DNA from: Methanoregula sp.
GTDB taxonomy: Archaea; Halobacteriota; Methanomicrobia; Methanomicrobiales; Methanospirillaceae
Assembly (NCBI GenBank): GCA_022711635.1
Contig: JAKLEQ010000003.1
Location: 1-54,502, forward strand
DNA length: 54,502 bases
Direction of reading: 5' to 3'
Shown here: positions 1-54,502 of the stretch, piece after piece
How the letters are laid out: every line of letters starts with the position of its first letter
Position numbering within the stretch: the stretch's first letter is position 1
Translations under genes and position numbers: made by a program
The notes under the pieces: model-generated
Seen by the model: the letters and a program-made list of their open reading frames with translations, nothing else
Databases searched by the model: none
What the model was told of the DNA's origin: nothing

Positions 1-314
1 CCGAGCATGACCGGGATCTTTTTGTCCTGTATGATCTCCCGGACAACTTCCACAACTTCCTCAACCATGATGTTCGGACATACGCTGACGTCGAGATCTC
101 CCAGATCCGTAAACGGGATTTCTGCAAGGTCGAGATCGAACGCCGGGACATAACTTTCGAAATTGTAGGATAATTCCCGGATTGCCCGGGGCCCTGCCCT
201 CGTTCCCGGCCTGAATGAGGTGGTGCCATCGAAAGGAACTCCGAAAATGACATAACGCGCGTCATCGTACGGTGTATCCGAATCAGCAAAAAAAGAATGT
301 GAAAAAACGTCCAT
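1..314 (-). CDS. speB: agmatinase (ureohydrolase family), N-terminal part only; the C-terminus runs off the window
   Basis: Manual reverse translation from the ATG at 314 gives MDVFSHSFFADSDTPYDDARYVIFGVPFDGTTSFRPGTRAGPRAIRELS..., a typical agmatinase N-terminus. It lies directly downstream of aIF5A, as in many Euryarchaeota. It is absent from the ORF track because it is truncated. Confidence 0.75.
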   Translation of the reverse strand, partial: MDVFSHSFFADSDTPYDDARYVIFGVPFDGTTSFRPGTRAGPRAIRELSYNFESYVPAFDLDLAEIPFTDLGDLDVSVCPNIMVEEVVEVVREIIQDKKIPVML

Positions 315-322
315 ATTCCCGA

Positions 323-700
323 TCAATCTATCTTCTTTTTGCCCATGGACTCGATGTACATTATCTCTTTTCCGACTTCGATCGACCCTTTCTTGTCTTC
401 AGGAATAATGATCTCGAAATTGGAATAATCCTTCATGTCCATCAGCTGGGCCATGTTGCCGGCAATGGAAATGACCTGTCCGCTTTTACGTTCGACGACC
501 GGAACATAGGTCTTTGCCGAGACCGGTTGAACGATAGAGCGTTTTACTCCGTCGAAAATCCCGACGCAGTCAATACGTGCTTTTGCCGCCCCATGCTTCC
601 CGGGTTTTGATGTTGCAATCCCGAGTACTTTACAGGGTTCGTCATCGATGACGATGTAACGCCCCTCTTTGATCTTTCCGATCTCAGTCTGTTCTTTCAT
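323..700 (-). CDS. eif5a: translation initiation factor 5A (aIF5A)
   Basis: 125 aa. Contains the SKPGKHGAAKAR hypusine-loop motif and has the typical length and OB-fold C-terminus. Confidence 0.95.
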   Translation of the reverse strand: MKEQTEIGKIKEGRYIVIDDEPCKVLGIATSKPGKHGAAKARIDCVGIFDGVKRSIVQPVSAKTYVPVVERKSGQVISIAGNMAQLMDMKDYSNFEIIIPEDKKGSIEVGKEIMYIESMGKKKID

Positions 701-798
701 TTATGTAACTCCAACCAGATTAATCTACAAATACGCGTTAGTAATTTATTCTTCTTGCAGTAATAAATACAACGGAAAAAGGGCAAAACGGCGCAGGA

Positions 799-1578
799 AT
801 GATGGAATTTCTTTCAGCATGCGGGGAGATGGCGCGGAGTGTTGAGGAGGCAATCGCCGATCTCGTCGGAACACCTCGTGGAGGGGAGACCATCAGGATG
901 GGGGCGGATCTGACGCCCACCAAGCGGATAGATCAGGTTGCAGAAGATTGTGTCGTTGATTTTCTCTCTGAACATCCCCTTTGCAGCCTCCTCATCAGCG
1001 AAGAACTGGGGAAAAGGGAATTTGAAGGCGGGAGGGGAACGATCTTCCTCGACCCAATCGACGGAACGTACAACGCGGTCGCCGGTATTCCGTTTTACGC
1101 AATCTCGATCGCTTTTGCCGTCGGCGGGGAAGTCCGCCAGGCATATGTCAGGAACCTCGCCAGCGGGGAAACATTTACCGCAATCAGGGGGGAATATGCA
1201 AAATGTAACGGAAGACCGGTTTCGGTTTCGTCCGTTAAGAATCTCGATGCTGCTGCGATGAGCGTCTACGGGAGGAAATTCGATCCGACGCGGGTGATGC
1301 AGCTCGGGATGAAGATCCGTCGCTGGCGTCTTTTTGGCGCCTCTGCGCTCGAACTCTGCTACATCGGGTGCGGCCGGATCGACGGTTTTATCGATCTGCG
1401 GGGCACACTGCGGGTAACCGATGCTGCTGCGGGCATGCTTGTATGTACGGAAGCTGGCGGGAGGGTGTCGGACCTCGAAGGCGGAACAATCCGTTTTCCC
1501 GATGAGGTAACGATCGGGAGATGCCTTGTCGCAACAAACGGAACCCTGCACCACAAAGTCATTGAATATCTCCGGTGA
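799..1578 (+). CDS. suhB: inositol monophosphatase / fructose-1,6-bisphosphatase family protein
   Basis: Contains the [10 protein letters not shown] metal-binding motif and a [22 protein letters not shown] region characteristic of the IMPase family. Its stop overlaps the NAD kinase start, matching the archaeal IMPase-NADK pairing. Confidence 0.85.
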
Positions 1579-2396
1579 TTTTCATGAAGATCCTGCTGGT
1601 CTCCCGCATTGATTCTCCTGATGCCCTGACCTTCACGCGGCGCCTTGGCGATGATCTCGGACATGCGGGGCATACGATTGCTTTCAATGATGAGAGCGCG
1701 CAGATGCCGGAATTTCCGGAAAAAACCCCTGCACCTCACCATCCGGATCTTGTCGTTGTCGTTGGGGGAGACGGTACAATTCTCCGGACCGTCCAGCAGA
1801 TGAAGCACCAGGTTCCCATCATCGGGATTAACTGGGGGGAGGTCGGATTCCTCGCGGATCTCGAACCATCGGAAGCATGTTCCTTTCTCTCGCGATTAAA
1901 TGCCGGATTTTCCGTTGAGAAACGAATGAGGGTGGCATTTTTTAAGGATGGCATTCATATCGGCGATGCCCTGAACGAAGCATTAATCGTGACAAGCCGC
2001 CCGGCAAAGATGCTGCGATTTTCTGTCCTGGTTGATGGCGTTCCCGCAGAACAGTTCCGTGCTGACGGACTTCTTGTCAGTTCCCCGACCGGTTCAACGG
2101 CGTATGCGATGAGTGCCGGAGGACCGATCGTGGATCCCCGGATCCAGGGTATCCTCCTGGTACCACTTGCTCCCTATATGCTCTCGTCCCGGCCCCACCT
2201 TATCAGCAGCGATCGCAGCATCGCTATCCGGATGGAAAGCTCAAAACCGGCCCATCTTGTTATTGACGGACAGCAGACCATCAATCTCCGTAGTAACGAT
2301 ACCATTGATGTGAGCCGGTCCGAACAACCCGCCCTGTTTGTCGATGCCGGCAGAAACTTTTTTGCAAAAGTCGATGACAAACTCCGTCATCTCTGA
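1575..2396 (+). CDS. nadK: NAD kinase
   Basis: Contains the GGDGTILR motif and [18 protein letters not shown]. The GTG at 1575 overlaps the upstream stop; an alternative ATG is at 1584. Confidence 0.9.
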
Positions 2397-2514
2397 TTCT
2401 TCCCGTGATCGTTTTTTTCGTTATCGTCCGACAAGTATCCCTGCGATCAGAATACAAAGCTTATCTGGTTGCAGCGTCGAACTATTTTTATCAGGTGATT
2501 TCGTGCAGGTCTCC

Positions 2515-3006
2515 ATGAAGCTCGAGATGAAGGATTCTCCGGGTCAGCTCGTGGCCGCGCTCAGGCCGATCTCAGATGTCGGCGGAAATATCATCGCGGT
2601 CATTCACCAGCGGGAACCCGGATCGCATGACGGTTTGCTGAATGTCCAGATCGTTCTCGATCTCCCTGAACGCCGTCTTGACGAACTGGTCGGGCTTTTG
2701 CAAAAGGAAGGCGTCCATATCCAAAGGATCGGCAGGGAACGGCTTCTGTACCGCAGGACCGTAATTATGATCGGCCACCTGATGCACACGGATCTCTCCG
2801 ACACGATCGACCGGATCGATTCTACCGGCTTTGCAGAAGTCTCCGAACTTGCGATGAGCATGCCTGCCATCAGCGAACGCTCGTCTTCCCGGCTCACGAT
2901 CAAATCGGTGACGAAAGAGGATATGGAGAGAGCAATCGAGATCCTGCGCAGTGTGTCCCAGGAAAAAGATCTCCTTTTAATCGAACCCCTGGAGGAAATG
3001 GCGTGA
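2515..3006 (+). CDS. ACT-domain (amino-acid-binding) regulatory protein
   Basis: MKLEMKDSPGQLVAALRPISDVGGNIIAVIH is a classical ACT beta-alpha-beta start. Its stop overlaps the GTG start of hom. The start is uncertain (GTG 2503 or ATG 2515). The longer track ORF from 2338 overlaps nadK. Confidence 0.7.
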   Translation: MKLEMKDSPGQLVAALRPISDVGGNIIAVIHQREPGSHDGLLNVQIVLDLPERRLDELVGLLQKEGVHIQRIGRERLLYRRTVIMIGHLMHTDLSDTIDRIDSTGFAEVSELAMSMPAISERSSSRLTIKSVTKEDMERAIEILRSVSQEKDLLLIEPLEEMA

Positions 3007-3989
3007 AGATTGCTGTTATTGGCCTGGGATCCGTCGGGCGGGGCGTCCTGGAGACTCTTGCAGGAAAAAATATAGGTCTCTCCGTCACGGGTATTGCGGA
3101 CTCAAAAAGCGGGTATATTGATCCCTCCGGAATTGATATAAAGAAAGTCCTGATGCAGAAGAAGAAGACCGGCAGGTGCGGGGATGCGGGGGTGACCGCC
3201 ATGGATGTTGTCAGGGAGGCGGATTACGATATTCTTGTCGAGGTCAGCCCGACCAATGCAACGGATGGAGAGCCGGCGCTCTCCTACATGAAGACTGCAA
3301 TAAAACGGAAGAAACACGTGGTTACATCGAATAAAGGACCGATTGCGCTCGCGTATAAAGAACTCAAGGCACTGGCGAAGAAAAAGGGAGTTGCCCTGCG
3401 ACACGAAGCCACCGTCGCCGGGGCTGTTCCGGTCTTTCACACCGTTGAACAAGGGTTGGCAGGTAATGATATCCGCGCTGTTTTCGGCGTCCTGAACGGA
3501 ACCTGTAACTATATCCTTACAAGGATGGCTGAAGAAGGGCTTACGTACGAGCAGGCACTCCTCGAAGCGCGGGAGATGGGGTATGCTGAAGCAGATCCCA
3601 CCTATGATGTTAAGGGAATCGACGCCGCAATCAAGCTGGTCATTCTCGCAAACACGATCTGGGGGAACGGGGTGACGCTTGATGATGTCGACAGGACTGG
3701 CATTGACCGGCTGACTCCGGAAGCGATCCGTCTTGCAGAGGAAGGGGATTGTACTATCCGCCTCATTGCTGAAGCCGATAAAAGTTCCGGCTTGCTTCGG
3801 GTTTCGCCCCGGATCATCCGGAAGAACCATCCTCTCGTTGTCGAAGGCTCGCTGAATGCGATCTCCATTGAAACCGACCTGGCGAAGGAAATTACCCTGA
3901 TCGGGAAGGGGGCCGGCTCGATTGAGACGGCGAGCGCTATTATCGGAGATCTCCTGTTTATTGCTGAACGATATGGCAGGCGTCCTTGA
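3003..3989 (+). CDS. hom: homoserine dehydrogenase
   Basis: N-terminal Rossmann motif VIGLGSVGRGV, plus NGTCNYILTRM and EADPTYDVKGIDAA motifs typical of Hom. Confidence 0.9.
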   Translation: MKIAVIGLGSVGRGVLETLAGKNIGLSVTGIADSKSGYIDPSGIDIKKVLMQKKKTGRCGDAGVTAMDVVREADYDILVEVSPTNATDGEPALSYMKTAIKRKKHVVTSNKGPIALAYKELKALAKKKGVALRHEATVAGAVPVFHTVEQGLAGNDIRAVFGVLNGTCNYILTRMAEEGLTYEQALLEAREMGYAEADPTYDVKGIDAAIKLVILANTIWGNGVTLDDVDRTGIDRLTPEAIRLAEEGDCTIRLIAEADKSSGLLRVSPRIIRKNHPLVVEGSLNAISIETDLAKEITLIGKGAGSIETASAIIGDLLFIAERYGRRP

Positions 3990-5076
3990 ACACCGGCGCA
4001 AATACCTGCGCATGCTGCGGCAGTTCACGCTTGAAAAGGGTTTTTTTACGGTAACCGAGTTCCAGCAGGCTGCGAAGATCCCAAGAAGTACGGCGCAGGA
4101 CTGGGTGAACCGGCTCGTCATCGAGGGTTGTGTAATTGTCCGGGAAGGAAAACGCGGGAGGAACGCTGCAACGTATGCATCCATCAGCGCAGTTCCCCAG
4201 AGTACCTGCCGGCGGATCTTCACAACCCTTGAGGATAATCAGATCGAAATATTCCACGACTGCCTGAGCGGTGCCTGCGCCGCATACTGCGGATTTCATC
4301 ACCTGCTTGCCGGAGGCGCGATCTCGAAGATCGAACGGGATGGAACACTCCTCCGTGAACGTGCCGCGATCGGCGTTAGGGAGACGAACGTGGGGCTCCC
4401 CCCCCTCCCCGCGGTTGCTGTGAACGGCATCGAATGTGACGGGGAATTTATTGTCCAGCATATCCGGTGCATCGGGGGGCCCGCGTATTCACTCTCCGAT
4501 ATGATGGCTCGTGCAGAAGGGGTCTGCAGGATCGAGATCAGCCGGGCCAGCCCGACAATCGAAGGGAAGGTCTGGACCCGTGCACTACGTCACATCACCA
4601 TAGGAATTGATGATACCGATTCGAAAGATGGCGGAGCGACCTTCGCGCTTGCCCTTGCCCTGCTTGCGCACCTGAGTGCTATCCGCGGCGTCCTCCCGAT
4701 CGCTCACCATGTCGCAATGCTCAATCCATCCATATACGGGAAGACCGCCGGTAACTCCGCAAGCATTATCGAGATCGGGGCAGAGCCGGACCAGTACTCC
4801 CGGGTCGTGGAGAGAGCAATAAAATTCGTTGCCGGTGAATCGCTCTCGCCAGAGTGGGGCCTCGCGATCCGGGCGGGCTTTACTATCCCCGATGGTCTTC
4901 GGGAGTACGGGTGGCTTGCCCGGTCCACAGTCGTAACCCGCCCGGTTGCAGAGGCCGTTGCAGAGCGTTTTAATGCACAGTTGTATGGGGGGAATGGTGT
5001 GATCGGTGCCCTCGGGGCAGTTGCACTCAGTGGCCTCCCGAATGAAATTCTCCTCGATCCTGGAAAAACACGATAA
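3973..5076 (+). CDS. winged-HTH protein fused to a TiaS-like (DUF1743-type) domain
   Basis: The N-terminus FTVTEFQQAAKIPRSTAQDWVNRLVIEGCV looks like a wHTH. The central ITIGIDDTDSKDGGATFALALALL resembles the GIDDTDS start of tRNA(Ile2) agmatidine synthetase TiaS. ATG 3973 is chosen over the track start at 3922. Confidence 0.5.
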   Translation: MAGVLEHRRKYLRMLRQFTLEKGFFTVTEFQQAAKIPRSTAQDWVNRLVIEGCVIVREGKRGRNAATYASISAVPQSTCRRIFTTLEDNQIEIFHDCLSGACAAYCGFHHLLAGGAISKIERDGTLLRERAAIGVRETNVGLPPLPAVAVNGIECDGEFIVQHIRCIGGPAYSLSDMMARAEGVCRIEISRASPTIEGKVWTRALRHITIGIDDTDSKDGGATFALALALLAHLSAIRGVLPIAHHVAMLNPSIYGKTAGNSASIIEIGAEPDQYSRVVERAIKFVAGESLSPEWGLAIRAGFTIPDGLREYGWLARSTVVTRPVAEAVAERFNAQLYGGNGVIGALGAVALSGLPNEILLDPGKTR

Positions 5077-5133
5077 GAATCTCACGATGTGCTCTATCCG
5101 TTATCCTGGGAAATGACCGGTCACTGTGTAAAA

Positions 5134-5388
5134 TCAAGGAACACGGAGATTACGGCAAAGATTGTTCCATCCGGGAAGATACTGCCGGGTCTCTCTCAGA
5201 ATTTTTCTTCGTTTTCCCGATATAAGATCCCTGCACCAGTCCCCAATACGTTCTGCGGTCATTTCAGGATGAAACGGGAGCGCGAGGCCGTCCCGGTAAC
5301 GGAATGCCTGGTTCCTGACCCGTCTCCCGGTGCAGATGCGATGCCCATGGCCGGGAATTCCGGACAGAAAGAATTCATAAGGAAGGGA
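5134..5388 (-). pseudogene. possible remnant of a class I glutamine amidotransferase (C-terminal fragment, no usable start)
   Basis: An 84-codon open frame on the minus strand reads ...GHGHRICTGRRVRNQAFRYRDGLALPFHPEMTAERIGDW.... The QAF...FHPE signature matches the GATase1 C-terminus. There is an upstream in-frame stop and no ATG before the motif. Confidence 0.3.
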
Positions 5389-5558
5389 TCATATCCCGAA
5401 AATAGAGATGAAACCGGGAAAATCCGGGTTCTCTATCATTGAATGCACTTTACCTGAGGCGTTAAACCTCGTCGTCTGTTACCCTGTTCCTGCTCGGACG
5501 CAAGAGAGGGGATGTCTGGTTTGATGATTCAACCGTTAACAGGTTTTTATCGGACGGA

Positions 5559-6722
5559 TCAGCCAACCCATTCCAGCATTCCGCCACCGCTTGCCTGGTC
5601 ACGGACGGTTCTTGCCTTCTGGGGCATCTCAACAGCGCGGGGGTTGGCACGCTTGTTCTCGAGTTCCTGCACGACGGTCTTATAGGACTGCCGGGTTCCC
5701 AGGATCTGGGCACTCTTGACACCGGTCATGATGGCAAGCACACGGATCTTGCCTTCCATATCATTGCGCACACGTGCACCCCAGATGACATCTGCATGGG
5801 GATCGAGTTCGTACGTCAGGGACGTCGCAACTTCCTCAGCGTCCTGTAACGTTAAGTCGGTACCCCCGGTGATGTGGATAAGGCTGCCCGTTGCACCACG
5901 GTAATCGATATCCAGCATCGGGTTGCTGAGGCATTCCCGGACAACGCTCTCTGCCTTGTTCTGCTGCTTGCTCTCTCCGACAAGCATGACCGCGACGCCG
6001 CCCTTGCTCATGATGGCACGGACATCGGCATAATCGATGTTGATGAGCGACGGTTCGGTGATCGTTTCGGAGATCCCCTTGACGGTCTCGCCGATCAGCT
6101 GGTCCATGACGGAGAATGCCTGACCGAGGGGGAGGTTCGGGACAAAGTTCTTCAGCCGGTTGTTGTCGAGCACAATTACCGAGTCGGCCGCAGATGCAAG
6201 TGCCTCGAGCCCTTCCTCTGCCCGGATCAGGCGTGCCTTCTCAACCTGGAACGGATAACTGACCATACCGACAACGATTGCGCCCTGTTCCTTTGCGATC
6301 TGTGCGACAACGGGTGCAGACCCGGTACCGGTACCTCCACCCATGCCGGCGGTGATGAAACAAAGATCAGCGGACTCGAGCAACGCTTCAAGTGTGGGGC
6401 GGGCCATCTCCGCGGCGCGCTTGCCGACATCCGGGTAGCCCCCGGCACCAAGACCCTTGGTCAGGGATTTCCCGATCAGAACGCGCTTGTCAGCCTGAAC
6501 CATGTCCAGGTGCTGCTTGTCCGTATTGATCGCAATTGTTTCCGCACCGGCAACACCCATATGGTGGATACGGTTGACGGTATTGTTCCCGGCGCCTCCG
6601 CAGCCGACGATTACAATTCGTGGCTGGCCGACGAAATCGTCTTCCATGCTGTTGGCGCCGGGCTTGTTGATCTCTTTCTCAAGCTCGGCGTTTTTCAACG
6701 CGTCGTTAATAATGCTCTGCAT
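5559..6722 (-). CDS. ftsZ: cell division GTPase FtsZ
   Basis: Contains [12 protein letters not shown] and [15 protein letters not shown] tubulin-signature motifs. 387 aa. Confidence 0.95.
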
Positions 6723-6734
6723 ATCTCTACCCTC

Positions 6735-6911
6735 TCAAACCTTAAATGAAACCTGGTCGCTTTCCTTCAAGACACGGTTGGCACGTTTTTCAACGAGATC
6801 GCGGACAGCTGCCCGAATCGCTTCGGAAATGCTCGGGAATTCCCCGGCATCGACCATCTGCTGGAGCAGACTGATCTGTTGTTCAGGCAACCGCATCGTA
6901 ATCCGTTGCAT
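6735..6911 (-). CDS. cdrS: ribbon-helix-helix (CopG-family) regulator immediately upstream of ftsZ, CdrS-like
   Basis: [40 protein letters not shown] is a canonical RHH. It ends 13 nt upstream of ftsZ, the same arrangement as the cdrS-ftsZ2 operon of haloarchaea. The track start at 6935 lies inside a palindrome, so ATG 6911 is preferred. Confidence 0.7.
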
Positions 6912-6925
6912 CTCGTATCCCCCTG

Positions 6926-6988
6926 TGTCTGACATATGTCAGACATCTGTCATTCATATGTCAGACAAGGAGAACCTTTGTGTCTGAC
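6926..6988. promoter_or_regulatory. palindromic operator-like array in the cdrS-ftsZ promoter/leader
   Basis: A perfect 20-bp palindrome TGTCTGACATATGTCAGACA lies at 6926-6945. A further half-site ATATGTCAGACA ends at 6967, and an inverted half-site TGTCTGAC lies at 6981-6988. An A/T-rich TATA-like stretch sits at about 7017-7029. Confidence 0.5.
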
Positions 6989-7111
6989 TGAACCAGATGA
7001 AACAAAATAACACATGAATCTATAAAAACTTTGTTCCCGACGCCTCCATCTGCTTCAAAACGAATTTATGGATTCCCACGCAATCAGAAGGGTGAATATC
7101 GGGTTTTTTTC

Positions 7112-8113
7112 ATGATTCCGGGATCGGGAAAAAAAGTACTTCACGGGGGATCCGGAAAGCGTGAATGTGAAAGGAGTCAGAAAAGGGTCCTGGATTTCAG
7201 TGCCAGTGTTAATCCTTATCCCCCTGAATTCTCATGGAACTGTGACTCTTTTTTCCTGGAACACTATCCCGATGACAGTTATGCGCGGTTAAAGGAGATC
7301 ATCGCAACGACGTTTCACCGGAGACCGGAAGAGATCTGTGTCGGGAATGGATCCATCGAGCTGATCCGTACATGCTGTAAGGTCGCCAACTCGGGAAAGG
7401 GAAGATCGTACTATACTGAGATCGCAACATTCGGAGAGTACGCATACTCTGCCGAGCTTTACGGAGGAACGCGCGCTGAGCGTATGGAAGATGCCGACCT
7501 CCTTTTCATCTGCAACCCGAACAACCCGACGGGATCACTCAGGACGCGCGAGGAGATGTGTTCATTGCTCGCCCGGAAGAAAAAGCCGGAATCTCTCCTC
7601 TGCGTTGATGAAGCCTTCATCGAACTTTCTGATCCGGCGCAGAGCCTGGTAACCATCAGCGCTACGGACGTCCTGATCCTTCGGTCCCTGACAAAATGCT
7701 TCTCGGTCCCGGGCATCCGGTTCGGGTATGGTTTTGGCAATCCCGATCTTATCGCGGAGATCGAGGCCGCACGGCTGCCCTGGACCGTGAACTCATTTGC
7801 AGAAGCTTTCGCCCTGCAGGCATTTCTCCGGTATGACGAACTGGAAAAATCCCGACGCCGCATCGTGAAGGAGAGATCCTTCCTTGAAAAAGCTCTTGCT
7901 GCATCCGGTCTTTCGAGTGCCCCGTCATCGGCGAATTTTCTGCTCGTGGAAACGGGAAATGATGTCCGTCATCTCTGTTCGAACCTGAAAGAAAAGGGAA
8001 TTCTCGTCCGTGACTGCACATCGTTTGGTCTCCCAACAAAAATCCGGGTCGCCGTACGCACACGACCGGAAAATGAGATCCTTATCCGGGAAATCGGGTC
8101 ATGCTTACCCTGA
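7112..8113 (+). CDS. cobD: class I/II aminotransferase-fold protein, likely L-threonine-O-3-phosphate decarboxylase (cobalamin biosynthesis)
   Basis: VLDFSASVNPYPP, FICNPNNPTG and RSLTKCFSVPGIRFGY (PLP lysine) motifs. Its end overlaps a CobY-like gene. ATG 7112 is chosen. Confidence 0.75.
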   Translation: MIPGSGKKVLHGGSGKRECERSQKRVLDFSASVNPYPPEFSWNCDSFFLEHYPDDSYARLKEIIATTFHRRPEEICVGNGSIELIRTCCKVANSGKGRSYYTEIATFGEYAYSAELYGGTRAERMEDADLLFICNPNNPTGSLRTREEMCSLLARKKKPESLLCVDEAFIELSDPAQSLVTISATDVLILRSLTKCFSVPGIRFGYGFGNPDLIAEIEAARLPWTVNSFAEAFALQAFLRYDELEKSRRRIVKERSFLEKALAASGLSSAPSSANFLLVETGNDVRHLCSNLKEKGILVRDCTSFGLPTKIRVAVRTRPENEILIREIGSCLP

Positions 8114-8697
8114 TCATGGCGGGAGGAGAAGGAAGTCGCCTCAATCTCGGAGAGAAACCCCTGGTTTCCGTCGGGGGCAGGCCGATGATAGCCCGGGTCA
8201 TCGATGCGTTTGATTCTTACGGGTGCAGCATTGTTGTCGTTACCACGAGTAAAACCCCCATGACCCGGAACTGGTGCCGGATCATGGGGATCGATATGAT
8301 TCCCACTGAAGGGACGGGGTATATCGGGGATATGGTCCATGCGGTCAGCGAACTCGGGGAGACCAATCCCCTCTTTGTCTCCGTTTGTGATATCCCCTGT
8401 CTCCATGCCGGTGTAATCGGGACCATCCACACGGCATACCGGGAGTGCGGTAAAGATGCCTGTTCTACATGGGTCCCGTTGGTACTTGTCCACAATCAGG
8501 AGGGTGTACGGTACGCCGGGCAGGTTGACGGAGTCGCTGCGTGCCCGGCAGGGATCAATATCCTCCGGGGGGACATTATCCGAAAGCCGCAGGAGGAGTA
8601 CCGGTTCCTTCTCGCCGAGCCACGCCTCGCACATAACGTGAATTCCCGGACTGATCTCGCCTATGTAAACGCATTTTTTTCAAAAACCGGCAATTAG
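8101..8697 (+). CDS. cobY: NTP-transferase-domain protein, likely adenosylcobinamide-phosphate guanylyltransferase (archaeal CobY)
   Basis: The N-terminal LIMAGGEGSRLNLGEKPL nucleotidyltransferase motif, a size of about 200 aa, and coupling to cobD. Confidence 0.7.
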   Translation: MLTLIMAGGEGSRLNLGEKPLVSVGGRPMIARVIDAFDSYGCSIVVVTTSKTPMTRNWCRIMGIDMIPTEGTGYIGDMVHAVSELGETNPLFVSVCDIPCLHAGVIGTIHTAYRECGKDACSTWVPLVLVHNQEGVRYAGQVDGVAACPAGINILRGDIIRKPQEEYRFLLAEPRLAHNVNSRTDLAYVNAFFSKTGN

Positions 8698-8818
8698 TTG
8701 CATACGACCGGAAAAAATTTCCAGAAATCCCTCTGCGGGCATCATTGGGGAAAAACGCGTGGAATCTGGATGATTTAAGAGAACGCATATTAACCCACAT
8801 CCCCTATTATACAGTATT

Positions 8819-10054
8819 ATGGCAGTATCGCAGGAGATCGAACTCTCCGGTCACATCATCGATTCCGGGATCATGACCCAGCTCTTTGACAAGGTCATGG
8901 ACATGGGAGGGAACTTCGAGATCCTGATCTTCGACATCGGTAAGAAGAAAGCCGATCCCAGCCACGCACGGCTCAGGATTGCTGCGGCAAACCGTGAAAA
9001 ACTCCGCTCCATCCTCTCCGAACTCCACCGGCTCGGAGCCCGACCGCTGGAAGAGAAGGATGTCCACATCGTTGCAGCTGAGGGTGACCGAATCCTCCCT
9101 AAAGGATTTTATTCTACAACCAATCACCCAACTGAGATAAAATTTTCCGGTGAATGGATACCGGTCGATTCCATCGAAATGGACTGTACGATCATCGTCG
9201 ACCGTCATGAAAAGACGGCACGCTGTTTACCTCTCGGCAAACTGAAGAAAGGAGATTATGTCGTTGTCGGTGAGCAGGGTGTCCTTGTGCATTATCCGGA
9301 ACGTCCCCGCGAACAGACCTCGTTCGAGTTCATGCACGGGACGGTCTCATCGGAACGGCCGATCGAAACTCTGATTGCCAAGATCGCGCGGGAGATCCTC
9401 GAGGTGCACCGATCCGGGGGGAAGATTGTCCTTGTCGGGGGCCCTGCCATCATTCATACCGGTGCAGCAAAATCCGTTGCGGAGATGATCCGGAAAGGCT
9501 ACATCAACGTGGTGCTTGCGGGTAACGCCCTTGCAACGCACGATATTGAGTATAACCTTTTCGGAACATCCCTTGGCATGGACATCTCCACCGGAAAACC
9601 GGTCTTTGGGGGGCATAAGAACCATTTCTATGCAATTAGCGAGATCATCCGTGCAGGTTCAATCAGGAACGCTGTTGAGAAAGGACAGGTCACGGGGGGG
9701 ATTATGTACGAGTGTATCAGGAACAATGTCCCGTTCGTGCTTGCGGGATCGATCCGGGACGATGGCCCCCTCCCCGAAGTGATTACCGATACCATGGCTG
9801 CACAGGATGCCATGCGCAGGGAACTGAAAGGGTGCAATATGGTTCTGATGGTCGCAACGCTCCTGCATTCGGTTGCCGTAGGCAACTGCCTGCCCTCCAG
9901 CGTCAAGACCATCTGCGTGGATATCAATCCTGCATCCCTCACAAAACTGATGGACCGGGGGACGGAACAGGCAATCGGCATTGTCAGTGACGCCGGGACA
10001 TTCTTCCCCCTTCTCGCAAAACAACTTGAGATCCAGAGCACGGGAAAGAGGTGA
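8819..10054 (+). CDS. TIGR00300-type protein with a LOR/SDH-like N-terminal domain (archaeal ornithine-cyclodeaminase-type family)
   Basis: 411 aa. The N-terminus IELSGHIIDSGIMTQLFDKVMDMGG and the central GGPAIIHTGA / LAGNALATHD segments match my recollection of this conserved archaeal family. The exact activity was not verified. Confidence 0.6.
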   Translation: MAVSQEIELSGHIIDSGIMTQLFDKVMDMGGNFEILIFDIGKKKADPSHARLRIAAANREKLRSILSELHRLGARPLEEKDVHIVAAEGDRILPKGFYSTTNHPTEIKFSGEWIPVDSIEMDCTIIVDRHEKTARCLPLGKLKKGDYVVVGEQGVLVHYPERPREQTSFEFMHGTVSSERPIETLIAKIAREILEVHRSGGKIVLVGGPAIIHTGAAKSVAEMIRKGYINVVLAGNALATHDIEYNLFGTSLGMDISTGKPVFGGHKNHFYAISEIIRAGSIRNAVEKGQVTGGIMYECIRNNVPFVLAGSIRDDGPLPEVITDTMAAQDAMRRELKGCNMVLMVATLLHSVAVGNCLPSSVKTICVDINPASLTKLMDRGTEQAIGIVSDAGTFFPLLAKQLEIQSTGKR

Positions 10055-10057
10055 CGT

Positions 10058-11047
10058 TCACCGGGTCAACGGCATCGCGAACGGTTTTTCGTTCTCGAGT
10101 ACGAATTCCCACTCCTTTTTACAGGCACACGTGGTCGCCAGCAAGGCTGCAACAAGGTCCCGGTCCCCGGTCAGTGAGTAGTCCCGGATCCCGTTAACAA
10201 GGTCCTTATCGCATGCGCCGCAGTTATGCGGGCCCCGGATCCGACCCCCGCCAACCGGATCGCAGGTGACGTGGACCGGAGCATTCCTGAGGATCTCAAG
10301 GACGCTCCAGAGATAGGGTGGGCGGTATGCCTTCTGTTTCCAGTACCGTTCGAGTTCAGTCCTTCCCTGGACCGTGCACGGGTTCATCGAGATGAGATCC
10401 GCATAGCCCGCCACGATTCGGATGGAGGAGACCATATCCTCAAGCGCCTCCCGTTCGGTCAGGAAAAGCGGTTTATGGAGGAGGTACGCTTTTATCCCTG
10501 CGCCCATTCTGCCAGCGCGTTGGCAGGCTTCGGTGAAATCCCGGAACGAAAACCCTTTCCGGATACATTTTGTGCGAATCGTATCGTCCGCCGTTTCCAG
10601 CCCAATCGCGCAGAACAGGGGTTTCTTCCACGTGCCATCGTCCGTTTCCTCCATGAACGCGGCAAGGGCATCCTCCTGGACATACTCCGGACGGGTTTCC
10701 GCAATTACCAGTTTACCCCGGAACGCTGATGCAATCGCTCTCAGCACAGACTCCGGAACTTCCCGGGGATCGAAGAAACTCCCCGAGGTGAAGATCTTCA
10801 CCATCCGGTACTGATCGGGCCGGTATGAAGCTAGGATCGACCTGAGCTGGCTCAGGATGTATTCTGCATACATTTCCGGCGTTTCGCTGCCGCCATACCG
10901 CTCATACCGGTAGCTGCACATGAAACAGCGGCTCCACGAACAACCGGCAGTCCGGAAAATGATGGTGAGGCACGGGAGAACTTCTCCGTCGTAACGATCA
11001 CTTCCCAGCCATGACACAACGGTTCGATCCGATGCTTTGCAAATCAT
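10058..11047 (-). CDS. radical SAM protein, archaeosine-biosynthesis RaSEA / TIGR01210-like
   Basis: Contains the CSWSRCFMCSY cluster motif. About 330 aa from ATG 11047. The longer track ORF (to 11206) overlaps the divergent neighbouring gene. Confidence 0.7.
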   Translation of the reverse strand: MICKASDRTVVSWLGSDRYDGEVLPCLTIIFRTAGCSWSRCFMCSYRYERYGGSETPEMYAEYILSQLRSILASYRPDQYRMVKIFTSGSFFDPREVPESVLRAIASAFRGKLVIAETRPEYVQEDALAAFMEETDDGTWKKPLFCAIGLETADDTIRTKCIRKGFSFRDFTEACQRAGRMGAGIKAYLLHKPLFLTEREALEDMVSSIRIVAGYADLISMNPCTVQGRTELERYWKQKAYRPPYLWSVLEILRNAPVHVTCDPVGGGRIRGPHNCGACDKDLVNGIRDYSLTGDRDLVAALLATTCACKKEWEFVLENEKPFAMPLTR

Positions 11048-11075
11048 TAACAACCTAGTAGTTAACCTTAGTGCA

Positions 11076-12161
11076 ATGTATAAGCTCGTCCTGCCGGTGC
11101 TGGGACTTATCTTCCTTGCAGGGATTGCATCCGCGTACCAGATCGACATCGATGCTCCTGCCACCCTCACTGTCGGGAAACCGCTGGTTGTCAACGGGAC
11201 GACCAATTTCGGGATTGGGACCCCTATTGATGTCGTCCTCTACCGGCAACTTACCACCAGCACGGAGCTGAAAAGAAGGATCGCGTATGTCCAGTCAGAC
11301 CATACCTTCCGTGTTGTCTTTGATACAAGCGGGTTGGAGAAGGGGACATACAAGGTCGAGGTTCCGGCGAGCGGTCTTGGCGATTCGGTCAATATGCGGC
11401 TGGTCGAGCTGATTGACAGGTCGGATGAGATCGTGCTCAGCCCCGGCGTGAAATCCCAGGAATTTACCGGGACGCTCGTGATCTCCGGCACACTTAAAAA
11501 CAATAAGAACTCGGGTGTCCAGATCGAGGTTTCCGGGCCTGACGGGGACAGGATCTACGGCCCGAAATATATCCCGACGGACCCCCAGGGGATTTTTTCA
11601 CTCTCCGTCCTCATCCCCGTGGGCGGGGAGTATGAAGTCAGTTTTACCGATACTCAAGGCTATATCGGAGAACGCATAATAACGGTCACCGGGGGACCGG
11701 CGACAATTCAGACTGTACTCGTAACCTCCCCCGTCCAGCGGCTCTCATCCCATGCCCCATCCTCCCGCGAAGCACCTGCCTACTTTGAGGTGAGATCCGG
11801 CTCAGGCGTCATGGACATCTATACATCCTCCAACGTCAACTGGGTCATCGAATACGGCGACGAAACGGGGAATATCCGGACCGTCAACAACCATGGTGAA
11901 CTCAACCCCGAGAGGGTCAATCTTATGGGAAACGGCAAGACGGTGTATTTCAGGGTATACCCGTTCCGCGAGTCAGACAGCGGGGAAGTATTCTTATATG
12001 CCGAAAACGCACGGTCAATCAGGGTAAGCCCCACGGTCCCTGCCGTTTTTATCGCAGCAGATACCACAGCACCCCCATCCGAGACTCAGGCGCGGGTTGA
12101 CCCCCTGACCGCATTTTGCGCCCTTTTCTCGACAGGCGTTCTGTTGCTTTTCCGGCGCTGA
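11076..12161 (+). CDS. secreted cell-surface protein with an N-terminal signal peptide and a C-terminal TM anchor
   Basis: MYKLVLPVLGLIFLAGIASA is a signal peptide. The body is beta-rich. The C-terminal PLTAFCALFSTGVLLLFRR is a hydrophobic helix plus a basic tail. Confidence 0.65.
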   Translation: MYKLVLPVLGLIFLAGIASAYQIDIDAPATLTVGKPLVVNGTTNFGIGTPIDVVLYRQLTTSTELKRRIAYVQSDHTFRVVFDTSGLEKGTYKVEVPASGLGDSVNMRLVELIDRSDEIVLSPGVKSQEFTGTLVISGTLKNNKNSGVQIEVSGPDGDRIYGPKYIPTDPQGIFSLSVLIPVGGEYEVSFTDTQGYIGERIITVTGGPATIQTVLVTSPVQRLSSHAPSSREAPAYFEVRSGSGVMDIYTSSNVNWVIEYGDETGNIRTVNNHGELNPERVNLMGNGKTVYFRVYPFRESDSGEVFLYAENARSIRVSPTVPAVFIAADTTAPPSETQARVDPLTAFCALFSTGVLLLFRR

Positions 12162-12266
12162 ACTCTGTCCCCCATTTTTTCAGCGGGAAATCGCGGGAAT
12201 GATCGCCGGGTCGTTCTGCGGATTAAGAAGCCTTTTTAGGATCGCCCGACATACCCGTATGACGCA

Positions 12267-12351
12267 GCCGGGGTAGTCTAGTCTGGGAAGGCGTTGGTCT
12301 TGAAAACCAATGGTGCCCTGCACCTCAAGAGTTCAAATCTCTTCCCCGGCG
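12267..12351 (+). tRNA. tRNA-Ser (anticodon UGA)
   Basis: Acceptor stem GCCGGGG/CCCCGGC, anticodon stem-loop TTGGT-CTTGAAA-ACCAA, a long variable arm, and T-arm AAGAG-TTCAAAT-CTCTT. Confidence 0.9.
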
Positions 12352-12479
12352 TTATCAGGATATTCTCCAACTCCTGACTCGCTGGTACTGAAGGTAAATC
12401 CCCCCTCTGATTATCGGTCCTATCACTGTTTTTAAAAGATCCGGAAACAAAGAGTACAGGTTAACAAAGAGGATCATCG

Positions 12480-12704
12480 ATGTGCGTTGCTGTCCCTGCA
12501 GAAGTGCTGGAGATCAAGGAGGGAAATATCGGCGTTGTCGATTACGGTAACCTGCAGCAGGAAGTCCGTCTCGATCTTGTTGACGTGAAAGTCGGGGAAT
12601 TCGTGCTCGTCCATGTCGGTTTTGCGATCCAGCGGCTCTCCCGCGAAGATGGACTGGAGACCCGGGAGATCTTCAAGCAGGTGTATGCTGCACTGGAGGA
12701 GTGA
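12480..12704 (+). CDS. hypC: [NiFe]-hydrogenase maturation chaperone HypC
   Basis: 74 aa beginning MCVAVPAEV (essential Cys2). Typical HypC/HupF. Confidence 0.9.
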   Translation: MCVAVPAEVLEIKEGNIGVVDYGNLQQEVRLDLVDVKVGEFVLVHVGFAIQRLSREDGLETREIFKQVYAALEE

Positions 12705-13043
12705 ATGCACGAGTATGGGATCGCGTATGATCTCTATGCGACCGCCCGCCGTGCAGCGCTCGAGAATCATGCGGATCGCGTTCTCAGGGTCAACGTTGAT
12801 GTGGGAAAGCTCGCGATGGTCAATCCTGAACAGGTCGTCTTCCTCTTTGACATCATAAAAGAAGATGACCCGCTTTTTTCAAAATCGACGCTTGAATGCC
12901 GGGAAGTATTGGCGGAGACGGCCTGCACATGCGGGTACCGCGGCAACGAAGTCCATGTCTGTCCTTCCTGCGGAGCGCTCCCCGAGATCGTGAAAGGAAG
13001 GGAGATTGTGGTGACAAATGTCGAGATCGAGGTGGACGATTAG
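12705..13043 (+). CDS. hypA: hydrogenase nickel-insertion protein HypA
   Basis: Begins MHEYGIA and contains a CxxC...CPSCG zinc site. 112 aa. Confidence 0.9.
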   Translation: MHEYGIAYDLYATARRAALENHADRVLRVNVDVGKLAMVNPEQVVFLFDIIKEDDPLFSKSTLECREVLAETACTCGYRGNEVHVCPSCGALPEIVKGREIVVTNVEIEVDD

Positions 13044-14039
13044 ATGAAAGTATCCATGATGCACGGTGCCGGCGGTGAAGTGATGGGCGAACTCCTTGCC
13101 ACCCTGACGAAATTCAGGAACAACAATGCAGGGGGTATCGGCCTTGAATCGCTTGATGATGGTGCCGTTATCCCGTTTTGCGGGAAGAACCTGGTTTTTA
13201 CGACGGATTCCCACGTTGTCCGCCCGATTTTCTTTCCGGGAGGCGATATCGGGAGGATTGCAGTCTCCGGCACCGTAAATGACCTCGCAATGATGGGAGC
13301 GCAGCCGATAGCGCTTTCCTGCGGGATGATCATCGAGGAAGGTTTTGAGGTCGCGGACCTTGCCCGGATTGTCGCATCGATGGATGAAGCCCTTGGAGAA
13401 GCCGGCGCAAGCATGGTCACCGGGGATACCAAGGTGATGGAACGGGGAGCGCTCGACGGGATCGCGATTAACACTGCGGGTATCGGCATCGCGGATAGGG
13501 TGATCCGTGACAACGGGCTCGTTCCCGGGGATGTGATCATCGTCTCCGGAACGCTGGGGGACCACGGGATTGCGATTATGGCGCACCGGGAAGGATTCGA
13601 TCTTGGTGAACAGATCCATTCCGATGTCGCCCCGGTCAACGGATTGATGAAGAATGCTATTTCCGCCGGGATAATCCATGCGGCCAAAGATCCCACCCGT
13701 GGCGGATTTGCGAGCGCCATCAACGAGATGGCGCGCAAGAGCGGGGTCTCTGTCCGTATCCGGGAGATGGATCTCCCGATCAACAAGAGCGTCCGCAGTG
13801 CCGCAGGCATGCTGGGCATCGATCCTCTTGAAGTGGCGAACGAGGGCAAGGTCGTGATGGGCGTTCCGGCATCCGATGCGGACGCGGTCCTCGCCGCAGT
13901 TCGTACTCACCGGTACGGGAAAGATGCTGCGATTGTCGGAACGGTCACCGCAGGCTCGCAGGTGATCATGGAGACGGCAATCGGTGGCGAACGGTTTATC
14001 GAACCCCCGATGGGTGACCCGGTGCCCCGGGTCTGTTGA
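13044..14039 (+). CDS. hypE: hydrogenase maturation carbamoyl dehydratase HypE
   Basis: AIR-synthase-like fold motifs and the characteristic C-terminal PRVC. Confidence 0.95.
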   Translation: MKVSMMHGAGGEVMGELLATLTKFRNNNAGGIGLESLDDGAVIPFCGKNLVFTTDSHVVRPIFFPGGDIGRIAVSGTVNDLAMMGAQPIALSCGMIIEEGFEVADLARIVASMDEALGEAGASMVTGDTKVMERGALDGIAINTAGIGIADRVIRDNGLVPGDVIIVSGTLGDHGIAIMAHREGFDLGEQIHSDVAPVNGLMKNAISAGIIHAAKDPTRGGFASAINEMARKSGVSVRIREMDLPINKSVRSAAGMLGIDPLEVANEGKVVMGVPASDADAVLAAVRTHRYGKDAAIVGTVTAGSQVIMETAIGGERFIEPPMGDPVPRVC

Positions 14040-14113
14040 TCGCAGAACCTGCGGTTTTTGCACGTATCCCCTCCTGAATCCTTTTTAAGCATAACAACAA
14101 CACTGTATAACGG

Positions 14114-14932
14114 ATGTCACCCGGGGAAGAAAAGGAAAAATCCCCCGGACCCGGCCCGGGAACAGGACCGGGGATGAACCGGGGGATTATTGCAGGAATC
14201 GTCGTCATTGTCATTGCGATTGTACTCTTCGCTGTTGCGGTTCTGGGAACGAGCGGATCACCCTCGCCGGGCTGTGATCCCCGGGATGGGACCTGTACCC
14301 CGCCTGCCCTGACCACTCCCCCTCCTACGACTACCCCCGTCGTCAAGACCGCCCGGCCAACCGTGGAACTGTATGTGATGTCGTTTTGCCCGTTCGGCGT
14401 GCAGGTGGAAAAGGTCATGAAGCCTGTCGTCGCGCTGCTTGCAAACAGCACGGACTTCAGGGTATACTATATCGCGAACGTTCCCGGCACCGACCTCTCA
14501 ACCGCAAAATCACTCCACGGGAATGCAGAGGCGATCGAGGATGCCCGCCAGCTCTGCATTCTTGCGCGTTCTCCTGCCAGCTACTGGGAGTATCTGGGTG
14601 CCTTTGACACCCAGTGCTATTCTCTCTGGATGAACCAGACCCAACTGGGTGCATGCCAGCAGAATGTGACGGACCAGCTTGGAATCACCGAAACGGTCAA
14701 GGAATGCATGACCGGAAACGAAGGTTATGAACTGCTGAAGGCGGATTCAGCGGCGGTAAACGGTGCCGGCATCACCTCTTCCCCGACCATCATGATCAAC
14801 GGGCAGAAGTATACCGGCAGGCGGACGTCGGAATCCATCAAGCAGGGGATCTGCGACCACTTCGACGCCACCCCCGAAGCGTGCAGTACGGTTCTCTCGA
14901 CAGAGGTTGTTGCGGCATCGGGAAGCTGCTGA
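14114..14932 (+). CDS. membrane-anchored thioredoxin-fold (DsbA/glutaredoxin-like) protein
   Basis: An N-terminal TM helix IIAGIVVIVIAIVLFAVAVL, a Pro/Thr linker, and a CPFG redox motif in VELYVMSFCPFGVQ. An alternative start is at 14174. Confidence 0.65.
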   Translation: MSPGEEKEKSPGPGPGTGPGMNRGIIAGIVVIVIAIVLFAVAVLGTSGSPSPGCDPRDGTCTPPALTTPPPTTTPVVKTARPTVELYVMSFCPFGVQVEKVMKPVVALLANSTDFRVYYIANVPGTDLSTAKSLHGNAEAIEDARQLCILARSPASYWEYLGAFDTQCYSLWMNQTQLGACQQNVTDQLGITETVKECMTGNEGYELLKADSAAVNGAGITSSPTIMINGQKYTGRRTSESIKQGICDHFDATPEACSTVLSTEVVAASGSC

Positions 14933-15006
14933 CGGGCAGCCTTTTTCCAAAATTTTCACCGGGGCTGTTCGTAAGGGCCCTGCAACTACCTGCTATCCGT
15001 TCCGGA

Positions 15007-15606
15007 TTATCGTGGAATTTCCCCGGTGAAGTGACCCCCCTGCTCGTCCGCAATGAAGGAGTCGAACAGGGCGAGCGCCTCCAGCTCCCGGGAACCACCG
15101 CACTTGCGGATGATTGAACGGTAATGGTCGATGAGTTTTTTTAAGTCGGGATTTCCGGATAACCGGTACCGGGTCCCATGGACGGTCGCCTCGATGATTG
15201 CAGAAAAGCCCCGGTTGACAGGACGGGGTCTGCAGGAAAGGACCTTCTCAACGACCGGAGTAATGCGGACAGTCATCGACTGTGTCCCCCTCTTCTCGAT
15301 GACTGCCGAGAACGCGATCCACGCCTCGGTATCGGCAAGCCGGTCCATCAGAGTCCCGTCGACATCCTCCTGAACAAATGCAGTTTCGGGCAGATCGGAG
15401 AATGCAGTCCTGACAAAGAGGACAGGGTCGTGTACGATGTTGGCAACCACCCACCGGTCCCGGACGATGTTCTTCTCAGTATGAGAACCGTTGAAGCAGA
15501 CAATCCGGTACACTCCGTTGCGGGCGATGATCCCCATTGGGGCTGCATTGGACCTGGTCGTCGCAATGACCTCATTGATGCCATCCGTCAGGATTCCCAT
15601 GACCAT
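15007..15606 (-). CDS. DUF447-family (FMN-binding split-barrel-like) protein, methanopterin-linked family
   Basis: INEVIATTRSNAAPMGII and RPVNRGFSAIIEATVHGTR match DUF447 as I recall it. The gene overlaps the upstream CitG-like gene. Confidence 0.65.
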   Translation of the reverse strand: MVMGILTDGINEVIATTRSNAAPMGIIARNGVYRIVCFNGSHTEKNIVRDRWVVANIVHDPVLFVRTAFSDLPETAFVQEDVDGTLMDRLADTEAWIAFSAVIEKRGTQSMTVRITPVVEKVLSCRPRPVNRGFSAIIEATVHGTRYRLSGNPDLKKLIDHYRSIIRKCGGSRELEALALFDSFIADEQGGHFTGEIPR

Positions 15607-16418
15607 CCTTCCGACAGTGCAAGGTAGATCGCTGCGATGGTTATATCTGCGATCGACCCGGGATTGATCCCTTTCCGGATGCATTCGTCATCGAATTCAC
15701 GAAGCGGCAACCTGCCGTCAAGTACGAGGCGGGCCCGGGCAAGGGTCTGTTCTGCGACGGGTCTCCCGTGTTTTTTAATGATGAACGTGTCCGGCTCCGT
15801 TGCGAGAAGGGTGATGAACATCTGTACGATGGCCGCGCGACCGGATCCGGACGTGTGGAGAAGGTCGGCCCCGCGCCGCGTAAGGGGAAACCCGGTCACC
15901 CATTCGCGGGCAACCATGTCGTTCTTTGCCGAGTGGAGCATCACATCCGAGAGCGTCATCTCCCGCTCGCGGAGCATTTCGAGCGCTTTCGGATCATTGA
16001 TATCGATAGAATCGGTGGGAAGGGTCCGGACCGCGGTGAGTGCAAATGCCCGGTAGAATGCAACGGCATCGGAGACATCCGTTTTCGCGATTGCCTTCAT
16101 TGCTCCGGGGATGTCGCCGCCATAAACGAGAGGGATGAGCAGGATGAATGCACCGAAATGAGTGTTGCCGCCACTATGGCAGCTGGTCTGCTGTACCGCA
16201 TGACGGATTATCTCCCCTATCCTCCCCTCGCCCCGTTCCGCCTCGTCGAGTGCCGGGCGGGAAAGGATCGTGGATGCCAGAAAGTGTTCGATCGTGGTAT
16301 CGGGATAGTCATGACAGCGGTCGACATTCCCCGGTTTTGGGTACGCGCAGACCTCCAGCATCATGGCGAGCTGGGCGCGCTCAGCACGACTCGTCAGGTG
16401 GCACTTCATGGAAAACAC
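15588..16418 (-). CDS. triphosphoribosyl-dephospho-CoA synthase (CitG/MdcB)-family protein
   Basis: LEVCAYPKPGNVDR and GGNTHFGAFILLIPL motifs typical of the CitG family. Confidence 0.75.
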   Translation of the reverse strand: MFSMKCHLTSRAERAQLAMMLEVCAYPKPGNVDRCHDYPDTTIEHFLASTILSRPALDEAERGEGRIGEIIRHAVQQTSCHSGGNTHFGAFILLIPLVYGGDIPGAMKAIAKTDVSDAVAFYRAFALTAVRTLPTDSIDINDPKALEMLREREMTLSDVMLHSAKNDMVAREWVTGFPLTRRGADLLHTSGSGRAAIVQMFITLLATEPDTFIIKKHGRPVAEQTLARARLVLDGRLPLREFDDECIRKGINPGSIADITIAAIYLALSEGWSWES

Positions 16419-17520
16419 GGCCCATGATCGTATCAGACAGCTCGTGTTTCAACCGCATATATTCTTTCTTCGAGAGCCCGGTCTGGCGCAGGGTCATGTC
16501 GCGGAACATGCAGGGTGAGGAGGTCTTGCAGCACCATGCAAGGCTCCCGAAACAGGTCTGTGCCCCGGTCTCAAGTGGGGTTCCCTGGACAGAACCGAGC
16601 TTGAGCGCCATATAGTCCTTCTTGTCCATCCCGATCCGGTTCAGCGTTGGGATGAGCGGGCACTCTTTGACCGGCATGCAGCAGAAAGTCAGTGCACGGA
16701 GATCGCCACCCCGGCAGAGCTGTTTGGGGGAGTTGTACCATCCTTCTTCATCGGCATACCGTGAAATCGCGGCATCAAGACCCGCAAGGGTGCGCTCATC
16801 CGATTTCCGGGCAAGTGACACGAGGTCGGCGCCATGGGAAAGCCGGTCACGCATGGCATCGAAGGTGTTGATGGAGTTGTTCGCCACAAGTACAAGCGGG
16901 CAACTGTTCCGGATCTGACGGAGTTTTGAGGATCCGAAGTCCATGAGATCCACGTGGAGGATATCAGCACCTGCGCCCCAGATCCGGCGGGCAAGCTGGA
17001 GGTCATCAGCGGAGACCCCCGCCCGAATCTTGACCGAGACCGTTATATCGAGGGTCTTCATCGTACGGATCGTCGCGATCAGGTCGCCGGGGTGCCGGAG
17101 AAAATGCTCACCACAGCCTGCGGCGATCATCGGTGCCTGCCGGCAGTGGGCATCGATCTCATAGATGACCGAATCGCCCATCGCTTCGGCTGCCGAACGG
17201 TATGACTCAGGGGAGCTTCCCCGCAGGTTGATGCCGGTGATGACGTCGGTCGCAGCAAGTTTCCCGATCTGCCCTGAGATCTCAGCGACCGGGTCGTCAT
17301 ACAGGAATTCCCTGCGATCCCCCGAGCGCGCGACCTCCCGGGCTGCTGCAAGGGTTGGGGGATCGATCGAGTATCCTCCGATGAACGCTGCGCCGATATG
17401 GTCTTTGCGGGAAAGAACGTACTCCGCATCGACAATCCCGGCCATGGAGGCGATCGCAATCGGGGTTTTGACGACGCGGTCGTTGAGGACAAGACCGAAG
17501 CGTTCAAAGGCATCTGTCAT
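16381..17520 (-). CDS. TIM-barrel flavoprotein-like (DUS/DHOD-like) protein with a C-terminal Cys-rich domain
   Basis: IAIASMAGIVD, GINLRGSSPE, EIDAHCRQ and VSVKIRAG follow the dihydrouridine-synthase/DHOD barrel pattern. The C-terminal 120 aa has CC...C...C and C...CC...C clusters. Confidence 0.6.
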   Translation of the reverse strand: MTDAFERFGLVLNDRVVKTPIAIASMAGIVDAEYVLSRKDHIGAAFIGGYSIDPPTLAAAREVARSGDRREFLYDDPVAEISGQIGKLAATDVITGINLRGSSPESYRSAAEAMGDSVIYEIDAHCRQAPMIAAGCGEHFLRHPGDLIATIRTMKTLDITVSVKIRAGVSADDLQLARRIWGAGADILHVDLMDFGSSKLRQIRNSCPLVLVANNSINTFDAMRDRLSHGADLVSLARKSDERTLAGLDAAISRYADEEGWYNSPKQLCRGGDLRALTFCCMPVKECPLIPTLNRIGMDKKDYMALKLGSVQGTPLETGAQTCFGSLAWCCKTSSPCMFRDMTLRQTGLSKKEYMRLKHELSDTIMGRVFHEVPPDESC

Positions 17521-17552
17521 GAGTTCATATCCGTTGCAAGTATTCGGTATAA

Positions 17553-18017
17553 TTACTTTGCATTCAGGGACCCAAGAGTATAGGTGCCGCGTGCCCGGAC
17601 GAGTTGCGTACCCTGCCGCGCATCATCGATGGTAATCCCGCGGTTCTCTGAAAAATGTTCCTGTACGATCGTCCATGGGATCAGGAATGCCTCGTTGGGC
17701 TTTCCTGCAGTCCGGAATTCGACAGCAAGGTAGCCGACCCGCCCGGTCTTTTCGAGAAATCCCGAGATGGCGTCGACCTGGTGGATGTTCTTTTTGTCTG
17801 CATGGAAATGCTGGGAAAAGTAGAGTTTTTTATCGCCAATGGACTTGCATTCCACGGCGCAATAGTACGAAGGATTGATGCAATCGACCAGAACGTCGAC
17901 ATACTGGGTCGAGAACTTGTGCTGTTTGAGACGGTAGGCGAATCCCCGGATATGCTGCGCCGTAAAGAAGCGGTTGAAGCACTGGACAACCTCCCGCTCG
18001 AAATCACTCATCATCAT
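17553..18017 (-). CDS. PD-(D/E)XK nuclease, archaeal Holliday-junction-resolvase (Hjc)-like
   Basis: The FEREVV...YVDVLV...AVECKS spacing matches the E...D...E-x-K catalytic pattern of Hjc-type resolvases. Confidence 0.5.
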   Translation of the reverse strand: MMMSDFEREVVQCFNRFFTAQHIRGFAYRLKQHKFSTQYVDVLVDCINPSYYCAVECKSIGDKKLYFSQHFHADKKNIHQVDAISGFLEKTGRVGYLAVEFRTAGKPNEAFLIPWTIVQEHFSENRGITIDDARQGTQLVRARGTYTLGSLNAK

Positions 18018-18259
18018 CCTGTTGGACTGCCGGCCTGATATGCTTTACAGCAGGCAATTTCCGATAGAAATAACTCAATTGATCCCCAAATATCCTGCAA
18101 CGACCTGTAACCTGACCGGCAGCCATGATACCGGGGGGTGCCATCCCGGCGGACGACAGAGGTCGGAAAATTGTCCTTCGGACTGAAAGGATTTTTTTAT
18201 ACTTTTTCAAGGGATATTAAGGTGATTTAGTAATAATTTTTAACGAAGTACGTATTATT

Positions 18260-18670
18260 ATGTGCTATATGGGTATGAAGGGAATGTTACTCGTCGGGCA
18301 TGGCAGCACCATGCCGTATAACAAGGAGCTTGTCGAAAAGACTGCGGAGATCATCCGGGCACAGGACAAGGGTTTTATCGTCAGGTGCGGGTTCATGAAC
18401 ATCAACACACCGTCTATCAGGGATGCGCTGAAGGCGTTTCAGCACGACCCAATCGACACGCTCGTCGTTGTCCCGCTCTTCCTTGCAAAAGGTGTCCACA
18501 TTGAGAAAGACATTCCCGGCGAGATCGGCCTTCCCGAAGGGGTAAAGAAAGGTATGTTTGCTCTCAATGGCAGGAGCATCCCGCTCGTATACGCGGATCC
18601 CATCGGGAGCGATCCCCTGCTTGCATCCCTGATGGTCAAGAATGCGCAGGCTGCGTTGAATCTCCTCTGA
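18260..18670 (+). CDS. cfbA: small CbiX-type chelatase, likely sirohydrochlorin nickelochelatase CfbA
   Basis: LLVGHGS...VVPLFLAKGVH chelatase motifs and a size of about 130 aa. It heads a cluster with cfbE/D/B homologues. The start could be 18275 or 18284. Confidence 0.75.
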   Translation: MCYMGMKGMLLVGHGSTMPYNKELVEKTAEIIRAQDKGFIVRCGFMNINTPSIRDALKAFQHDPIDTLVVVPLFLAKGVHIEKDIPGEIGLPEGVKKGMFALNGRSIPLVYADPIGSDPLLASLMVKNAQAALNLL

Positions 18671-18678
18671 TCCGTCAT

Positions 18679-19896
18679 ATGAAAATCCTGGTACTCGATA
18701 CCATCCATGGCGGCGCCGTGATCGGATCGGCATTCGAATCAGCAGGCTGCACCGTCGATATGGTCGATGTGTACAGGAACAGCAGCAGGATCGATGTAAA
18801 AACCGCCCTCTCCGGAACCTATGACCTTGTCACGGCCCCCGTGCATCTCGATCCGGACCACCCGCTGATCCGTTCTCAGAAATCCCCGGTTATCACCCAC
18901 CACGAAGCCGTGCGGACCCTCCTTGGCGATGCCCTCCCGCACCCGATGGTAGAGATCACGGGGGCTCAGGGGAAGACCACAACCGCGCATGCTCTCGCTT
19001 CCCTGATGGAAAATCCTGGCGTGCTTCTCTCTTCCCGTGGTCTTATCCGGTTCCCGGATCAGGAGAACGGCATACGGATGAGTATCACCCCGGCATCCGT
19101 AATAACAGCAGCACAGGCCGCCGTCGGGCAGGGAGGCTGGCTCATCGCCGAGGAGTCACTCGGCGTGACCGGGGCAGGGGATCTCGCGATTCTGACCTCG
19201 GGCCAGACGTACCGTTTTGCCGCAGGAAAACGGGATGCACTTGAATATAAGGTGCGAACTCTCCGGTCCTGCAAAAATGTCCTCCTTGCACCCGGCATCG
19301 CCTGGAGCATGCCGGGGGCTGTCCGTGTTGACGATGCAGCGGAAGTTGAAGGGATCAGGTGCCAGATAGCGACGAAACAGGGGGGCGGGGTGTTCGAAAA
19401 TCCCCTCCTTGCAGAAGAGGCATACCGTATTCCGCTGATGCTCGCCGGGACAGCTGCATGCCTGCTGGGGCTTGATCCCGCGCCGCTCTCCGGATTCTGC
19501 GGTGTGGAAGGGAGGATGGAGGTCCGGAAAGAGGGTAGGATCGTCATCGTCGACAATGCCAACAGCGGCACGAACCGCGATACGACCATCGCTGCAGCGA
19601 GTCTTGCACGGGATACAAGCGGCTGCGAGACGCTGACTCTCGTGATTGGCACCGGGGAGGGCGACGGCAGGGTATGCGAAGGATTCCCCGACGCCGAGAT
19701 CGCCGATACCATCTGCAGGATCCGTCCGAACCGCCTTATTCTCGTCGGAGGAGTTCTCGATCCCCCGCTGCTCCCGCCGGATGCCGTTTCCGGGACATTC
19801 GTCTCCCGCGCACCCACGCTTTCCGCTGCGCGGGAGGCAGCGATCAGTGCAACGGATCAGGGCGCGATCGTGCTTGCCGTAAAGACGTGGAGGTAA
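18679..19896 (+). CDS. cfbE: Mur-ligase-like coenzyme F430 synthetase CfbE
   Basis: Contains the Mur ligase P-loop ITGAQGKTTT, and sits in the cfb cluster. Confidence 0.75.
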   Translation: MKILVLDTIHGGAVIGSAFESAGCTVDMVDVYRNSSRIDVKTALSGTYDLVTAPVHLDPDHPLIRSQKSPVITHHEAVRTLLGDALPHPMVEITGAQGKTTTAHALASLMENPGVLLSSRGLIRFPDQENGIRMSITPASVITAAQAAVGQGGWLIAEESLGVTGAGDLAILTSGQTYRFAAGKRDALEYKVRTLRSCKNVLLAPGIAWSMPGAVRVDDAAEVEGIRCQIATKQGGGVFENPLLAEEAYRIPLMLAGTAACLLGLDPAPLSGFCGVEGRMEVRKEGRIVIVDNANSGTNRDTTIAAASLARDTSGCETLTLVIGTGEGDGRVCEGFPDAEIADTICRIRPNRLILVGGVLDPPLLPPDAVSGTFVSRAPTLSAAREAAISATDQGAIVLAVKTWR

Positions 19897-19898
19897 GA

Positions 19899-20963
19899 AT
19901 GAAGTTCATGCACCCCCGCCCCAGCTCAATTGTCGCGGCGCTTTATACGGCACGGGACCTCAACGTCGACGTCTCCATTCTGCACGGGCCATCCGGCTGC
20001 TCCTTCAAGCACGCCCGCCTTCTGGAGGAGGACGGGATGAGGGTGCTCACAACGTCGCTTGCGGACAACGAGTTCATCTTCGGGGGCGAGAAACCTCTCG
20101 AAGACGTGCTCCGGTACGCAGAGGAGCATTTCAACCCGGGACGGATGGCGGTTATCGGGACGTGTGTCGCCATGATCATCGGGGAAGACCTCCAGTCTGC
20201 GGTCCGGAATGCAGCGATTACGGCCCCGACAATCGCTGTCGACATCCATGCCGGATATCCGGAGAATATTGCCGGAGTGCTGGCGACGCTGGAGGCGGCA
20301 GCCGCTGCCGGGTGGATCAGCAGCGACGAAATGGCCCGCCAGCGGCGCATGATGGAGGCGGCAAACGAGGTGGAACGTCTCCGTGGCGCAGCATCGCAGG
20401 CATACATCGAACCGGAAAGGGGTGACCTCAAGCATGTTGCCGGCAGGCGCCTGCTCGAACTGGCACGAAGCGGCGAGAGAGGGGTTGCGATCCTGAACGC
20501 GAAAAAGGAGACCGCGTATATGTTTGCCGATGAACTGGTCGCCCTCCATGACGTCTGCCCGGATGCTAACATAACGTATATCGCCAACCTCGAACAGCGC
20601 GGGCTTGCCAAGGTCCGTGAAGATGCAGCACGGATCCTTTCCGGCCTGCAGGAAAGAGGTGTCAGACCTGAGTGTATCGGTGCGCTGGACGAATATGGTG
20701 CCAACGGACCGGCGCTTGGGGATCGGATCCGCGCGATCGCCCCCTCCTTCGCACTGATTGCCGGCGTCCCCCACGCGATCCCACCGGATTTCACGGACGG
20801 AATCGAGTGCTTCTCCATCACCAATGGTCCGCGGCAGGTCGCCCCGCTGAAAGTAATCGGGCACCGGCACGTAATGGTCGAAGTCGACCTGCATCCGAAG
20901 ACGCTGGGGGTCCGCTCGATCGTTGAGAGCGAATTCGGTGCGGTTCTCAGGAGCCTGCGATGA
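19899..20963 (+). CDS. cfbD: nitrogenase NifD/K-like component of Ni-sirohydrochlorin a,c-diamide reductive cyclase CfbD
   Basis: The N-terminus MKFMHPRPSSIVAALYTARDLNVDVSILHGPSGCSFKH is typical of NflD/CfbD. ATG 19899 follows the cfbE stop. The track ORF start at 19674 is an overlap artefact. Confidence 0.75.
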   Translation: MKFMHPRPSSIVAALYTARDLNVDVSILHGPSGCSFKHARLLEEDGMRVLTTSLADNEFIFGGEKPLEDVLRYAEEHFNPGRMAVIGTCVAMIIGEDLQSAVRNAAITAPTIAVDIHAGYPENIAGVLATLEAAAAAGWISSDEMARQRRMMEAANEVERLRGAASQAYIEPERGDLKHVAGRRLLELARSGERGVAILNAKKETAYMFADELVALHDVCPDANITYIANLEQRGLAKVREDAARILSGLQERGVRPECIGALDEYGANGPALGDRIRAIAPSFALIAGVPHAIPPDFTDGIECFSITNGPRQVAPLKVIGHRHVMVEVDLHPKTLGVRSIVESEFGAVLRSLR

Positions 20964-22336
20964 AAGCGGTACTCATCGCCGGTGATCGATCGGGCTCGGG
21001 AAAGACCAGCATCACCCTTGCGCTCTCAGCCCTTCTCGCACAAGAGAAAAATGTCCAGACCTTCAAGGTCGGCATGGACTACATCGATCCTTCCTACCTG
21101 ACCGCCGCCTCGGGACGCCCGTGCCGGAACCTCGACAGTTTTACCATGGATACAGCAACGATAAAAAATATTTTTTCCAACGGGTGCCGCGGTGCCGATC
21201 TCGCCATCGTTGAAGGGGTACGAGGCTTGTATGAGGGCGCCGAAGCCATCGGCGATACCGGCAGCACGGCGTCGATCGCAAAGATTCTCGACCTACCGGT
21301 TGTCCTTGTTGTTTCAGCGCGGAGTATAACGCGGAGCGCAGCGGCGATTGTCCGGGGGTTCCAGACTTTCGATCCGAAAGTCCGCATTGCCGGGGTCATC
21401 CTCAACAACATCAAAGGAGATTCCCACCGGGAAAAAGCTGTTGCTGCAACCGAACACTTCTGCAAAATCCCGGTGATCGGGGCGATCCCCCGTACGGGAG
21501 AGATGGAACTGGCCATGCGCCACCTGGGTCTCGTTCCCTTCCGTGAAGGAGCGCAGAACGAGGAATTCCGTCGCCGGATCGAGATCGTCACGCAGATCAT
21601 CGGAGACCATGTCGATCTCGATCGGTTCCGTTCATCGATGAAGGAGTGCGCGGTAAAGAAAAAAACGCCTGAAATTTTCCGGAGGAATACGCAGGCAGAC
21701 GTGCGGATCGGTCTCGCCCTTGATGAGGCGTTCAATTTTTACTACGCCGATCTCTTCGACCTCATGCCGGCACTGGGCGCCGATGTGGTCCCGTTCAGCC
21801 CGATCCATGACCGGCTTCCGGAAGCAGACGGGTACATTATTGGCGGAGGGTATCCCGAGTTCTTTCTCCCTGGGCTCGAGGCAAATGAGCGCGTGCGTTC
21901 TTCATTGCGTGAAGTGTCCTCAAACGGGACTCCGGTCTATGCAGAATGCGGGGGGCTCATGTACCTGACCGATCGGATCCGGATCGCTAAAGACCGAGAC
22001 GGGAACGCCGTTGAACGCTCTGCAGAGATGTGCGGGATCTTCTCCGGCGAGACGCGGATCCCGGCCCGCCGCGTTGTAAGTTATGTCGAAGGATCGGGAA
22101 GCAGGAAGTCCCCGTTCGGGGCTGGACGGTTCCGGGGCCACGAGTTCCATTATTCCGATGTCGTCCTTGCGAATGACACGGAGTATGCCTACCGGCTTTC
22201 CCGGGGGACCGGGATCCGGGATAACTATGACGGGGCACTCTTCCGGAACACTCTCGGGAGTTACACGCACCTCCACCCGATGGCGAGCCGGGGCATGTTC
22301 GCACGGTTCGTTGATCTCTGCCGGAAAAAAGCATAG
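20960..22336 (+). CDS. cfbB: CobB/CbiA-family a,c-diamide synthase, likely Ni-sirohydrochlorin a,c-diamide synthase CfbB
   Basis: [13 protein letters not shown]-loop and a C-terminal GATase domain ([17 protein letters not shown]). Confidence 0.85.
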
Positions 22337-22445
22337 CGTTGGGGATCGTCATCATGGATTGTTGCCGTTCGGGATATCCCGTCCATCTCACCTTGTATGC
22401 TGGTGTGTAAAAAAAGTAAAAAACCCCGGGAACGTATATCACCGT

Positions 22446-23435
22446 ATGTTGATCTACATCGACGGGAAGTTCCTGCCGGCCGACCAGGCGAAGATCTCGG
22501 TCTTCGACCATGGGTTCCTGTACGGCGATGGTGTGTTTGAAGGGATACGCGCCTACAACGGCAGGGTTTTCCGGTTAAAAGAGCATATCGACCGGCTCTT
22601 TGACTCGGCAAAGACTATCGACCTGAAACCTCCGCTTTCAAAAGAGGAGATGGCCGAGGTCATCTGCGAAGTCCTGCGCCGGAATGATCTCGACAATGCG
22701 TACATCCGGCCCATCATCAGCCGTGGACATGGAGATCTCGGACTCGATCCCCGCAAGTGCCCCAAGCCAACGGTCGTCGTCATTGCAACGAGCTGGGGAG
22801 CGATGTACGGCGACCTGTACGACAAGGGTCTCAAGGCCATCACGGTTTCGGTCCGCCGGAATCCCGCGGAAGCTCTGCCACCCAATGTCAAGAGCCTGAA
22901 CTACCTTAACAATATCCTCGCCAAGATCGAGGCAAACTACAAGGGCGGAGACGAGGCGATCTTTTTCGATACGAACGGGTATGTCTCGGAAGGGAGCGGC
23001 GATAACCTCTATGTCGTGAAGAACGGTGAAATTCTCACTCCTCTGACCCTTAACAACCTGCGGGGCATAACGCGGATGGTCGTGCTGGAGATCGCAAAGT
23101 CACTCGGGATCCCGGTCCGTGAGACCAACCTCGGGTATTTCGATCTCTACTCTGCAGACGAGGTTATCTGCACGGGGACCGCTGCGGAAGTTGCTCCGAT
23201 AACGTGGATCGACGGCCGTGTGATCGGGAACGGCAGGCCGGGACCGGTAACCCGTCAGCTGATGGCAGCATTCCGCGTCGTGACTGAAAAGGAAGGCTAC
23301 CCCATCCATAGGAAAGTCATAGGTGCAAAGTCTTCGGTTGCCCGGAAAACTGCTGCCAAGATCGCCGCCGCAAAGACTGCGAAGTCTCCTGCGAAGAGAA
23401 ACGTCGCCAGGAAATCCGGAAAAGGCCGGAAATAA
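22446..23435 (+). CDS. ilvE: branched-chain amino acid aminotransferase with an unusual Lys/Ala-rich C-terminal tail
   Basis: [37 protein letters not shown] and [12 protein letters not shown] are class IV aminotransferase motifs. The final ~40 aa are [35 protein letters not shown]. Confidence 0.9.
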
Positions 23436-23529
23436 TTTTTCTTCGGTAGAAAAGATCCCAAAAACATTGTCCCGGCGTCCGGTTCCATAACATATTTATC
23501 GGGATGCGTGAAATTAGATAAAGCAACGC

Positions 23530-23604
23530 GCTGCTATAGTGTAGACCGGCCAATCATGCGGGCCTTTCACGCCCGCGACTGGGGTTCAAATCCCCATAGC
23601 AGCA
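23530..23604 (+). tRNA. tRNA-Glu (anticodon UUC); its 3' end is the integration site of the element
   Basis: Acceptor stem GCTGCTA/TAGCAGC, anticodon stem-loop CGGGC-CTTTCAC-GCCCG, T-arm GGGGTTCAAATCCCC. Closely resembles canonical archaeal tRNA-Glu. Confidence 0.92.
23592..23604 (+). repeat. attL core (3' end of tRNA-Glu)
   Basis: CCCCATAGCAGCA, identical to 37625-37637. Confidence 0.8.
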
Positions 23605-23827
23605 TACGGACGATGGGTTGCGTTCTAATTCAAAAATAGAGCCTGTTTTCGATACGATTCTGAAAAATACCGCAGATTGCAATAGTGGCCTTTTTTCCCT
23701 TTCCGGCATCCGAACATACCGACCCCCTCCATAAAGTGCCACAGAATGAAGATATGAGGCGGTTTCCCGGGCGTCCTTTCTGCACCGCACCCGGGGAACG
23801 TGGAGGGTTGGAAAAGAGAGGGCAGGG

Positions 23828-24118
23828 TCAGATCAATTCTGTTTCGAGCTTCCGGATCTCATCCTTCAATTTTTCAAAATCGTTTTGCCGCCTTTGCATC
23901 CACCAGAGTCCGAACCCTGCGATCACAGCCCCTGATACAACCAGGAGAAGTGAGAAGTAGCCGAGGCATCCCCAGGTGAAGATCAATGCCCCAAGGATAA
24001 TTACGAGGGAAGGGCCGGATATACTGTTCCGCCCCCGCTCGTTCTTCTTCGTCTCGATCCTCCGATAAATGGTTGCATTGTGTCGTTCTTTGTCGGTCAG
24101 TCCTGAACCAGATTGCAT
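23828..24118 (-). CDS. small two-TM membrane protein with a C-terminal coiled coil (element cargo, function unknown)
   Basis: Two hydrophobic helices, SLVIILGALIFTWGCLGYF and SLLLVVSGAVIAGFGLWWM, are followed by NDFEKLKDEIRKLETELI. Confidence 0.5.
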   Translation of the reverse strand: MQSGSGLTDKERHNATIYRRIETKKNERGRNSISGPSLVIILGALIFTWGCLGYFSLLLVVSGAVIAGFGLWWMQRRQNDFEKLKDEIRKLETELI

Positions 24119-24321
24119 TTATAATCACTCTCGGTTATCTTCCTGAATCCACTCCGCTGTTCTCTGTAGCCTGGACGATAAGGGTCCTGACTGTTTCACA
24201 AGCCCTCGGAAATCCGTCCGACCCCATCGGGCCCGGCGGGGAACTACCCTGCAGGGACAAAATGTCACAGCAGCTAGGGATAATAAAATGAGAGGGTAGA
24301 GAGAGCTTTCACGCGCTACGC

Positions 24322-24990
24322 TCAGGATGGCTCCTGATCGAGGTCGTACTTCTTCGCGAGCCGGTCCCGGTCACGTTTCGACAGGCCGCAGCGCTCCCCC
24401 AGCATGAAGCCCTCGATGTTCGCCTCGATATTGTCCATCATGTCCTCGTCCCGGTCTTTACCGGTGATCGCATAATATTCGTCGATGAGATCCACCCAGG
24501 CCTGCGGAACCTTGATCTTCAGCACTGCCATACCATCCGGCAGGACCTCATTCTCCCGGGTCTTCCGGATCGCCGAGGCGAACCTGCCGATGACCTCCCT
24601 CTCCTTGAGGGCAGCCGCGACCGCTTCCCGGAGCTGACTGCCGCCATAGAACCCCTCACTCCAGGCCTCGACATCGCAGACCGTCACCTGCGGGAATGCT
24701 TCCTTCACGAGGTCCCGGATCTTTCCCCGGAGATCGTAATACGCATCCATATCGGCGTCAGCCAGGTGCTCGCCGTTCTCGAAGATGATCCTGATCTGCC
24801 CGTTCCACGGCGGGGTCCCGGGTTCCCCCTTATGCCGGGGTTCGTTGTCGATCGAGCCCCCGCTCACTTCGGGGAACCCGCAGATCAGTTTCAGGATCTT
24901 CTCCTGCACCTTATCGTACTTCTCGGGGTGGGCCGCTTTAATCTCTGCCCCGCCCTCGATAATGACATTCACGTCCATGTGTTCAATCAC
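24322..24990 (-). CDS. hypothetical acidic protein (element cargo)
   Basis: A 222-aa ORF with coding-like composition. No recognisable motif. Confidence 0.55.
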   Translation of the reverse strand: MIEHMDVNVIIEGGAEIKAAHPEKYDKVQEKILKLICGFPEVSGGSIDNEPRHKGEPGTPPWNGQIRIIFENGEHLADADMDAYYDLRGKIRDLVKEAFPQVTVCDVEAWSEGFYGGSQLREAVAAALKEREVIGRFASAIRKTRENEVLPDGMAVLKIKVPQAWVDLIDEYYAITGKDRDEDMMDNIEANIEGFMLGERCGLSKRDRDRLAKKYDLDQEPS

Positions 24991-25021
24991 TCCTATCGCG
25001 TCTTCAAGCTCCCCGGGCTAT

Positions 25022-25405
25022 CTACTGCCGGATCATCGCCCTGGTTGCCTCGCGCCGCACGACTTGGAGGAACGCGGACCAGTATACAAGGAGGTCCCCG
25101 CCGCTATCGGTCGTCTGGATCTTCAGGAACCGCCCGGAGATCGACCGGGTTGCATGGCCGACCTTCTGCCGGACCATCGGGCCGCCCGGCTCCTCGTGCC
25201 TGCGGTAGACCGGTACCGGCAGGGTCCACCGGTCCTTTGCGATACAAAGCAGCCCGCCGGCGTCGATGTAGGCCGCGTGATCCTCCCCGAAGGAATGATA
25301 GGAAATCTTCAGGGCGTCGCCATCCATGGTGATGCTTTCGGCCTTCCGGGTTACCGTGCAAGGGATCGCGGTCGATTGCTGCGGGTGGTGGGTTGTTTCG
25401 GTCAT
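25022..25405 (-). CDS. hypothetical protein (element cargo)
   Basis: The ORF lies upstream of and on the same strand as 24322-24990. The start is ATG 25405 or 25426. No recognisable motif. Confidence 0.5.
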   Translation of the reverse strand: MTETTHHPQQSTAIPCTVTRKAESITMDGDALKISYHSFGEDHAAYIDAGGLLCIAKDRWTLPVPVYRRHEEPGGPMVRQKVGHATRSISGRFLKIQTTDSGGDLLVYWSAFLQVVRREATRAMIRQ

Positions 25406-25426
25406 CAATTGTAATCCTGTCGCCAT

Positions 25427-25488
25427 TTGTTGCTACAAATAGCAATAAGCCCCAACGTATATATATTTTGTTGCTACATGTTGTTACA
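25427..25488. promoter_or_regulatory. divergent promoter with direct repeats flanking a TATA-like box
   Basis: TTGTTGCTACA occurs at 25427-25437 and 25468-25478, with a degenerate third copy TGTTGTTACA at 25479-25488. GTATATATATTTT lies between them. Confidence 0.45.
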
Positions 25489-25674
25489 ATGAGCGACACT
25501 TATACGGTCCGTATCGAGAGGAAAGGATTTGAGCAGGGGATAAAGGCCTATGATATGGTTGAAAAGACCGTCTCGAATGGTGGGAATAGTGCCCGCGTGT
25601 TTGTGCCGAAGACGTGGGCGGGAAAAACTGTGAAGGTCCTACTACTTGAACCGCTGGATGAGGAAGAAAGGTAG
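25489..25674 (+). CDS. DUF2080-like small AbrB/SpoVT-fold DNA-binding protein
   Basis: VEKTVSNGGNSARVFVPKTWAGKTVKVLLLEP matches the GNS..V.VPK.W.GK.V.V pattern of the archaeal DUF2080 'transposon-encoded' family. 61 aa. Confidence 0.65.
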   Translation: MSDTYTVRIERKGFEQGIKAYDMVEKTVSNGGNSARVFVPKTWAGKTVKVLLLEPLDEEER

Positions 25675-25675
25675 C

Positions 25676-26092
25676 ATGGCAGACCGGGATAAACTCGATC
25701 GGAATGTGCGGGAGCTGGTATATTTCCTGAATCTACTTCCGGGGATTCGGACGTATGCCTCGTGTGGCGGGCATGGAAAATTAAATGATCGAGTGAATCC
25801 CGTGCCTAAGGGGGAGTTCTACGTCAGCCTTATAGTCCCTGTCGAAGATCCTGATGGCTCTATTGAAAAGAGTCTTTCTGTAATCAGAGATGCCGCGAAG
25901 GTTTTTGAGGGTAAAATCACTTTCGAGAGAGATGCGGAAGAAGAGGGGTTCCCGGTGAAAGATGGTCACTGTTCATGGACGATAAATGGTAAGGGAATCA
26001 GGCCGCTTGATTTTGCCATAGTGCTTTTAAGTGAAGAGGGAGGCCGGCTCGAAAAAGAAGTCGACGCCCTCATTGAGAGGCGGGGCTGGTAG
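25676..26092 (+). CDS. hypothetical protein coupled to the DUF2080-like gene
   Basis: The ATG lies 1 nt after the upstream stop. 138 aa, with a TYASCGGHG motif. No family recognised by eye. Confidence 0.55.
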   Translation: MADRDKLDRNVRELVYFLNLLPGIRTYASCGGHGKLNDRVNPVPKGEFYVSLIVPVEDPDGSIEKSLSVIRDAAKVFEGKITFERDAEEEGFPVKDGHCSWTINGKGIRPLDFAIVLLSEEGGRLEKEVDALIERRGW

Positions 26093-26131
26093 TCCCGATC
26101 TCCCCGGTCCACAGTGCCCCATTTATATCCC

Positions 26132-27859
26132 TTATCCCAACGGGCGTATGAGGTGGTCGGTACGTATTCCTTTCAGTACGAGATCGCTGTCGGTCATCTT
26201 GTCCCGTTGGAGCTCTTTAATATCTCGCATTATCTCGTCGATCCGGTAGTCTTTTGATGCGTTCACGGTGATATGGTATGTATTCGTCTCGGTGACCTGC
26301 GGGGGGGCAGCCGTTGCTTGCGAGAGGAACGGCCTCGGCAGCTCTCCAACAGATGGGGCCGGCATCCCAAAATCCGATCTTACCGTCAGGCCGTAAGGAT
26401 CCTTAATCCCCTGGACTGCTGCAGCGGGAGTCGCTGCGGGGCTACTCAGCTCCTGTAAGGCAACGACAGTGGCGCCAAGGGTGGATGCCTCGATCTCTTC
26501 GGCAGAGATGTCCTGTGCATTCTCCCGCATTGCTCTCCGATAATTCTTAAGGACCGACCGGAACTGGTCGCCACCGAGCCCGACGGCGTCCTGCAGGTCT
26601 TCGATAGCGTCAGTGGTCAGATCGTTCTCATCCTGTTTGAGATCGTTAATGCGCTGGAGAGAGTCTGCGTGTGCATCGGTTGCACGGGTGAGCTCTTTCT
26701 GCAGGTCGACCGCTGTTTCCAGGGGATCGACAATACCGAGCGCGACCTTTTCCGAAGCATCATCCGTGCTATCCACCCACTTCTGCATCTCCGTATCCCA
26801 GATCGCGCCCTCGAAATATCCGGCGGCACGGAGGGCGTCCTGCGTCTGTTCTGACTGGAGCCACGAGACAAGATCCTTTCCGGTCTTCATCGCGCCAGCG
26901 GCATCGCCTGTGATGAATTGAAAGGCAGCCCTCGCTTCCTGTCCGGTGATATGGAACCCCCGGGCGGCTGCCGTCAGGAACCCGTCGAGGTTCTTGAAGA
27001 AAGTATCGATCGGCCCCCCGGTCTGGAGCGCCCCGCTGTTCAGGAGATCATTCCACTCGGCGAACGATCCGGAGAGGTCGGTGCCGACAGTATAATTCAG
27101 GTGCTGGAATGTGCCATCGAGGTCCTTGACGCTCTTCTCGTAATCGCGGAGCTTCTCCTCCTGTTCTGCCGTGAGCGTGTTGGCGGTGTTGTAATAGTTC
27201 TCAATGCCCTCCTTTCCGAGAGCGATGTATCCCGCGACGTTCTGGTATGATCTGCCGATAAGGGCATTGGAGGCTGTCACCCGGTCCCCGGATGAGGAGA
27301 GATTCCTTAGTCCCTGGATCACTTCCGGAAAGACTTCGTTCATCGACCGCATGGTGCCGTCGGAGTTCTTGTAGGAGACGCTCATCTGGTCGAGGATGGC
27401 CCGGGCCTGGTCGCCTGCCTCGCCCTGGTCGTTGAGATTGAGCTGGAGCCGGTTGATCATCGAGGCGAGGTCGCCGATGTTGCTATCGGCGTACCGGGCG
27501 ACGTTGCCCCACCGCTGGAGCTCCTCATTGCTCAGGCCAGTTGTGGTGCCGAGCCGGTCCATGGTGCTGACATACTCGGCGGCCTGGTCCGCGAGTTCCT
27601 TGAACTCTTGAACAGTCGCAGCTGCTGCAAGGCCGACAGCAGCGATAGGGGCAACTGTCGCACCGATCGCGGTACCCCATTTTGCCATCTCGAGAGTGTT
27701 TGCATTCGTTGCATCCCGCCAGTCGGTCAGGTCCCCTATCATCTTTGATGTGGCGTTCCGGGTGCTGCTCTCGATCTTTGAGAGGGCGGTGTCTACTTGC
27801 CCGCTCGCCTCGTCTTTAAGGCTCAGCACTACTGCAAGAGTGCCGATGATATCCGTCAT
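26132..27859 (-). CDS. tail tape measure protein (TP901-type core)
   Basis: 575 aa and helix-rich. A hydrophobic segment GTAIGATVAPIAAVGLAAAATV is followed by TTGLSNEELQRWGNVARYADSNIGDLASMINRL and ILDQMSVSYKNSDGTMRSMNEVFPEVIQGLRNL...ASNALIGRSYQ. This follows the conserved tape-measure core pattern. Confidence 0.65.
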   Translation of the reverse strand: MTDIIGTLAVVLSLKDEASGQVDTALSKIESSTRNATSKMIGDLTDWRDATNANTLEMAKWGTAIGATVAPIAAVGLAAAATVQEFKELADQAAEYVSTMDRLGTTTGLSNEELQRWGNVARYADSNIGDLASMINRLQLNLNDQGEAGDQARAILDQMSVSYKNSDGTMRSMNEVFPEVIQGLRNLSSSGDRVTASNALIGRSYQNVAGYIALGKEGIENYYNTANTLTAEQEEKLRDYEKSVKDLDGTFQHLNYTVGTDLSGSFAEWNDLLNSGALQTGGPIDTFFKNLDGFLTAAARGFHITGQEARAAFQFITGDAAGAMKTGKDLVSWLQSEQTQDALRAAGYFEGAIWDTEMQKWVDSTDDASEKVALGIVDPLETAVDLQKELTRATDAHADSLQRINDLKQDENDLTTDAIEDLQDAVGLGGDQFRSVLKNYRRAMRENAQDISAEEIEASTLGATVVALQELSSPAATPAAAVQGIKDPYGLTVRSDFGMPAPSVGELPRPFLSQATAAPPQVTETNTYHITVNASKDYRIDEIMRDIKELQRDKMTDSDLVLKGIRTDHLIRPLG

Positions 27860-27861
27860 CG

Positions 27862-28248
27862 TTATCCACCTCTCTTTTCCTTCTTCTCTCGTTCAAACCT
27901 CAGTATGACATCAGTCGCGACCGGGTGATCCTGGGTAAATTTCTGCCAGGTATCGTCAAGCTCCTGGCATACCTTGGTTTGTTCATCGACATCCAGCTGC
28001 AGTTTTTCGACGAAAGCTTCGCGGTCTACGATTTTTTGGGGGACTACCGGGGCCGGGGCCTTTTTCCCCCAATCCAGCAGGAATTTCCGGTTTGTGAGGA
28101 TCCCGGAATGCAGTGCCTGCCGTTCCCGGATGATCGATCCTTCGTAGAGTTCCATCCTGGAAAGGATATTCTGCTCCCGGGCTTCGAGCTCAGCCAGCCG
28201 CTTCTTCATCTCGGCAAGCTCGGTCTCTTCGATCTGTACAAGTGCCAT
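27862..28248 (-). CDS. coiled-coil protein immediately upstream of the tape measure gene (possible tail assembly chaperone or scaffold)
   Basis: Begins MALVQIEETELAEMKKRLAELEAREQNIL. It ends 2 nt before the tape measure ATG. A GAAGGTGA RBS-like motif precedes ATG 28248. Confidence 0.5.
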   Translation of the reverse strand: MALVQIEETELAEMKKRLAELEAREQNILSRMELYEGSIIRERQALHSGILTNRKFLLDWGKKAPAPVVPQKIVDREAFVEKLQLDVDEQTKVCQELDDTWQKFTQDHPVATDVILRFEREKKEKRGG

Positions 28249-28261
28249 AAGTGTCACCTTC

Positions 28262-28756
28262 TCAATGCGGGAGATCCTTCGCTGCAACAACGATATGGCC
28301 TGCCTTCAGTTTCCGCACGAGCTCGGCCGCCCCTTCGCGAGTGACCCGGCCCTGAAGATGAAGGGCGCCATACACCGAGGGCCACCGGTCCTGAGGGCAA
28401 TCCGGCCAATGATCCTGCATAAAATTGTACTGGTCGTTTGCGTTCCGGAGGTTGTACTCCTTCCCACCGCTCCGAATGTAAGCAGGACCGTACGTCCTTT
28501 CCTGGTCTCCAAAGTCTTCGATCACCTGGCCGTTCATTACGATCTTCGTAGCCGTGATGGTGTCCGGGTCGGCGATGCGGGCCGGGGGTGCCGGCTTGGC
28601 GCTGTGGATCCGGAACATCTTTTCATCGGTAGTCTCTGCTGCTGCAGCAGGGGATTTTACCCACTTGAGGTTTCGTACATCTTCGCGGACCTTGCGCCCG
28701 AACTGGCGCATCTCTGCAGCCAGGCGATTCATTCTTTCGTCAAGAGTTTCTGTCAT
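28262..28756 (-). CDS. hypothetical protein between terL and the tape-measure module
   Basis: A 164-aa ORF in the same operon orientation. No recognisable motif. Confidence 0.5.
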   Translation of the reverse strand: MTETLDERMNRLAAEMRQFGRKVREDVRNLKWVKSPAAAAETTDEKMFRIHSAKPAPPARIADPDTITATKIVMNGQVIEDFGDQERTYGPAYIRSGGKEYNLRNANDQYNFMQDHWPDCPQDRWPSVYGALHLQGRVTREGAAELVRKLKAGHIVVAAKDLPH

Positions 28757-28863
28757 GGTTTCAATCCTTTACTTTAAGTTAGTGTGAAAAATTTTGAGAG
28801 GAGTCTGAAGGTTCCTGAACAGGGCTCGCCGGTCCTCATCATGCCGGGTCATTGCCCATATGT

Positions 28864-30348
28864 TCACCATAGCGGATCCACCTCGAAGGACCGGGATCGC
28901 TTCCCTGGCTGCTGACCCCAGCCGCCCGGGCCGAACCCGGCAGCGTGCTCAAGGGTAAGATCTGACCCCCCGAATCCATCCCGGCTGCAGCCGAAGACGA
29001 GCATCAGGGCGTCGGCCCGGTCAGGACTTGCCATTCCCCGGCGTTTCATGTCGTCTTTGCTCTCGATCTGGATCTGCCCGCGGGAGTTGACCTTGTACCG
29101 GATGGCGGAGAGCTGGGAGACGAGGGTCTCATCGTCCGGGATGTCGATCTCCCCTTCCTCGAACCGGGTGCGGAGTTCCCCCCACCACTCGGCCCGGGCG
29201 TTGGCGAAGCGTTCCTTGTCCTTCGCTGCCATCCCGCTCTGCATCTCCTGGACCGGGATCCCCTGCTCGTTCAGCCGGTCGAAGACCCCCGCACCGATGC
29301 CGATGCTGTCGATCTTCGCGAGCGTGGCGCCGGTTTCCCTGATGGCCTGGATGACGGCCCCCGCTGTCTCCATGGTGTCGGACATCGGGAGGACCTTGTG
29401 GATCCGGGCGTGGTTGCCGTACCGGCAGAAGATGACCGTCTCGTCGCTCCCAAACCGTGCCACGTCCACCCCCAGCTCGACAGGCGGTCCTGGTTCGATG
29501 GTGCGCTCGATCGCGGCCTCGATATGGTGTAGCGGGATGAGGGTGTCGGCCCCGGAGAGCGGGAACTGCGCGAGGACCTTGCTCTTGTAGAGCGGGCTCT
29601 CGGGTCCCCAGCGTTTCACCCGGTCGGCTACCCATCCAGGAGTGACGAGATACGGGGCGGGCAGGGGGCCGGTCACCTTCTCCTTCCAGGTCCCGTCCAG
29701 GATGTCCTGCTCGGCGAGGCCGTACCGGGTGAAGTTCGGCGTGTCGAAGGCACTGATCGAGATCTTCGAGGCGCCCATCCCTCCCGCGAACTCCTTGAAG
29801 AACCGGCCCGCCGGGTTTGTCGGGTTCCCGATCATGAGGAGCCGTGACTCATCAGAGGTGAGCACGCCATCGATCGCGTCGAAGATGTCCTCCGAGATGC
29901 CGCTCGCTTCATCAGCGATCACGAGGATGTAAACGGCATGGAATCCCTGGAACTTGTCGGCGGAATATTCCGGCGCCGTGAATCCAACTGCCCACCAGTC
30001 GTTTTCGAGCTTCAGCTCCTGGTTGAGGCAATTGCCCTGAAGCGGGACCTTCGCCCGCTGGTGACTCGTCCGGATCTCCTTCCAGAGGATCCCGGTCACC
30101 TGCCGGTCGGTCGGGGCAGTCGTAATCACGAGGCTGCGGGGGTGAGTGTAGAGGAACCAGAGGGCCGCGCAGGCTGCCACGTGACTCTTCCCCGCAGCAT
30201 GGCAGCTCTTGACGGCTGTCACCTTGTTATCCCGCACGCTTTCCAGGATCTCGACTTGCTTCTGCCAGGGCTCGTGCCCGAGGACCTCCCGAACCCAGAG
30301 GGCAGGGTCGAAGAAGTGGCGGAGGGCGGAAGTAGTCATCTGATCCAT
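28864..30348 (-). CDS. terL: terminase large subunit
   Basis: Walker A VKSCHAAGKSHV and Walker B ILVIADEASGI. The nuclease domain has GVDVARFGSDETVI, KIDSIGIGAGV and SPDRADALMLVF acidic motifs. 494 aa with no disruptions. Confidence 0.85.
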   Translation of the reverse strand: MDQMTTSALRHFFDPALWVREVLGHEPWQKQVEILESVRDNKVTAVKSCHAAGKSHVAACAALWFLYTHPRSLVITTAPTDRQVTGILWKEIRTSHQRAKVPLQGNCLNQELKLENDWWAVGFTAPEYSADKFQGFHAVYILVIADEASGISEDIFDAIDGVLTSDESRLLMIGNPTNPAGRFFKEFAGGMGASKISISAFDTPNFTRYGLAEQDILDGTWKEKVTGPLPAPYLVTPGWVADRVKRWGPESPLYKSKVLAQFPLSGADTLIPLHHIEAAIERTIEPGPPVELGVDVARFGSDETVIFCRYGNHARIHKVLPMSDTMETAGAVIQAIRETGATLAKIDSIGIGAGVFDRLNEQGIPVQEMQSGMAAKDKERFANARAEWWGELRTRFEEGEIDIPDDETLVSQLSAIRYKVNSRGQIQIESKDDMKRRGMASPDRADALMLVFGCSRDGFGGSDLTLEHAAGFGPGGWGQQPGKRSRSFEVDPLW

Positions 30349-30731
30349 TCCTCCGTTGTCAGCAAGGGGTCGGGATGCACCCGGGGCCTTGATGGGTTTC
30401 CTCTATCGCTCCCGAAGCAGGACGGCCCGACATGACCCTGCCGGACGGTCCCGGCTTGCCTGCAGTGTGCGAGGGCCTCTGCAGCGCAATGAAAGGACCC
30501 GGCGCGACCGGTGAGGCTCCGGCAGGGACCGGAGGCACCACCCAGGGCAACTGCCTCGGCGTACGTGATCTCGCGGTCGATATCCTTTATGTGCTCCTCC
30601 AGGGCTGCCCGCTGCTCTTTCAGACATCGGAGGACCTGGCGGGGGGCCGTCGGGGACGTAACATAACCGGGGAGGCGGGAGTGAAGACGTGGCAGGACCG
30701 CGAGCGGGCCGGTGATGAATGAGCAGGTCAT
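30336..30731 (-). CDS. hypothetical protein overlapping the terL start
   Basis: A 131-aa ORF that overlaps the terL ATG by 13 nt. The sequence is somewhat low-complexity, so coding status is uncertain. Confidence 0.35.
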   Translation of the reverse strand: MTCSFITGPLAVLPRLHSRLPGYVTSPTAPRQVLRCLKEQRAALEEHIKDIDREITYAEAVALGGASGPCRSLTGRAGSFHCAAEALAHCRQAGTVRQGHVGPSCFGSDRGNPSRPRVHPDPLLTTEEWIR

Positions 30732-30954
30732 GATCGGGCGGCCTCCGTCGGAGTGCTGTTTTGTCCCAATGGCAGCGTAACCTTTAAAAGAACACTTTCG
30801 ATTAATCCTACACGAGAAATATAATAAAGGATTATCTCAATGAATTGAGCCGCGTTTATTTTCTGCCGTCGTGCACTTTTTATACTTGATGTAGAATTAT
30901 TGCGGAGAATCGCCGTTATGCGAACTCTGTTCTGCCCGGCCCGGTCAGACCATT

Positions 30955-31473
30955 TCATAACCCGGCCTCCTGGAGCGCTTCGTCGAGCTCCTGCCGGATC
31001 TCGGGATGTCTTTGGAGGACCTGGAGGATAATGAGGTAATCGGGGGACTTTTGGTAAGAGATCGCCACAGGGTTGTTGATCTGTATGGCGGTAGATGGCC
31101 CCAACAGGCGCATGAGCCGGGCCTGGAGGTCGAGGAGCTCGCGGGCTTCCTTCATGGTCGCGATCTCATGTTTCCGGTCCCGATCCTGCTGGCACTCATC
31201 CAGGAGGCGCTTTGCCCGGAGGCCGAGGCCCTTTACCTGCCCGAGCACGTCATCGTCCCCAGTCGCGGTTGCCGCGATCTCTTCCATCTTCAGGCGCTGG
31301 ACCGCTTTCTGCTGCTGCTCCGTGACCTGCATGTGCTGACGGTGGCGGGATAAAGCCGCCTTCGAAACGTTCCACTGTCTCTCGATTTTCCTGTAACTTG
31401 TTCCGATAAGCAACTCCGCGTTGATTTTTTCGAGGTCCGGGTGATTACAGATACCACATCTACATCCAGTCAT
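30955..31473 (-). CDS. HTH DNA-binding protein, small-terminase-like
   Basis: MTGCRCGICNHPDLEKINAELLIGTSYRKIERQWNVSKAALSRHRQH is a CxxC + HTH N-terminus seen in phage small terminases and regulators. A coiled-coil oligomerisation-like region follows. It is located upstream of terL. Confidence 0.45.
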   Translation of the reverse strand: MTGCRCGICNHPDLEKINAELLIGTSYRKIERQWNVSKAALSRHRQHMQVTEQQQKAVQRLKMEEIAATATGDDDVLGQVKGLGLRAKRLLDECQQDRDRKHEIATMKEARELLDLQARLMRLLGPSTAIQINNPVAISYQKSPDYLIILQVLQRHPEIRQELDEALQEAGL

Positions 31474-33223
31474 TTCGAGCGACCTCCCGGGCGGCATCCG
31501 AGCCCCCGCCGGCAGCCTTCCATGCCGCTTGGAATTGTTCGTAATGCGGAGGGCGGCCGGGCAGATAGGACATAAGAATTTCTGAGAGTTCTTTCAGGGA
31601 TTTACCAGCCCATGAAATTTCAACGTCGCTACCCGACGTTACATGTGCAGGATGTGCAGGTTCTGACGCACTTACTTTTTCTATACGTAAAATACCGGAC
31701 TCCTCCTTTTCTTTTACGCGTAATAAGTTGGAACTTTCCTGCACATCCTGCACCGAAGCCATTTTCTCCGACGTGTTTTCGGGGTGATTGTGCAGGATGT
31801 TCAGGATATCGCCATCTTTCAGTGTCGTGTCCGGGAAGATTGCGAGACTGTCTTTGATCTTAAATCCCTGGAAACAATGCTCCCTCCGGGACCTGATGGA
31901 CGGGTATGTATCGATCGCCCCTGCCTGTTTCATCAGCTCGAACAGGGCCCTCTGGCTCTCGACTTCGAACTCGGCATCGTTGCAGTATTCGACGTACATT
32001 GCATACACGTCCCGCTTGACCAGGATCGCCCCCCGGCACCGTTCCAGTCTGTCCCGGATGAAAGCGTAACCCGAGGATGCATCAGACAGCCAATCCCGCT
32101 CGACATTATCGGTGGTTTCGAGCCTTTTTGCCTGGATAATGGCGGTCATACGCTCGATGACCAGGAGGAGGAGGCCCGACACGAACTCGTCCGTGAAGTG
32201 CGTTTTCTCGAACTCCGGATCCTTCGGAAACGATCCGTTGAAGTTGATGGCGATCCAGCGGTCCCACCATGCGGCATCAGCGCCTTTGATTTTCGGGTAC
32301 CGGTTGGCAGAGAAGAGGAACACCGCCTTGTTGACCGTGGCGTATGGATCCCGGTGCTTCCGTTCGACCGTGATGGCATCCCCGCCCGTCAGTGCTTTGA
32401 AGAGGCCAAGGTTGGAGATCCTGGAGTCCGCGAGGTCCGCGTAAGCGTTCAGGATCTTCCCGTCGAGGTCGGCGAGCCGGAACCGGTCGAAGAGAAGGTC
32501 GTGGATGCTGATGCTGGAGCAGATTGCAGGTCCGAAGAGATGATGGGTGATCAACCTGGTGAAGGTCGACTTCCCGCTGTCCCTGTCGCCGCGGAGGAAG
32601 TACGCCCGCTTGTAAACCCGGCCAAGCATCGAGAGGATTGCATGCGCCGGGATCTGCAGGAGGAGGTCCCGCTCGACCCCGAGGGAATCGAGATATTTTA
32701 AGACCGCTGCTGTGCCGGCATCCGGGATGTATTTTGCCTTGAGCTTGTAGTTGAACCGGAACTCCGGGGAATGCGGCTGCAGGGAGACGGCGCCGGTATT
32801 GAAATCCAGCACCAGGACCCCGTTCTCGAGCGGGATTGCGTTGGGAGACTGGTTGAACGGGTACTCCCTGCAGGGAGAGTCGAAGCGGATATAGTGCAAA
32901 ACCTGCGCGGTTGCGGTTGTTACCTTTTCCTTTGCACCGATCCCGCGGTACTGCAGGATAACCTGGATCTGGCTCTCCAGCTCCCCCTTATCCTCCGTGA
33001 AGATACCGTCCCTGTACCGGTACACAATATTGTTGAAAGAGACGAGATCCCCCGTCCGGAGGAGTTCCTGCGCGATCGCGTAATAATCGACGCCGGTGTT
33101 TTTCTCATCGGCAGCCCGTTCCAGGGCGATCCGTTCCACCTCTTTCTTTCGTGCGCCCTCAGTGAGGGCATCGACGCGGGCCTGCTCTTCAGGAGTCAGG
33201 ACGATATCCTGCGGGGGCGTCAT
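31460..33223 (-). CDS. D5/P4-family SF3 helicase (primase-helicase C-terminal type replication protein)
   Basis: D5_N-like region YPFNQSPNAIPLENGVLVL, Walker A GDRDSGKSTFTRLI and Walker B-like KILNAYADLAD. ATG 33223 forms an ATGA overlap with the upstream ORF. Confidence 0.8.
   Translation of the reverse strand: MTPPQDIVLTPEEQARVDALTEGARKKEVERIALERAADEKNTGVDYYAIAQELLRTGDLVSFNNIVYRYRDGIFTEDKGELESQIQVILQYRGIGAKEKVTTATAQVLHYIRFDSPCREYPFNQSPNAIPLENGVLVLDFNTGAVSLQPHSPEFRFNYKLKAKYIPDAGTAAVLKYLDSLGVERDLLLQIPAHAILSMLGRVYKRAYFLRGDRDSGKSTFTRLITHHLFGPAICSSISIHDLLFDRFRLADLDGKILNAYADLADSRISNLGLFKALTGGDAITVERKHRDPYATVNKAVFLFSANRYPKIKGADAAWWDRWIAINFNGSFPKDPEFEKTHFTDEFVSGLLLLVIERMTAIIQAKRLETTDNVERDWLSDASSGYAFIRDRLERCRGAILVKRDVYAMYVEYCNDAEFEVESQRALFELMKQAGAIDTYPSIRSRREHCFQGFKIKDSLAIFPDTTLKDGDILNILHNHPENTSEKMASVQDVQESSNLLRVKEKEESGILRIEKVSASEPAHPAHVTSGSDVEISWAGKSLKELSEILMSYLPGRPPHYEQFQAAWKAAGGGSDAAREVARNDWM
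31645..31805. repeat. iteron-like repeats flanking an AT-rich core (candidate replication origin) inside the 3' part of the helicase gene
   Basis: GTGCAGGATGTGCAGG lies at 31645-31660. Its exact inverted copy CCTGCACATCCTGCAC lies at 31738-31753. A third direct copy GTGCAGGATGTTCAGG lies at 31790-31805. The 77-bp spacer between the first two is AT-rich. Confidence 0.5.
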
Positions 33224-33594
33224 GGCAGGTACCCTCGGCTCTCCATGAAGTCCGTGCATCGATCGATAATGTCCTTCTCGGCGCAGAGATCGTAACCGAA
33301 GATCTTGAACCCGTGGCGATACTCCAGGGCGACCATCAACTCCCATCCGGAGCGGCATCCGAGCGGGAGGAATGCCTCGCGGCCCGGTGGTACATATGCC
33401 TCCGGCACGTGCACGCTGCTCCCATGGCGCGGCTCCCGCTCACTGAAGGGCGAGGTCCGGGGGATTTCGCCGTCCATCTGCCGCCGCCTGAACAGGGTCT
33501 TTTTCCAGTACGCTGCCTTCTGCTCGTCGGTATATCCCGGCGGCCAAAAGTCCGGCGACATCGCGGGGACCGGCCCGGTGGCATCAGAGGTCAT
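33220..33594 (-). CDS. hypothetical protein (early operon)
   Basis: A 124-aa ORF with ATGA overlaps at both ends. Confidence 0.5.
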   Translation of the reverse strand: MTSDATGPVPAMSPDFWPPGYTDEQKAAYWKKTLFRRRQMDGEIPRTSPFSEREPRHGSSVHVPEAYVPPGREAFLPLGCRSGWELMVALEYRHGFKIFGYDLCAEKDIIDRCTDFMESRGYLP

Positions 33595-33809
33595 GGGGTC
33601 CGCCCCCGCCCCATTTCGTCCGATACGAGAAGTAAGGCACCGATCAATTCCTCGTACGTCAGCAGCACCTCGCCATTCGAGAGGGCAACCGCATCGGTGA
33701 CTACGTGCGTACTGTCATCGAACAGCTGATCGAGACAGAAGAGAACAGCTTCCCGGGTCGACAGATCCGGCCTCCCGCCGTTCAGATCCTCGCGTGAAAA
33801 GCCTTTCAT
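33591..33809 (-). CDS. hypothetical protein (early operon)
   Basis: A 72-aa acidic ORF with ATGA overlaps at both ends. Confidence 0.45.
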   Translation of the reverse strand: MKGFSREDLNGGRPDLSTREAVLFCLDQLFDDSTHVVTDAVALSNGEVLLTYEELIGALLLVSDEMGRGRTP

Positions 33810-34000
33810 GTACGGGCACCCCGTTTCGTGAGCTCTTCGAGCAGGTGGTCGCGGACCTGGATGGCGACATCGACACGACGGATGCTCTCGTTATAATCCG
33901 CCGAGTCGAAGCTGACGGAAAGAACTCCGGATTTTCCGGGTGTGCCGATGGTCAGCCGATCCTGGAACCGGCTCTGGTTGATAACCGGGGCGTCGGTCAC
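33806..34000 (-). CDS. hypothetical protein (early operon)
   Basis: The GTG at 34000 forms a GTGA overlap with the upstream stop. 64 aa. Confidence 0.4.
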   Translation of the reverse strand: MTDAPVINQSRFQDRLTIGTPGKSGVLSVSFDSADYNESIRRVDVAIQVRDHLLEELTKRGART

Positions 34001-34344
34001 GTCTCCACTCCCCCAAGAAGCGAAAGGAAGTCCGACCACCTGAGTATTACCCGCGGCTCGGTCCGGTTGCGCCGGAAGACCAGGAGCGGGTGGAGGCCCT
34101 CCTTCGCGGCGTTGGCCTCACACTGCTCGATCGATTTCCAGACATCAAGGCGCTCGACATTTTTGCACTCGACGCCGTATGGGAAGACGTCCCGGGCTGC
34201 TTTGGACAAGTAGATATCGCACCCGGCCTGCCCCATTGCGGTGCTCTGGATATCGACCTCCTGGATCCCGATCCGGGTGATGAGGTCCTGCCGGATCTCC
34301 AGCTGGAAATGCCTGCCCTTCGCTTTGCAGCTCCGGGGCATCAT
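33997..34344 (-). CDS. PD-(D/E)XK nuclease, Holliday-junction-resolvase-like
   Basis: MMPRSCKAKGRHFQLEIRQDL...GCDIYL...PYGVECKNVERLDVWKSIEQ follows the K-G-x-x-F-E / D / E-x-K pattern of phage/archaeal resolvases. Confidence 0.6.
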   Translation of the reverse strand: MMPRSCKAKGRHFQLEIRQDLITRIGIQEVDIQSTAMGQAGCDIYLSKAARDVFPYGVECKNVERLDVWKSIEQCEANAAKEGLHPLLVFRRNRTEPRVILRWSDFLSLLGGVET

Positions 34345-34598
34345 GACCGACACCTCATGCAGCCGCGGACCGGTCTTGGAGGTCGTGCAGGTGGAAGCAT
34401 AACCCGGATCCTCTGGATGCCGTCAGGTCCGATCACTGGCTCCAATTGCTCGAGAACCCACTCTCGCAGCACTATCGGGAGCGGGGAGAGCGTATCGATC
34501 CAAGATGCATATTCCCCGATCGTAAAGCCTCGCCCTTCGTGGAATCGATCCACGAGCCTGCGGGCGACAAGATCCGGGCGTCCATTCCAGCGCGTCAA
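34341..34598 (-). CDS. hypothetical protein (early operon)
   Basis: An 85-aa ORF with ATGA overlaps. Confidence 0.45.
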   Translation of the reverse strand: MTRWNGRPDLVARRLVDRFHEGRGFTIGEYASWIDTLSPLPIVLREWVLEQLEPVIGPDGIQRIRVMLPPARPPRPVRGCMRCRS

Positions 34599-34783
34599 TG
34601 GATCACCCCGGCCTTTACGAGATCCTCGACCGTGCGGTCATCATTATGCAGCCGGTAGAGGCGGGCGATCTGCTCCTGTTGCCCCCGGGTCAGGCGCTCG
34701 ATATCGTCATCGACGCTGCGCAGGAGGGAGAGCGCATCCGCCCGTGTCGATGGGGTCCATTTAGGCGAGAATTGTCTCGACAT
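34595..34783 (-). CDS. hypothetical protein (early operon)
   Basis: A 62-aa ORF, first of the overlapping chain. Confidence 0.4.
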   Translation of the reverse strand: MSRQFSPKWTPSTRADALSLLRSVDDDIERLTRGQQEQIARLYRLHNDDRTVEDLVKAGVIH

Positions 34784-34843
34784 GGTCCCTCTCTGTTCCC
34801 GGGGCGGTTCCCCCGATCTGGTCGTTGGTGGTGATAATTCCCG

Positions 34844-34999
34844 TCAAATCAACCGCCACCGACCATCTGCGATTGCGATCTCGGCTGCGGCCCGGTGGAG
34901 GTCCGGCAGGTGTGAAAGAGTCTCCCGGTCAATGGTGAATCCGGGAATCGGTCGGGCTTTTGGCAAAGGTTTTGTCGTTTGAGAGGCAGACGGTGTCAT
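34844..34999 (-). CDS. hypothetical small protein
   Basis: ATG 34999 forms an ATGA overlap with the RHH gene stop. 51 aa. Confidence 0.35.
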   Translation of the reverse strand: MTPSASQTTKPLPKARPIPGFTIDRETLSHLPDLHRAAAEIAIADGRWRLI

Positions 35000-35211
35000 G
35001 TCCTTTGCCTCCGGGCAATGGGCGGTGCGGTGGAGGGCTGACCGGCTGGCACTGGCGTCCCCCCATCGCATCTCCTCAATCGTTCCTCAAGCGTTTCTCG
35101 GACAAGGCCGGAGATGTTGATCTTCAGTGACCGTGCCTGGGCGTGAAGATCTTCCGGGATCATGATGCTCGTTTGGGTGTAGACAATCCCACCCCGTCGA
35201 ACGGACGACAT
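34996..35211 (-). CDS. ribbon-helix-helix (CopG/CcdA-like) DNA-binding protein, probable element regulator
   Basis: TSIMIPEDLHAQARSLKINISGLVRETLEERL is a beta-strand plus two-helix RHH pattern. It is the first gene of the leftward operon, next to a divergent TATA-containing promoter. Confidence 0.6.
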   Translation of the reverse strand: MSSVRRGGIVYTQTSIMIPEDLHAQARSLKINISGLVRETLEERLRRCDGGTPVPAGQPSTAPPIARRQRT

Positions 35212-35281
35212 TATGTATAGTAGAATAGCGCATAGCATTATATAGGAAATCGCGCAATATCTAACGAATTAATTTGGAACG

Positions 35282-36256
35282 ATGAGATTATTTTGGATTG
35301 ATTGCAGGGATACCGCCAAAATTCGGCCTGAAACACTTTTCCGATTACAGGATCTCACCCATCAAATGAAAAACCATCGAGGGGGGGATCTTCAGAATTT
35401 ATACCATCCCGATGTAACTGGCTGGTCCTATGCAATTGCCATAGCGTTGATAAAAACAACGTCGGCAAAAACTTATTGGAAACAGCCTCTCAAGATGGCA
35501 TTTTACGTACCGGTAAAGAAGTTCAAAAAGAACAGGGGTCCCGGGGAATGTGAGCGATACGACGGGGTTAAAAGTAACCTCTACATGGGATCGCTTCAAT
35601 CAACTCCTGGAGGGTTTGTTCCGCGCGATACGGTTTTCCGTCGCCATGATCCCCCCGTAAATATAAGAACAACAATATTATGCGCTGGCTGGGTGGGAAA
35701 AGAAGACGATCTATTTTTGTCCCGGGATCCCAAACGGCCCTGGGAGATCTCGATAAGTATGTCGCGTACCGGGAATCGTCGCCTTATCTTCCTTGCAGTC
35801 CTAAATTGCGAATGGGGGACAATCCGCCCGAAATGGTGGCCCCAGGAGTGGCGTGATGATCCTCGCCGATCCTCTGGTGAAAATGTCATTAAGAGATTAC
35901 TTCGCGGCATAACCTGGGTGTATAATCCGTTCAACATTGACAAGGCCCGCCCCCGGGAGTATATTAAAAAAGTGATTAAAGAGGAGAAGAAACGGGTTTG
36001 TAAACGGGACCCCGACCGCCCGTTCGAGGGATTGACTGTTTACCCCCCGCCGAAGACAAAAACCGATTTCGATAAGCTTCATGAGCACGATCGCCGGGAT
36101 TTCGCGAGGTTTATGGAAATGGAAAATATGAAATGGTGCGAGTGGTGCGGGAGGCGTTTTATCGCGATGCGGAGCGATGCCCGAGCCTGCCCGCGGTCGG
36201 CTTGTAAGAAGGCACTCTCTCGAAAGTCACCGGTAAGAAAATATCGAAAAACCTGA
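35282..36256 (+). CDS. orphan protein with a C-terminal zinc-ribbon (element cargo, opposite strand, lower GC)
   Basis: 324 aa and basic. C-terminal CEWCGRRF...ACPRSAC. TTATATAG lies about 35 nt upstream of the ATG. The region is visibly more AT-rich than its surroundings. Confidence 0.6.
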   Translation: MRLFWIDCRDTAKIRPETLFRLQDLTHQMKNHRGGDLQNLYHPDVTGWSYAIAIALIKTTSAKTYWKQPLKMAFYVPVKKFKKNRGPGECERYDGVKSNLYMGSLQSTPGGFVPRDTVFRRHDPPVNIRTTILCAGWVGKEDDLFLSRDPKRPWEISISMSRTGNRRLIFLAVLNCEWGTIRPKWWPQEWRDDPRRSSGENVIKRLLRGITWVYNPFNIDKARPREYIKKVIKEEKKRVCKRDPDRPFEGLTVYPPPKTKTDFDKLHEHDRRDFARFMEMENMKWCEWCGRRFIAMRSDARACPRSACKKALSRKSPVRKYRKT

Positions 36257-36281
36257 AAATTGAACGCCGATGAGAGGGGAT

Positions 36282-37559
36282 TTATACTATCCCTCTCTTG
36301 ACGGCAATCAGTTGATCCTGCAAATCTTTCACCTGCTGTTGGAGATGCTTGAACTCCGGTAAAAGTTCGGCCTGTTCCATGACGGTCTTCACCCTCTCCC
36401 GGTCCTCTTCGGTGAGCGCCGTCTCGCACTTCACGCACCATCTCCGGGTCGGTCCGTTGATCTCCCCGCAGTGAGGGCATTGCCGGGGCTCAAGGATCTT
36501 TGACTTGGTCCTCTCTCCCATCTCCACCCCTGCTACCCGGGCCATCTCGTTCACGACATCAGCCCCCCCGACATGGTTATAACACTTGTCAAACATCGTC
36601 GTTGCCGGGTCCCCCCATCCAAGGAGTTTAATCATGCTCTCCTGGGTGCCGTCCTGCACGAGGTGGGTTATCCGTGAATGCCGGAAGATGTGCGGGGTAA
36701 CGTGTTTCTGGATACCGGCACGCCCGGCGATTTTCCGGATCTGCTTCGCGATGCCGGCATACTGCAGCTGGTTACGACCCGAGCGTTTCCCGCCGCCATT
36801 CGCGGTGAGGAAAACGAACCGGTCCCCGGCAGGCTCCCCGGGGTAATCATTCTTCCATGCCGAGAGGTATTCCCGGGCCATGAACAATGGAATAATCCGG
36901 GTCTTCTCCGTTTTGAACCGGACCTTCAGGGTTGCATTGACATTGGTAAACGTGACCTGATTCCACCGCAGCGTACCAAGTTCGCCGATGCGGAGGGCGC
37001 CTTCATACAGGACAGACACGATCGCCCGGTCCCGGGAGTTCTGGCAGGCTCGCAGCATCGCGTGAACCTCTTCCCTTGAAAAAATCGAGTCCTCGGTCTT
37101 GACATCGTACCGGTATGCCGGCGGGGAAATTTCCTTCAGTTTCTTATAGGGGATAGTGGACCTTTCATTGTCCACAAGCCAGAGGAAAAACCGCTTCATG
37201 AACCGGACGAAATCGGCCTGGGTATTCTGTTTATACCGGGTGCTCCCGTCCGGCTTCTGTGTGGTCTCGATCGCCTCCCTCGCGGCATACACATCCTTGA
37301 TGCCACATTCGGGGAATGGCCTCGGCAGGAACTCACGCACTCCGATGAGCGTCACCGTGATTTTAAAGACCCGGGCTGTCGTGATCTTCCGGCTCCTCGC
37401 ACGAAGCTCCTGGGTAAATTCAAGGATGAGGTCCGCGTCTGCCTGGGAGATCCTCCCCTCCGTCACCGCCCTTGACAGGGCGCTCGTCGAATACCTCCGA
37501 TATGTCTCATCAGAAGTATGAAAATGGCTAATGCTCTCTTGACCGGCTGGCGTGGTCAT
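36282..37559 (-). CDS. int: tyrosine recombinase / integrase with a C-terminal zinc-ribbon and coiled-coil extension
   Basis: Catalytic-domain motifs LYEGALRIGEL (Arg), HIFRHSRITHL (H-x-x-R) and KCYNHV (Tyr). The tail contains CPHCGEINGPTRRWCVKCE. It is adjacent to attR. Confidence 0.85.
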   Translation of the reverse strand: MTTPAGQESISHFHTSDETYRRYSTSALSRAVTEGRISQADADLILEFTQELRARSRKITTARVFKITVTLIGVREFLPRPFPECGIKDVYAAREAIETTQKPDGSTRYKQNTQADFVRFMKRFFLWLVDNERSTIPYKKLKEISPPAYRYDVKTEDSIFSREEVHAMLRACQNSRDRAIVSVLYEGALRIGELGTLRWNQVTFTNVNATLKVRFKTEKTRIIPLFMAREYLSAWKNDYPGEPAGDRFVFLTANGGGKRSGRNQLQYAGIAKQIRKIAGRAGIQKHVTPHIFRHSRITHLVQDGTQESMIKLLGWGDPATTMFDKCYNHVGGADVVNEMARVAGVEMGERTKSKILEPRQCPHCGEINGPTRRWCVKCETALTEEDRERVKTVMEQAELLPEFKHLQQQVKDLQDQLIAVKRGIV

Positions 37560-37624
37560 GGATTAAAGTTGGGCTAACTTCTATATAATAGTTTCCCAAC
37601 AGAACATAACCCAAGGTCTATATG

Positions 37625-37637
37625 CCCCATAGCAGCA
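37625..37637 (+). repeat. attR core
   Basis: CCCCATAGCAGCA, identical to the tRNA-Glu 3' end at 23592-23604. It lies 66 nt beyond the integrase start. Confidence 0.8.
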
Positions 37638-37821
37638 CTCTTATTTTCACCGGATTTTCCCTCAAAAGTATCCGGAAGAAGTTTTCCGGGCCGGTACACA
37701 AAAGAGAGGTTTCTTACGGAACCCGGATACCGACATCCCCCTGCAACCGGCTCCAATCTTTTATCACCTCCCACTTCCATCTCACTGCCGGGGAGAGACC
37801 GTGAACAAAAATCCAGAATTT

Positions 37822-38298
37822 ATGACTGTCCGTATCCAGAAACCGGACGACGTGAATTTCATACTCGGCCAGTCCCATTTCATCAAAACCGTGGAAGACC
37901 TTGCCGAAGTCGTCGTCAGTTCTGTACCGGGTGCCAAGTTCGGGCTTGCATTCTGCGAGTCTTCGGGAGAATGCCTCATCAGGGTTGAGGGAAATGACGG
38001 GGAACTGAGAAGAATCGCGACCGAAAACGCACAGGCGATCGGGGCCGGTCATTCCTTCATCCTCTTCCTGCGGGACTGCTACCCGATCAATGTCCTGAAC
38101 GCAATCAAGAATCTTCCGGAGGTATGCACCATCTACTGTGCGACTGCAAATCCTGCCGAGATCCTCGTAGCTGTATCGGAACAGGGCAGGGGGATCCTTG
38201 GTGTGATTGACGGCGCTGCACCAAAAGGGGTCGAGGGAGCGGACGGAGTCGCATGGCGGATGGAATTCCTTCGGAAGATCGGGTACAAGCGTGCCTGA
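37822..38298 (+). CDS. adenosine-specific kinase-like (DUF355) family protein
   Basis: ILGQSHFIKTVEDLAEVVV and IYCATANP segments match this small conserved archaeal family as I recall it. ATG 37822 is preferred to GTG 37801. Confidence 0.6.
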   Translation: MTVRIQKPDDVNFILGQSHFIKTVEDLAEVVVSSVPGAKFGLAFCESSGECLIRVEGNDGELRRIATENAQAIGAGHSFILFLRDCYPINVLNAIKNLPEVCTIYCATANPAEILVAVSEQGRGILGVIDGAAPKGVEGADGVAWRMEFLRKIGYKRA

Positions 38299-38370
38299 TC
38301 GTTTTCCTCAATTTTCGTCGAACAGAGACCCGGAACCGCCAAGGCTCCCCTGGCTGGGGAGGTAACTGCA

Positions 38371-38630
38371 GATCGGGCACCCCCCCCAGGAAGTCATGGG
38401 GGGCCGGTCGATCAGGGGGGGTCCTGATCACCCCCGCGGTCCCATATCTCCCCCTTTTTCCACGCGAACCAGAGGGTGGGGGGTCGGGCGCTCCCCGAAG
38501 GACCGGATGAATATCGGTGGACGACGTTTTTGCAAATGGTTAGGGGGAAGGGGGAGGACCCGGCAGGAAGGACCCCCTGGCAGGGGGGGGCAGGGGGTTC
38601 CCGATCGTGGAGGGTGGGGGTGCCTGATCA
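38371..38630. repeat. G-tract / C-tract-rich non-coding region bounded by an imperfect inverted repeat
   Basis: At least seven G5-G8 runs on the plus strand and three C5-C8 runs. GATCGGGCACCCCC (38371-38384) pairs with GGGGGTGCCTGATC (38616-38629) as a 13/14 inverted repeat. The CCTGATCA motif recurs. Confidence 0.5.
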
Positions 38631-38885
38631 GCTCCTGGTATCCCCTCAACCCGCTTTCACGTCAGAGGAGAAGACAAGGCCCCGACTGGGTTGTGTCAGC
38701 TGAAGCGGATGTAGGAAGATCGGCCAACCCTCCCTGGGGGATTCCAAGGGATATCGAAATCTCCATCACCCCCTCCGGATTTGTTGGTAATACAGGGAAT
38801 CGCTGATGTACCGGGAACAGAAACCACGGGATACCCGCTGTCGGGATCGAATAACAGAAATACGATGCTGTGATGATGGAGAGTC

Positions 38886-39950
38886 ATGAAGAATCTGATC
38901 CCCGGAACAGTAGTGCTGCTTGTCCTCATGGCAGCCTTCGCGGCGTGCACGGAACAACAACCGGTGGAGAACGGTGCCGTCATTACCTATACCCTGTACG
39001 GAGGTTTTGTCATGCCCGCGTACGCAGTTCAGGAGCTGGTTGTAACTGAACACATGGCGACGTTTACGATCCGTTCTTCTGACGGCGCTGTCACCAGAGA
39101 ATACAGGAGGAACCTGACCAAGGAACAGTACGATGCGATCGTCCAGGTATTCGCCGACAACAATTTCCCGGCGTTTGGCAACCGCTATGTCGAAGGAGAG
39201 AGTCATGTCACCGATGTCGGGTATGCGGACATCAATTTCACCGCCAACGGGAAGAGCAAGGTCGTGACAACCTATAACTACAACGACTTCATGCCGCAGG
39301 GGTTGATAACCATACGGGAGAAACTCCAGGAGACCATCGTATATGTGACGACGCTTGACGAGGCACAGATCAAAGAGCTCGCTAAGGACTGGATCCAAAA
39401 AGCTCCCACCTATTCGTATGACGGTTCCGGTCTCCAGCCTGTCGGTTACGTCCGGCAGGGTTCAGACCCGGTCCGCCACGTGCTCACGTATAATTTCACG
39501 AGCAGCCATGCCGGGTTCGGCAACCGTACCGGGAAGGTGACCGCACAGGTTATCACGCCCCATACGATTTGGGTCACCATCATTGACAGTAGTGTCGACT
39601 CTGCAGTGATCGATGGCCTTTGGGATGAGATGGGCCAGTTCATCATCGGATCTGACGAATCCCTCACATTCAGGCCAAAGAAATGCGAGAAACCGCCATG
39701 GCAGGTCTGGGAGGAGAACTCCGGGAGGGTGTACATCAGGATGCCGACCGATGAAGAGATTATCCGGAACTACTATGCCTCAGTGTACGAAACTGATGTC
39801 CGCGATGTCAGGAAAGTGCAGGTCGCCGAAGTCACCTGCGAAGCGTGTAGCGTCTGTCCGGAAACGTATCAATTCAGCCTGACCGTGAATACCGGAAGGA
39901 TGCTCCCGCTGCTCGATGAAGGATGGGAAAGGACCGGTGAAAAAAAATAG
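38886..39950 (+). CDS. lipoprotein of unknown function
   Basis: Signal peptide plus lipobox (VLLVLMAAFAAC). 354 aa. Confidence 0.7.
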   Translation: MKNLIPGTVVLLVLMAAFAACTEQQPVENGAVITYTLYGGFVMPAYAVQELVVTEHMATFTIRSSDGAVTREYRRNLTKEQYDAIVQVFADNNFPAFGNRYVEGESHVTDVGYADINFTANGKSKVVTTYNYNDFMPQGLITIREKLQETIVYVTTLDEAQIKELAKDWIQKAPTYSYDGSGLQPVGYVRQGSDPVRHVLTYNFTSSHAGFGNRTGKVTAQVITPHTIWVTIIDSSVDSAVIDGLWDEMGQFIIGSDESLTFRPKKCEKPPWQVWEENSGRVYIRMPTDEEIIRNYYASVYETDVRDVRKVQVAEVTCEACSVCPETYQFSLTVNTGRMLPLLDEGWERTGEKK

Positions 39951-39982
39951 AAAAATGCACGGAGGATTTTTTGGTGGGAAAA

Positions 39983-40270
39983 TTACGGATCGGACAGGGG
40001 TTTTCCCTCAAGATACTCCAAAAGTTTCCGTCCGGGGGAAGTACCCGTGCAAACCGGTCCTGGCGGACTCATGGCGACAGGCCGCTGGTCCGAGGGGGAT
40101 CCGGTTGGCAGCCCGTCCTTTCCGGGGAACTCCTCCACCACCTCCCATGTGATGCCGTACTTCATGACTCCGAACGGACAGCGGTCGGGCAGACCAAGGG
40201 GGGAGTTCGTTTCGAGCGTGCAATCGAGATTATAGAAGCCCGAACATTTTGTGCATAAAAATTTTGTCAT
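39983..40270 (-). CDS. small Cys-rich hypothetical protein
   Basis: MTKFLCTKCSGFYNLDCTL...DRCPFG resembles a zinc ribbon. An AT-rich promoter-like region lies upstream. The C-terminal half is low-complexity, so coding status is uncertain. Confidence 0.35.
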   Translation of the reverse strand: MTKFLCTKCSGFYNLDCTLETNSPLGLPDRCPFGVMKYGITWEVVEEFPGKDGLPTGSPSDQRPVAMSPPGPVCTGTSPGRKLLEYLEGKPLSDP

Positions 40271-40538
40271 TTTTTTCTCGGACTTGATATTTTATTGTCC
40301 ACATTAATGAATATTTCTATTTTAATCAGGATATTTTCTGATTGAATTCATAATTTTCTCCGAACATCCATCCAGATCGGATCTTCTGTCACCTTTCCCG
40401 GGGCGAGGCGATCGCTGTTTCTGGTGAAACAGGGATTTTGCCCGGTTCTCCCCGCGTTCGGCCGGCCTTTATCTTGGTATACCGCAATGATCTTTTCTGC
40501 AAAACCGGTTCTGGGAATGACCCCATGGTCACCCCTGT

Positions 40539-41213
40539 ATGCAGGAAGCACGGAAGAGAATGAGGTCTGACCCAAAAGAACGGCCGAATGCTGCTTCGGC
40601 CGCGATGGATGCATGGGAGAAGGCGTACACAAACCAGGGGAGGATTTGGGGAGGTGCGCCGTTTCCGGTCGAAAATATGCCTGATGCAGCGCGGGTACTC
40701 GAGATGGGGTGCGGAAGCGGGAGACTGCTTGCAGCGCTTGCAGGAAAAGCATCAGAATGCATCGGATTCGATTTTTCGAGGACCGCCTGCAGGCTTTCCC
40801 GGCAGGCAGTCAGCGATCCCGGTGTAACGATTCTCACCGCGGATGCTTGTCACATCCCCATCAGGCCGTCATGCATCGATGTCGTCGTCGCATACCATAT
40901 CGTCGGTCACCAGACAGAACGAGATCGCACAGCACTCTGCCTTGAAGCAGCACGCGTGCTGCGCAAGGGTGGGCAGTTGATCTTCTGTGACTTCTCCGAA
41001 AAGGATTTCAGAGCAGGCCGGGGCCAGGCGATTGAGGACCGCACATACCTGCGCGGAAACGGGATCATCACCCATTACTTCACGGAGGAGGAGATCCGAT
41101 CCATACCGGGCCCGTTCCGCATCTGCAGTCTCGCAACAGTCAGTCATCCCATGGTCGTCAGCGGCAAGGCATTCAACCGTTCTGAGCTTGTGGCTACGTA
41201 CACCCGGCTCTGA
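40539..41213 (+). CDS. class I SAM-dependent methyltransferase
   Basis: Motif I VLEMGCGSGRLL and post-I/II motifs (IDVVVAYHIV). Confidence 0.85.
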   Translation: MQEARKRMRSDPKERPNAASAAMDAWEKAYTNQGRIWGGAPFPVENMPDAARVLEMGCGSGRLLAALAGKASECIGFDFSRTACRLSRQAVSDPGVTILTADACHIPIRPSCIDVVVAYHIVGHQTERDRTALCLEAARVLRKGGQLIFCDFSEKDFRAGRGQAIEDRTYLRGNGIITHYFTEEEIRSIPGPFRICSLATVSHPMVVSGKAFNRSELVATYTRL

Positions 41214-41326
41214 TTCAAATCAGTTTGTCCCGGGGACGCACCCCGGCCTGCAAAACGAAAAACCTGGTGACCCGGTGCGTCGTCTCTTCAGCAGGATCTG
41301 GTGGAAAGGAGAGAAAACGAAGGAGG

Positions 41327-42070
41327 CTAATCGTTCCGGACAGCGTAATAATAGGTGCCCGCCCCCGCAAGACCGAGAATGGCAATGACCGTAGCTGTGA
41401 CCGGCAGCCCCGACGTGGGCGCAAGTGTCGCAGGAACCGCAGTTGTCTCTTCGATCACCGGCACAGCCGTCGCCGCCGGAGTGGCAATGGTTGTAACCTT
41501 CACGGTCGCCCGGGTTGTGACCGGTCTCTGGGATGGCGTAGTTGTTACCGTGTCAGCTTTCTTCGAAGGGTCGATCACGACATGCCGGATCGACGGGAGC
41601 GTCGACGAGTCGGTGAACGACTTGGTATACCCGTCAGGGAAGTTGACCGTCGTCGTCTGGGGTGTGAAATCCGCGGTGATCACGGAGCTGACCGCGGAAT
41701 CCTGAAGGGCAATCTCTGCTTTGGAGAAGTCCATGCTCGTAGTAAGATACTCGGTCCCGGTGGGGGTGTCGCTCAGCTGGGCGAAGTCCTTGAGGCGGAG
41801 CGTTGCACCCGATCGTGAGAAGGCGATCACTTCCGGAGGGTCGGTGCTCGTGGAGAGACCTTTCACCAGTTCTTCTTCGAGCACTGACTCCGGGATCGCA
41901 TTTTCGATAAAACCCTCCAGCGTGTAATCAAATATTGCCGTTGCGTCTCCATTGGAAGCAACGGTTATCACCAGGGAGTCCGCAGTAAATGCAGCTCCGG
42001 GACACATGAGGAAGGAGAGGCAGAGTACCAGGGATCCCAGGCAAACAAGGCGGCGATGATCCGGCTGCAT
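41327..42070 (-). CDS. secreted protein with a Thr-rich linker and a C-terminal TM anchor
   Basis: An N-terminal signal peptide, a TTTPSQRPVTTRATVKVTTIATPAATA linker, and a terminal helix VTATVIAILGLAGAGTYYYAVRND. Confidence 0.65.
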   Translation of the reverse strand: MQPDHRRLVCLGSLVLCLSFLMCPGAAFTADSLVITVASNGDATAIFDYTLEGFIENAIPESVLEEELVKGLSTSTDPPEVIAFSRSGATLRLKDFAQLSDTPTGTEYLTTSMDFSKAEIALQDSAVSSVITADFTPQTTTVNFPDGYTKSFTDSSTLPSIRHVVIDPSKKADTVTTTPSQRPVTTRATVKVTTIATPAATAVPVIEETTAVPATLAPTSGLPVTATVIAILGLAGAGTYYYAVRND

Positions 42071-42207
42071 AAAGCGTCACGTTTGCAGGTCCCGGCATTT
42101 AAATTCCTTGGAAGCACTTGGTTCGACAGATTCACCAGAATGGATCGATCGCTGCGGCGTTTCCCGTACTCATGTTGATATAGGAATCCCGCATAACCGT
42201 TCTGGCA

Positions 42208-42900
42208 ATGGTCATTAATATTATCGATATCTTTCTTCATATCGACGAAAACCTCAAACCGGTCATCCAGGAATATGGTGTCTGGACGTACCTTATCCTG
42301 TTTGTCATAATTTTTCTGGAGACTGGGCTTGTCATAACACCCTTCCTCCCGGGTGATTCCCTCCTCTTTGTTGCCGGCGCCTGCGCGGCAAGCGGGCTTC
42401 TGGAATTTCCGTACCTCCTCCTTGTCTTTGCCCTCGCTTCTATCGTCGGTGATACCGTCAACTACTGGATCGGGAATTATATCGGCTTAAAAGTCCTTCA
42501 GTGCCGGTTTCCGAATATCCTGAAGAAAGAATATATCGACCGGACCTACGGATTTTATGAACAGTACGGGGGGCTCACCATCTTCGTCGCCAGGTTCGTC
42601 CCGATTGTCCGAACGTTTGCCCCGTTCCTTGCCGGTGTCGGTTCCATGGAATATCGCCGGTTCCTCACCTTTAACATCCTTGGGGGGGTCGCCTGGTCGC
42701 TCGCGCTGGTCTCCGCCGGGTATTTCTTCGGCTCGATCCCGGTCGTCAAGGAGAACCTCAATATCCTGATCTATCTCGTCATCCTCATTACCGCAGCAAC
42801 CGTCTTCATGATTCTCGCCTCTCTCGTCTCCGCGTACCTGAAACAGCGCCGGTGCGCAGATGCCGGTACACCGGATACCGGCACACCGGGGGAAAAATAA
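42208..42900 (+). CDS. DedA-family membrane protein
   Basis: FLETGLVITPFLPGDSLLFVAG and RFVPIVRTFAPFLAG are DedA signatures. Confidence 0.9.
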   Translation: MVINIIDIFLHIDENLKPVIQEYGVWTYLILFVIIFLETGLVITPFLPGDSLLFVAGACAASGLLEFPYLLLVFALASIVGDTVNYWIGNYIGLKVLQCRFPNILKKEYIDRTYGFYEQYGGLTIFVARFVPIVRTFAPFLAGVGSMEYRRFLTFNILGGVAWSLALVSAGYFFGSIPVVKENLNILIYLVILITAATVFMILASLVSAYLKQRRCADAGTPDTGTPGEK

Positions 42901-42917
42901 CGGACCGGCTTACCCGT

Positions 42918-43997
42918 CTATGGGCCAGTCGTGATAATCATCCCGGTATTATCGACTGCTGTTGTGAAGGCGATTGTCAGACCAAGCGGGCGTAACAGGT
43001 TTTCCATCTCCGCATGGTTCTTTTCGGTGACAACGGCGATCGAGGGTCCGACAGAGCTCATCCCCACGAACTCGAGCCCGGCTTCACGCAGCATGCTCAT
43101 GTAATGGTAGATCCGGTAGCTGTGGTGTTCGACCTCTGCGCGCTTCGAGCCGCGGAACTCGATCTCCCAGATAATGTCCCCAATCCTCTTCAGATCATTA
43201 TCTTCAAGAGCCGGGATCAGGTCCATCAGAAGAAGGTATGCCTTGAGCTCGCGGTCGCGGTAGTCCAGCGTCCGGGCCTTGTTCATGAGCAGGTCGAATT
43301 CCTTGGTCCCTGCAGAGGAAATATCTGTCGGGGGGATGAGAATATGGACGAATTTTCCCTCGGCAAAAGGGTGGTGGAAGACGAGGGAGAGCTCGTCGCC
43401 CATAATCGCCATGCCGCCATGCGTGCTCACCGCAGGTCCGACCCCGGTCTCAAAACCGAAGGCGATATGTCCATCAGCGGTCTCCTCAACGTAATTATGG
43501 CCGATCAGCTTGCGCAGCTGCGTGTTGGTCAGCGGGGCGCCAAGAGCAACATTCATCGCGGTCGCCACCGCGATCATGACCGTACTGGTCGAACCGAGTC
43601 CGACATGTTGTCGCTGGTGGTCCCGCGCCCGGATCGAAAAGCCCCCGGTATAGCCGACCGCCCGCCGGAAAACTTCCACGAAGTTCCGGATGAGTGGCGC
43701 GCGGCCATAGTCGATCTCGATCTTTTCTTCCGTACAGGAGACCTCTGCAGTGCAGTAACACTGGATCGCGAACCCCACACCTCCACCCCCGGGATGGTCC
43801 GGGGCAAACCGGTTCATGTCGAGAACCGTCAGGTGGATCCGGGCCGGCGCCCGGACCATGACAGTCCCTGTTCCGGGTTTGAGAACGTGCGGCAGTCTCT
43901 CGAACCCCAGCGTGTACACAACCTCGCCCGGGGAGAAGGTCCTGAACTCGTACTCGACGAGGTCGAGGTCGCCCCCCCGGATTTTCCTTACCGTCAT
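42918..43997 (-). CDS. GHMP-kinase-fold protein, likely beta-ribofuranosylaminobenzene 5'-phosphate (beta-RFAP) synthase of methanopterin biosynthesis
   Basis: VRAPARIHLTVLDMN and GLGSTSTVMIAVATA (GHMP motif II). The size and methanogen context fit. Confidence 0.65.
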   Translation of the reverse strand: MTVRKIRGGDLDLVEYEFRTFSPGEVVYTLGFERLPHVLKPGTGTVMVRAPARIHLTVLDMNRFAPDHPGGGGVGFAIQCYCTAEVSCTEEKIEIDYGRAPLIRNFVEVFRRAVGYTGGFSIRARDHQRQHVGLGSTSTVMIAVATAMNVALGAPLTNTQLRKLIGHNYVEETADGHIAFGFETGVGPAVSTHGGMAIMGDELSLVFHHPFAEGKFVHILIPPTDISSAGTKEFDLLMNKARTLDYRDRELKAYLLLMDLIPALEDNDLKRIGDIIWEIEFRGSKRAEVEHHSYRIYHYMSMLREAGLEFVGMSSVGPSIAVVTEKNHAEMENLLRPLGLTIAFTTAVDNTGMIITTGP

Positions 43998-44254
43998 GGT
44001 CAGGCCCTCCCGGCCCGTTTGTCAGGCAGAGTGCACCAGACAATCTCGGGGATCCATCCCGGTTGTGGCGTCATGCGCTAAAGTGGGTTCGTTTTGAGGA
44101 ATAAAGGTATTGCAATCTCACGGGCATGGTGCCTCTGTCCGAACACAGGAGATTGAGGGACTGGAAAGTCACACCCCTGCGCCCGACAGACATTCGGGCG
44201 GAACGGATCAAACCTGTAATGGTAATATCCTTGCACTGCAAACGAAAGCAATGT

Positions 44255-44746
44255 ATGAAATCAACTGCTCTCTTCCTTTTGCCGGTGTTTATCCTGCTGG
44301 TCTTCGTATCTGCCGGATGCCTCTCCGGTTCCGAACCGATGACAACGACCGCGGGTACTCCCCTGCCGACACAGATTCCCGAAACTCCTCCCCCAACCGC
44401 GGAACCAATAGCGGTATCACTCGCACCCGGTCCGACCCAGACACTCCCTCCGCAATACTATGTCGAGGTCCAGGTTGAGAAGCAGAACCAGGCAGGGGTC
44501 CCGACTATCACCGTCACCTTCCGTGGGGGGACCGGTATGGCATTTACCGAGCAGGTAAATATTCAGGTCACGCGCTCTGATGGAGTCGTTGAGACGGCGA
44601 CCATGTACAAGCCGAAGGTCGGTGACGAGAGGAACCTGAAGGGGACCGCGAATGACGACCGGGTCGAGGTTTCCGTTCTTGTCGCAACCGGAGATTCCTA
44701 CACGATATATGATGCGCTCGTACCGTACCAATCGATAAATCCCTGA
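44255..44746 (+). CDS. lipoprotein of unknown function
   Basis: MKSTALFLLPVFILLVFVSAGC is a signal peptide plus lipobox, followed by a Pro/Thr linker. Confidence 0.65.
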   Translation: MKSTALFLLPVFILLVFVSAGCLSGSEPMTTTAGTPLPTQIPETPPPTAEPIAVSLAPGPTQTLPPQYYVEVQVEKQNQAGVPTITVTFRGGTGMAFTEQVNIQVTRSDGVVETATMYKPKVGDERNLKGTANDDRVEVSVLVATGDSYTIYDALVPYQSINP

Positions 44747-44802
44747 AAAAAATTTTTTCGTACGCGATAACCGGCTGTCGGAAACGCCAGCTCCCGCCAG
44801 GC

Positions 44803-45135
44803 TCATTTCCCTTTATGCTTTTCTTCCAGCAGATTCCGGATTTCTTTGATATCTTCTGCCATCTGCCGGATCTCCGGGTTCATCCGCCGGTTCTGGTGGG
44901 AGGTGATCCTGTTCCATATGTCATACTTTTCAAAGAACCACCCGATACTGGTACAGAATATCACGAGAGCGGTTACCGCGATCGGGATGATCCAGAACGG
45001 CATGTAGATCCCTTTTACGGTAAACATTGTGACCAGGTTCATCCCAAAATTTACAATCCCGATCAGGATGGCAATAATCCCGAACCCGAAAACGAACCAG
45101 ACATAGAACGGGATAAGCCGGTCGGTTATGGTCAT
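44803..45135 (-). CDS. small multi-TM membrane protein with a C-terminal amphipathic helix
   Basis: From ATG 45135, two or three hydrophobic helices are followed by NPEIRQMAEDIKEIRNLLEEKHKGK. Confidence 0.55.
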   Translation of the reverse strand: MTITDRLIPFYVWFVFGFGIIAILIGIVNFGMNLVTMFTVKGIYMPFWIIPIAVTALVIFCTSIGWFFEKYDIWNRITSHQNRRMNPEIRQMAEDIKEIRNLLEEKHKGK

Positions 45136-45223
45136 GTCAACTTCCTTTCCCCTCGGATTTTCATAATATTTTCCGTCCCCGCTGCCGCTGCTCCACGCGG
45201 GGAGGGAACGTGCAGCGACAGCC

Positions 45224-45637
45224 TCAGGGGGAGACCTGAAAAGCCGTCCCGTCGAAGACTGCAATGAGCCGTTCTCCTTCCGAGACGGTGATCCTGTAGG
45301 TCCAGAAGTTCCCCTGACGGCCGGTAAAGTCCGCTACCGCTTCGAGATCACCGGATGCCGGGGCGATATACTGGATGCTTGCAGAGACGGCGACCCGGTC
45401 GCACCCCCCGGCATTGGCAGCGACTGCGAATGCCTGGTCAGCGAGGGTGAAGATTGCCCCGCCATGAATGACACCATGGGGATTCCGTTTCCCCTCTGCG
45501 GGCATCAGGATCCGCGCAAACCCGTCCCGCGCTTCGACAACAGAGAGACCCAGTGCCCGCGCAAACTCACACGCAGAGAAGAGCATGGCTCGCGACTGGA
45601 CAAGATCGCCGGAATTCATGGGCGGGGCTGCAGTCAT
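45224..45637 (-). CDS. PaaI-family hotdog-fold thioesterase
   Basis: NPHGVIHGGAIFTLADQAFAVAANA is the PaaI/YbgC-type motif. Confidence 0.8.
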   Translation of the reverse strand: MTAAPPMNSGDLVQSRAMLFSACEFARALGLSVVEARDGFARILMPAEGKRNPHGVIHGGAIFTLADQAFAVAANAGGCDRVAVSASIQYIAPASGDLEAVADFTGRQGNFWTYRITVSEGERLIAVFDGTAFQVSP

Positions 45638-45739
45638 GGTATGGTGTGAGATGGTATCGGAAACCTTAAAAGACTGATGAGGACAGCTCCCCATAAAGGA
45701 TGGGATATTTACGATCCGGAACCCGAGAATGGACAGACG

Positions 45740-46405
45740 CTAGAGTTTCGTTATCCTCAACCGGTACGTGAACGGGCGTCCGGTCTTCCAGTCCTCGTCG
45801 TAGTTCATCCACCGGGGATCAACAACGAGAGAATACCTCCCGACGTCCTCAATGGAAAACGTCCCGATCCTGTCCGTGACGCGTTCCCAGAAAAAGACCG
45901 GCGCCGTACTCCCCCACTGGAGTCTGGTCACCCCCGTTTCATACCGGGGGGCTTCGCCAGGAGCCTGGATCCGGATCGCATCCATGTAGCCGACAACATA
46001 GACGATGACCGGCTTTTCAGACTGGATTGAGACCTGGAACCGGTCCCCCTCGTACAGGAAATCGTACCCCATGTCTTCAAAAGGGTACTCCTTGTATTCG
46101 CGGATCGTGAGGGAATAGGTGTCATCGAGGATGATCGTCCCCGACCCGGCGGTTGTCCCTGCCGTTGTTACCATCACCGGCTCTCTCCGACTCGTGCTCT
46201 GTTGTGCTGGTTGCGCCGGGAGAGGTGTTGCGGTTATCGAGGGCGTGATAATCCCTGCGGCAGGGCTTTCATCGCCACCGGGGATCGTCGTCGTGAAATT
46301 CTCTCCCGGCTGAACTGGGCCGGAGCACCCGGGGAGAATACAGAGGAGGGACAGGATACAGAAGACAACCAGACCGGGGAGACCGGGACATTTTTCCACC
46401 TTCAT
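45740..46405 (-). CDS. lipoprotein of unknown function
   Basis: From ATG 46405, MKVEKCPGLPGLVVFCILSLLCILPGC is a signal peptide plus lipobox. Confidence 0.65.
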   Translation of the reverse strand: MKVEKCPGLPGLVVFCILSLLCILPGCSGPVQPGENFTTTIPGGDESPAAGIITPSITATPLPAQPAQQSTSRREPVMVTTAGTTAGSGTIILDDTYSLTIREYKEYPFEDMGYDFLYEGDRFQVSIQSEKPVIVYVVGYMDAIRIQAPGEAPRYETGVTRLQWGSTAPVFFWERVTDRIGTFSIEDVGRYSLVVDPRWMNYDEDWKTGRPFTYRLRITKL

Positions 46406-46445
46406 TCCCCCTGCAACGGTTTCCCCACGGGAAAGCCCTCTGGGT

Positions 46446-47144
46446 TCACTTGTATTCTTTCTGGGAGTACTGGTACTTCTCGACCCGCCCCCCGTGGGCG
46501 ACAATGTACATCCATTCGTACAACGACCTGACCGATCCGTATTTCTTGTACCTTCGCATCGAAAACCCGACTTTCATGGTACCAATGAACCGGATCTTTC
46601 CGAGCTTTTTCATACGGAGTGCGATCTCGACATCGTCACCGGCATCGATGTTCCGGTAGAGCCCGGCCCTGATGACCGCGTCGCGGCGGAACGCTGTGTT
46701 GCACCCGAGGGTATAGTAGAAGATCCGCGTGTAGTACCCGACACGCGAATACAAATTGGCTGCAAAGAGGGAGATCGAATTTTTCACGCCGGTCTCGATC
46801 GGGTAGACCGGCCCGTATATCTGCACGATCCCCGGGTCCCGGAATGCCCGCTTGATCGTCGCAATCCAGGTAGGAGGGAGGATGCAGTCCGCATCGGTCG
46901 TCGCGACGATCTCGCCGCAGGCCGCCATGATCCCATCATTCCGTGCTCCGCCGACCTTGGGACTGGTCTGGATAAAGACCTTGTCTGCATACTTCTGCGC
47001 GATCTCCCGGGTCCGGTCCCTGGAATTGCCATCGACCACGATGATCTCGTACTCGCTGCGCGGAACGGTCTGGTGCCGGAGCGAGACGAGGCACTGGGCG
47101 ATATTCTCCTCCTCGTTGAACGTCGGGATAATAACCGAGATCAT
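46446..47144 (-). CDS. family 2 glycosyltransferase
   Basis: The ISVIIPTFNEEENI start and the DADC (DxD-like) motif. Confidence 0.9.
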   Translation of the reverse strand: MISVIIPTFNEEENIAQCLVSLRHQTVPRSEYEIIVVDGNSRDRTREIAQKYADKVFIQTSPKVGGARNDGIMAACGEIVATTDADCILPPTWIATIKRAFRDPGIVQIYGPVYPIETGVKNSISLFAANLYSRVGYYTRIFYYTLGCNTAFRRDAVIRAGLYRNIDAGDDVEIALRMKKLGKIRFIGTMKVGFSMRRYKKYGSVRSLYEWMYIVAHGGRVEKYQYSQKEYK

Positions 47145-47178
47145 GGATTCACACCTCTATTTTTTGATCGGGTGCCTA

Positions 47179-48516
47179 TTAAGGGTGCTGCCGGGGGGAT
47201 GTGGTGGAAGGGTAGCTCTTCACAAAGTCCAGGACGCTGCGGATGCAGCCGTCCATGTTCAGGTACTCGAACTGGGCGAACCGGCCGACAAGCGGGATGG
47301 AACGGGAACTGCAGAACTCCTTTACGGTTTTGATGTTATCCAGGTACGCGAGGTCGTAAACGACATACGCGAATGGCTGGCGCATGACCCGGGAATTGCG
47401 GATTTGGTCTCGATCAACAAGCCCCATCCGGGTAATCGTCTCTGCCGCTTCCCCCGCGAGTTCTTCATCGGTCATGCGTGAGACCTCATCGCCGGGCTGG
47501 TGGGTGATCTCCGCAAGGATCGAGGAACACCCCCGGGGTGCTGCATTCCGGCTGTACGTCGACGGGAAGGAGATCCGGTTCGTCTTTCCGAGTTTCGGGT
47601 CCGGGACGTACAGCCACGAGATCGCGGGCACCGTTCCTTCAATCTCGAACGCGACTGAAACGAGAGAGTTATAGACCAGGGCATCGCAGGCGCTCCGGAC
47701 ATCTGAAGGGACGTTGTCGAGGCAGGGGAGGAGGTGCTGGACCGGGATGGTCGAGATGATCCGTTCGGCTTCGATCGACGTGCAGCCATCGCTGATCGTA
47801 AAACTGCTTCCGTTTCTGCGGATGGACGAAATTCGGAATCCGGTCCGGACAAGGTTTTGCACCGGTTTTGTTATGGCATGGACGAGCGCTTCGATCCCGC
47901 CATTGAGCGGGTACGAGAAGACCGCCTGGTGGGTATACCCCTCGGTCGGTATCCCGATCGCAGATTTGAGGACGTCCTCGACTGGAGGGCGGGGGATCCT
48001 GCCCTCTACCCAGTGGGCGGACATCCGCTCGGTCGGGTATTTCCAGATCTTCTCATTATACGGGACCATGTAGCACTCTGCGATCCCCCTGCCAAATGTC
48101 CCGAAAATCCACTCCCGGAAGTTGGCAGGAGAGGGGACAATCCCCTTTTCGAACGCGATTTGCGCCTTGACAAACTCGTTGATGCAGAAGAACCGGTCTT
48201 CTGGAGGGAGATCAGAAAGCCCATTCTCGAACGGATACTTCACGAACGCCCCCTTGTAAAAGATCTTGGTGTTCCGTGGATTGCGCTGTTCATTGCCCTC
48301 AATCATCCGGCGCATAAAGGAGAGGACTTCTGCATCCCGAGAGAAGATAATGTGCGAGCCGCCGGTATCGAACGTGAACCCGTTACCGGTCACCGAGCGG
48401 CAGAGTCCTCCGACCTTGTCCTCGGCTTCGAGAACGATGACATCGTCTCCCCGTTCGTGGAGAAGCCGGGCGAGCGTGAGCCCGGAAAGCCCGCCGCCAA
48501 GAATCGCAGTTGTCAC
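47179..48516 (-). CDS. FAD-dependent oxidoreductase (amine oxidase / UDP-galactopyranose mutase / protoporphyrinogen oxidase-like)
   Basis: [16 protein letters not shown]...[10 protein letters not shown] is a dinucleotide-binding motif. The gene is adjacent to a GT2 gene. Confidence 0.8.
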
Positions 48517-48589
48517 GCAGGAATAGTGGGACGCAGGAGAATATTATTGTTGATGGGGAAGGATGAAGAGGAGGAATTCCTCCCCATTT

Positions 48590-50107
48590 TTACGGCTGCT
48601 TCTGGATATACCACCCTGTCAGCGTTTCATCCAAGACTTTCTCGCTGTGCGGGGGGGTCAGGTAACTGACCACGATCATTGCAATGACCGAGATGACGAA
48701 TGCATAGAACGAGAAGTGGAAGGGCATCGGGATAATGTTGATCTTGAAGTAGCTGAGGCCACCAAAGAAGAGCGAGGCGACAAGCCCGAGCAGCATCGCA
48801 GAGAACGCCCCCTGCTGGGTTGCCCGTCGCCAGTAGAGCCCGGCAAGGAGCGGGACGGCAAAGGTCGCGAACATGATTCCGATCCCTGCCCAGATGAGCC
48901 AGACCAGCATGTCCGGCGGGTTAAGGGCGAGGAGCAGGGTAACGACGGCTGCGGTCAGGACGGAAACCTGGCTGACGAGGATAACCTTCTTCTCCGGTGC
49001 ATCAGGCCGCAAAATCTTCTTGTAAATATCCCAGGAAAAGTATGTCCCGATGGTGAGCATCAGTCGGTCGGTCGTCGACATGACGGCGGCAAGAACGATC
49101 ACCGCAAAGATGCCCCACAGGGCAATACTCGGGAGTGCTGCCTGAACGCCGTAAACAAAGATGAAATCCGAGGCATTCTTCACATCCGGAAGCGTGACGA
49201 GCCCGTCTTTGACAAGGACGATCCCCGCAAAGCCTGCGAACTTCAAAAGGAACATGACGATCCCGTAGACGACGAACGCGATCAACGGGGACCATTTGAA
49301 GTATTTCACGTCCTTGACACACAGGATATTGTTGATCACATGCGGGGCGCAGGCAAGGCCGATGGTAAGCAGCAGGAAGAACGACACGATATATGTCGGG
49401 GTAAATACGGCTCCTGCACCCGTCACCCACGGGTCGACATTCGTCGGGTTGACGGATGCCATCACCTGATTGATATTTTCAAAACCCCCGGCAGCCATGA
49501 TCACGATCGGGGCCATGATAACAACCCCGATGATCAGCATGAGACCCTGGACGAGCGTTGTCCACGCGACCGCATAAAGTCCGCCGATCACCGTGTAGAC
49601 AGTGACGATAGCGGCACCGAGGAGGAGTGCAAGCCAGTGTGGCAGACCGAAGAGCCACATCAGGACGATGCTGATCGCCGTGTACTGCCCGGCAAGATAG
49701 ATCATCGAGACAACGATGCCGGAAACCGCGCTCAGGGCCCGAAGGGACTGCTGGCTCTCGTACCGGTGGGCAAGGTAGTCCTGCACGGTGATGTATCCCG
49801 ACTTCTTTGCTACCGTCCACATCTTGACACCAAAGAAGATGATGCAGAATGCAATCGAGAGCGGGACAGCAATCTGCTCCCAGATTGTCGGCCAGGCGAA
49901 TTTGAAGCCGAGCCCCGAGACGCCGAGCAGGGACATCCCCGAGCAGACCGATCCGATCATGAGCATGGTAAAGACCCAGAAATCGAGCGAACGGCCGGCG
50001 ACAACATAATCGGACATGTTCTGGATCTTTTTGCTTGCCCAGACACCAATGGCAAGCATGACGATACAGTACAGGGCAACAAGGCCGGCGGCAACAGGGT
50101 CGATCAT
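48590..50107 (-). CDS. sodium:solute symporter (SSS) family transporter
   Basis: 505 aa with about 13 hydrophobic helices. The N-terminal DYVVAGRSL motif is typical of the SSS family. Confidence 0.9.
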   Translation of the reverse strand: MIDPVAAGLVALYCIVMLAIGVWASKKIQNMSDYVVAGRSLDFWVFTMLMIGSVCSGMSLLGVSGLGFKFAWPTIWEQIAVPLSIAFCIIFFGVKMWTVAKKSGYITVQDYLAHRYESQQSLRALSAVSGIVVSMIYLAGQYTAISIVLMWLFGLPHWLALLLGAAIVTVYTVIGGLYAVAWTTLVQGLMLIIGVVIMAPIVIMAAGGFENINQVMASVNPTNVDPWVTGAGAVFTPTYIVSFFLLLTIGLACAPHVINNILCVKDVKYFKWSPLIAFVVYGIVMFLLKFAGFAGIVLVKDGLVTLPDVKNASDFIFVYGVQAALPSIALWGIFAVIVLAAVMSTTDRLMLTIGTYFSWDIYKKILRPDAPEKKVILVSQVSVLTAAVVTLLLALNPPDMLVWLIWAGIGIMFATFAVPLLAGLYWRRATQQGAFSAMLLGLVASLFFGGLSYFKINIIPMPFHFSFYAFVISVIAMIVVSYLTPPHSEKVLDETLTGWYIQKQP

Positions 50108-50211
50108 GCTGAGATCTCCTTGAAATTCAGACCCCAGAGGATCAAAGCGATCAGGATGATCAACACAGCTCCGCCCACGGCGACGATTGTCAGTAATGGA
50201 AGGCCAAACAT
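50104..50211 (-). CDS. 35-aa single-TM peptide translationally coupled to the SSS transporter (possible small subunit)
   Basis: Manual translation gives MFGLPLLTIVAVGGAVLIILIALILWGLNFKEISA. Its TGA overlaps the transporter ATG (ATGA). It is too short for the ORF track. Confidence 0.45.
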   Translation of the reverse strand: MFGLPLLTIVAVGGAVLIILIALILWGLNFKEISA

Positions 50212-50379
50212 TGTACCAGAATAAGCGTGCAGTATGCTAACATTTAACATATTCGAATTGTTTTTCCGCCAGAATGAACCTTATTGCGGATTAAAGGGTT
50301 CTCCTGCGGGTAAAATGGGAGCCGAATGCATTGAAAATATACGGTAGACGGATCGAAAAAAAGAGAAACAACCGGGATA

Positions 50380-50883
50380 CTATTTTCCCGTCCCGGCTGT
50401 TTTTGATCCGCGCAAAATGCCGATCCTTCCGGTCCGGACCAGTTCCTTGATGCCATATTGCCTGAGGAGTTTCTCAAGGGCATCGATCTTGTCGGTATCG
50501 CCGACAACCTGGAGCACCATGGTCTTTGCCCCGACATCAACGATCTGGGCACGGAAGATCTCGGCGATCTGCATGATCTCGGCGCGGGAGGTTCCCGGAT
50601 CGGCTGCTACCTTGATCAGGGCGAGTTCGCGTTCCACGCGTTCGTTCTCCATCAGATCGGAAACCTTGATGATATCGATGAGCTTGTTGAGCTGCTTTGT
50701 CACCTGCTCGACTTTCTCGTCATCCCCGATGACCACGATGGTGATGCGGCTCATGCCGGGCTCCTCGCAGGTGCCGACGGCGAGGCTCTCGATGTTGAAC
50801 CCGCGCCGGGAGAAAAGGTTGGTGACCCGGGAAAGTACCCCGGCTTTGTTCTCGACAAGGACGGCAAGCGTGTGCTGCTTCAT
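50380..50883 (-). CDS. ilvN: acetolactate synthase small (regulatory) subunit
   Basis: HTLAVLVENKAGVLSRVTNLFSRRGFNIESL is an ACT domain typical of IlvH/IlvN. The gene overlaps the ilvB stop. Confidence 0.92.
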   Translation of the reverse strand: MKQHTLAVLVENKAGVLSRVTNLFSRRGFNIESLAVGTCEEPGMSRITIVVIGDDEKVEQVTKQLNKLIDIIKVSDLMENERVERELALIKVAADPGTSRAEIMQIAEIFRAQIVDVGAKTMVLQVVGDTDKIDALEKLLRQYGIKELVRTGRIGILRGSKTAGTGK

Positions 50884-52556
50884 GATGGCGTATGCCCCCC
50901 GATCATCTCGTTGATGGCAGCCCCGGCCGGCACCATCGGGAAGACGTTCTCCTCCCGCTCGATCCGGAAGTCCATGACGAACGGGCCGTCGCAGTCGAGT
51001 GCAGCCTTCAAGGCCGGCATAACATCCTCGCAGGACTCAACCTTCATGCCGTCAATGCCATAAGCATTGGCAATCTTCACAAACTCCACTGGAGGCAGTT
51101 CCGTGAAGGAATACCGCCGGTCATAGAAGAGCTCCTGCCATTGCCGGACCATGCCGAGGTACATGTTGTTCATAATCGCGATCTTGACCGGAATCTTATT
51201 TGCGGCGACCGTACCCATCTCCTGGATGTTCATCTGGATGGACCCGTCTCCGGCAACGTCGAAGACCGGGAGATCGGGACGTGCGAAGTGGGCACCGATC
51301 GCGGCCGGGAACCCGTAACCCATGGTCCCGAGACCCCCGCTCGTGATCCAGGTCCGCGGGTGCCGGAAGGTGAACCACTGTGCCGTCCACATCTGGTTCT
51401 GTCCGACCTCGGAGACGATCACGGCATCGCCTTTCAAGAGCTCGTTCATCTGCTGCAGGATGAACTGCGGGTGGAGACACCCGTCCTTCCGGTATTTAAG
51501 GGGGTGGTGCTGCTTCCAGTGCTTCACACGCTTCATCCAGGCATCCTTTGCGCCGGTCTTCTTGAACAGCGCAAGCATATCCTTCAGCACAAGCCGGACA
51601 TCCCCGACAATCGGGACATCCACCCGCTTGTTCTTCCCGATCTCGGCAGGATCGATATCGATATGGATGATTTTCGCGTTGGGAGCAAACTTGCTGGCAT
51701 TCCCCGTGACACGGTCATCGAAACGGACACCGATCGCGATCAGCAGGTCTGACTCCGTGATCGCGAAGTTTGCGTACTCTGTCCCGTGCATGCCGAGCAT
51801 GCCAAGGTTCAGGGGGTGGTCGCCCGGGATGCATCCGATCCCCATGAGCGTTGTTGTCACGGGGATCGAGAGCATGCCTGCGAGCGAGACCAGCTCGGCG
51901 GAGCCGTTTGAGGCGATGACTCCCCCGCCGGCATAGATCACCGGCCGCTCGGCTGCCGCGATCAGCTGGAGGGCTTTCTCGATCTGCCGCTTATGCCCTT
52001 TGTATGTCGGGTTATACCCCCGGAGGCTGACCGTCTCGGGGTATTCAACCTTCTCGACAACACCCGTGCTGACATCTTTCGGCACGTCGATAAGGACGGG
52101 GCCGGGCCGTCCCGTCCCGGCAATATAGAAGGCTTCCTTAACTGTCCGGGCAACATCACGGGCATCTTTAATCAGGTAATTGTGCTTGGTGACCGGCATC
52201 GTGATGCCGGTGATATCGGACTCCTGGAATGCATCGTTGCCCAGCAGGTTTGTCGGGACCTGCCCGGTGATCGCGACGATGGGGATCGAGTCCATGTATG
52301 CAGTCGCAATACCCGTAACAAGGTTGCATGCGCCCGGCCCTGATGTTGCGAGACAGGCCCCGACCTTCCCGCTTGCCCGTGCATACCCGTCGGCAGCATG
52401 CGCTGCTGCCTGCTCGTGCCGGACGAGAAGGTGCTTTAAGCTGGAGTCGTAGAGCTCATCATAGATTGGGAGAACCACGCCGCCAGGGTAGCCGAATAAG
52501 ATATCGACACCCTCGCGCTGCAATGATTCAACGAGGATTTTTGCCCCGGTCTTCAT
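50880..52556 (-). CDS. ilvB: acetolactate synthase large subunit
   Basis: ThDP-enzyme motifs (GGLGTMGYGFPAAIGA, GDGSIQMNIQE). 558 aa. Confidence 0.95.
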   Translation of the reverse strand: MKTGAKILVESLQREGVDILFGYPGGVVLPIYDELYDSSLKHLLVRHEQAAAHAADGYARASGKVGACLATSGPGACNLVTGIATAYMDSIPIVAITGQVPTNLLGNDAFQESDITGITMPVTKHNYLIKDARDVARTVKEAFYIAGTGRPGPVLIDVPKDVSTGVVEKVEYPETVSLRGYNPTYKGHKRQIEKALQLIAAAERPVIYAGGGVIASNGSAELVSLAGMLSIPVTTTLMGIGCIPGDHPLNLGMLGMHGTEYANFAITESDLLIAIGVRFDDRVTGNASKFAPNAKIIHIDIDPAEIGKNKRVDVPIVGDVRLVLKDMLALFKKTGAKDAWMKRVKHWKQHHPLKYRKDGCLHPQFILQQMNELLKGDAVIVSEVGQNQMWTAQWFTFRHPRTWITSGGLGTMGYGFPAAIGAHFARPDLPVFDVAGDGSIQMNIQEMGTVAANKIPVKIAIMNNMYLGMVRQWQELFYDRRYSFTELPPVEFVKIANAYGIDGMKVESCEDVMPALKAALDCDGPFVMDFRIEREENVFPMVPAGAAINEMIGGHTPS

Positions 52557-54021
52557 GTTCTTCCCTCAGTAGTCTATTCATGCCGGCGATCATCGCCTCG
52601 ACACTTGCCATGATGATGTCGGTGCGCGCGCCACGTGAAGTAATTATCTTCCCGTCCTTACTTAATCTTACGGTAACTTCCACGAGAGCGTCGGTCCCGC
52701 CGCTGATTGCGTCCACATGGTACTCTTCGAGCCGGATATCCGCTACATCAGCGATCGATTTGCGGAGGACCTGCATGGCGGCATCGACCGGGCCGTCACC
52801 CGTGGCAGCCCCGGTGATCTCCTGCCCGTTGACAACGAGGGTCACCGATGCTGTGGGGATCATGGAACTCCCCGAGACAGCGGTGAACTGGCGCATCCGG
52901 ATGAATGGTTTGCACTCGATGGCAAGGACGGCATCTGCGATTGCCATCAGGTCGGTGTCGGATACGCGTTTCCCTTCATCGCCCAGCTTCTTGACCCTTT
53001 TCACGATCTCCCGCAGCTGGTTCTCATCGGTCGAATAATGCATCTCTTCGAGCGCTGCTTCCACGGATGCGGAGCCGGAATGTTTCCCGAGCACGATCCG
53101 GCGCTTCCTGCCGATCGTCTCCGGCTGGACGGACTCGTACGTCGCCGGTTCCCGCATCACCCCATGGGCATGGATACCGCTCTCGTGGGTAAAGGCCATC
53201 TCCCCGACGATGGCCTTGTTGACCGGCAGCGGGATGCCGGTAAGACGCGAGACAAGGGTTGCAAGGTGATAGATCTCCTCTTTCCGGATCCTTGTCTTGT
53301 ACCCGTAGAGTACCTCGAGTGCCATGACAAGCTCCTCGTAGGGGGTGTTGCCGGCACGCTCCCCGATCCCGTTGACCGTGGCATGCGCACAGGTCGCCCC
53401 GGATTTCAGGGCGGCAAGGGTGTTGCCCAGCGCCATCCCGAGGTCGTCGTGGCAGTGGATGGAGAGCGGGGCGATTGCAGCAAGCGGCGGTATGAATTCC
53501 GCGGTCTTTTCCGGGGTGAGGATGCCGACGGTATCGCAGAAACAGAGCCGGTCAGCCCCGCACCGGACACCTTCGGTGAAGAGTTCCCGCAGGAACACCT
53601 GGTCTGCACGGGAGGCATCTTCCCCGGAGAGTTCGACGATCAGCCCGCGCTCTTTGGCGTAGGTAACCGCGCTGAACGCCATCTCGGCGACCTGTTCCCG
53701 CGTCTTTCGCATCTTCTTCGCGATATGCAGGTCGCTGACCGGGATGACGAGGTGGACGGAATCCGCCCCGAAGTCCGCGGCAAGATCAATGTCGCCGGGA
53801 AGGGCCCGGACATACGTGCAGATCTCCGACGAGAGGCCCGCTTCCGAGATCCGGCGGATCGCAGAACGTTCTCCCTCGGATGCTGCCGCGGATCCGGCCT
53901 CGATAACATCGATACCGACAGATGCCAGTTTGGCTGCTATCTCCAGTTTCTGTTCGGGTTTCAGCGAGACACCGGGCGTCTGTTCCCCGTCCCGTAACGT
54001 GGTATCAAAAAAGCGGATCAT
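52528..54021 (-). CDS. 2-isopropylmalate synthase / (R)-citramalate synthase family enzyme
   Basis: FDTTLRDGEQTPGV and HCHDDLGMALGNTLAAL motifs plus a C-terminal LeuA-dimer regulatory domain. ATG 54021 is preferred to GTG 54042. LeuA and CimA cannot be told apart by eye. Confidence 0.9.
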   Translation of the reverse strand: MIRFFDTTLRDGEQTPGVSLKPEQKLEIAAKLASVGIDVIEAGSAAASEGERSAIRRISEAGLSSEICTYVRALPGDIDLAADFGADSVHLVIPVSDLHIAKKMRKTREQVAEMAFSAVTYAKERGLIVELSGEDASRADQVFLRELFTEGVRCGADRLCFCDTVGILTPEKTAEFIPPLAAIAPLSIHCHDDLGMALGNTLAALKSGATCAHATVNGIGERAGNTPYEELVMALEVLYGYKTRIRKEEIYHLATLVSRLTGIPLPVNKAIVGEMAFTHESGIHAHGVMREPATYESVQPETIGRKRRIVLGKHSGSASVEAALEEMHYSTDENQLREIVKRVKKLGDEGKRVSDTDLMAIADAVLAIECKPFIRMRQFTAVSGSSMIPTASVTLVVNGQEITGAATGDGPVDAAMQVLRKSIADVADIRLEEYHVDAISGGTDALVEVTVRLSKDGKIITSRGARTDIIMASVEAMIAGMNRLLREEHEDRGKNPR

Positions 54022-54273
54022 TTCAGCGAATAAAACACTCACTCATGGCAAACACCATACAGCTAAGTAGGGACAAACATTATTTATAGGTTCGGAACTC
54101 CGCACTGGAGTGCACCAGATCAGTACACCCACGACAGGAAGAGCCGCCCCCGTCAGCGGTTATGGATAAAAAACGGTCGTCAGATCGAACGGCCGTCAGA
54201 TCTGCTGATATCAGGAAGACGTTACTATCATGTACCAGTCATTCTCCATAGTATACAGGCAGGAAACATCGAT

Positions 54274-54502
54274 ATGACCGATGGTCCCGATATGGTTCCG
54301 GAACTCTCAGATCCGTCGCTTTATTTTAACCGGGAACTCTCGTGGCTTTCATTCAACCGTCACGTCCTTGACGAAGCGAAGGATACGACGCACCCGCTGC
54401 TTGAACGGGTCAAGTTCCTTGCAATCTTTGCAAACAATCTCGACGAATTCTTCATGATCCGTGTCGCCGGTCTCCAGCGCCAGCTGACAAAAGGCGTCCT
54501 GG
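54274..54502 (+). CDS. ppk1: polyphosphate kinase 1, N-terminal fragment (continues beyond the window)
   Basis: Manual translation gives [67 protein letters not shown], the canonical PPK1 N-terminus. Confidence 0.85.

Follow-up and report, generated by a model that had tools for sequence, protein, structure and literature searches.

The cryptic element NitKor-E1, integrated in the genome of Ca. Nitrosopumilus koreensis AR1, carries genes for the small (TerS) and large (TerL) terminase subunits as its sole Caudovirales-type genes and was interpreted by its authors as a probable relic (Krupovic et al. 2019, PMC6563490). Elements of the PICI/SaPI type, with a median PICI size of 9.5 kb, have a terminal integrase gene next to att, regulators arranged as a divergent pair, and a primase-replicase followed by an iteron region and then by the terminase small subunit, but no structural or lysis genes (PMC10085698). 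The cf-PICI, also satellites, encode TerL with TerS as well as a capsid, a portal, a protease and head-tail adaptors; only tails are stolen. P4 depends on a tailed helper, has no terminase genes and relies on the helper's cos system. In archaea, riding in helper particles has been proposed or shown for pSSVx/pSSVi, haloarchaeal SRCE and Asgard NMV2S, all of which pair replication genes of plasmid type with only part of a morphogenetic module (bioRxiv 10.1101/2025.02.15.638363, 10.64898/2026.08.12.739948).

The DNA analyzed here is a 54.5-kb stretch (54,502 nucleotides, hereafter the window) from Methanoregula sp., in which a 14-kb element of a Methanoregulaceae host was compared with these systems. 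By gene content, not sequence, it resembles NitKor-E1 in being archaeal and integrated, in pairing TerS/TerL with a tyrosine integrase and a PD-(D/E)XK nuclease, and in the absence of other virion genes. Whereas NitKor-E1 is a single thaumarchaeal element, the present one belongs to a multi-member Methanomicrobiales clade in which there are iterons and a replication module, TerL evolves under purifying selection and presence/absence polymorphism is proven. All of the PICI/SaPI features listed above recur, including size and, in some relatives, defense cargo, although this likeness is without shown homology beyond generic families; the host here is archaeal, no capsid-remodeling gene was recognized in the element, and it has its own large terminase, whereas PICI use that of the helper. 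None of the head genes of cf-PICI was detected. With P4 the element shares integration at a tRNA-type site, a size in the range of about 11–14 kb and a D5/alpha-type primase-helicase, but homologues of Sid, Psu and Delta were not found in Pfam and PHROG scans. By contrast, pSSVx/pSSVi and SRCE are parasites of spindle-shaped viruses that carry an AAA+ ATPase or MCP, and NMV2S is a circle of 3.8 kb; in the descriptions of both preprints, none of these elements carries a terminase or is said to be integrated in a tRNA gene, and none derives from a methanogen.

Integration was examined at the level of individual bases. The preliminary description had proposed insertion into a tRNA 3' end on the strength of a 13-bp repeat of the tRNA-Glu terminus. 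Both copies of CCCCATAGCAGCA were found and no others occurred in the window, even with one mismatch allowed; the chance expectation is 0.07, and two or more matches were obtained in 0 of 100 shuffles. The direct repeat is exactly 13 bp because the flanking bases differ on both sides. With one core copy, the element therefore has the size given by the repeat-to-repeat spacing, 14,033 bp (23605–37637). The integrase and the core-genome flanks named in that description were confirmed, the flanks being a class IV aminotransferase gene (IlvE) on the left and an adenosine-kinase-like gene (Adenosine_kin, PF04008, 1.6e-74) on the right. Close relatives had been put forward there as a source of empty sites, and these were indeed present in four metagenome assemblies of the same species (L005, L009, L011 and L014), where tRNA-Glu, one 13-mer and the adenosine-kinase gene abut directly (...ggttcaaatCCCCATAGCAGCActcttattttcaccgg...). 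Flanks in these assemblies were 99.3–99.6% identical to those of the window, and the IlvE amino acid sequence was identical. In another assembly (L004), the contig break falls on the first core base. Such exact empty sites in conspecific assemblies demonstrate, by sequence comparison at base-pair resolution, that the 14,033-bp element was integrated site-specifically at the tRNA-Glu 3' end by a tyrosine recombinase. Occupied copies in six assemblies were 99.86–100% identical; given this, the precise presence/absence and the intact integrase motifs (R, HxxR, W and Y, as read from the translation), continued mobility is plausible. Neither an excised circle nor an attP junction nor a packaged copy was seen, and no close relative of the element was found in IMG/VR.

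Table 1. Features of the integrated element and its boundaries (window coordinates)
Feature	Coordinates	Strand	Evidence or remark
tRNA-Glu(UUC)	23530..23604	+	Integration target, whole after insertion; ARAGORN, tRNA-Glu(ttc); same tRNA at empty-site loci
attL core, 13-bp CCCCATAGCAGCA	23592..23604	+	Final 13 nt of the tRNA
96-aa orphan	23828..24118	-	Translation; one hydrophobic segment
222-aa orphan	24322..24990	-	Homologue in syntenic element L191, 50% over 64 aa
134-aa orphan	25022..25426	-	Also in L191, 30%
DUF2080 small protein	25393..25674	+	Pfam PF09853 7e-6
148-aa orphan	25646..26092	+	Weak PHROG match only, function unknown
Tape-measure-protein (TMP) homologue, 575 aa	26132..27859	-	PHROG TMP families 1e-9 to 1e-12; Pfam PhageMin_Tail 1e-3
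142-aa protein	27862..28290	-	Also in L191, 27%
164-aa lineage-specific protein (W_164), right after TerL	28262..28756	-	L191 counterpart 59% identical, alignment A4
TerL, 494 aa	28864..30348	-	phrog_2 6.5e-36; PDB large-terminase nuclease domains 2e-5
131-aa protein, immediately upstream of TerL, family F5	30336..30731	-	Conserved in L191, L192, L020
76-aa orphan	30728..30958	-	
Small-terminase-like protein, 172–180 aa	30955..31497	-	CxxC, HTH and coiled coil; family F2
D5-type primase-helicase (DUF5906/D5_N)	31460..33358	-	Pfam 1.2e-17 and 5e-5; phrog_864 DNA primase 4e-59
Iteron cluster, three GTGCAGGAT doublets	31645..31807	.	Direct, inverted, direct
Three small ORFs, 124 / 72 / 77 aa	33220..34039	-	
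PD-(D/E)XK nuclease, Holliday-junction-resolvase-like	33997..34353	-	Pfam PDDEXK_15 5.7e-8; phrog_244 1e-20
Small early ORFs, 85 / 62 / 75 aa	34341..35071	-	Homologues in L018, L020, L113
RHH (CcdA-like) protein	34996..35238	-	First gene of long leftward operon; Pfam CcdA 3e-6; L113 homologue
324-aa Zn-finger protein	35282..36256	+	Divergent from operon; family F4 by blastp
Tyrosine integrase, 425 aa, C-terminal zinc ribbon	36282..37559	-	Unsplit by integration; Pfam PF00589 (Phage_integrase) 3e-23, DZR; phrog_1 9e-31
attR core, second copy of the 13-mer	37625..37637	+	L004 contig starts exactly here

The features of the element are listed in Table 1. The 324-aa protein has a conserved C-terminal CxxC...C...C zinc finger and a variable N terminus and gave no match in Pfam, PHROG, PADLOC or PDB; family members found by blastp in L191, L020 and L113 occupy the same position, and weaker, positional counterparts in L192 and L018 were visible in the alignment only. 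It is a candidate master repressor, and the RHH protein, from its position, is a candidate Cro/Str-like regulator. The nuclease is 57% identical to a homologue in tailed virus L067, and the 77-aa ORF (F6) has conserved counterparts ahead of the replication gene in L018, L020, L113 and L191. For the primase-helicase, a start at 33223, giving 587 aa, is probable. Exact copies of the GTGCAGGAT doublet numbered three in the window, all within the cluster, and in L191, L020, L018, L113 and L192 comparable doublets, specific to each element, separate the replication gene from TerS; the cluster is a candidate replication origin or pac site.

TerL is, as judged from its sequence, genuine and functional, given the profile and structure matches, 39–45% identity to annotated phage terminases, intact Walker A/B and nuclease acidic residues that are invariant in alignment A1, and dN/dS values of 0.089 (versus L111), 0.12 and 0.16 within a clade of TerLs not linked to a portal gene. 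The F2 protein is considered small-terminase-like from its position upstream of TerL, its HTH and its coiled coil. Six of the eight islands compared by blastp encode it, with the L192 copy brought in through alignment A2, and true viruses L036 and L047 also have a homologue immediately upstream of TerL. F2 proteins have HTH Pfam matches, and one matches Phage_Mu_Gp27 at 0.002; an AF2 model (pLDDT 66) shows a three-helix HTH and long helices, and profile and fold searches of the protein gave nothing significant. The 164-aa protein has only three homologue clusters among 1.84 billion representatives, and its AF2 model was poor.

When every candidate ORF was scanned against Pfam and PHROG, the matches included TerL, the TMP homologue, primase, integrase and nuclease, but no portal, capsid protein/MCP, protease, tail tube or lysis genes; the largest unassigned ORF is 324 aa. 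By this gene content the element is not a complete provirus. Residues 84–365 of the TMP homologue are 58% identical to a 681-aa protein that, in a 38-kb siphovirus, occupies the TMP position (tail tube, chaperones, TMP, Dit, Tal). In siphovirus L194, a homologue of the DUF2080 protein (42%) follows the tail genes. The 96-aa orphan gave no significant Pfam or PHROG match, and the 222-aa orphan none in Pfam, PHROG or PADLOC searches. The description of the interior as virus/plasmid-like or orphan was thus correct yet understated, both for the complete terminase-type packaging module and tape-measure homologue and for membership of a conserved island family.

That family was revealed by the nearest TerL relatives (71–79% identical), which reside in other 9–13-kb islands of the same layout at other insertion sites, namely tRNA-Leu and the hypA 5' end. 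L018/L019 is a 9,599-bp island with 63-nt direct repeats at tRNA-Leu, and L192 (about 9.4 kb) occupies the hypC/hypA junction with a 19-nt imperfect direct repeat. No flanking repeat was found for L020 (about 8.8 kb). L191, a 12.8-kb contig, is syntenic with the window, its proteins being 27–78% identical with no nucleotide similarity; L113 is a partial island. The shared order is Int, a reverse-strand gene, small ORFs, the replication gene, iterons, a TerS-like gene, a small ORF, TerL and small ORFs. Although a portal gene comes next after TerL in 101 of 171 related TerL genes, it is absent from all of these islands. In a neighbor-joining tree, the only method applied, the portal-less TerLs group as a single clade (bootstrap 199/200) that branches from within the TerLs of true tailed viruses; portal-linked TerLs of Methanoregula and Methanomicrobiales viruses are 65–71% identical. 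On this phylogeny and layout, the element belongs to a conserved clade of terminase-carrying, portal-less Methanomicrobiales islands, whose TerLs are under purifying selection (dN/dS 0.09–0.16). As is common in bacterial satellites, one subgroup (L112/L114/L197) has variable defense-type cargo adjoining TerS-TerL (Dcm-AIPR-Z1; RNase III-Schlafen-like helicase-HNH-NERD).

Given that a virus DNA-packaging enzyme is present and capsid genes are absent, the islands are best read, with moderate confidence, as helper-dependent satellites of head-tailed Methanomicrobiales viruses that supply their own terminase. Integration is documented at the empty sites; packaging by a helper is proposed by analogy only, since to our knowledge TerL-carrying satellites without capsid genes have no characterized precedent. 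If the reading is true, a terminase-carrying, capsid-less satellite in a methanogen would be of a kind not yet described. As the empty sites show, the integrase recombined the 13-bp attP core, which lies 65 nt upstream of int, with the matching 3' end of tRNA-Glu(UUC), regenerating the tRNA and leaving the core duplicated at the element ends. The Zn-finger protein facing the RHH-led operon may act as a lysogeny-type switch, and the iteron cluster beside the primase-helicase may be the origin. Under the satellite scheme, the island would lie dormant in its host's chromosome and, once a head-tailed virus of that host replicates, would excise and replicate from its own origin; its TerS/TerL complex would recognize and cut island DNA and pump it into helper-made procapsids, with tails also provided by the helper and the 14-kb genome packaged as multimers or in smaller capsids. 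The TMP homologue would be an extra tail-related gene acquired from a different siphovirus lineage.

A decaying remnant is an unlikely alternative. On this view, a full temperate siphovirus in tRNA-Glu was stripped of its portal, its capsid and the bulk of its tail genes, leaving TerS, TerL and TMP as relics in a remnant that the integrase can still mobilize. The order TerS-TerL...TMP...DUF2080 is collinear with a siphovirus map carrying two internal deletions, true viruses of the same TerL group (L067, L134) have similar D5 primase and PD-(D/E)XK genes, and NitKor-E1, the one published precedent, was read as a relic (PMC6563490). In addition, a 1-nt indel splits the TMP gene in one otherwise identical element copy, so the gene, which is confined to the subgroup of the window element and L191, may be dispensable or decaying. 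However, the virus with which the TMP is shared encodes a TerL of the T4 type, in which no similarity to that of the island could be detected; TerL and TMP thus come from different virus lineages, and a simple deletion derivative does not fit. The portal-less layout also recurs, with all ORFs intact, in at least six islands of the single TerL clade that integrated independently and have diverged deeply, and within this clade TerL is under strong purifying selection.

It is likewise improbable that the islands are integrative plasmid-like or cryptic elements spread by another route, with a non-packaging TerS/TerL that, as a defense, interferes with how invading tailed viruses are packaged or processes the element's own concatemers. 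The replication module (D5 primase-helicase, or PrimPol with an MTBMA_p00010-like protein) is plasmid-like, TerS-TerL adjoins defense-type genes in the cargo-bearing subgroup, and no helper is known. Against this, conjugation or other transfer genes were not found in the element by Pfam and PHROG scans, and TerL retains its ATPase and nuclease motifs and its identity to TerLs of working virus modules, which fits retained docking on a viral portal. Given that helper interference is part of satellite biology, this alternative overlaps the satellite reading.

An autonomous minimal virus, whose orphans hide an unrecognized capsid protein and portal so that 14 kb builds its own particles, is scarcely credible: TerS, TerL and a TMP homologue are present, about 10 ORFs lack an assigned fold (among them those of 222, 164, 148, 142, 134, 131 and 324 aa, two of which were modeled, both poorly) and W_164 and its neighbors are lineage-specific, but TerL-driven packaging in Duplodnaviria requires a portal, ORFs beyond the assigned genes reach at most 324 aa (that one being the opposite-strand Zn-finger protein beside int), post-TerL genes are not conserved across the family, and L192 and L020, with just 2–5 post-TerL ORFs (49–196 aa) in 9 kb total, leave no space in which portal, capsid and tail genes could fit.

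The integrase resembles, by features and not phylogeny, the pNOB8-type (non-split) archaeal tyrosine integrases, in that the int gene is intact after integration and the att core, a tRNA 3' end, lies outside int, 65 nt from the integrase start. It differs from them in its C-terminal zinc ribbon, which is unusual for an integrase and is also present on that of L192.

The final 13 nt of tRNA-Glu(ttc), CCCCATAGCAGCA, occur twice in the window, once closing the tRNA gene itself and once 65 nt upstream of the integrase start, the direct repeats at the ends of the element being identical to the 3' end of the tRNA gene. No further copy was present elsewhere in the window when one mismatch was tolerated. 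The chance expectation for the pair is 0.07, and two matches were obtained in 0 of 100 shuffles. Given that the bases adjoining the 13-mer differ, the repeat is exactly 13 bp long, and the element with one core copy measures 14,033 bp. The coordinates in the preliminary description were all correct on re-check.

Site-specific integration into tRNA-Glu, as proposed in that description, was confirmed by comparison with close relatives, which revealed exact empty sites. Six loci on contigs coding for an identical IlvE were occupied (L006, L007, L008, L010, L012 and L013). In four empty loci (L005, L009, L011 and L014), the adenosine-kinase gene comes immediately after IlvE and tRNA-Glu; the flanks are joined, and the junction reads ...ggttcaaatCCCCATAGCAGCActcttattttcaccgg..., that is, the tRNA, a single core and then the right flank of the window. 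The flanks of these loci are 99.3-99.6% identical to the window across 10-11 kb per side, and they therefore belong to a different strain of the same species. The element is an insertion, resolved to the base pair. Its copies in other assemblies are 99.86-100% identical to that in the window, and it is present in some public digester metagenomes and absent from others; its integration and the polymorphism of its mobility are shown. Occupied samples include JGI 3300010429 and 3300009776 and ENA ERZ27257456 and ERZ27257455. One further contig (L004; GCA_035453865.1, contig DAOTDX010000001.1) starts exactly where the 13-bp core begins. Such a start fits the behavior of assemblers where reads diverge and suggests that the assembly graph branched at this point, with occupied and empty alleles, or distinct elements, coexisting in the sample. 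Neither an attP junction nor an encapsidated copy was seen, and this contig gives the only hint of an excised circular form.

Positions of features in the window and in related loci
Feature	Location	Strand	Description
tRNA-Ser(tga)	window 12267-12351		just upstream of hypC
hypC, hypA, hypE	window ~12.5-14.0 kb		left flank
Coenzyme F430 biosynthesis genes	window ~18.2-22.3 kb		left flank; CbiX/CfbA-like, CfbE, CfbD-like, CfbB; equivalent to 5817-9893 of empty locus L005
tRNA-Glu(ttc)	window 23530-23604		ARAGORN
Left core	window 23592-23604		13 bp
Element	window 23605-37637		one core copy included
Tape-measure gene region	window 26132-27859		equivalent to 13687-15413 of occupied locus L007
TerL	window 28864-30348	-	494 aa; phrog_2, 6.5e-36; PDB large-terminase nuclease domains, 2e-5; 39-45% identical to annotated phage terminases
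TerS-like protein	window 30955-31497	-	CxxC-HTH-coiled-coil
GTGCAGGAT cluster	window 31645-31807		all three exact window copies, inside 165 bp
Lowest G+C of element	window 35001-36000		0.49 (0.55-0.64 elsewhere); 324-aa Zn-finger gene region
Integrase	window 36282-37559	-	425 aa; PF00589, 3e-23, across residues 162-329; C-terminal zinc ribbon
Right core	window 37625-37637		13 bp
Contig start at core	L004 1-13
Island	L018/L019		9,599 bp; 63-nt direct repeats, 3' part of tRNA-Leu(gag)
Surroundings of island	L018 762-4553 and 14355-14400		MmeI-type restriction-modification gene and ParE toxin pair immediately beyond the 63-nt repeat; past the tRNA, 46 nt of a third tRNA-Leu copy
Island	L192 4051-13514		~9.4 kb; between hypC and hypA; 19-nt imperfect repeat over the hypA start codon
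Integrase	L192 4130-5329		C-terminal zinc ribbon
Zinc-ribbon protein	L071 3370-4041
Island	L020		~8.8 kb; adjoins leuA
Island contig	L191		12.8 kb; syntenic with window, including 164-aa protein and tape-measure homologue
Island	L113		partial; integrase 63% identical to window integrase
Defence-type cargo	L114 8725-16742		after TerS-like and TerL
Defence-type cargo	L197 8458-15090		after TerS-like and TerL
Defence-type cargo	L112 4194-5465		after TerS-like and TerL

Nearly all genes of the element lie on the minus strand in one long operon that runs leftward from ~35238. From the integrase end, the order is integrase, a 324-aa protein encoded in the opposite direction, an RHH/CcdA-like protein, several small ORFs and a resolvase-like PD-(D/E)XK nuclease, followed by a D5-type primase-helicase (Pfam DUF5906/D5_N; phrog_864, 4e-59), a 172-180-aa CxxC-HTH-coiled-coil protein, two small ORFs and TerL. 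The left end comprises orphans of 164 and 142 aa, a 575-aa tape-measure homologue, a DUF2080 protein and four more orphans. No portal was matched among the element ORFs by Pfam or PHROG, nor by an iterated portal HMM search, and at profile level no HMM match was obtained for an HK97-fold major capsid protein, a protease or a scaffold. Tail tube, baseplate (Dit/Tal) and lysis genes were likewise not detected, the tape-measure homologue being the only tail-type gene. A complete Caudoviricetes provirus was accordingly rejected: TerL is present, but the remaining head, tail and lysis genes were not detected. The overlapping 164- and 142-aa ORFs were considered as a G/GT chaperone frameshift pair, an idea that was dropped because the homologue of the 142-aa ORF in L191 comes after the tape-measure gene. 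AF2 modelling of the 164-aa protein gave a structure of too low quality to interpret, and IMG/VR contained neither a homologue of this protein nor a TerL more than 70% identical to that of the window. PADLOC found no defence systems in the window element.

The integrase contains the tyrosine recombinase catalytic R, H-x-x-R, H/W and Y residues, with ALRIGEL, HIFRHSR, LLGW and CYNH visible in the translation. Since its gene is a single intact ORF that is not partitioned by integration, integration is of the pNOB8 kind, and an SSV-type arrangement, with attP inside int, was ruled out by the intact gene and by the position of the core outside it. The double zinc ribbon that follows the catalytic domain (residues ~355-383) is unusual for a tyrosine recombinase; zinc ribbons were also seen in the integrase of the L192 island and in a protein of L071. 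The 324-aa protein, which is the longest ORF of the element to lack an assignment and gave no database match, combines a variable N terminus with a CxxC...C...C finger conserved at its C terminus, and is divergent from the adjacent RHH/CcdA-like gene. The low G+C content of its region is consistent with a regulatory gene that was acquired separately or evolves fast.

TerL has more than 6,000 homologues. A scan of genome contigs with the single TerL protein yielded only distant bacterial hits. It is 68% identical (BLASTP, as for the following values) to the TerL of a Methanoregula MAG (L015/L016), 73% to that of a Methanomicrobiales MAG (L193) and 59% to that of a bacterium (L017), all three of which lie in normal TerS-TerL-portal-head-tail modules. 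Over 28 relatives, Walker A residues K54 and S55, Walker B residues D146 and E147 and the acidic nuclease residues D295, D347, D443 and D446 are invariant. For pairs drawn entirely from the portal-less TerL group, dN/dS was 0.089 between the window and L111 (dS 0.36), 0.12 between L018 and L020 and 0.16 between L112 and L114. As judged from sequence, the TerL of the element appears to be genuine and in use. When the fetched loci were examined by iterated portal HMM search, a portal lay within 4 kb downstream of TerL in 101 of 171 related TerL genes; with few distant exceptions, the portal-less TerLs with enough sequence to judge are those of the islands. These (window, L111, L191, L018, L020, L112, L113, L114, L192 and L071) group in a single clade within the viral TerLs, with bootstrap support of 199/200 in a neighbour-joining tree. 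As a separate observation, TerL is 55-63% identical between methanogen viruses or islands and prophages in bacterial MAGs (Latescibacteria and others; P0070, P0088 and P0115; L017 and L021), a cross-domain conservation that is unusually high for a terminase.

The closest TerLs (71-79% identical in a trimmed alignment) are all found in small islands of the same plan. The shared order is integrase, a reverse-strand gene, small ORFs, a replication gene, the TerS-like gene, a small ORF, TerL and a few small variable ORFs, the replication gene being either a D5 primase-helicase or a PrimPol with an MTBMA_p00010-like protein. L191, although syntenic with the window, is without nucleotide similarity to it, with protein identities of only 27-78%; the contig showed no terminal overlap and hence no sign of being circular. 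In the subgroup formed by L112, L114 and L197, the defence-type cargo is swappable: one set consists of a C5-methylase (Dcm), AIPR and Z1, and another of an RNase III-like protein, a Schlafen-type helicase, HIT, HNH and NERD-UvrD; an integrase was not visible on the sequenced side.

In the element, a cluster of short repeats is flanked by the helicase domain and the TerS-like gene. Here, each exact copy of GTGCAGGAT is paired with a one-mismatch neighbor, the order being direct, inverted, direct. In every further member of the family, the stretch that separates the replication gene from TerS likewise contains short, element-specific doublets: GTAACCATGA in L191, CTTGAACCTTCC and AAAAGGTTC in L020, GGGTTGGTC in L018, GGATAATG in L113 and CCATGAACC in L192. 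This placement is the layout of a replication origin beside its initiator, as in the staphylococcal islands, and marks the cluster as a candidate origin; alternatively, it could be a candidate pac site.

The CxxC-HTH-coiled-coil family was found in six of eight islands by blastp, the L192 copy being added through alignment, and a member lies directly upstream of TerL in the true viruses L036 and L047. Members match HTH families, one of them matching Phage_Mu_Gp27 at 0.002, and the AF2 model shows a three-helix HTH with long helices (pLDDT 66). Nothing significant was obtained by PDB profile search or by Foldseek against PDB and BFVD; the best match, to an uncharacterised Caudovirales protein, was not significant (E = 0.0095). 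Pattern scanning was precluded by the diversity of the alignment, and the protein is called TerS-like because of its position and architecture. The 575-aa protein shares its N-terminal half (residues 84-365), at 58% identity, with the protein in tape-measure position in a 38-kb siphovirus (L194/L195), and the DUF2080 gene is also common to the island and the siphovirus contigs L194, L195 and L196 (42%). Given that the TerL of this siphovirus is of the T4 type (Terminase_6N/6C), with no detectable similarity to the island TerL, the TerL and tape-measure genes derive from different virus lineages and the island is mosaic. On the same grounds, the siphovirus was rejected as source or helper.

It is established for tailed viruses that the TerL motor needs a portal-bearing procapsid to work, and the sister islands of 9 kb are too small to encode one. 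Because a conserved and selected TerS/TerL pair sits in a self-replicating, integrating island, the element is probably a satellite that packages its own DNA into heads from a co-infecting head-tailed virus. Here, the integrated island would replicate itself and use its own TerS and TerL to fill these heads, and the divergent Zn-finger/RHH pair would be its switch. The variable N terminus of the Zn-finger protein may sense the helper, by analogy with SaPI Stl. For the islands as a whole, the chances are judged about even that they constitute the first satellite family to exploit head-tailed viruses of archaea; such satellites would load DNA into helper-built procapsids with their own TerS and TerL and without capsid or portal genes, a strategy not described for bacterial satellites, some members carrying a tape-measure gene or anti-virus defence cargo.

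In one copy of the element (L007, from JGI 3300010429, otherwise 99.99% identical; also L001), a 1-nt indel breaks the tape-measure gene into ORFs of 132 and 413 aa, which reflects either an error in sequencing or a gene that the element can do without. The element is unlikely to be a relic of a provirus, given that TerL is conserved and under selection in the portal-less group. A cryptic element, in which the terminase would serve interference or the processing of concatemers, is equally unlikely. That this portal-less island is a minimal autonomous virus is highly improbable.

Among known systems, PICIs are defined by int, a regulator, pri-rep, capsid-morphogenesis genes and terS (PMC10085698). 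The order of the element (integrase, regulator, primase-replicase, terS) and its size (~10-15 kb) fit, with the regulator and terS assigned by position and domain type, but TerL and the tape-measure homologue are additional phage-type genes of a structural class typically absent from PICIs (PMC10085698). Among PICI-type satellites, terL occurs only in cf-PICIs, together with capsid genes (PMC10085698); these carry capsid, portal, protease and head-tail adaptors with terS and terL, whereas the window element has none of the former by HMM. The element is not a cf-PICI, not a P4-type satellite and not a complete provirus. By analogy, the island family would work like PICIs but falls outside them by its host domain, its TerL and a helper dependence that we only infer. 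Archaeal satellites on record are pSSVx, pSSVi and the haloarchaeal SRCE (10.1101/2025.02.15.638363), together with a putative 3.8-kb Asgard element, a circle proposed for an Asgard siphovirus in a 2026 preprint (10.64898/2026.08.12.739948). Accepted archaeal satellites ride spindle-shaped viruses, and all of these elements, as described in those papers, are without a terminase (10.1101/2025.02.15.638363; 10.64898/2026.08.12.739948). The closest precedent, likened by gene content as described, is NitKor-E1 of a thaumarchaeon, with TerS, TerL, an integrase and a PD-(D/E)XK nuclease, which was left as "enigmatic, likely a relic" (PMC6563490). As in NitKor-E1, TerS and TerL are the sole caudoviral packaging or head genes in an integrase-bearing island; the window element and L191 differ in additionally carrying the tape-measure homologue.

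The literature searched treats satellites of tailed viruses in depth for bacteria but describes none for tailed archaeal viruses. If the satellite reading is correct, a clade of mobile terminase-only islands that is conserved and under selection would give the NitKor-E1 enigma a function and would represent a new mode of helper hijacking, with an own motor and a stolen shell. The terminase complex has been treated as a strict hallmark of viruses, NitKor-E1 being the one non-viral archaeal island in which it had been sighted before, and TerL-based provirus calling would then over-count viruses in archaeal genomes. The islands would also point to a way in which genes are transferred and viruses interfered with among the methanogens that drive anaerobic digesters, and the presence/absence polymorphism in public digester metagenomes renders the satellite idea directly testable.

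The genes around the insertion bear out the earlier assignment of the left flank to ordinary methanogen core genome, cfb and hyp genes being found there. The element is bordered on the left by Ni-sirohydrochlorin a,c-diamide synthase (CfbB) and the class IV aminotransferase IlvE and on the right by an adenosine-specific kinase family protein. A protein that clusters with CfbB at 90% identity identifies the host as a Methanoregulaceae archaeon. The L192 island sits in a related Methanoregulaceae genome whose gene order matches that of the left flank of the window; its hypC/hypA junction corresponds to ~12.7 kb in the window. Two different att sites of the island family, hypC/hypA and tRNA-Glu, thus fall within ~10 kb of one neighborhood. 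At the tRNA-Leu site of L018, the surroundings of the island have the appearance of repeated integration, tandem or successive, at a single tRNA.

Follow-up and report, generated by a model that had tools for sequence, protein, structure and literature searches.

A 14-kb element integrated in the genome of a Methanomicrobiales methanogen encodes terminase genes and, by sequence and profile searches, no capsid-building genes of its own. We consider it probably to be a helper-dependent, satellite-like integrative element, one of a conserved family that includes six further capsid-less loci from methanogen metagenomes (L001/L002, L176, L177, L178, and L179). The element spans positions 23605-37637 of the window, by which we mean the whole 54,502-nt stretch of DNA analyzed, and is 14,033 bp long with one copy of its 13-nt attachment core, as defined by comparing occupied and empty sites. 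An earlier note on this DNA had drawn attention to positions 26132-31473; the ORFs that it named are all present, intact, on the minus strand, and as tightly packed and free of pseudogene debris as it described, but the true element is larger than that span.

The integration site is a tRNA-Glu(UUC) gene (23530-23604, plus strand; ARAGORN, Rfam), whose last 13 nt, CCCCATAGCAGCA, constitute the left attachment core (23592-23604). The right core, again CCCCATAGCAGCA, lies at 37625-37637 on the plus strand, as read from the sequence and from the junction relative to the empty site in contig L187, and the element is thus bounded by a 13-nt direct repeat. Four contigs (L187, L191, L193, and L196), in which the flanking IlvE protein is 100% identical to that in the window, have an empty site: the sequence to the right of 37637 directly abuts the tRNA gene. 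Occupied and empty junctions agree exactly in the comparison with L187. The same site is occupied in six IlvE-flanked contigs besides the window. The copy in L183, at the same site, is 99.993% identical, and the copy in L188 differs from the window by 14 substitutions, every one of which (14/14) falls in terL and is synonymous. The element integrates into the tRNA-Glu gene by means of a tyrosine integrase, in a methanogen whose F430-biosynthesis genes border the site. Its integrase, att repeats, site polymorphism, and D5-like primase-helicase mark it as a discrete mobile element that supplies its own means of integration and replication. The circular junction predicted for it had no match in IMG/VR.

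The integrase (425 aa, 36282-37559, minus strand) carries a C-terminal zinc ribbon and matches Pfam Phage_integrase (3.2e-23) and phrog_1 (8.6e-31), with orthologues at the same element end in L178 (66% identity), L177 (35%), and L001 (30%). Beside it, on the opposite strand, lies a gene for a 324-aa Lys/Arg-rich protein with a C-terminal Cys cluster (35282-36256, plus strand), which gave no Pfam, PHROG, PADLOC, or PDB-sequence match; an orthologue sits at the same position in L178 (53% identical) and a partial one in L176, and our guess is that the protein is a regulator. The GC content falls locally to 0.49 at this ORF. The early region (33591-35238, minus strand) consists of small ORFs, among them an 80-aa CcdA-like protein (34996-35238, minus strand; CcdA, 3.1e-6), a RusA-like/PD-(D/E)XK resolvase (33997-34353, minus strand; PDDEXK_15, 5.7e-8; phrog_244 RusA-like, 1.1e-20), and the proteins p77, p85, and p62 (77, 85, and 62 aa), which are conserved in L001, L176, and L178. 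The replication module is a D5-like primase-helicase (31460-33358, minus strand; DUF5906, 1.2e-17; D5_N, 4.9e-5; phrog_864 "DNA primase", 3.9e-59). Its longest ORF has 632 aa; gene callers on identical copies (L183) give 587 aa with a start at 33223, and this shorter call is preceded by a 124-aa ORF at 33220-33594. The distal cargo region (23828-26092, both strands) holds a 96-aa membrane protein, a 222-aa ORF, and a 134-aa ORF on the minus strand and, on the plus strand, a pair formed by a DUF2080 protein (25393-25674; 7.4e-6) and a 148-aa ORF (25646-26092). L178 has homologues of the 222-aa, 134-aa, and DUF2080 genes; the remaining distal cargo ORFs gave no further family matches in Pfam, PHROG, PADLOC, and PDB-sequence scans, the coverage of which varied by ORF.

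The large terminase, TerL (494 aa, 28864-30348, minus strand), matches phrog_2 (E = 6.5e-36) and shares 39-45% identity with annotated phage terminases. As had been claimed, it appears intact. The N-terminal ATPase contains Walker A (G53-K54-S55) and Walker B (D146-E147) motifs, the C-terminal RNase-H-like nuclease contains the acidic residues D295, D347, and D443/D446, and all of these residues are invariant in an alignment across 24 relatives. The nuclease domain additionally matches the PDB large terminases 8dkr and 4idh. Upstream, at 30955-31473 (minus strand), is the small-terminase-like HTH protein that the earlier note had reported, a 172-aa probable TerS with a CxxC motif, an HTH, and long helices. 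Its family comprises 4346 representative clusters at E ≤ 1e-3, and the family HMM matches a gene 12 nt (L018/L098) or 41 nt (L182) upstream of terL in complete viruses and a gene upstream of terL in every capsid-less relative. Among 72 members of the family, two PHROG TerS families and Pfam Sf6_terminase are each matched by one member. The AF2 model (pLDDT 87) is all-alpha, with an HTH and long helices. Fold searches with this model returned no significant match, and for this reason we only infer, from gene position and architecture, that the protein is the small terminase subunit. Two small ORFs (76 and 131 aa) lie between TerS and TerL (30336-30958, minus strand), a segment over which gene callers differ; the 131-aa ORF is similar, in its Cys-rich part, to a small ORF directly upstream of terL in L177 and L096.

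Only two small ORFs separate terL from the tape-measure gene, as the earlier note had it. The first encodes a 164-aa protein (28262-28756, minus strand) of narrow distribution, found in just three clusters among 5.8 billion proteins, with orthologues downstream of terL in L178 (59%) and L096 (68%); it matched no Pfam or PHROG family and no PDB sequence, and as a marker protein it had no match in IMG/VR. The second (27862-28290, minus strand), just upstream of the tape measure, encodes an acidic, probably helical protein of 142 aa from a TTG start or 128 aa from an ATG, for which a chaperone role is possible; it matched no family in Pfam, PHROG, or further library scans, and its homologue in L178 (27% identical) follows the tape measure rather than preceding it. 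The tape-measure homologue itself (575 aa, 26132-27859, minus strand) matches seven PHROG tape-measure families (E 1.8e-9 to 9.8e-5), as well as weaker ones, and Pfam PhageMin_Tail below the cut-off (1e-3). Over residues 1-259 it shares 30% identity with vir524_00037, which occupies the tape-measure position in the complete Methanomicrobiales virus vir524 (Caudoviricetes sp., BK063669.1), between tail-completion/tube-side genes and distal tail genes, and the L178 homologue is 67% identical to vir524_00037 over its full length. The gene is thus identified both by its match to tape-measure families and by a homologue that holds the corresponding position in a tailed virus. While the 575-aa gene described earlier is real, it does not belong to the family core: it occurs in two of the six family elements, and a 1-bp deletion interrupts it in the L183 copy. 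Within the family, it is accessory cargo.

That frameshift is one of several observations that would suit a decaying siphovirus of the vir524/L181 kind, in which the head and tail genes were deleted and TerL and the tape measure persist as functionless leftovers. Homologues of both TerL and the tape measure occur in this one virus group, a deletion of ∼10.4 kb in vir524 would join terL to the tape-measure gene, and the analogous archaeal element NitKor-E1 has been read as a likely relic (Krupovic et al. 2019, PMC6563490). We nevertheless judge such a defective provirus very improbable: the TerL clade, the evidence of selection, and the insertion polymorphism largely refute it. The TerLs of the window and of the six other capsid-less loci, which share its architecture, are monophyletic (7/7, 100% bootstrap), and their clade is sister to the TerLs of complete viruses, in which a portal gene follows terL. 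In L001/L002, L176, L177, and L178 the order is integrase, replication protein, TerS-like protein, small ORF, TerL, and then host genes, and no portal was found in these loci; L179 has the TerS-TerL module, and neither a portal nor an integrase is visible there. TerL dN/dS within the clade is 0.09-0.17 even though dS is saturated (>1), and is equal to that of virus-virus pairs (0.10-0.18). terL is under purifying selection, and the 14 synonymous substitutions of the L188 copy likewise speak against decay. So do the packed ORFs, the empty and occupied sites of a still mobile element, and a D5-like primase module unrelated to vir524 genes. TerL identity within the family is 71-89%, whereas the backbone proteins common to the capsid-less elements, which are non-viral, are only 27-66% identical. 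The family's own TerL clade, the low dN/dS, and the divergent backbone therefore indicate that the reduced architecture is old and maintained rather than the result of a recent deletion. The earlier note had proposed that longer homologous viruses and a dN/dS near 1 would reveal such a deletion; longer relatives do exist (L003, L180, L181, L182, and vir524), yet the dN/dS values are far from 1 and the TerLs form a clade of their own.

The lack of structural genes that the earlier note had described was borne out by the sequence and profile searches, in which no portal or capsid emerged among the unannotated ORFs. In the 54.5-kb window, Pfam, PHROG, PADLOC, and PDB-sequence scans revealed no gene for a portal, capsid, protease, or tail tube; coverage in these scans varied by ORF, and the smallest ORFs entered fewer or no libraries. 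When the ORFs from 11 loci of complete related viruses were compared with the window, the only matches were to the tape measure, TerL, TerS, and the integrase. In relatives with TerL identity of 73% or less, terL is immediately followed by an ORF of portal size, which the element lacks. A complete Caudoviricetes provirus was rejected, as TerL, the TerS-like protein, and the tape measure are the only members of the morphogenetic set present. About 10 ORFs have no detectable homologues, which would leave room for a miniature autonomous virus with capsid and portal proteins too divergent to recognize. We find this scarcely credible: the 324-aa ORF is the only unassigned one of portal or capsid length (at least 300 aa), and its product is basic and carries a Cys cluster at the C-terminus, with the gene beside the integrase on the other strand; the others, at most 222 aa, are too small for a portal. 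L001, L176, and L177 have still less unassigned coding space, and close virus relatives have ordinary, recognizable portals.

A link to particular viruses is suggested by the C-terminal tail of TerL. In T3, lambda, SPP1, and P22, TerL C-termini bind the portal (review PMC13595956). Residues 462-474 of the window's TerL (28927-28965, minus strand) form the motif SDLTLEHAAGFGP, which ends the TerLs at 10/10 loci with a vir524-type portal (L181, L197-L205), whatever the TerL family. The motif is invariant across unrelated TerL families in these loci, its sharing is limited to such loci, and it is present in only 2 of the 120 closest TerL clusters; its DNA identity is 31/39. TerL tails co-vary with portal type, and the tail is predicted to be a docking peptide for portals of vir524/L181-type viruses. 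L181, a vir524 relative with an 89% identical portal, has a TerL 68% identical to the window's. Other members of the capsid-less TerL clade have different tails, and the motif could be an inheritance from an ancestral virus rather than functionally retained. Both L181 and vir524 are complete Methanomicrobiales siphoviruses, which we regard as the source group and as candidate helpers. They share with the family the tape measure (30% and 67%), the TerL type (L181, 68%), and the TerL tail motif; portal, head-morphogenesis, neck, tail, and fiber genes and a different replication module are found only in the viruses (vir524, ∼38.5 kb).

No helper provirus lies within the window, and a limited scan yielded no contig with a vir524-type portal from the element's samples. 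This absence of a helper from the same contigs or samples, within the limits of that scan, would fit an integrative plasmid-like element that uses its terminase to process its own DNA (concatemers, vesicles, or host-encoded particles) with no helper at all. The primase-helicase, PD-(D/E)XK resolvase, and small ORFs do resemble those of small integrated Methanomicrobia elements (Makarova et al. 2014, PMC4158269), which are similar in host class, size, and their pairing of a primase-helicase with a resolvase-like nuclease, a likeness drawn from their description, in which a terminase is not reported. We consider this explanation quite improbable, as a portal-cognate tail and a tape-measure homologue make sense only with head-tail virions. 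Moreover, terminases have been considered exclusive to head-tailed viruses and herpesviruses, and up to 2019 no non-viral element was known to have one (PMC6563490).

As a member of a conserved family, the element most likely parasitizes head-tailed archaeal viruses, and the satellite-like reading put forward in the earlier note gains support from the capsid-less family, the TerL clade, and the selection on TerL. Packaging into helper particles is what we infer from the sequence. Infection by a head-tailed helper, or its induction, would excise the element, and its D5-like primase-helicase, judging from homology, would replicate it. The TerS-like protein would then recognize the element DNA and TerL would cut it, while the TerL tail, as its co-variation with portal type suggests, would dock on a helper procapsid with a vir524/L181-type portal. 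Element DNA would enter helper capsids, to be finished with helper tails, in which, more speculatively, the element's tape measure might replace or supplement that of the helper; it is close in length to the candidate helper's (575 vs 552 aa). The lack of matches in IMG/VR and the size of the element count against this reading: at 14 kb it is far smaller than a helper genome of ∼38 kb, and no gene for redirecting capsid size was identified in it.

The portal-matched tail would suit blocking as well as hijacking. In an interference or defense island, TerS and TerL would sabotage incoming viruses by occupying portals or cutting concatemers and so shield the host, with the element itself passed on chiefly by vertical inheritance or carried along some other route. 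The TerS-TerL module of L179 adjoins defense-like genes (Schlafen-like helicase, NERD/UvrD, and HNH), and bacterial satellites commonly interfere with their helpers. Such interference also appears in the preprint of Zhou et al. We regard this role as unlikely in place of packaging: a pure decoy needs neither intact ATPase and nuclease motifs nor a cognate TerS, all of which are conserved, the element's own integrase, replication module, and site polymorphism suit horizontal spread, and a PADLOC scan of the element gave no match. Interference and hijacking are, in any case, not mutually exclusive.

The terminase-bearing satellite that we favor has its closest precedent in NitKor-E1, a cryptic integrated element of Nitrosopumilus koreensis AR1 known from a single instance, with an "enigmatic" function, and considered a likely relic (PMC6563490). 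It too is archaeal and integrated, with a tyrosine integrase and TerS directly upstream of TerL and otherwise no head-tail genes. The present family, likened to it in architecture, differs in its monophyletic, selected TerL, insertion polymorphism, and portal-matched tail, and the present element also has two small ORFs between TerS and TerL and a tape measure (found in two family members). Use of helper-virus particles has been proposed or demonstrated for other archaeal elements, namely pSSVx, pSSVi, SRCEs, and NMV2S. The first three parasitize spindle-shaped viruses and, unlike this element, use no terminase; NMV2S is circular, ∼3.8 kb, and linked to a head-tailed Asgard virus, and it too lacks a terminase.

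Among bacterial satellites, PICIs and SaPIs are similar in size (10-15 kb), with an integrase at one end, primase-type replication, a packaging-specificity gene, and no capsid genes, and a PICI-like dependence on a helper for particles would apply here. For packaging, PICIs are not known to encode more than a small terminase or a TerS-redirecting protein, and they rely on the TerL of the helper. In contrast, this family has its own TerL and an archaeal host and shows no visible sequence relationship to them; PICI regulators (alpA/stl type) had no PHROG or Pfam match in the element. A PICI/SaPI assignment was rejected on the intact TerL and the methanogen host. The cf-PICIs (Alqurainy et al. 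2023) reportedly encode both terminases together with capsid, portal, protease, and connectors, and tails are all that they take from a helper. The element resembles them in having its own large and putative small terminase, and it was rejected as a cf-PICI as no capsid, portal, protease, or connector genes were detected in it. With these head genes missing, the element, if our reading is correct, would, unlike cf-PICIs, take capsids as well as most of the tail from its helper.

The element occupies 14,033 bp (window 23605-37637), limits that follow from comparing empty with occupied sites, since the empty-site sequence joins exactly at a 13-nt core. These 13 nt, CCCCATAGCAGCA, form the 3′ end of a tRNA-Glu gene (23592-23604) and recur at 37625-37637, where a tyrosine integrase gene (36282-37559) adjoins the right copy. 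The repeats were spotted by eye starting from the tRNA 3′ end and were then confirmed by the empty sites; a search for direct repeats from 12-nt seeds did not detect them. The flanking host protein IlvE is 100% identical in 10 contig places, four of them empty (L187, L191, L193, and L196, in which an adenosine-kinase gene directly follows the tRNA) and six carrying the element. Insertion is thereby established as site-specific for tRNA-Glu, and the element is currently polymorphic, present or absent, within what appears to be one host population. Anaerobic-digester communities that contain the element include JGI 3300010429, 3300009776, and 3300009771 and ENA ERZ27257456. Genes for coenzyme F430 biosynthesis lie beside the insertion site and mark the host as a methanogen. 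The predicted circular (attP) junction, TCTATATGCCCCATAGCAGCATACGGACGATGG, is absent from IMG/VR. The same F430-biosynthesis/IlvE neighborhood (window 18679-23435) is found in a related host on contig L177 (3828-13841), which carries a related element; that element is inserted elsewhere, between hypC and hypA, and the element family therefore uses several integration targets.

The ORFs that the earlier note listed between 26132 and 31473 are all present on the minus strand: the 575-aa tape measure (26132-27859), a 128/142-aa ORF (27862-28290), a 164-aa ORF (28262-28756), the 494-aa large terminase subunit TerL (28864-30348), two small ORFs (30336-30958), and an HTH protein of 172 or 180 aa (30955-31473 or 30955-31497). 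The element also encodes a D5-like primase-helicase (DUF5906, D5_N, and phrog_864 at 3.9e-59), a RusA-like/PD-(D/E)XK resolvase, a CcdA-like protein, and a DUF2080 protein. The DUF2080 gene and a following 148-aa ORF form a plus-strand pair (25393-26092) amid minus-strand genes just past the tape measure, and the related element L178 has a DUF2080 gene in the equivalent place.

That terminase and tape-measure genes stand here without portal, capsid, protease, or tail-tube genes, as the earlier note had claimed, was borne out by profile, PDB-sequence, and virus-ORF comparisons. The 324-, 222-, 164-, 142-, and 134-aa ORFs gave no profile, defense-system, or PDB-sequence match, and the 131-aa ORF gave none in Pfam, PHROGs, or PADLOC. 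When ORFs from 11 complete related virus loci were compared with the 54.5-kb window, matches were confined to the tape measure, TerL, TerS, and integrase. Judged by these comparisons, the window contains neither a hidden morphogenetic module nor a helper provirus. Coding capacity makes a cryptic complete virus very unlikely: of the unassigned ORFs, only that of 324 aa (35282-36256, plus strand) has the length that a capsid or portal protein would need. This ORF lies on the opposite strand beside the integrase and encodes a basic, Lys/Arg-rich protein with a C-terminal Cys cluster; L178 has an orthologue (53% identity) at the equivalent position.

The GC content dips to 0.49 at the 324-aa ORF, compared with ∼0.57. 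ORFs of 167-324 aa occupy the same place and orientation in the related elements L178, L176, L177, and L001, with sequence likeness confined to L178 (53%) and part of L176. The 164-aa ORF was considered as a family marker and rejected, as it is represented by only three clusters in a set of 5.8 billion proteins and by none in IMG/VR.

Sequence identifies the 494-aa protein as a large terminase subunit: it matches phrog_2 (E = 6.5e-36), its nuclease domain matches solved large terminases, and annotated phage terminases are 39-45% identical to it. No variation occurs at the Walker A (G53-K54-S55), Walker B (D146-E147), or nuclease residues (D295, D347, and D443/446) across 24 aligned relatives, in agreement with the earlier description of TerL as apparently intact. 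A TerL scan of genome contigs returned only distant bacterial relatives and no methanogen genome; the closest named relatives come from Methanoregula, Methanoculleus, and Methanomicrobiales MAGs, which makes the Methanomicrobiales the probable order of the host.

We examined the closest TerL relatives (71-95% identity) in their contigs. Those in L001/L002, L176, L177, and L178 belong to integrase-bounded elements, ∼9-10.5 kb long where both ends are visible; the L178 element measures at least 12.4 kb on a 12.8-kb contig. Their gene order is conserved: integrase, opposite-strand ORF, small ORFs, a replication protein (D5-like or with an MTBMA_p00010-like domain), HTH protein, small ORF, TerL, variable cargo, and host genes. 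None of these elements contains a portal or capsid gene, so the capsid-less architecture is a conserved one. Between family elements, identity is 71-89% for TerL and mostly 27-66% for the rest of the shared backbone. The 164-aa ORF, tape measure, and distal cargo of the window recur in L178 alone, and the ORFs downstream of terL in different elements show no mutual homology even in a permissive phmmer search. A further relative, L096, is a 2.6-kb fragment. TerL relatives at ≤73% identity whose context could be seen are all complete viruses, in which an ORF of portal size follows terL directly or within ∼1.2 kb.

In L179, whose TerL falls in the clade of the capsid-less elements, the TerS-TerL module lies beside defense-like genes, and no integrase is visible in 18 kb. 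At L179:6057-15090, the module adjoins an RNase III-like ORF and Schlafen-like helicase, HIT, HNH, and NERD/UvrD genes, which look like defense cargo. The data would accommodate a role of the element family in defense or interference, which may operate alongside hijacking of a helper.

Neighbor joining (440 columns, 200 bootstraps) groups all seven TerLs of capsid-less contexts in one clade with 100% support, sister to the virus TerLs. Within this clade, dN/dS is 0.09-0.17, with dS mostly >1; comparisons among complete viruses cover the same range (0.10-0.18). One copy of the window element, L188, is identical to it over 7.8 kb save 14 substitutions, all of them synonymous and all within a single 163-bp patch of terL (29395-29557, codons 264-318). 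All 14 match by eye the terL of the L096 type, which is 95% related, and the patch for this reason looks like gene conversion between co-circulating satellite lineages. The earlier note had allowed for a recent deletion product with dN/dS near 1; the fully supported clade, the dN/dS values, and the synonymous L188 differences together exclude a recent deletion derivative. A decaying provirus is contradicted by the existence of a capsid-less family, by its TerL clade, and by purifying selection. These comparisons show, at the level of sequence evolution, a terminase kept intact and functional by selection over the long term without linked capsid genes. Some TerLs in or near the window's group (L177:10001-12034, P0006, P0018, and P0034) are 664-704 aa long and bear a C-terminal extension of ∼190 aa after the nuclease domain.

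The HTH protein upstream of terL is probably the small terminase. An exhaustive profile search places it in a family of 4346 representative clusters at E ≤ 1e-3, and the family HMM matches a gene upstream of terL in all capsid-less relatives as well as in the complete viruses L018/L098 and L182, at distances of 12 and 41 nt, respectively. An AF2 model built from 72 sequences (pLDDT 87) shows a three-helix HTH at the N terminus and long helices after it; a model from five sequences was poor (pLDDT 63). Two PHROG TerS families and Pfam Sf6_terminase were each matched by one of the 72 family members, and Foldseek with the better model gave no significant match in the PDB or BFVD. Four related elements have in common a stretch of ∼160 nt (56-77% identity) immediately downstream of the TerS-like gene (L001:9825-9990, L176:9655-9850, L177:9665-9860, and L178:5760-5950); the window lacks this stretch. 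Gene callers treat it as a small protein, a reading we rejected because it lacks codon periodicity (34/26/33 variable columns of 55 per codon position) and contains the palindrome TTGCGCAGAA-N(2-6)-TTCTGCGCAA. It is probably a DNA site that acts in cis, for instance in packaging or as an operator.

The 575-aa protein matches seven PHROG tape-measure families with E values from 1.8e-9 to 9.8e-5, plus weaker ones. Its residues 1-259 are 30% identical to vir524_00037, the protein in the tape-measure position of a complete Methanomicrobiales virus (vir524, BK063669.1), and the L178 tape measure is 67% identical to that of vir524 over its full length. The three proteins are of similar size (575 aa in the window, 566 aa in L178, and 552 aa in vir524); IMG/VR yielded no tape-measure relatives. 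The gene is absent from four of the six family elements and is accessory in the family. In the L183/L189 copy, on a 113.9-kb contig from sample 3300010429, a 1-bp deletion at ∼26868 (GAGACAAG to GAGCAAG) breaks the tape measure into pieces of 413 and 132 aa, and the element is otherwise 99.993% identical; either the assembly is at fault here or the deletion hints at a dispensable tape measure.

The C-terminal tail of TerL points to a particular type of virus. The complete, circular, 38.5-kb vir524, assigned to Methanomicrobiales, and its close relative L181 have portals that are 89% identical and other structural proteins that are 68-90% identical. The L181 TerL is of the window's type (68% identity), whereas that of vir524 belongs to an unrelated family, and the two have only their last 26 residues in common. 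A vir524-type portal (91-100% identity) is encoded at eight further IMG/VR loci; their TerLs are 37-100% identical to that of vir524, yet all end in the tail SELTLEHAGGFGPQNNKMKIRGGLM. Across L181, vir524 (L197), and these eight loci (L198-L205), portals that are 89-100% identical go with a common TerL tail of 25 residues. L018, the sister TerL of L181, differs in both portal and tail, and L003, L020, and L024 have a further tail in common, together with a further portal type. It is therefore with the portal, and not with the TerL body, that the tail behind the nuclease domain travels. This amounts to a swap of TerL bodies with the portal-side tail kept, and we predict that the tail is a modular portal-docking peptide. 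The data suggest a general rule in this virus group, namely that the TerL tail is a portal-cognate module swappable between unrelated TerL families.

The window TerL and its 95% relative in L096 carry SDLTLEHAAGFGP at the same place in the tail. Among the 120 closest TerL clusters, this motif occurs only in those of the window and L181, and the DNA across it is identical at 31 of 39 positions. The tape-measure homology (30% for the window, 67% for L178) points to the same virus group. On the strength of the portal-matched tail and this homology, we predict vir524/L181-type siphoviruses as the helpers of the element. The scan for vir524-type portals found its eight IMG/VR loci outside the samples that contain the element and so gave no co-occurrence evidence. 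A plasmid-like element could in principle use a terminase independently of any helper, a reading that leaves the portal-cognate tail and the tape measure unexplained. The TerLs closest to that of the window (P0002-P0013 and P0048) tend to have long C-terminal tails of ∼45-60 aa, several of which end in a W/L-x-L-E-D-Y-E-like motif (context seen for some only); virus TerL tails span 15-30 aa.

The comparative evidence supports, but does not demonstrate, that the element is a satellite. As such, it would excise and replicate itself, and its TerS-like protein would recognize element DNA. The element TerL, docked on helper procapsids through its cognate tail, would then cleave and translocate this DNA, and particles would be completed with helper tails. 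More speculatively, the element's tape measure might replace the helper's in the tails of particles carrying the element. Fitting a 14-kb genome to a capsid built for ∼38 kb could involve packaging of multimers or size redirection via a small element protein. We put at roughly even chances the full proposal that this is the first recognized satellite family of archaeal head-tailed viruses, one that has its own terminase holoenzyme, exchanges its TerL tail to match the helper portal, steals only empty procapsids and tails, and in some members brings its own tape measure.

Satellites of bacterial viruses shape gene flow, defense, and virus ecology. To our knowledge, PICIs carry TerS-type functions only and P4-like elements no terminase; cf-PICIs encode terminases together with a full capsid module. 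The archaeal satellites described so far (pSSVx, pSSVi, and the SRCEs) parasitize spindle-shaped viruses, and for a head-tailed Asgard virus, a preprint of 2026 puts forward a small satellite (∼3.8 kb) that lacks a terminase. The replication backbone of the element resembles that of small integrated elements of Methanomicrobia (PMC4158269). In the literature searched, which covered few subscription papers, we found no description of a terminase-bearing, capsid-less family, nor of any satellite that pairs its own terminase with stolen procapsids. Of known systems, NitKor-E1 comes nearest: it is integrated in Nitrosopumilus koreensis and has only an integrase, TerS, and TerL. The paper describing it remarks that no nonviral element had been seen to carry a terminase, and regards its function as enigmatic and the element as a likely relic (PMC6563490).

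If the proposal is true, it would bring archaeal head-tailed viruses into satellite biology, add a new mode of hijacking in which an element runs its own motor on a stolen shell, and explain NitKor-E1, the terminase-only element left "enigmatic" in 2019. The portal-matched tail supplies a concrete and testable helper prediction and a handle on terminase-portal recognition. The Methanomicrobiales are important methane producers in digesters and wetlands, and elements that interfere with their viruses would bear on that ecology.
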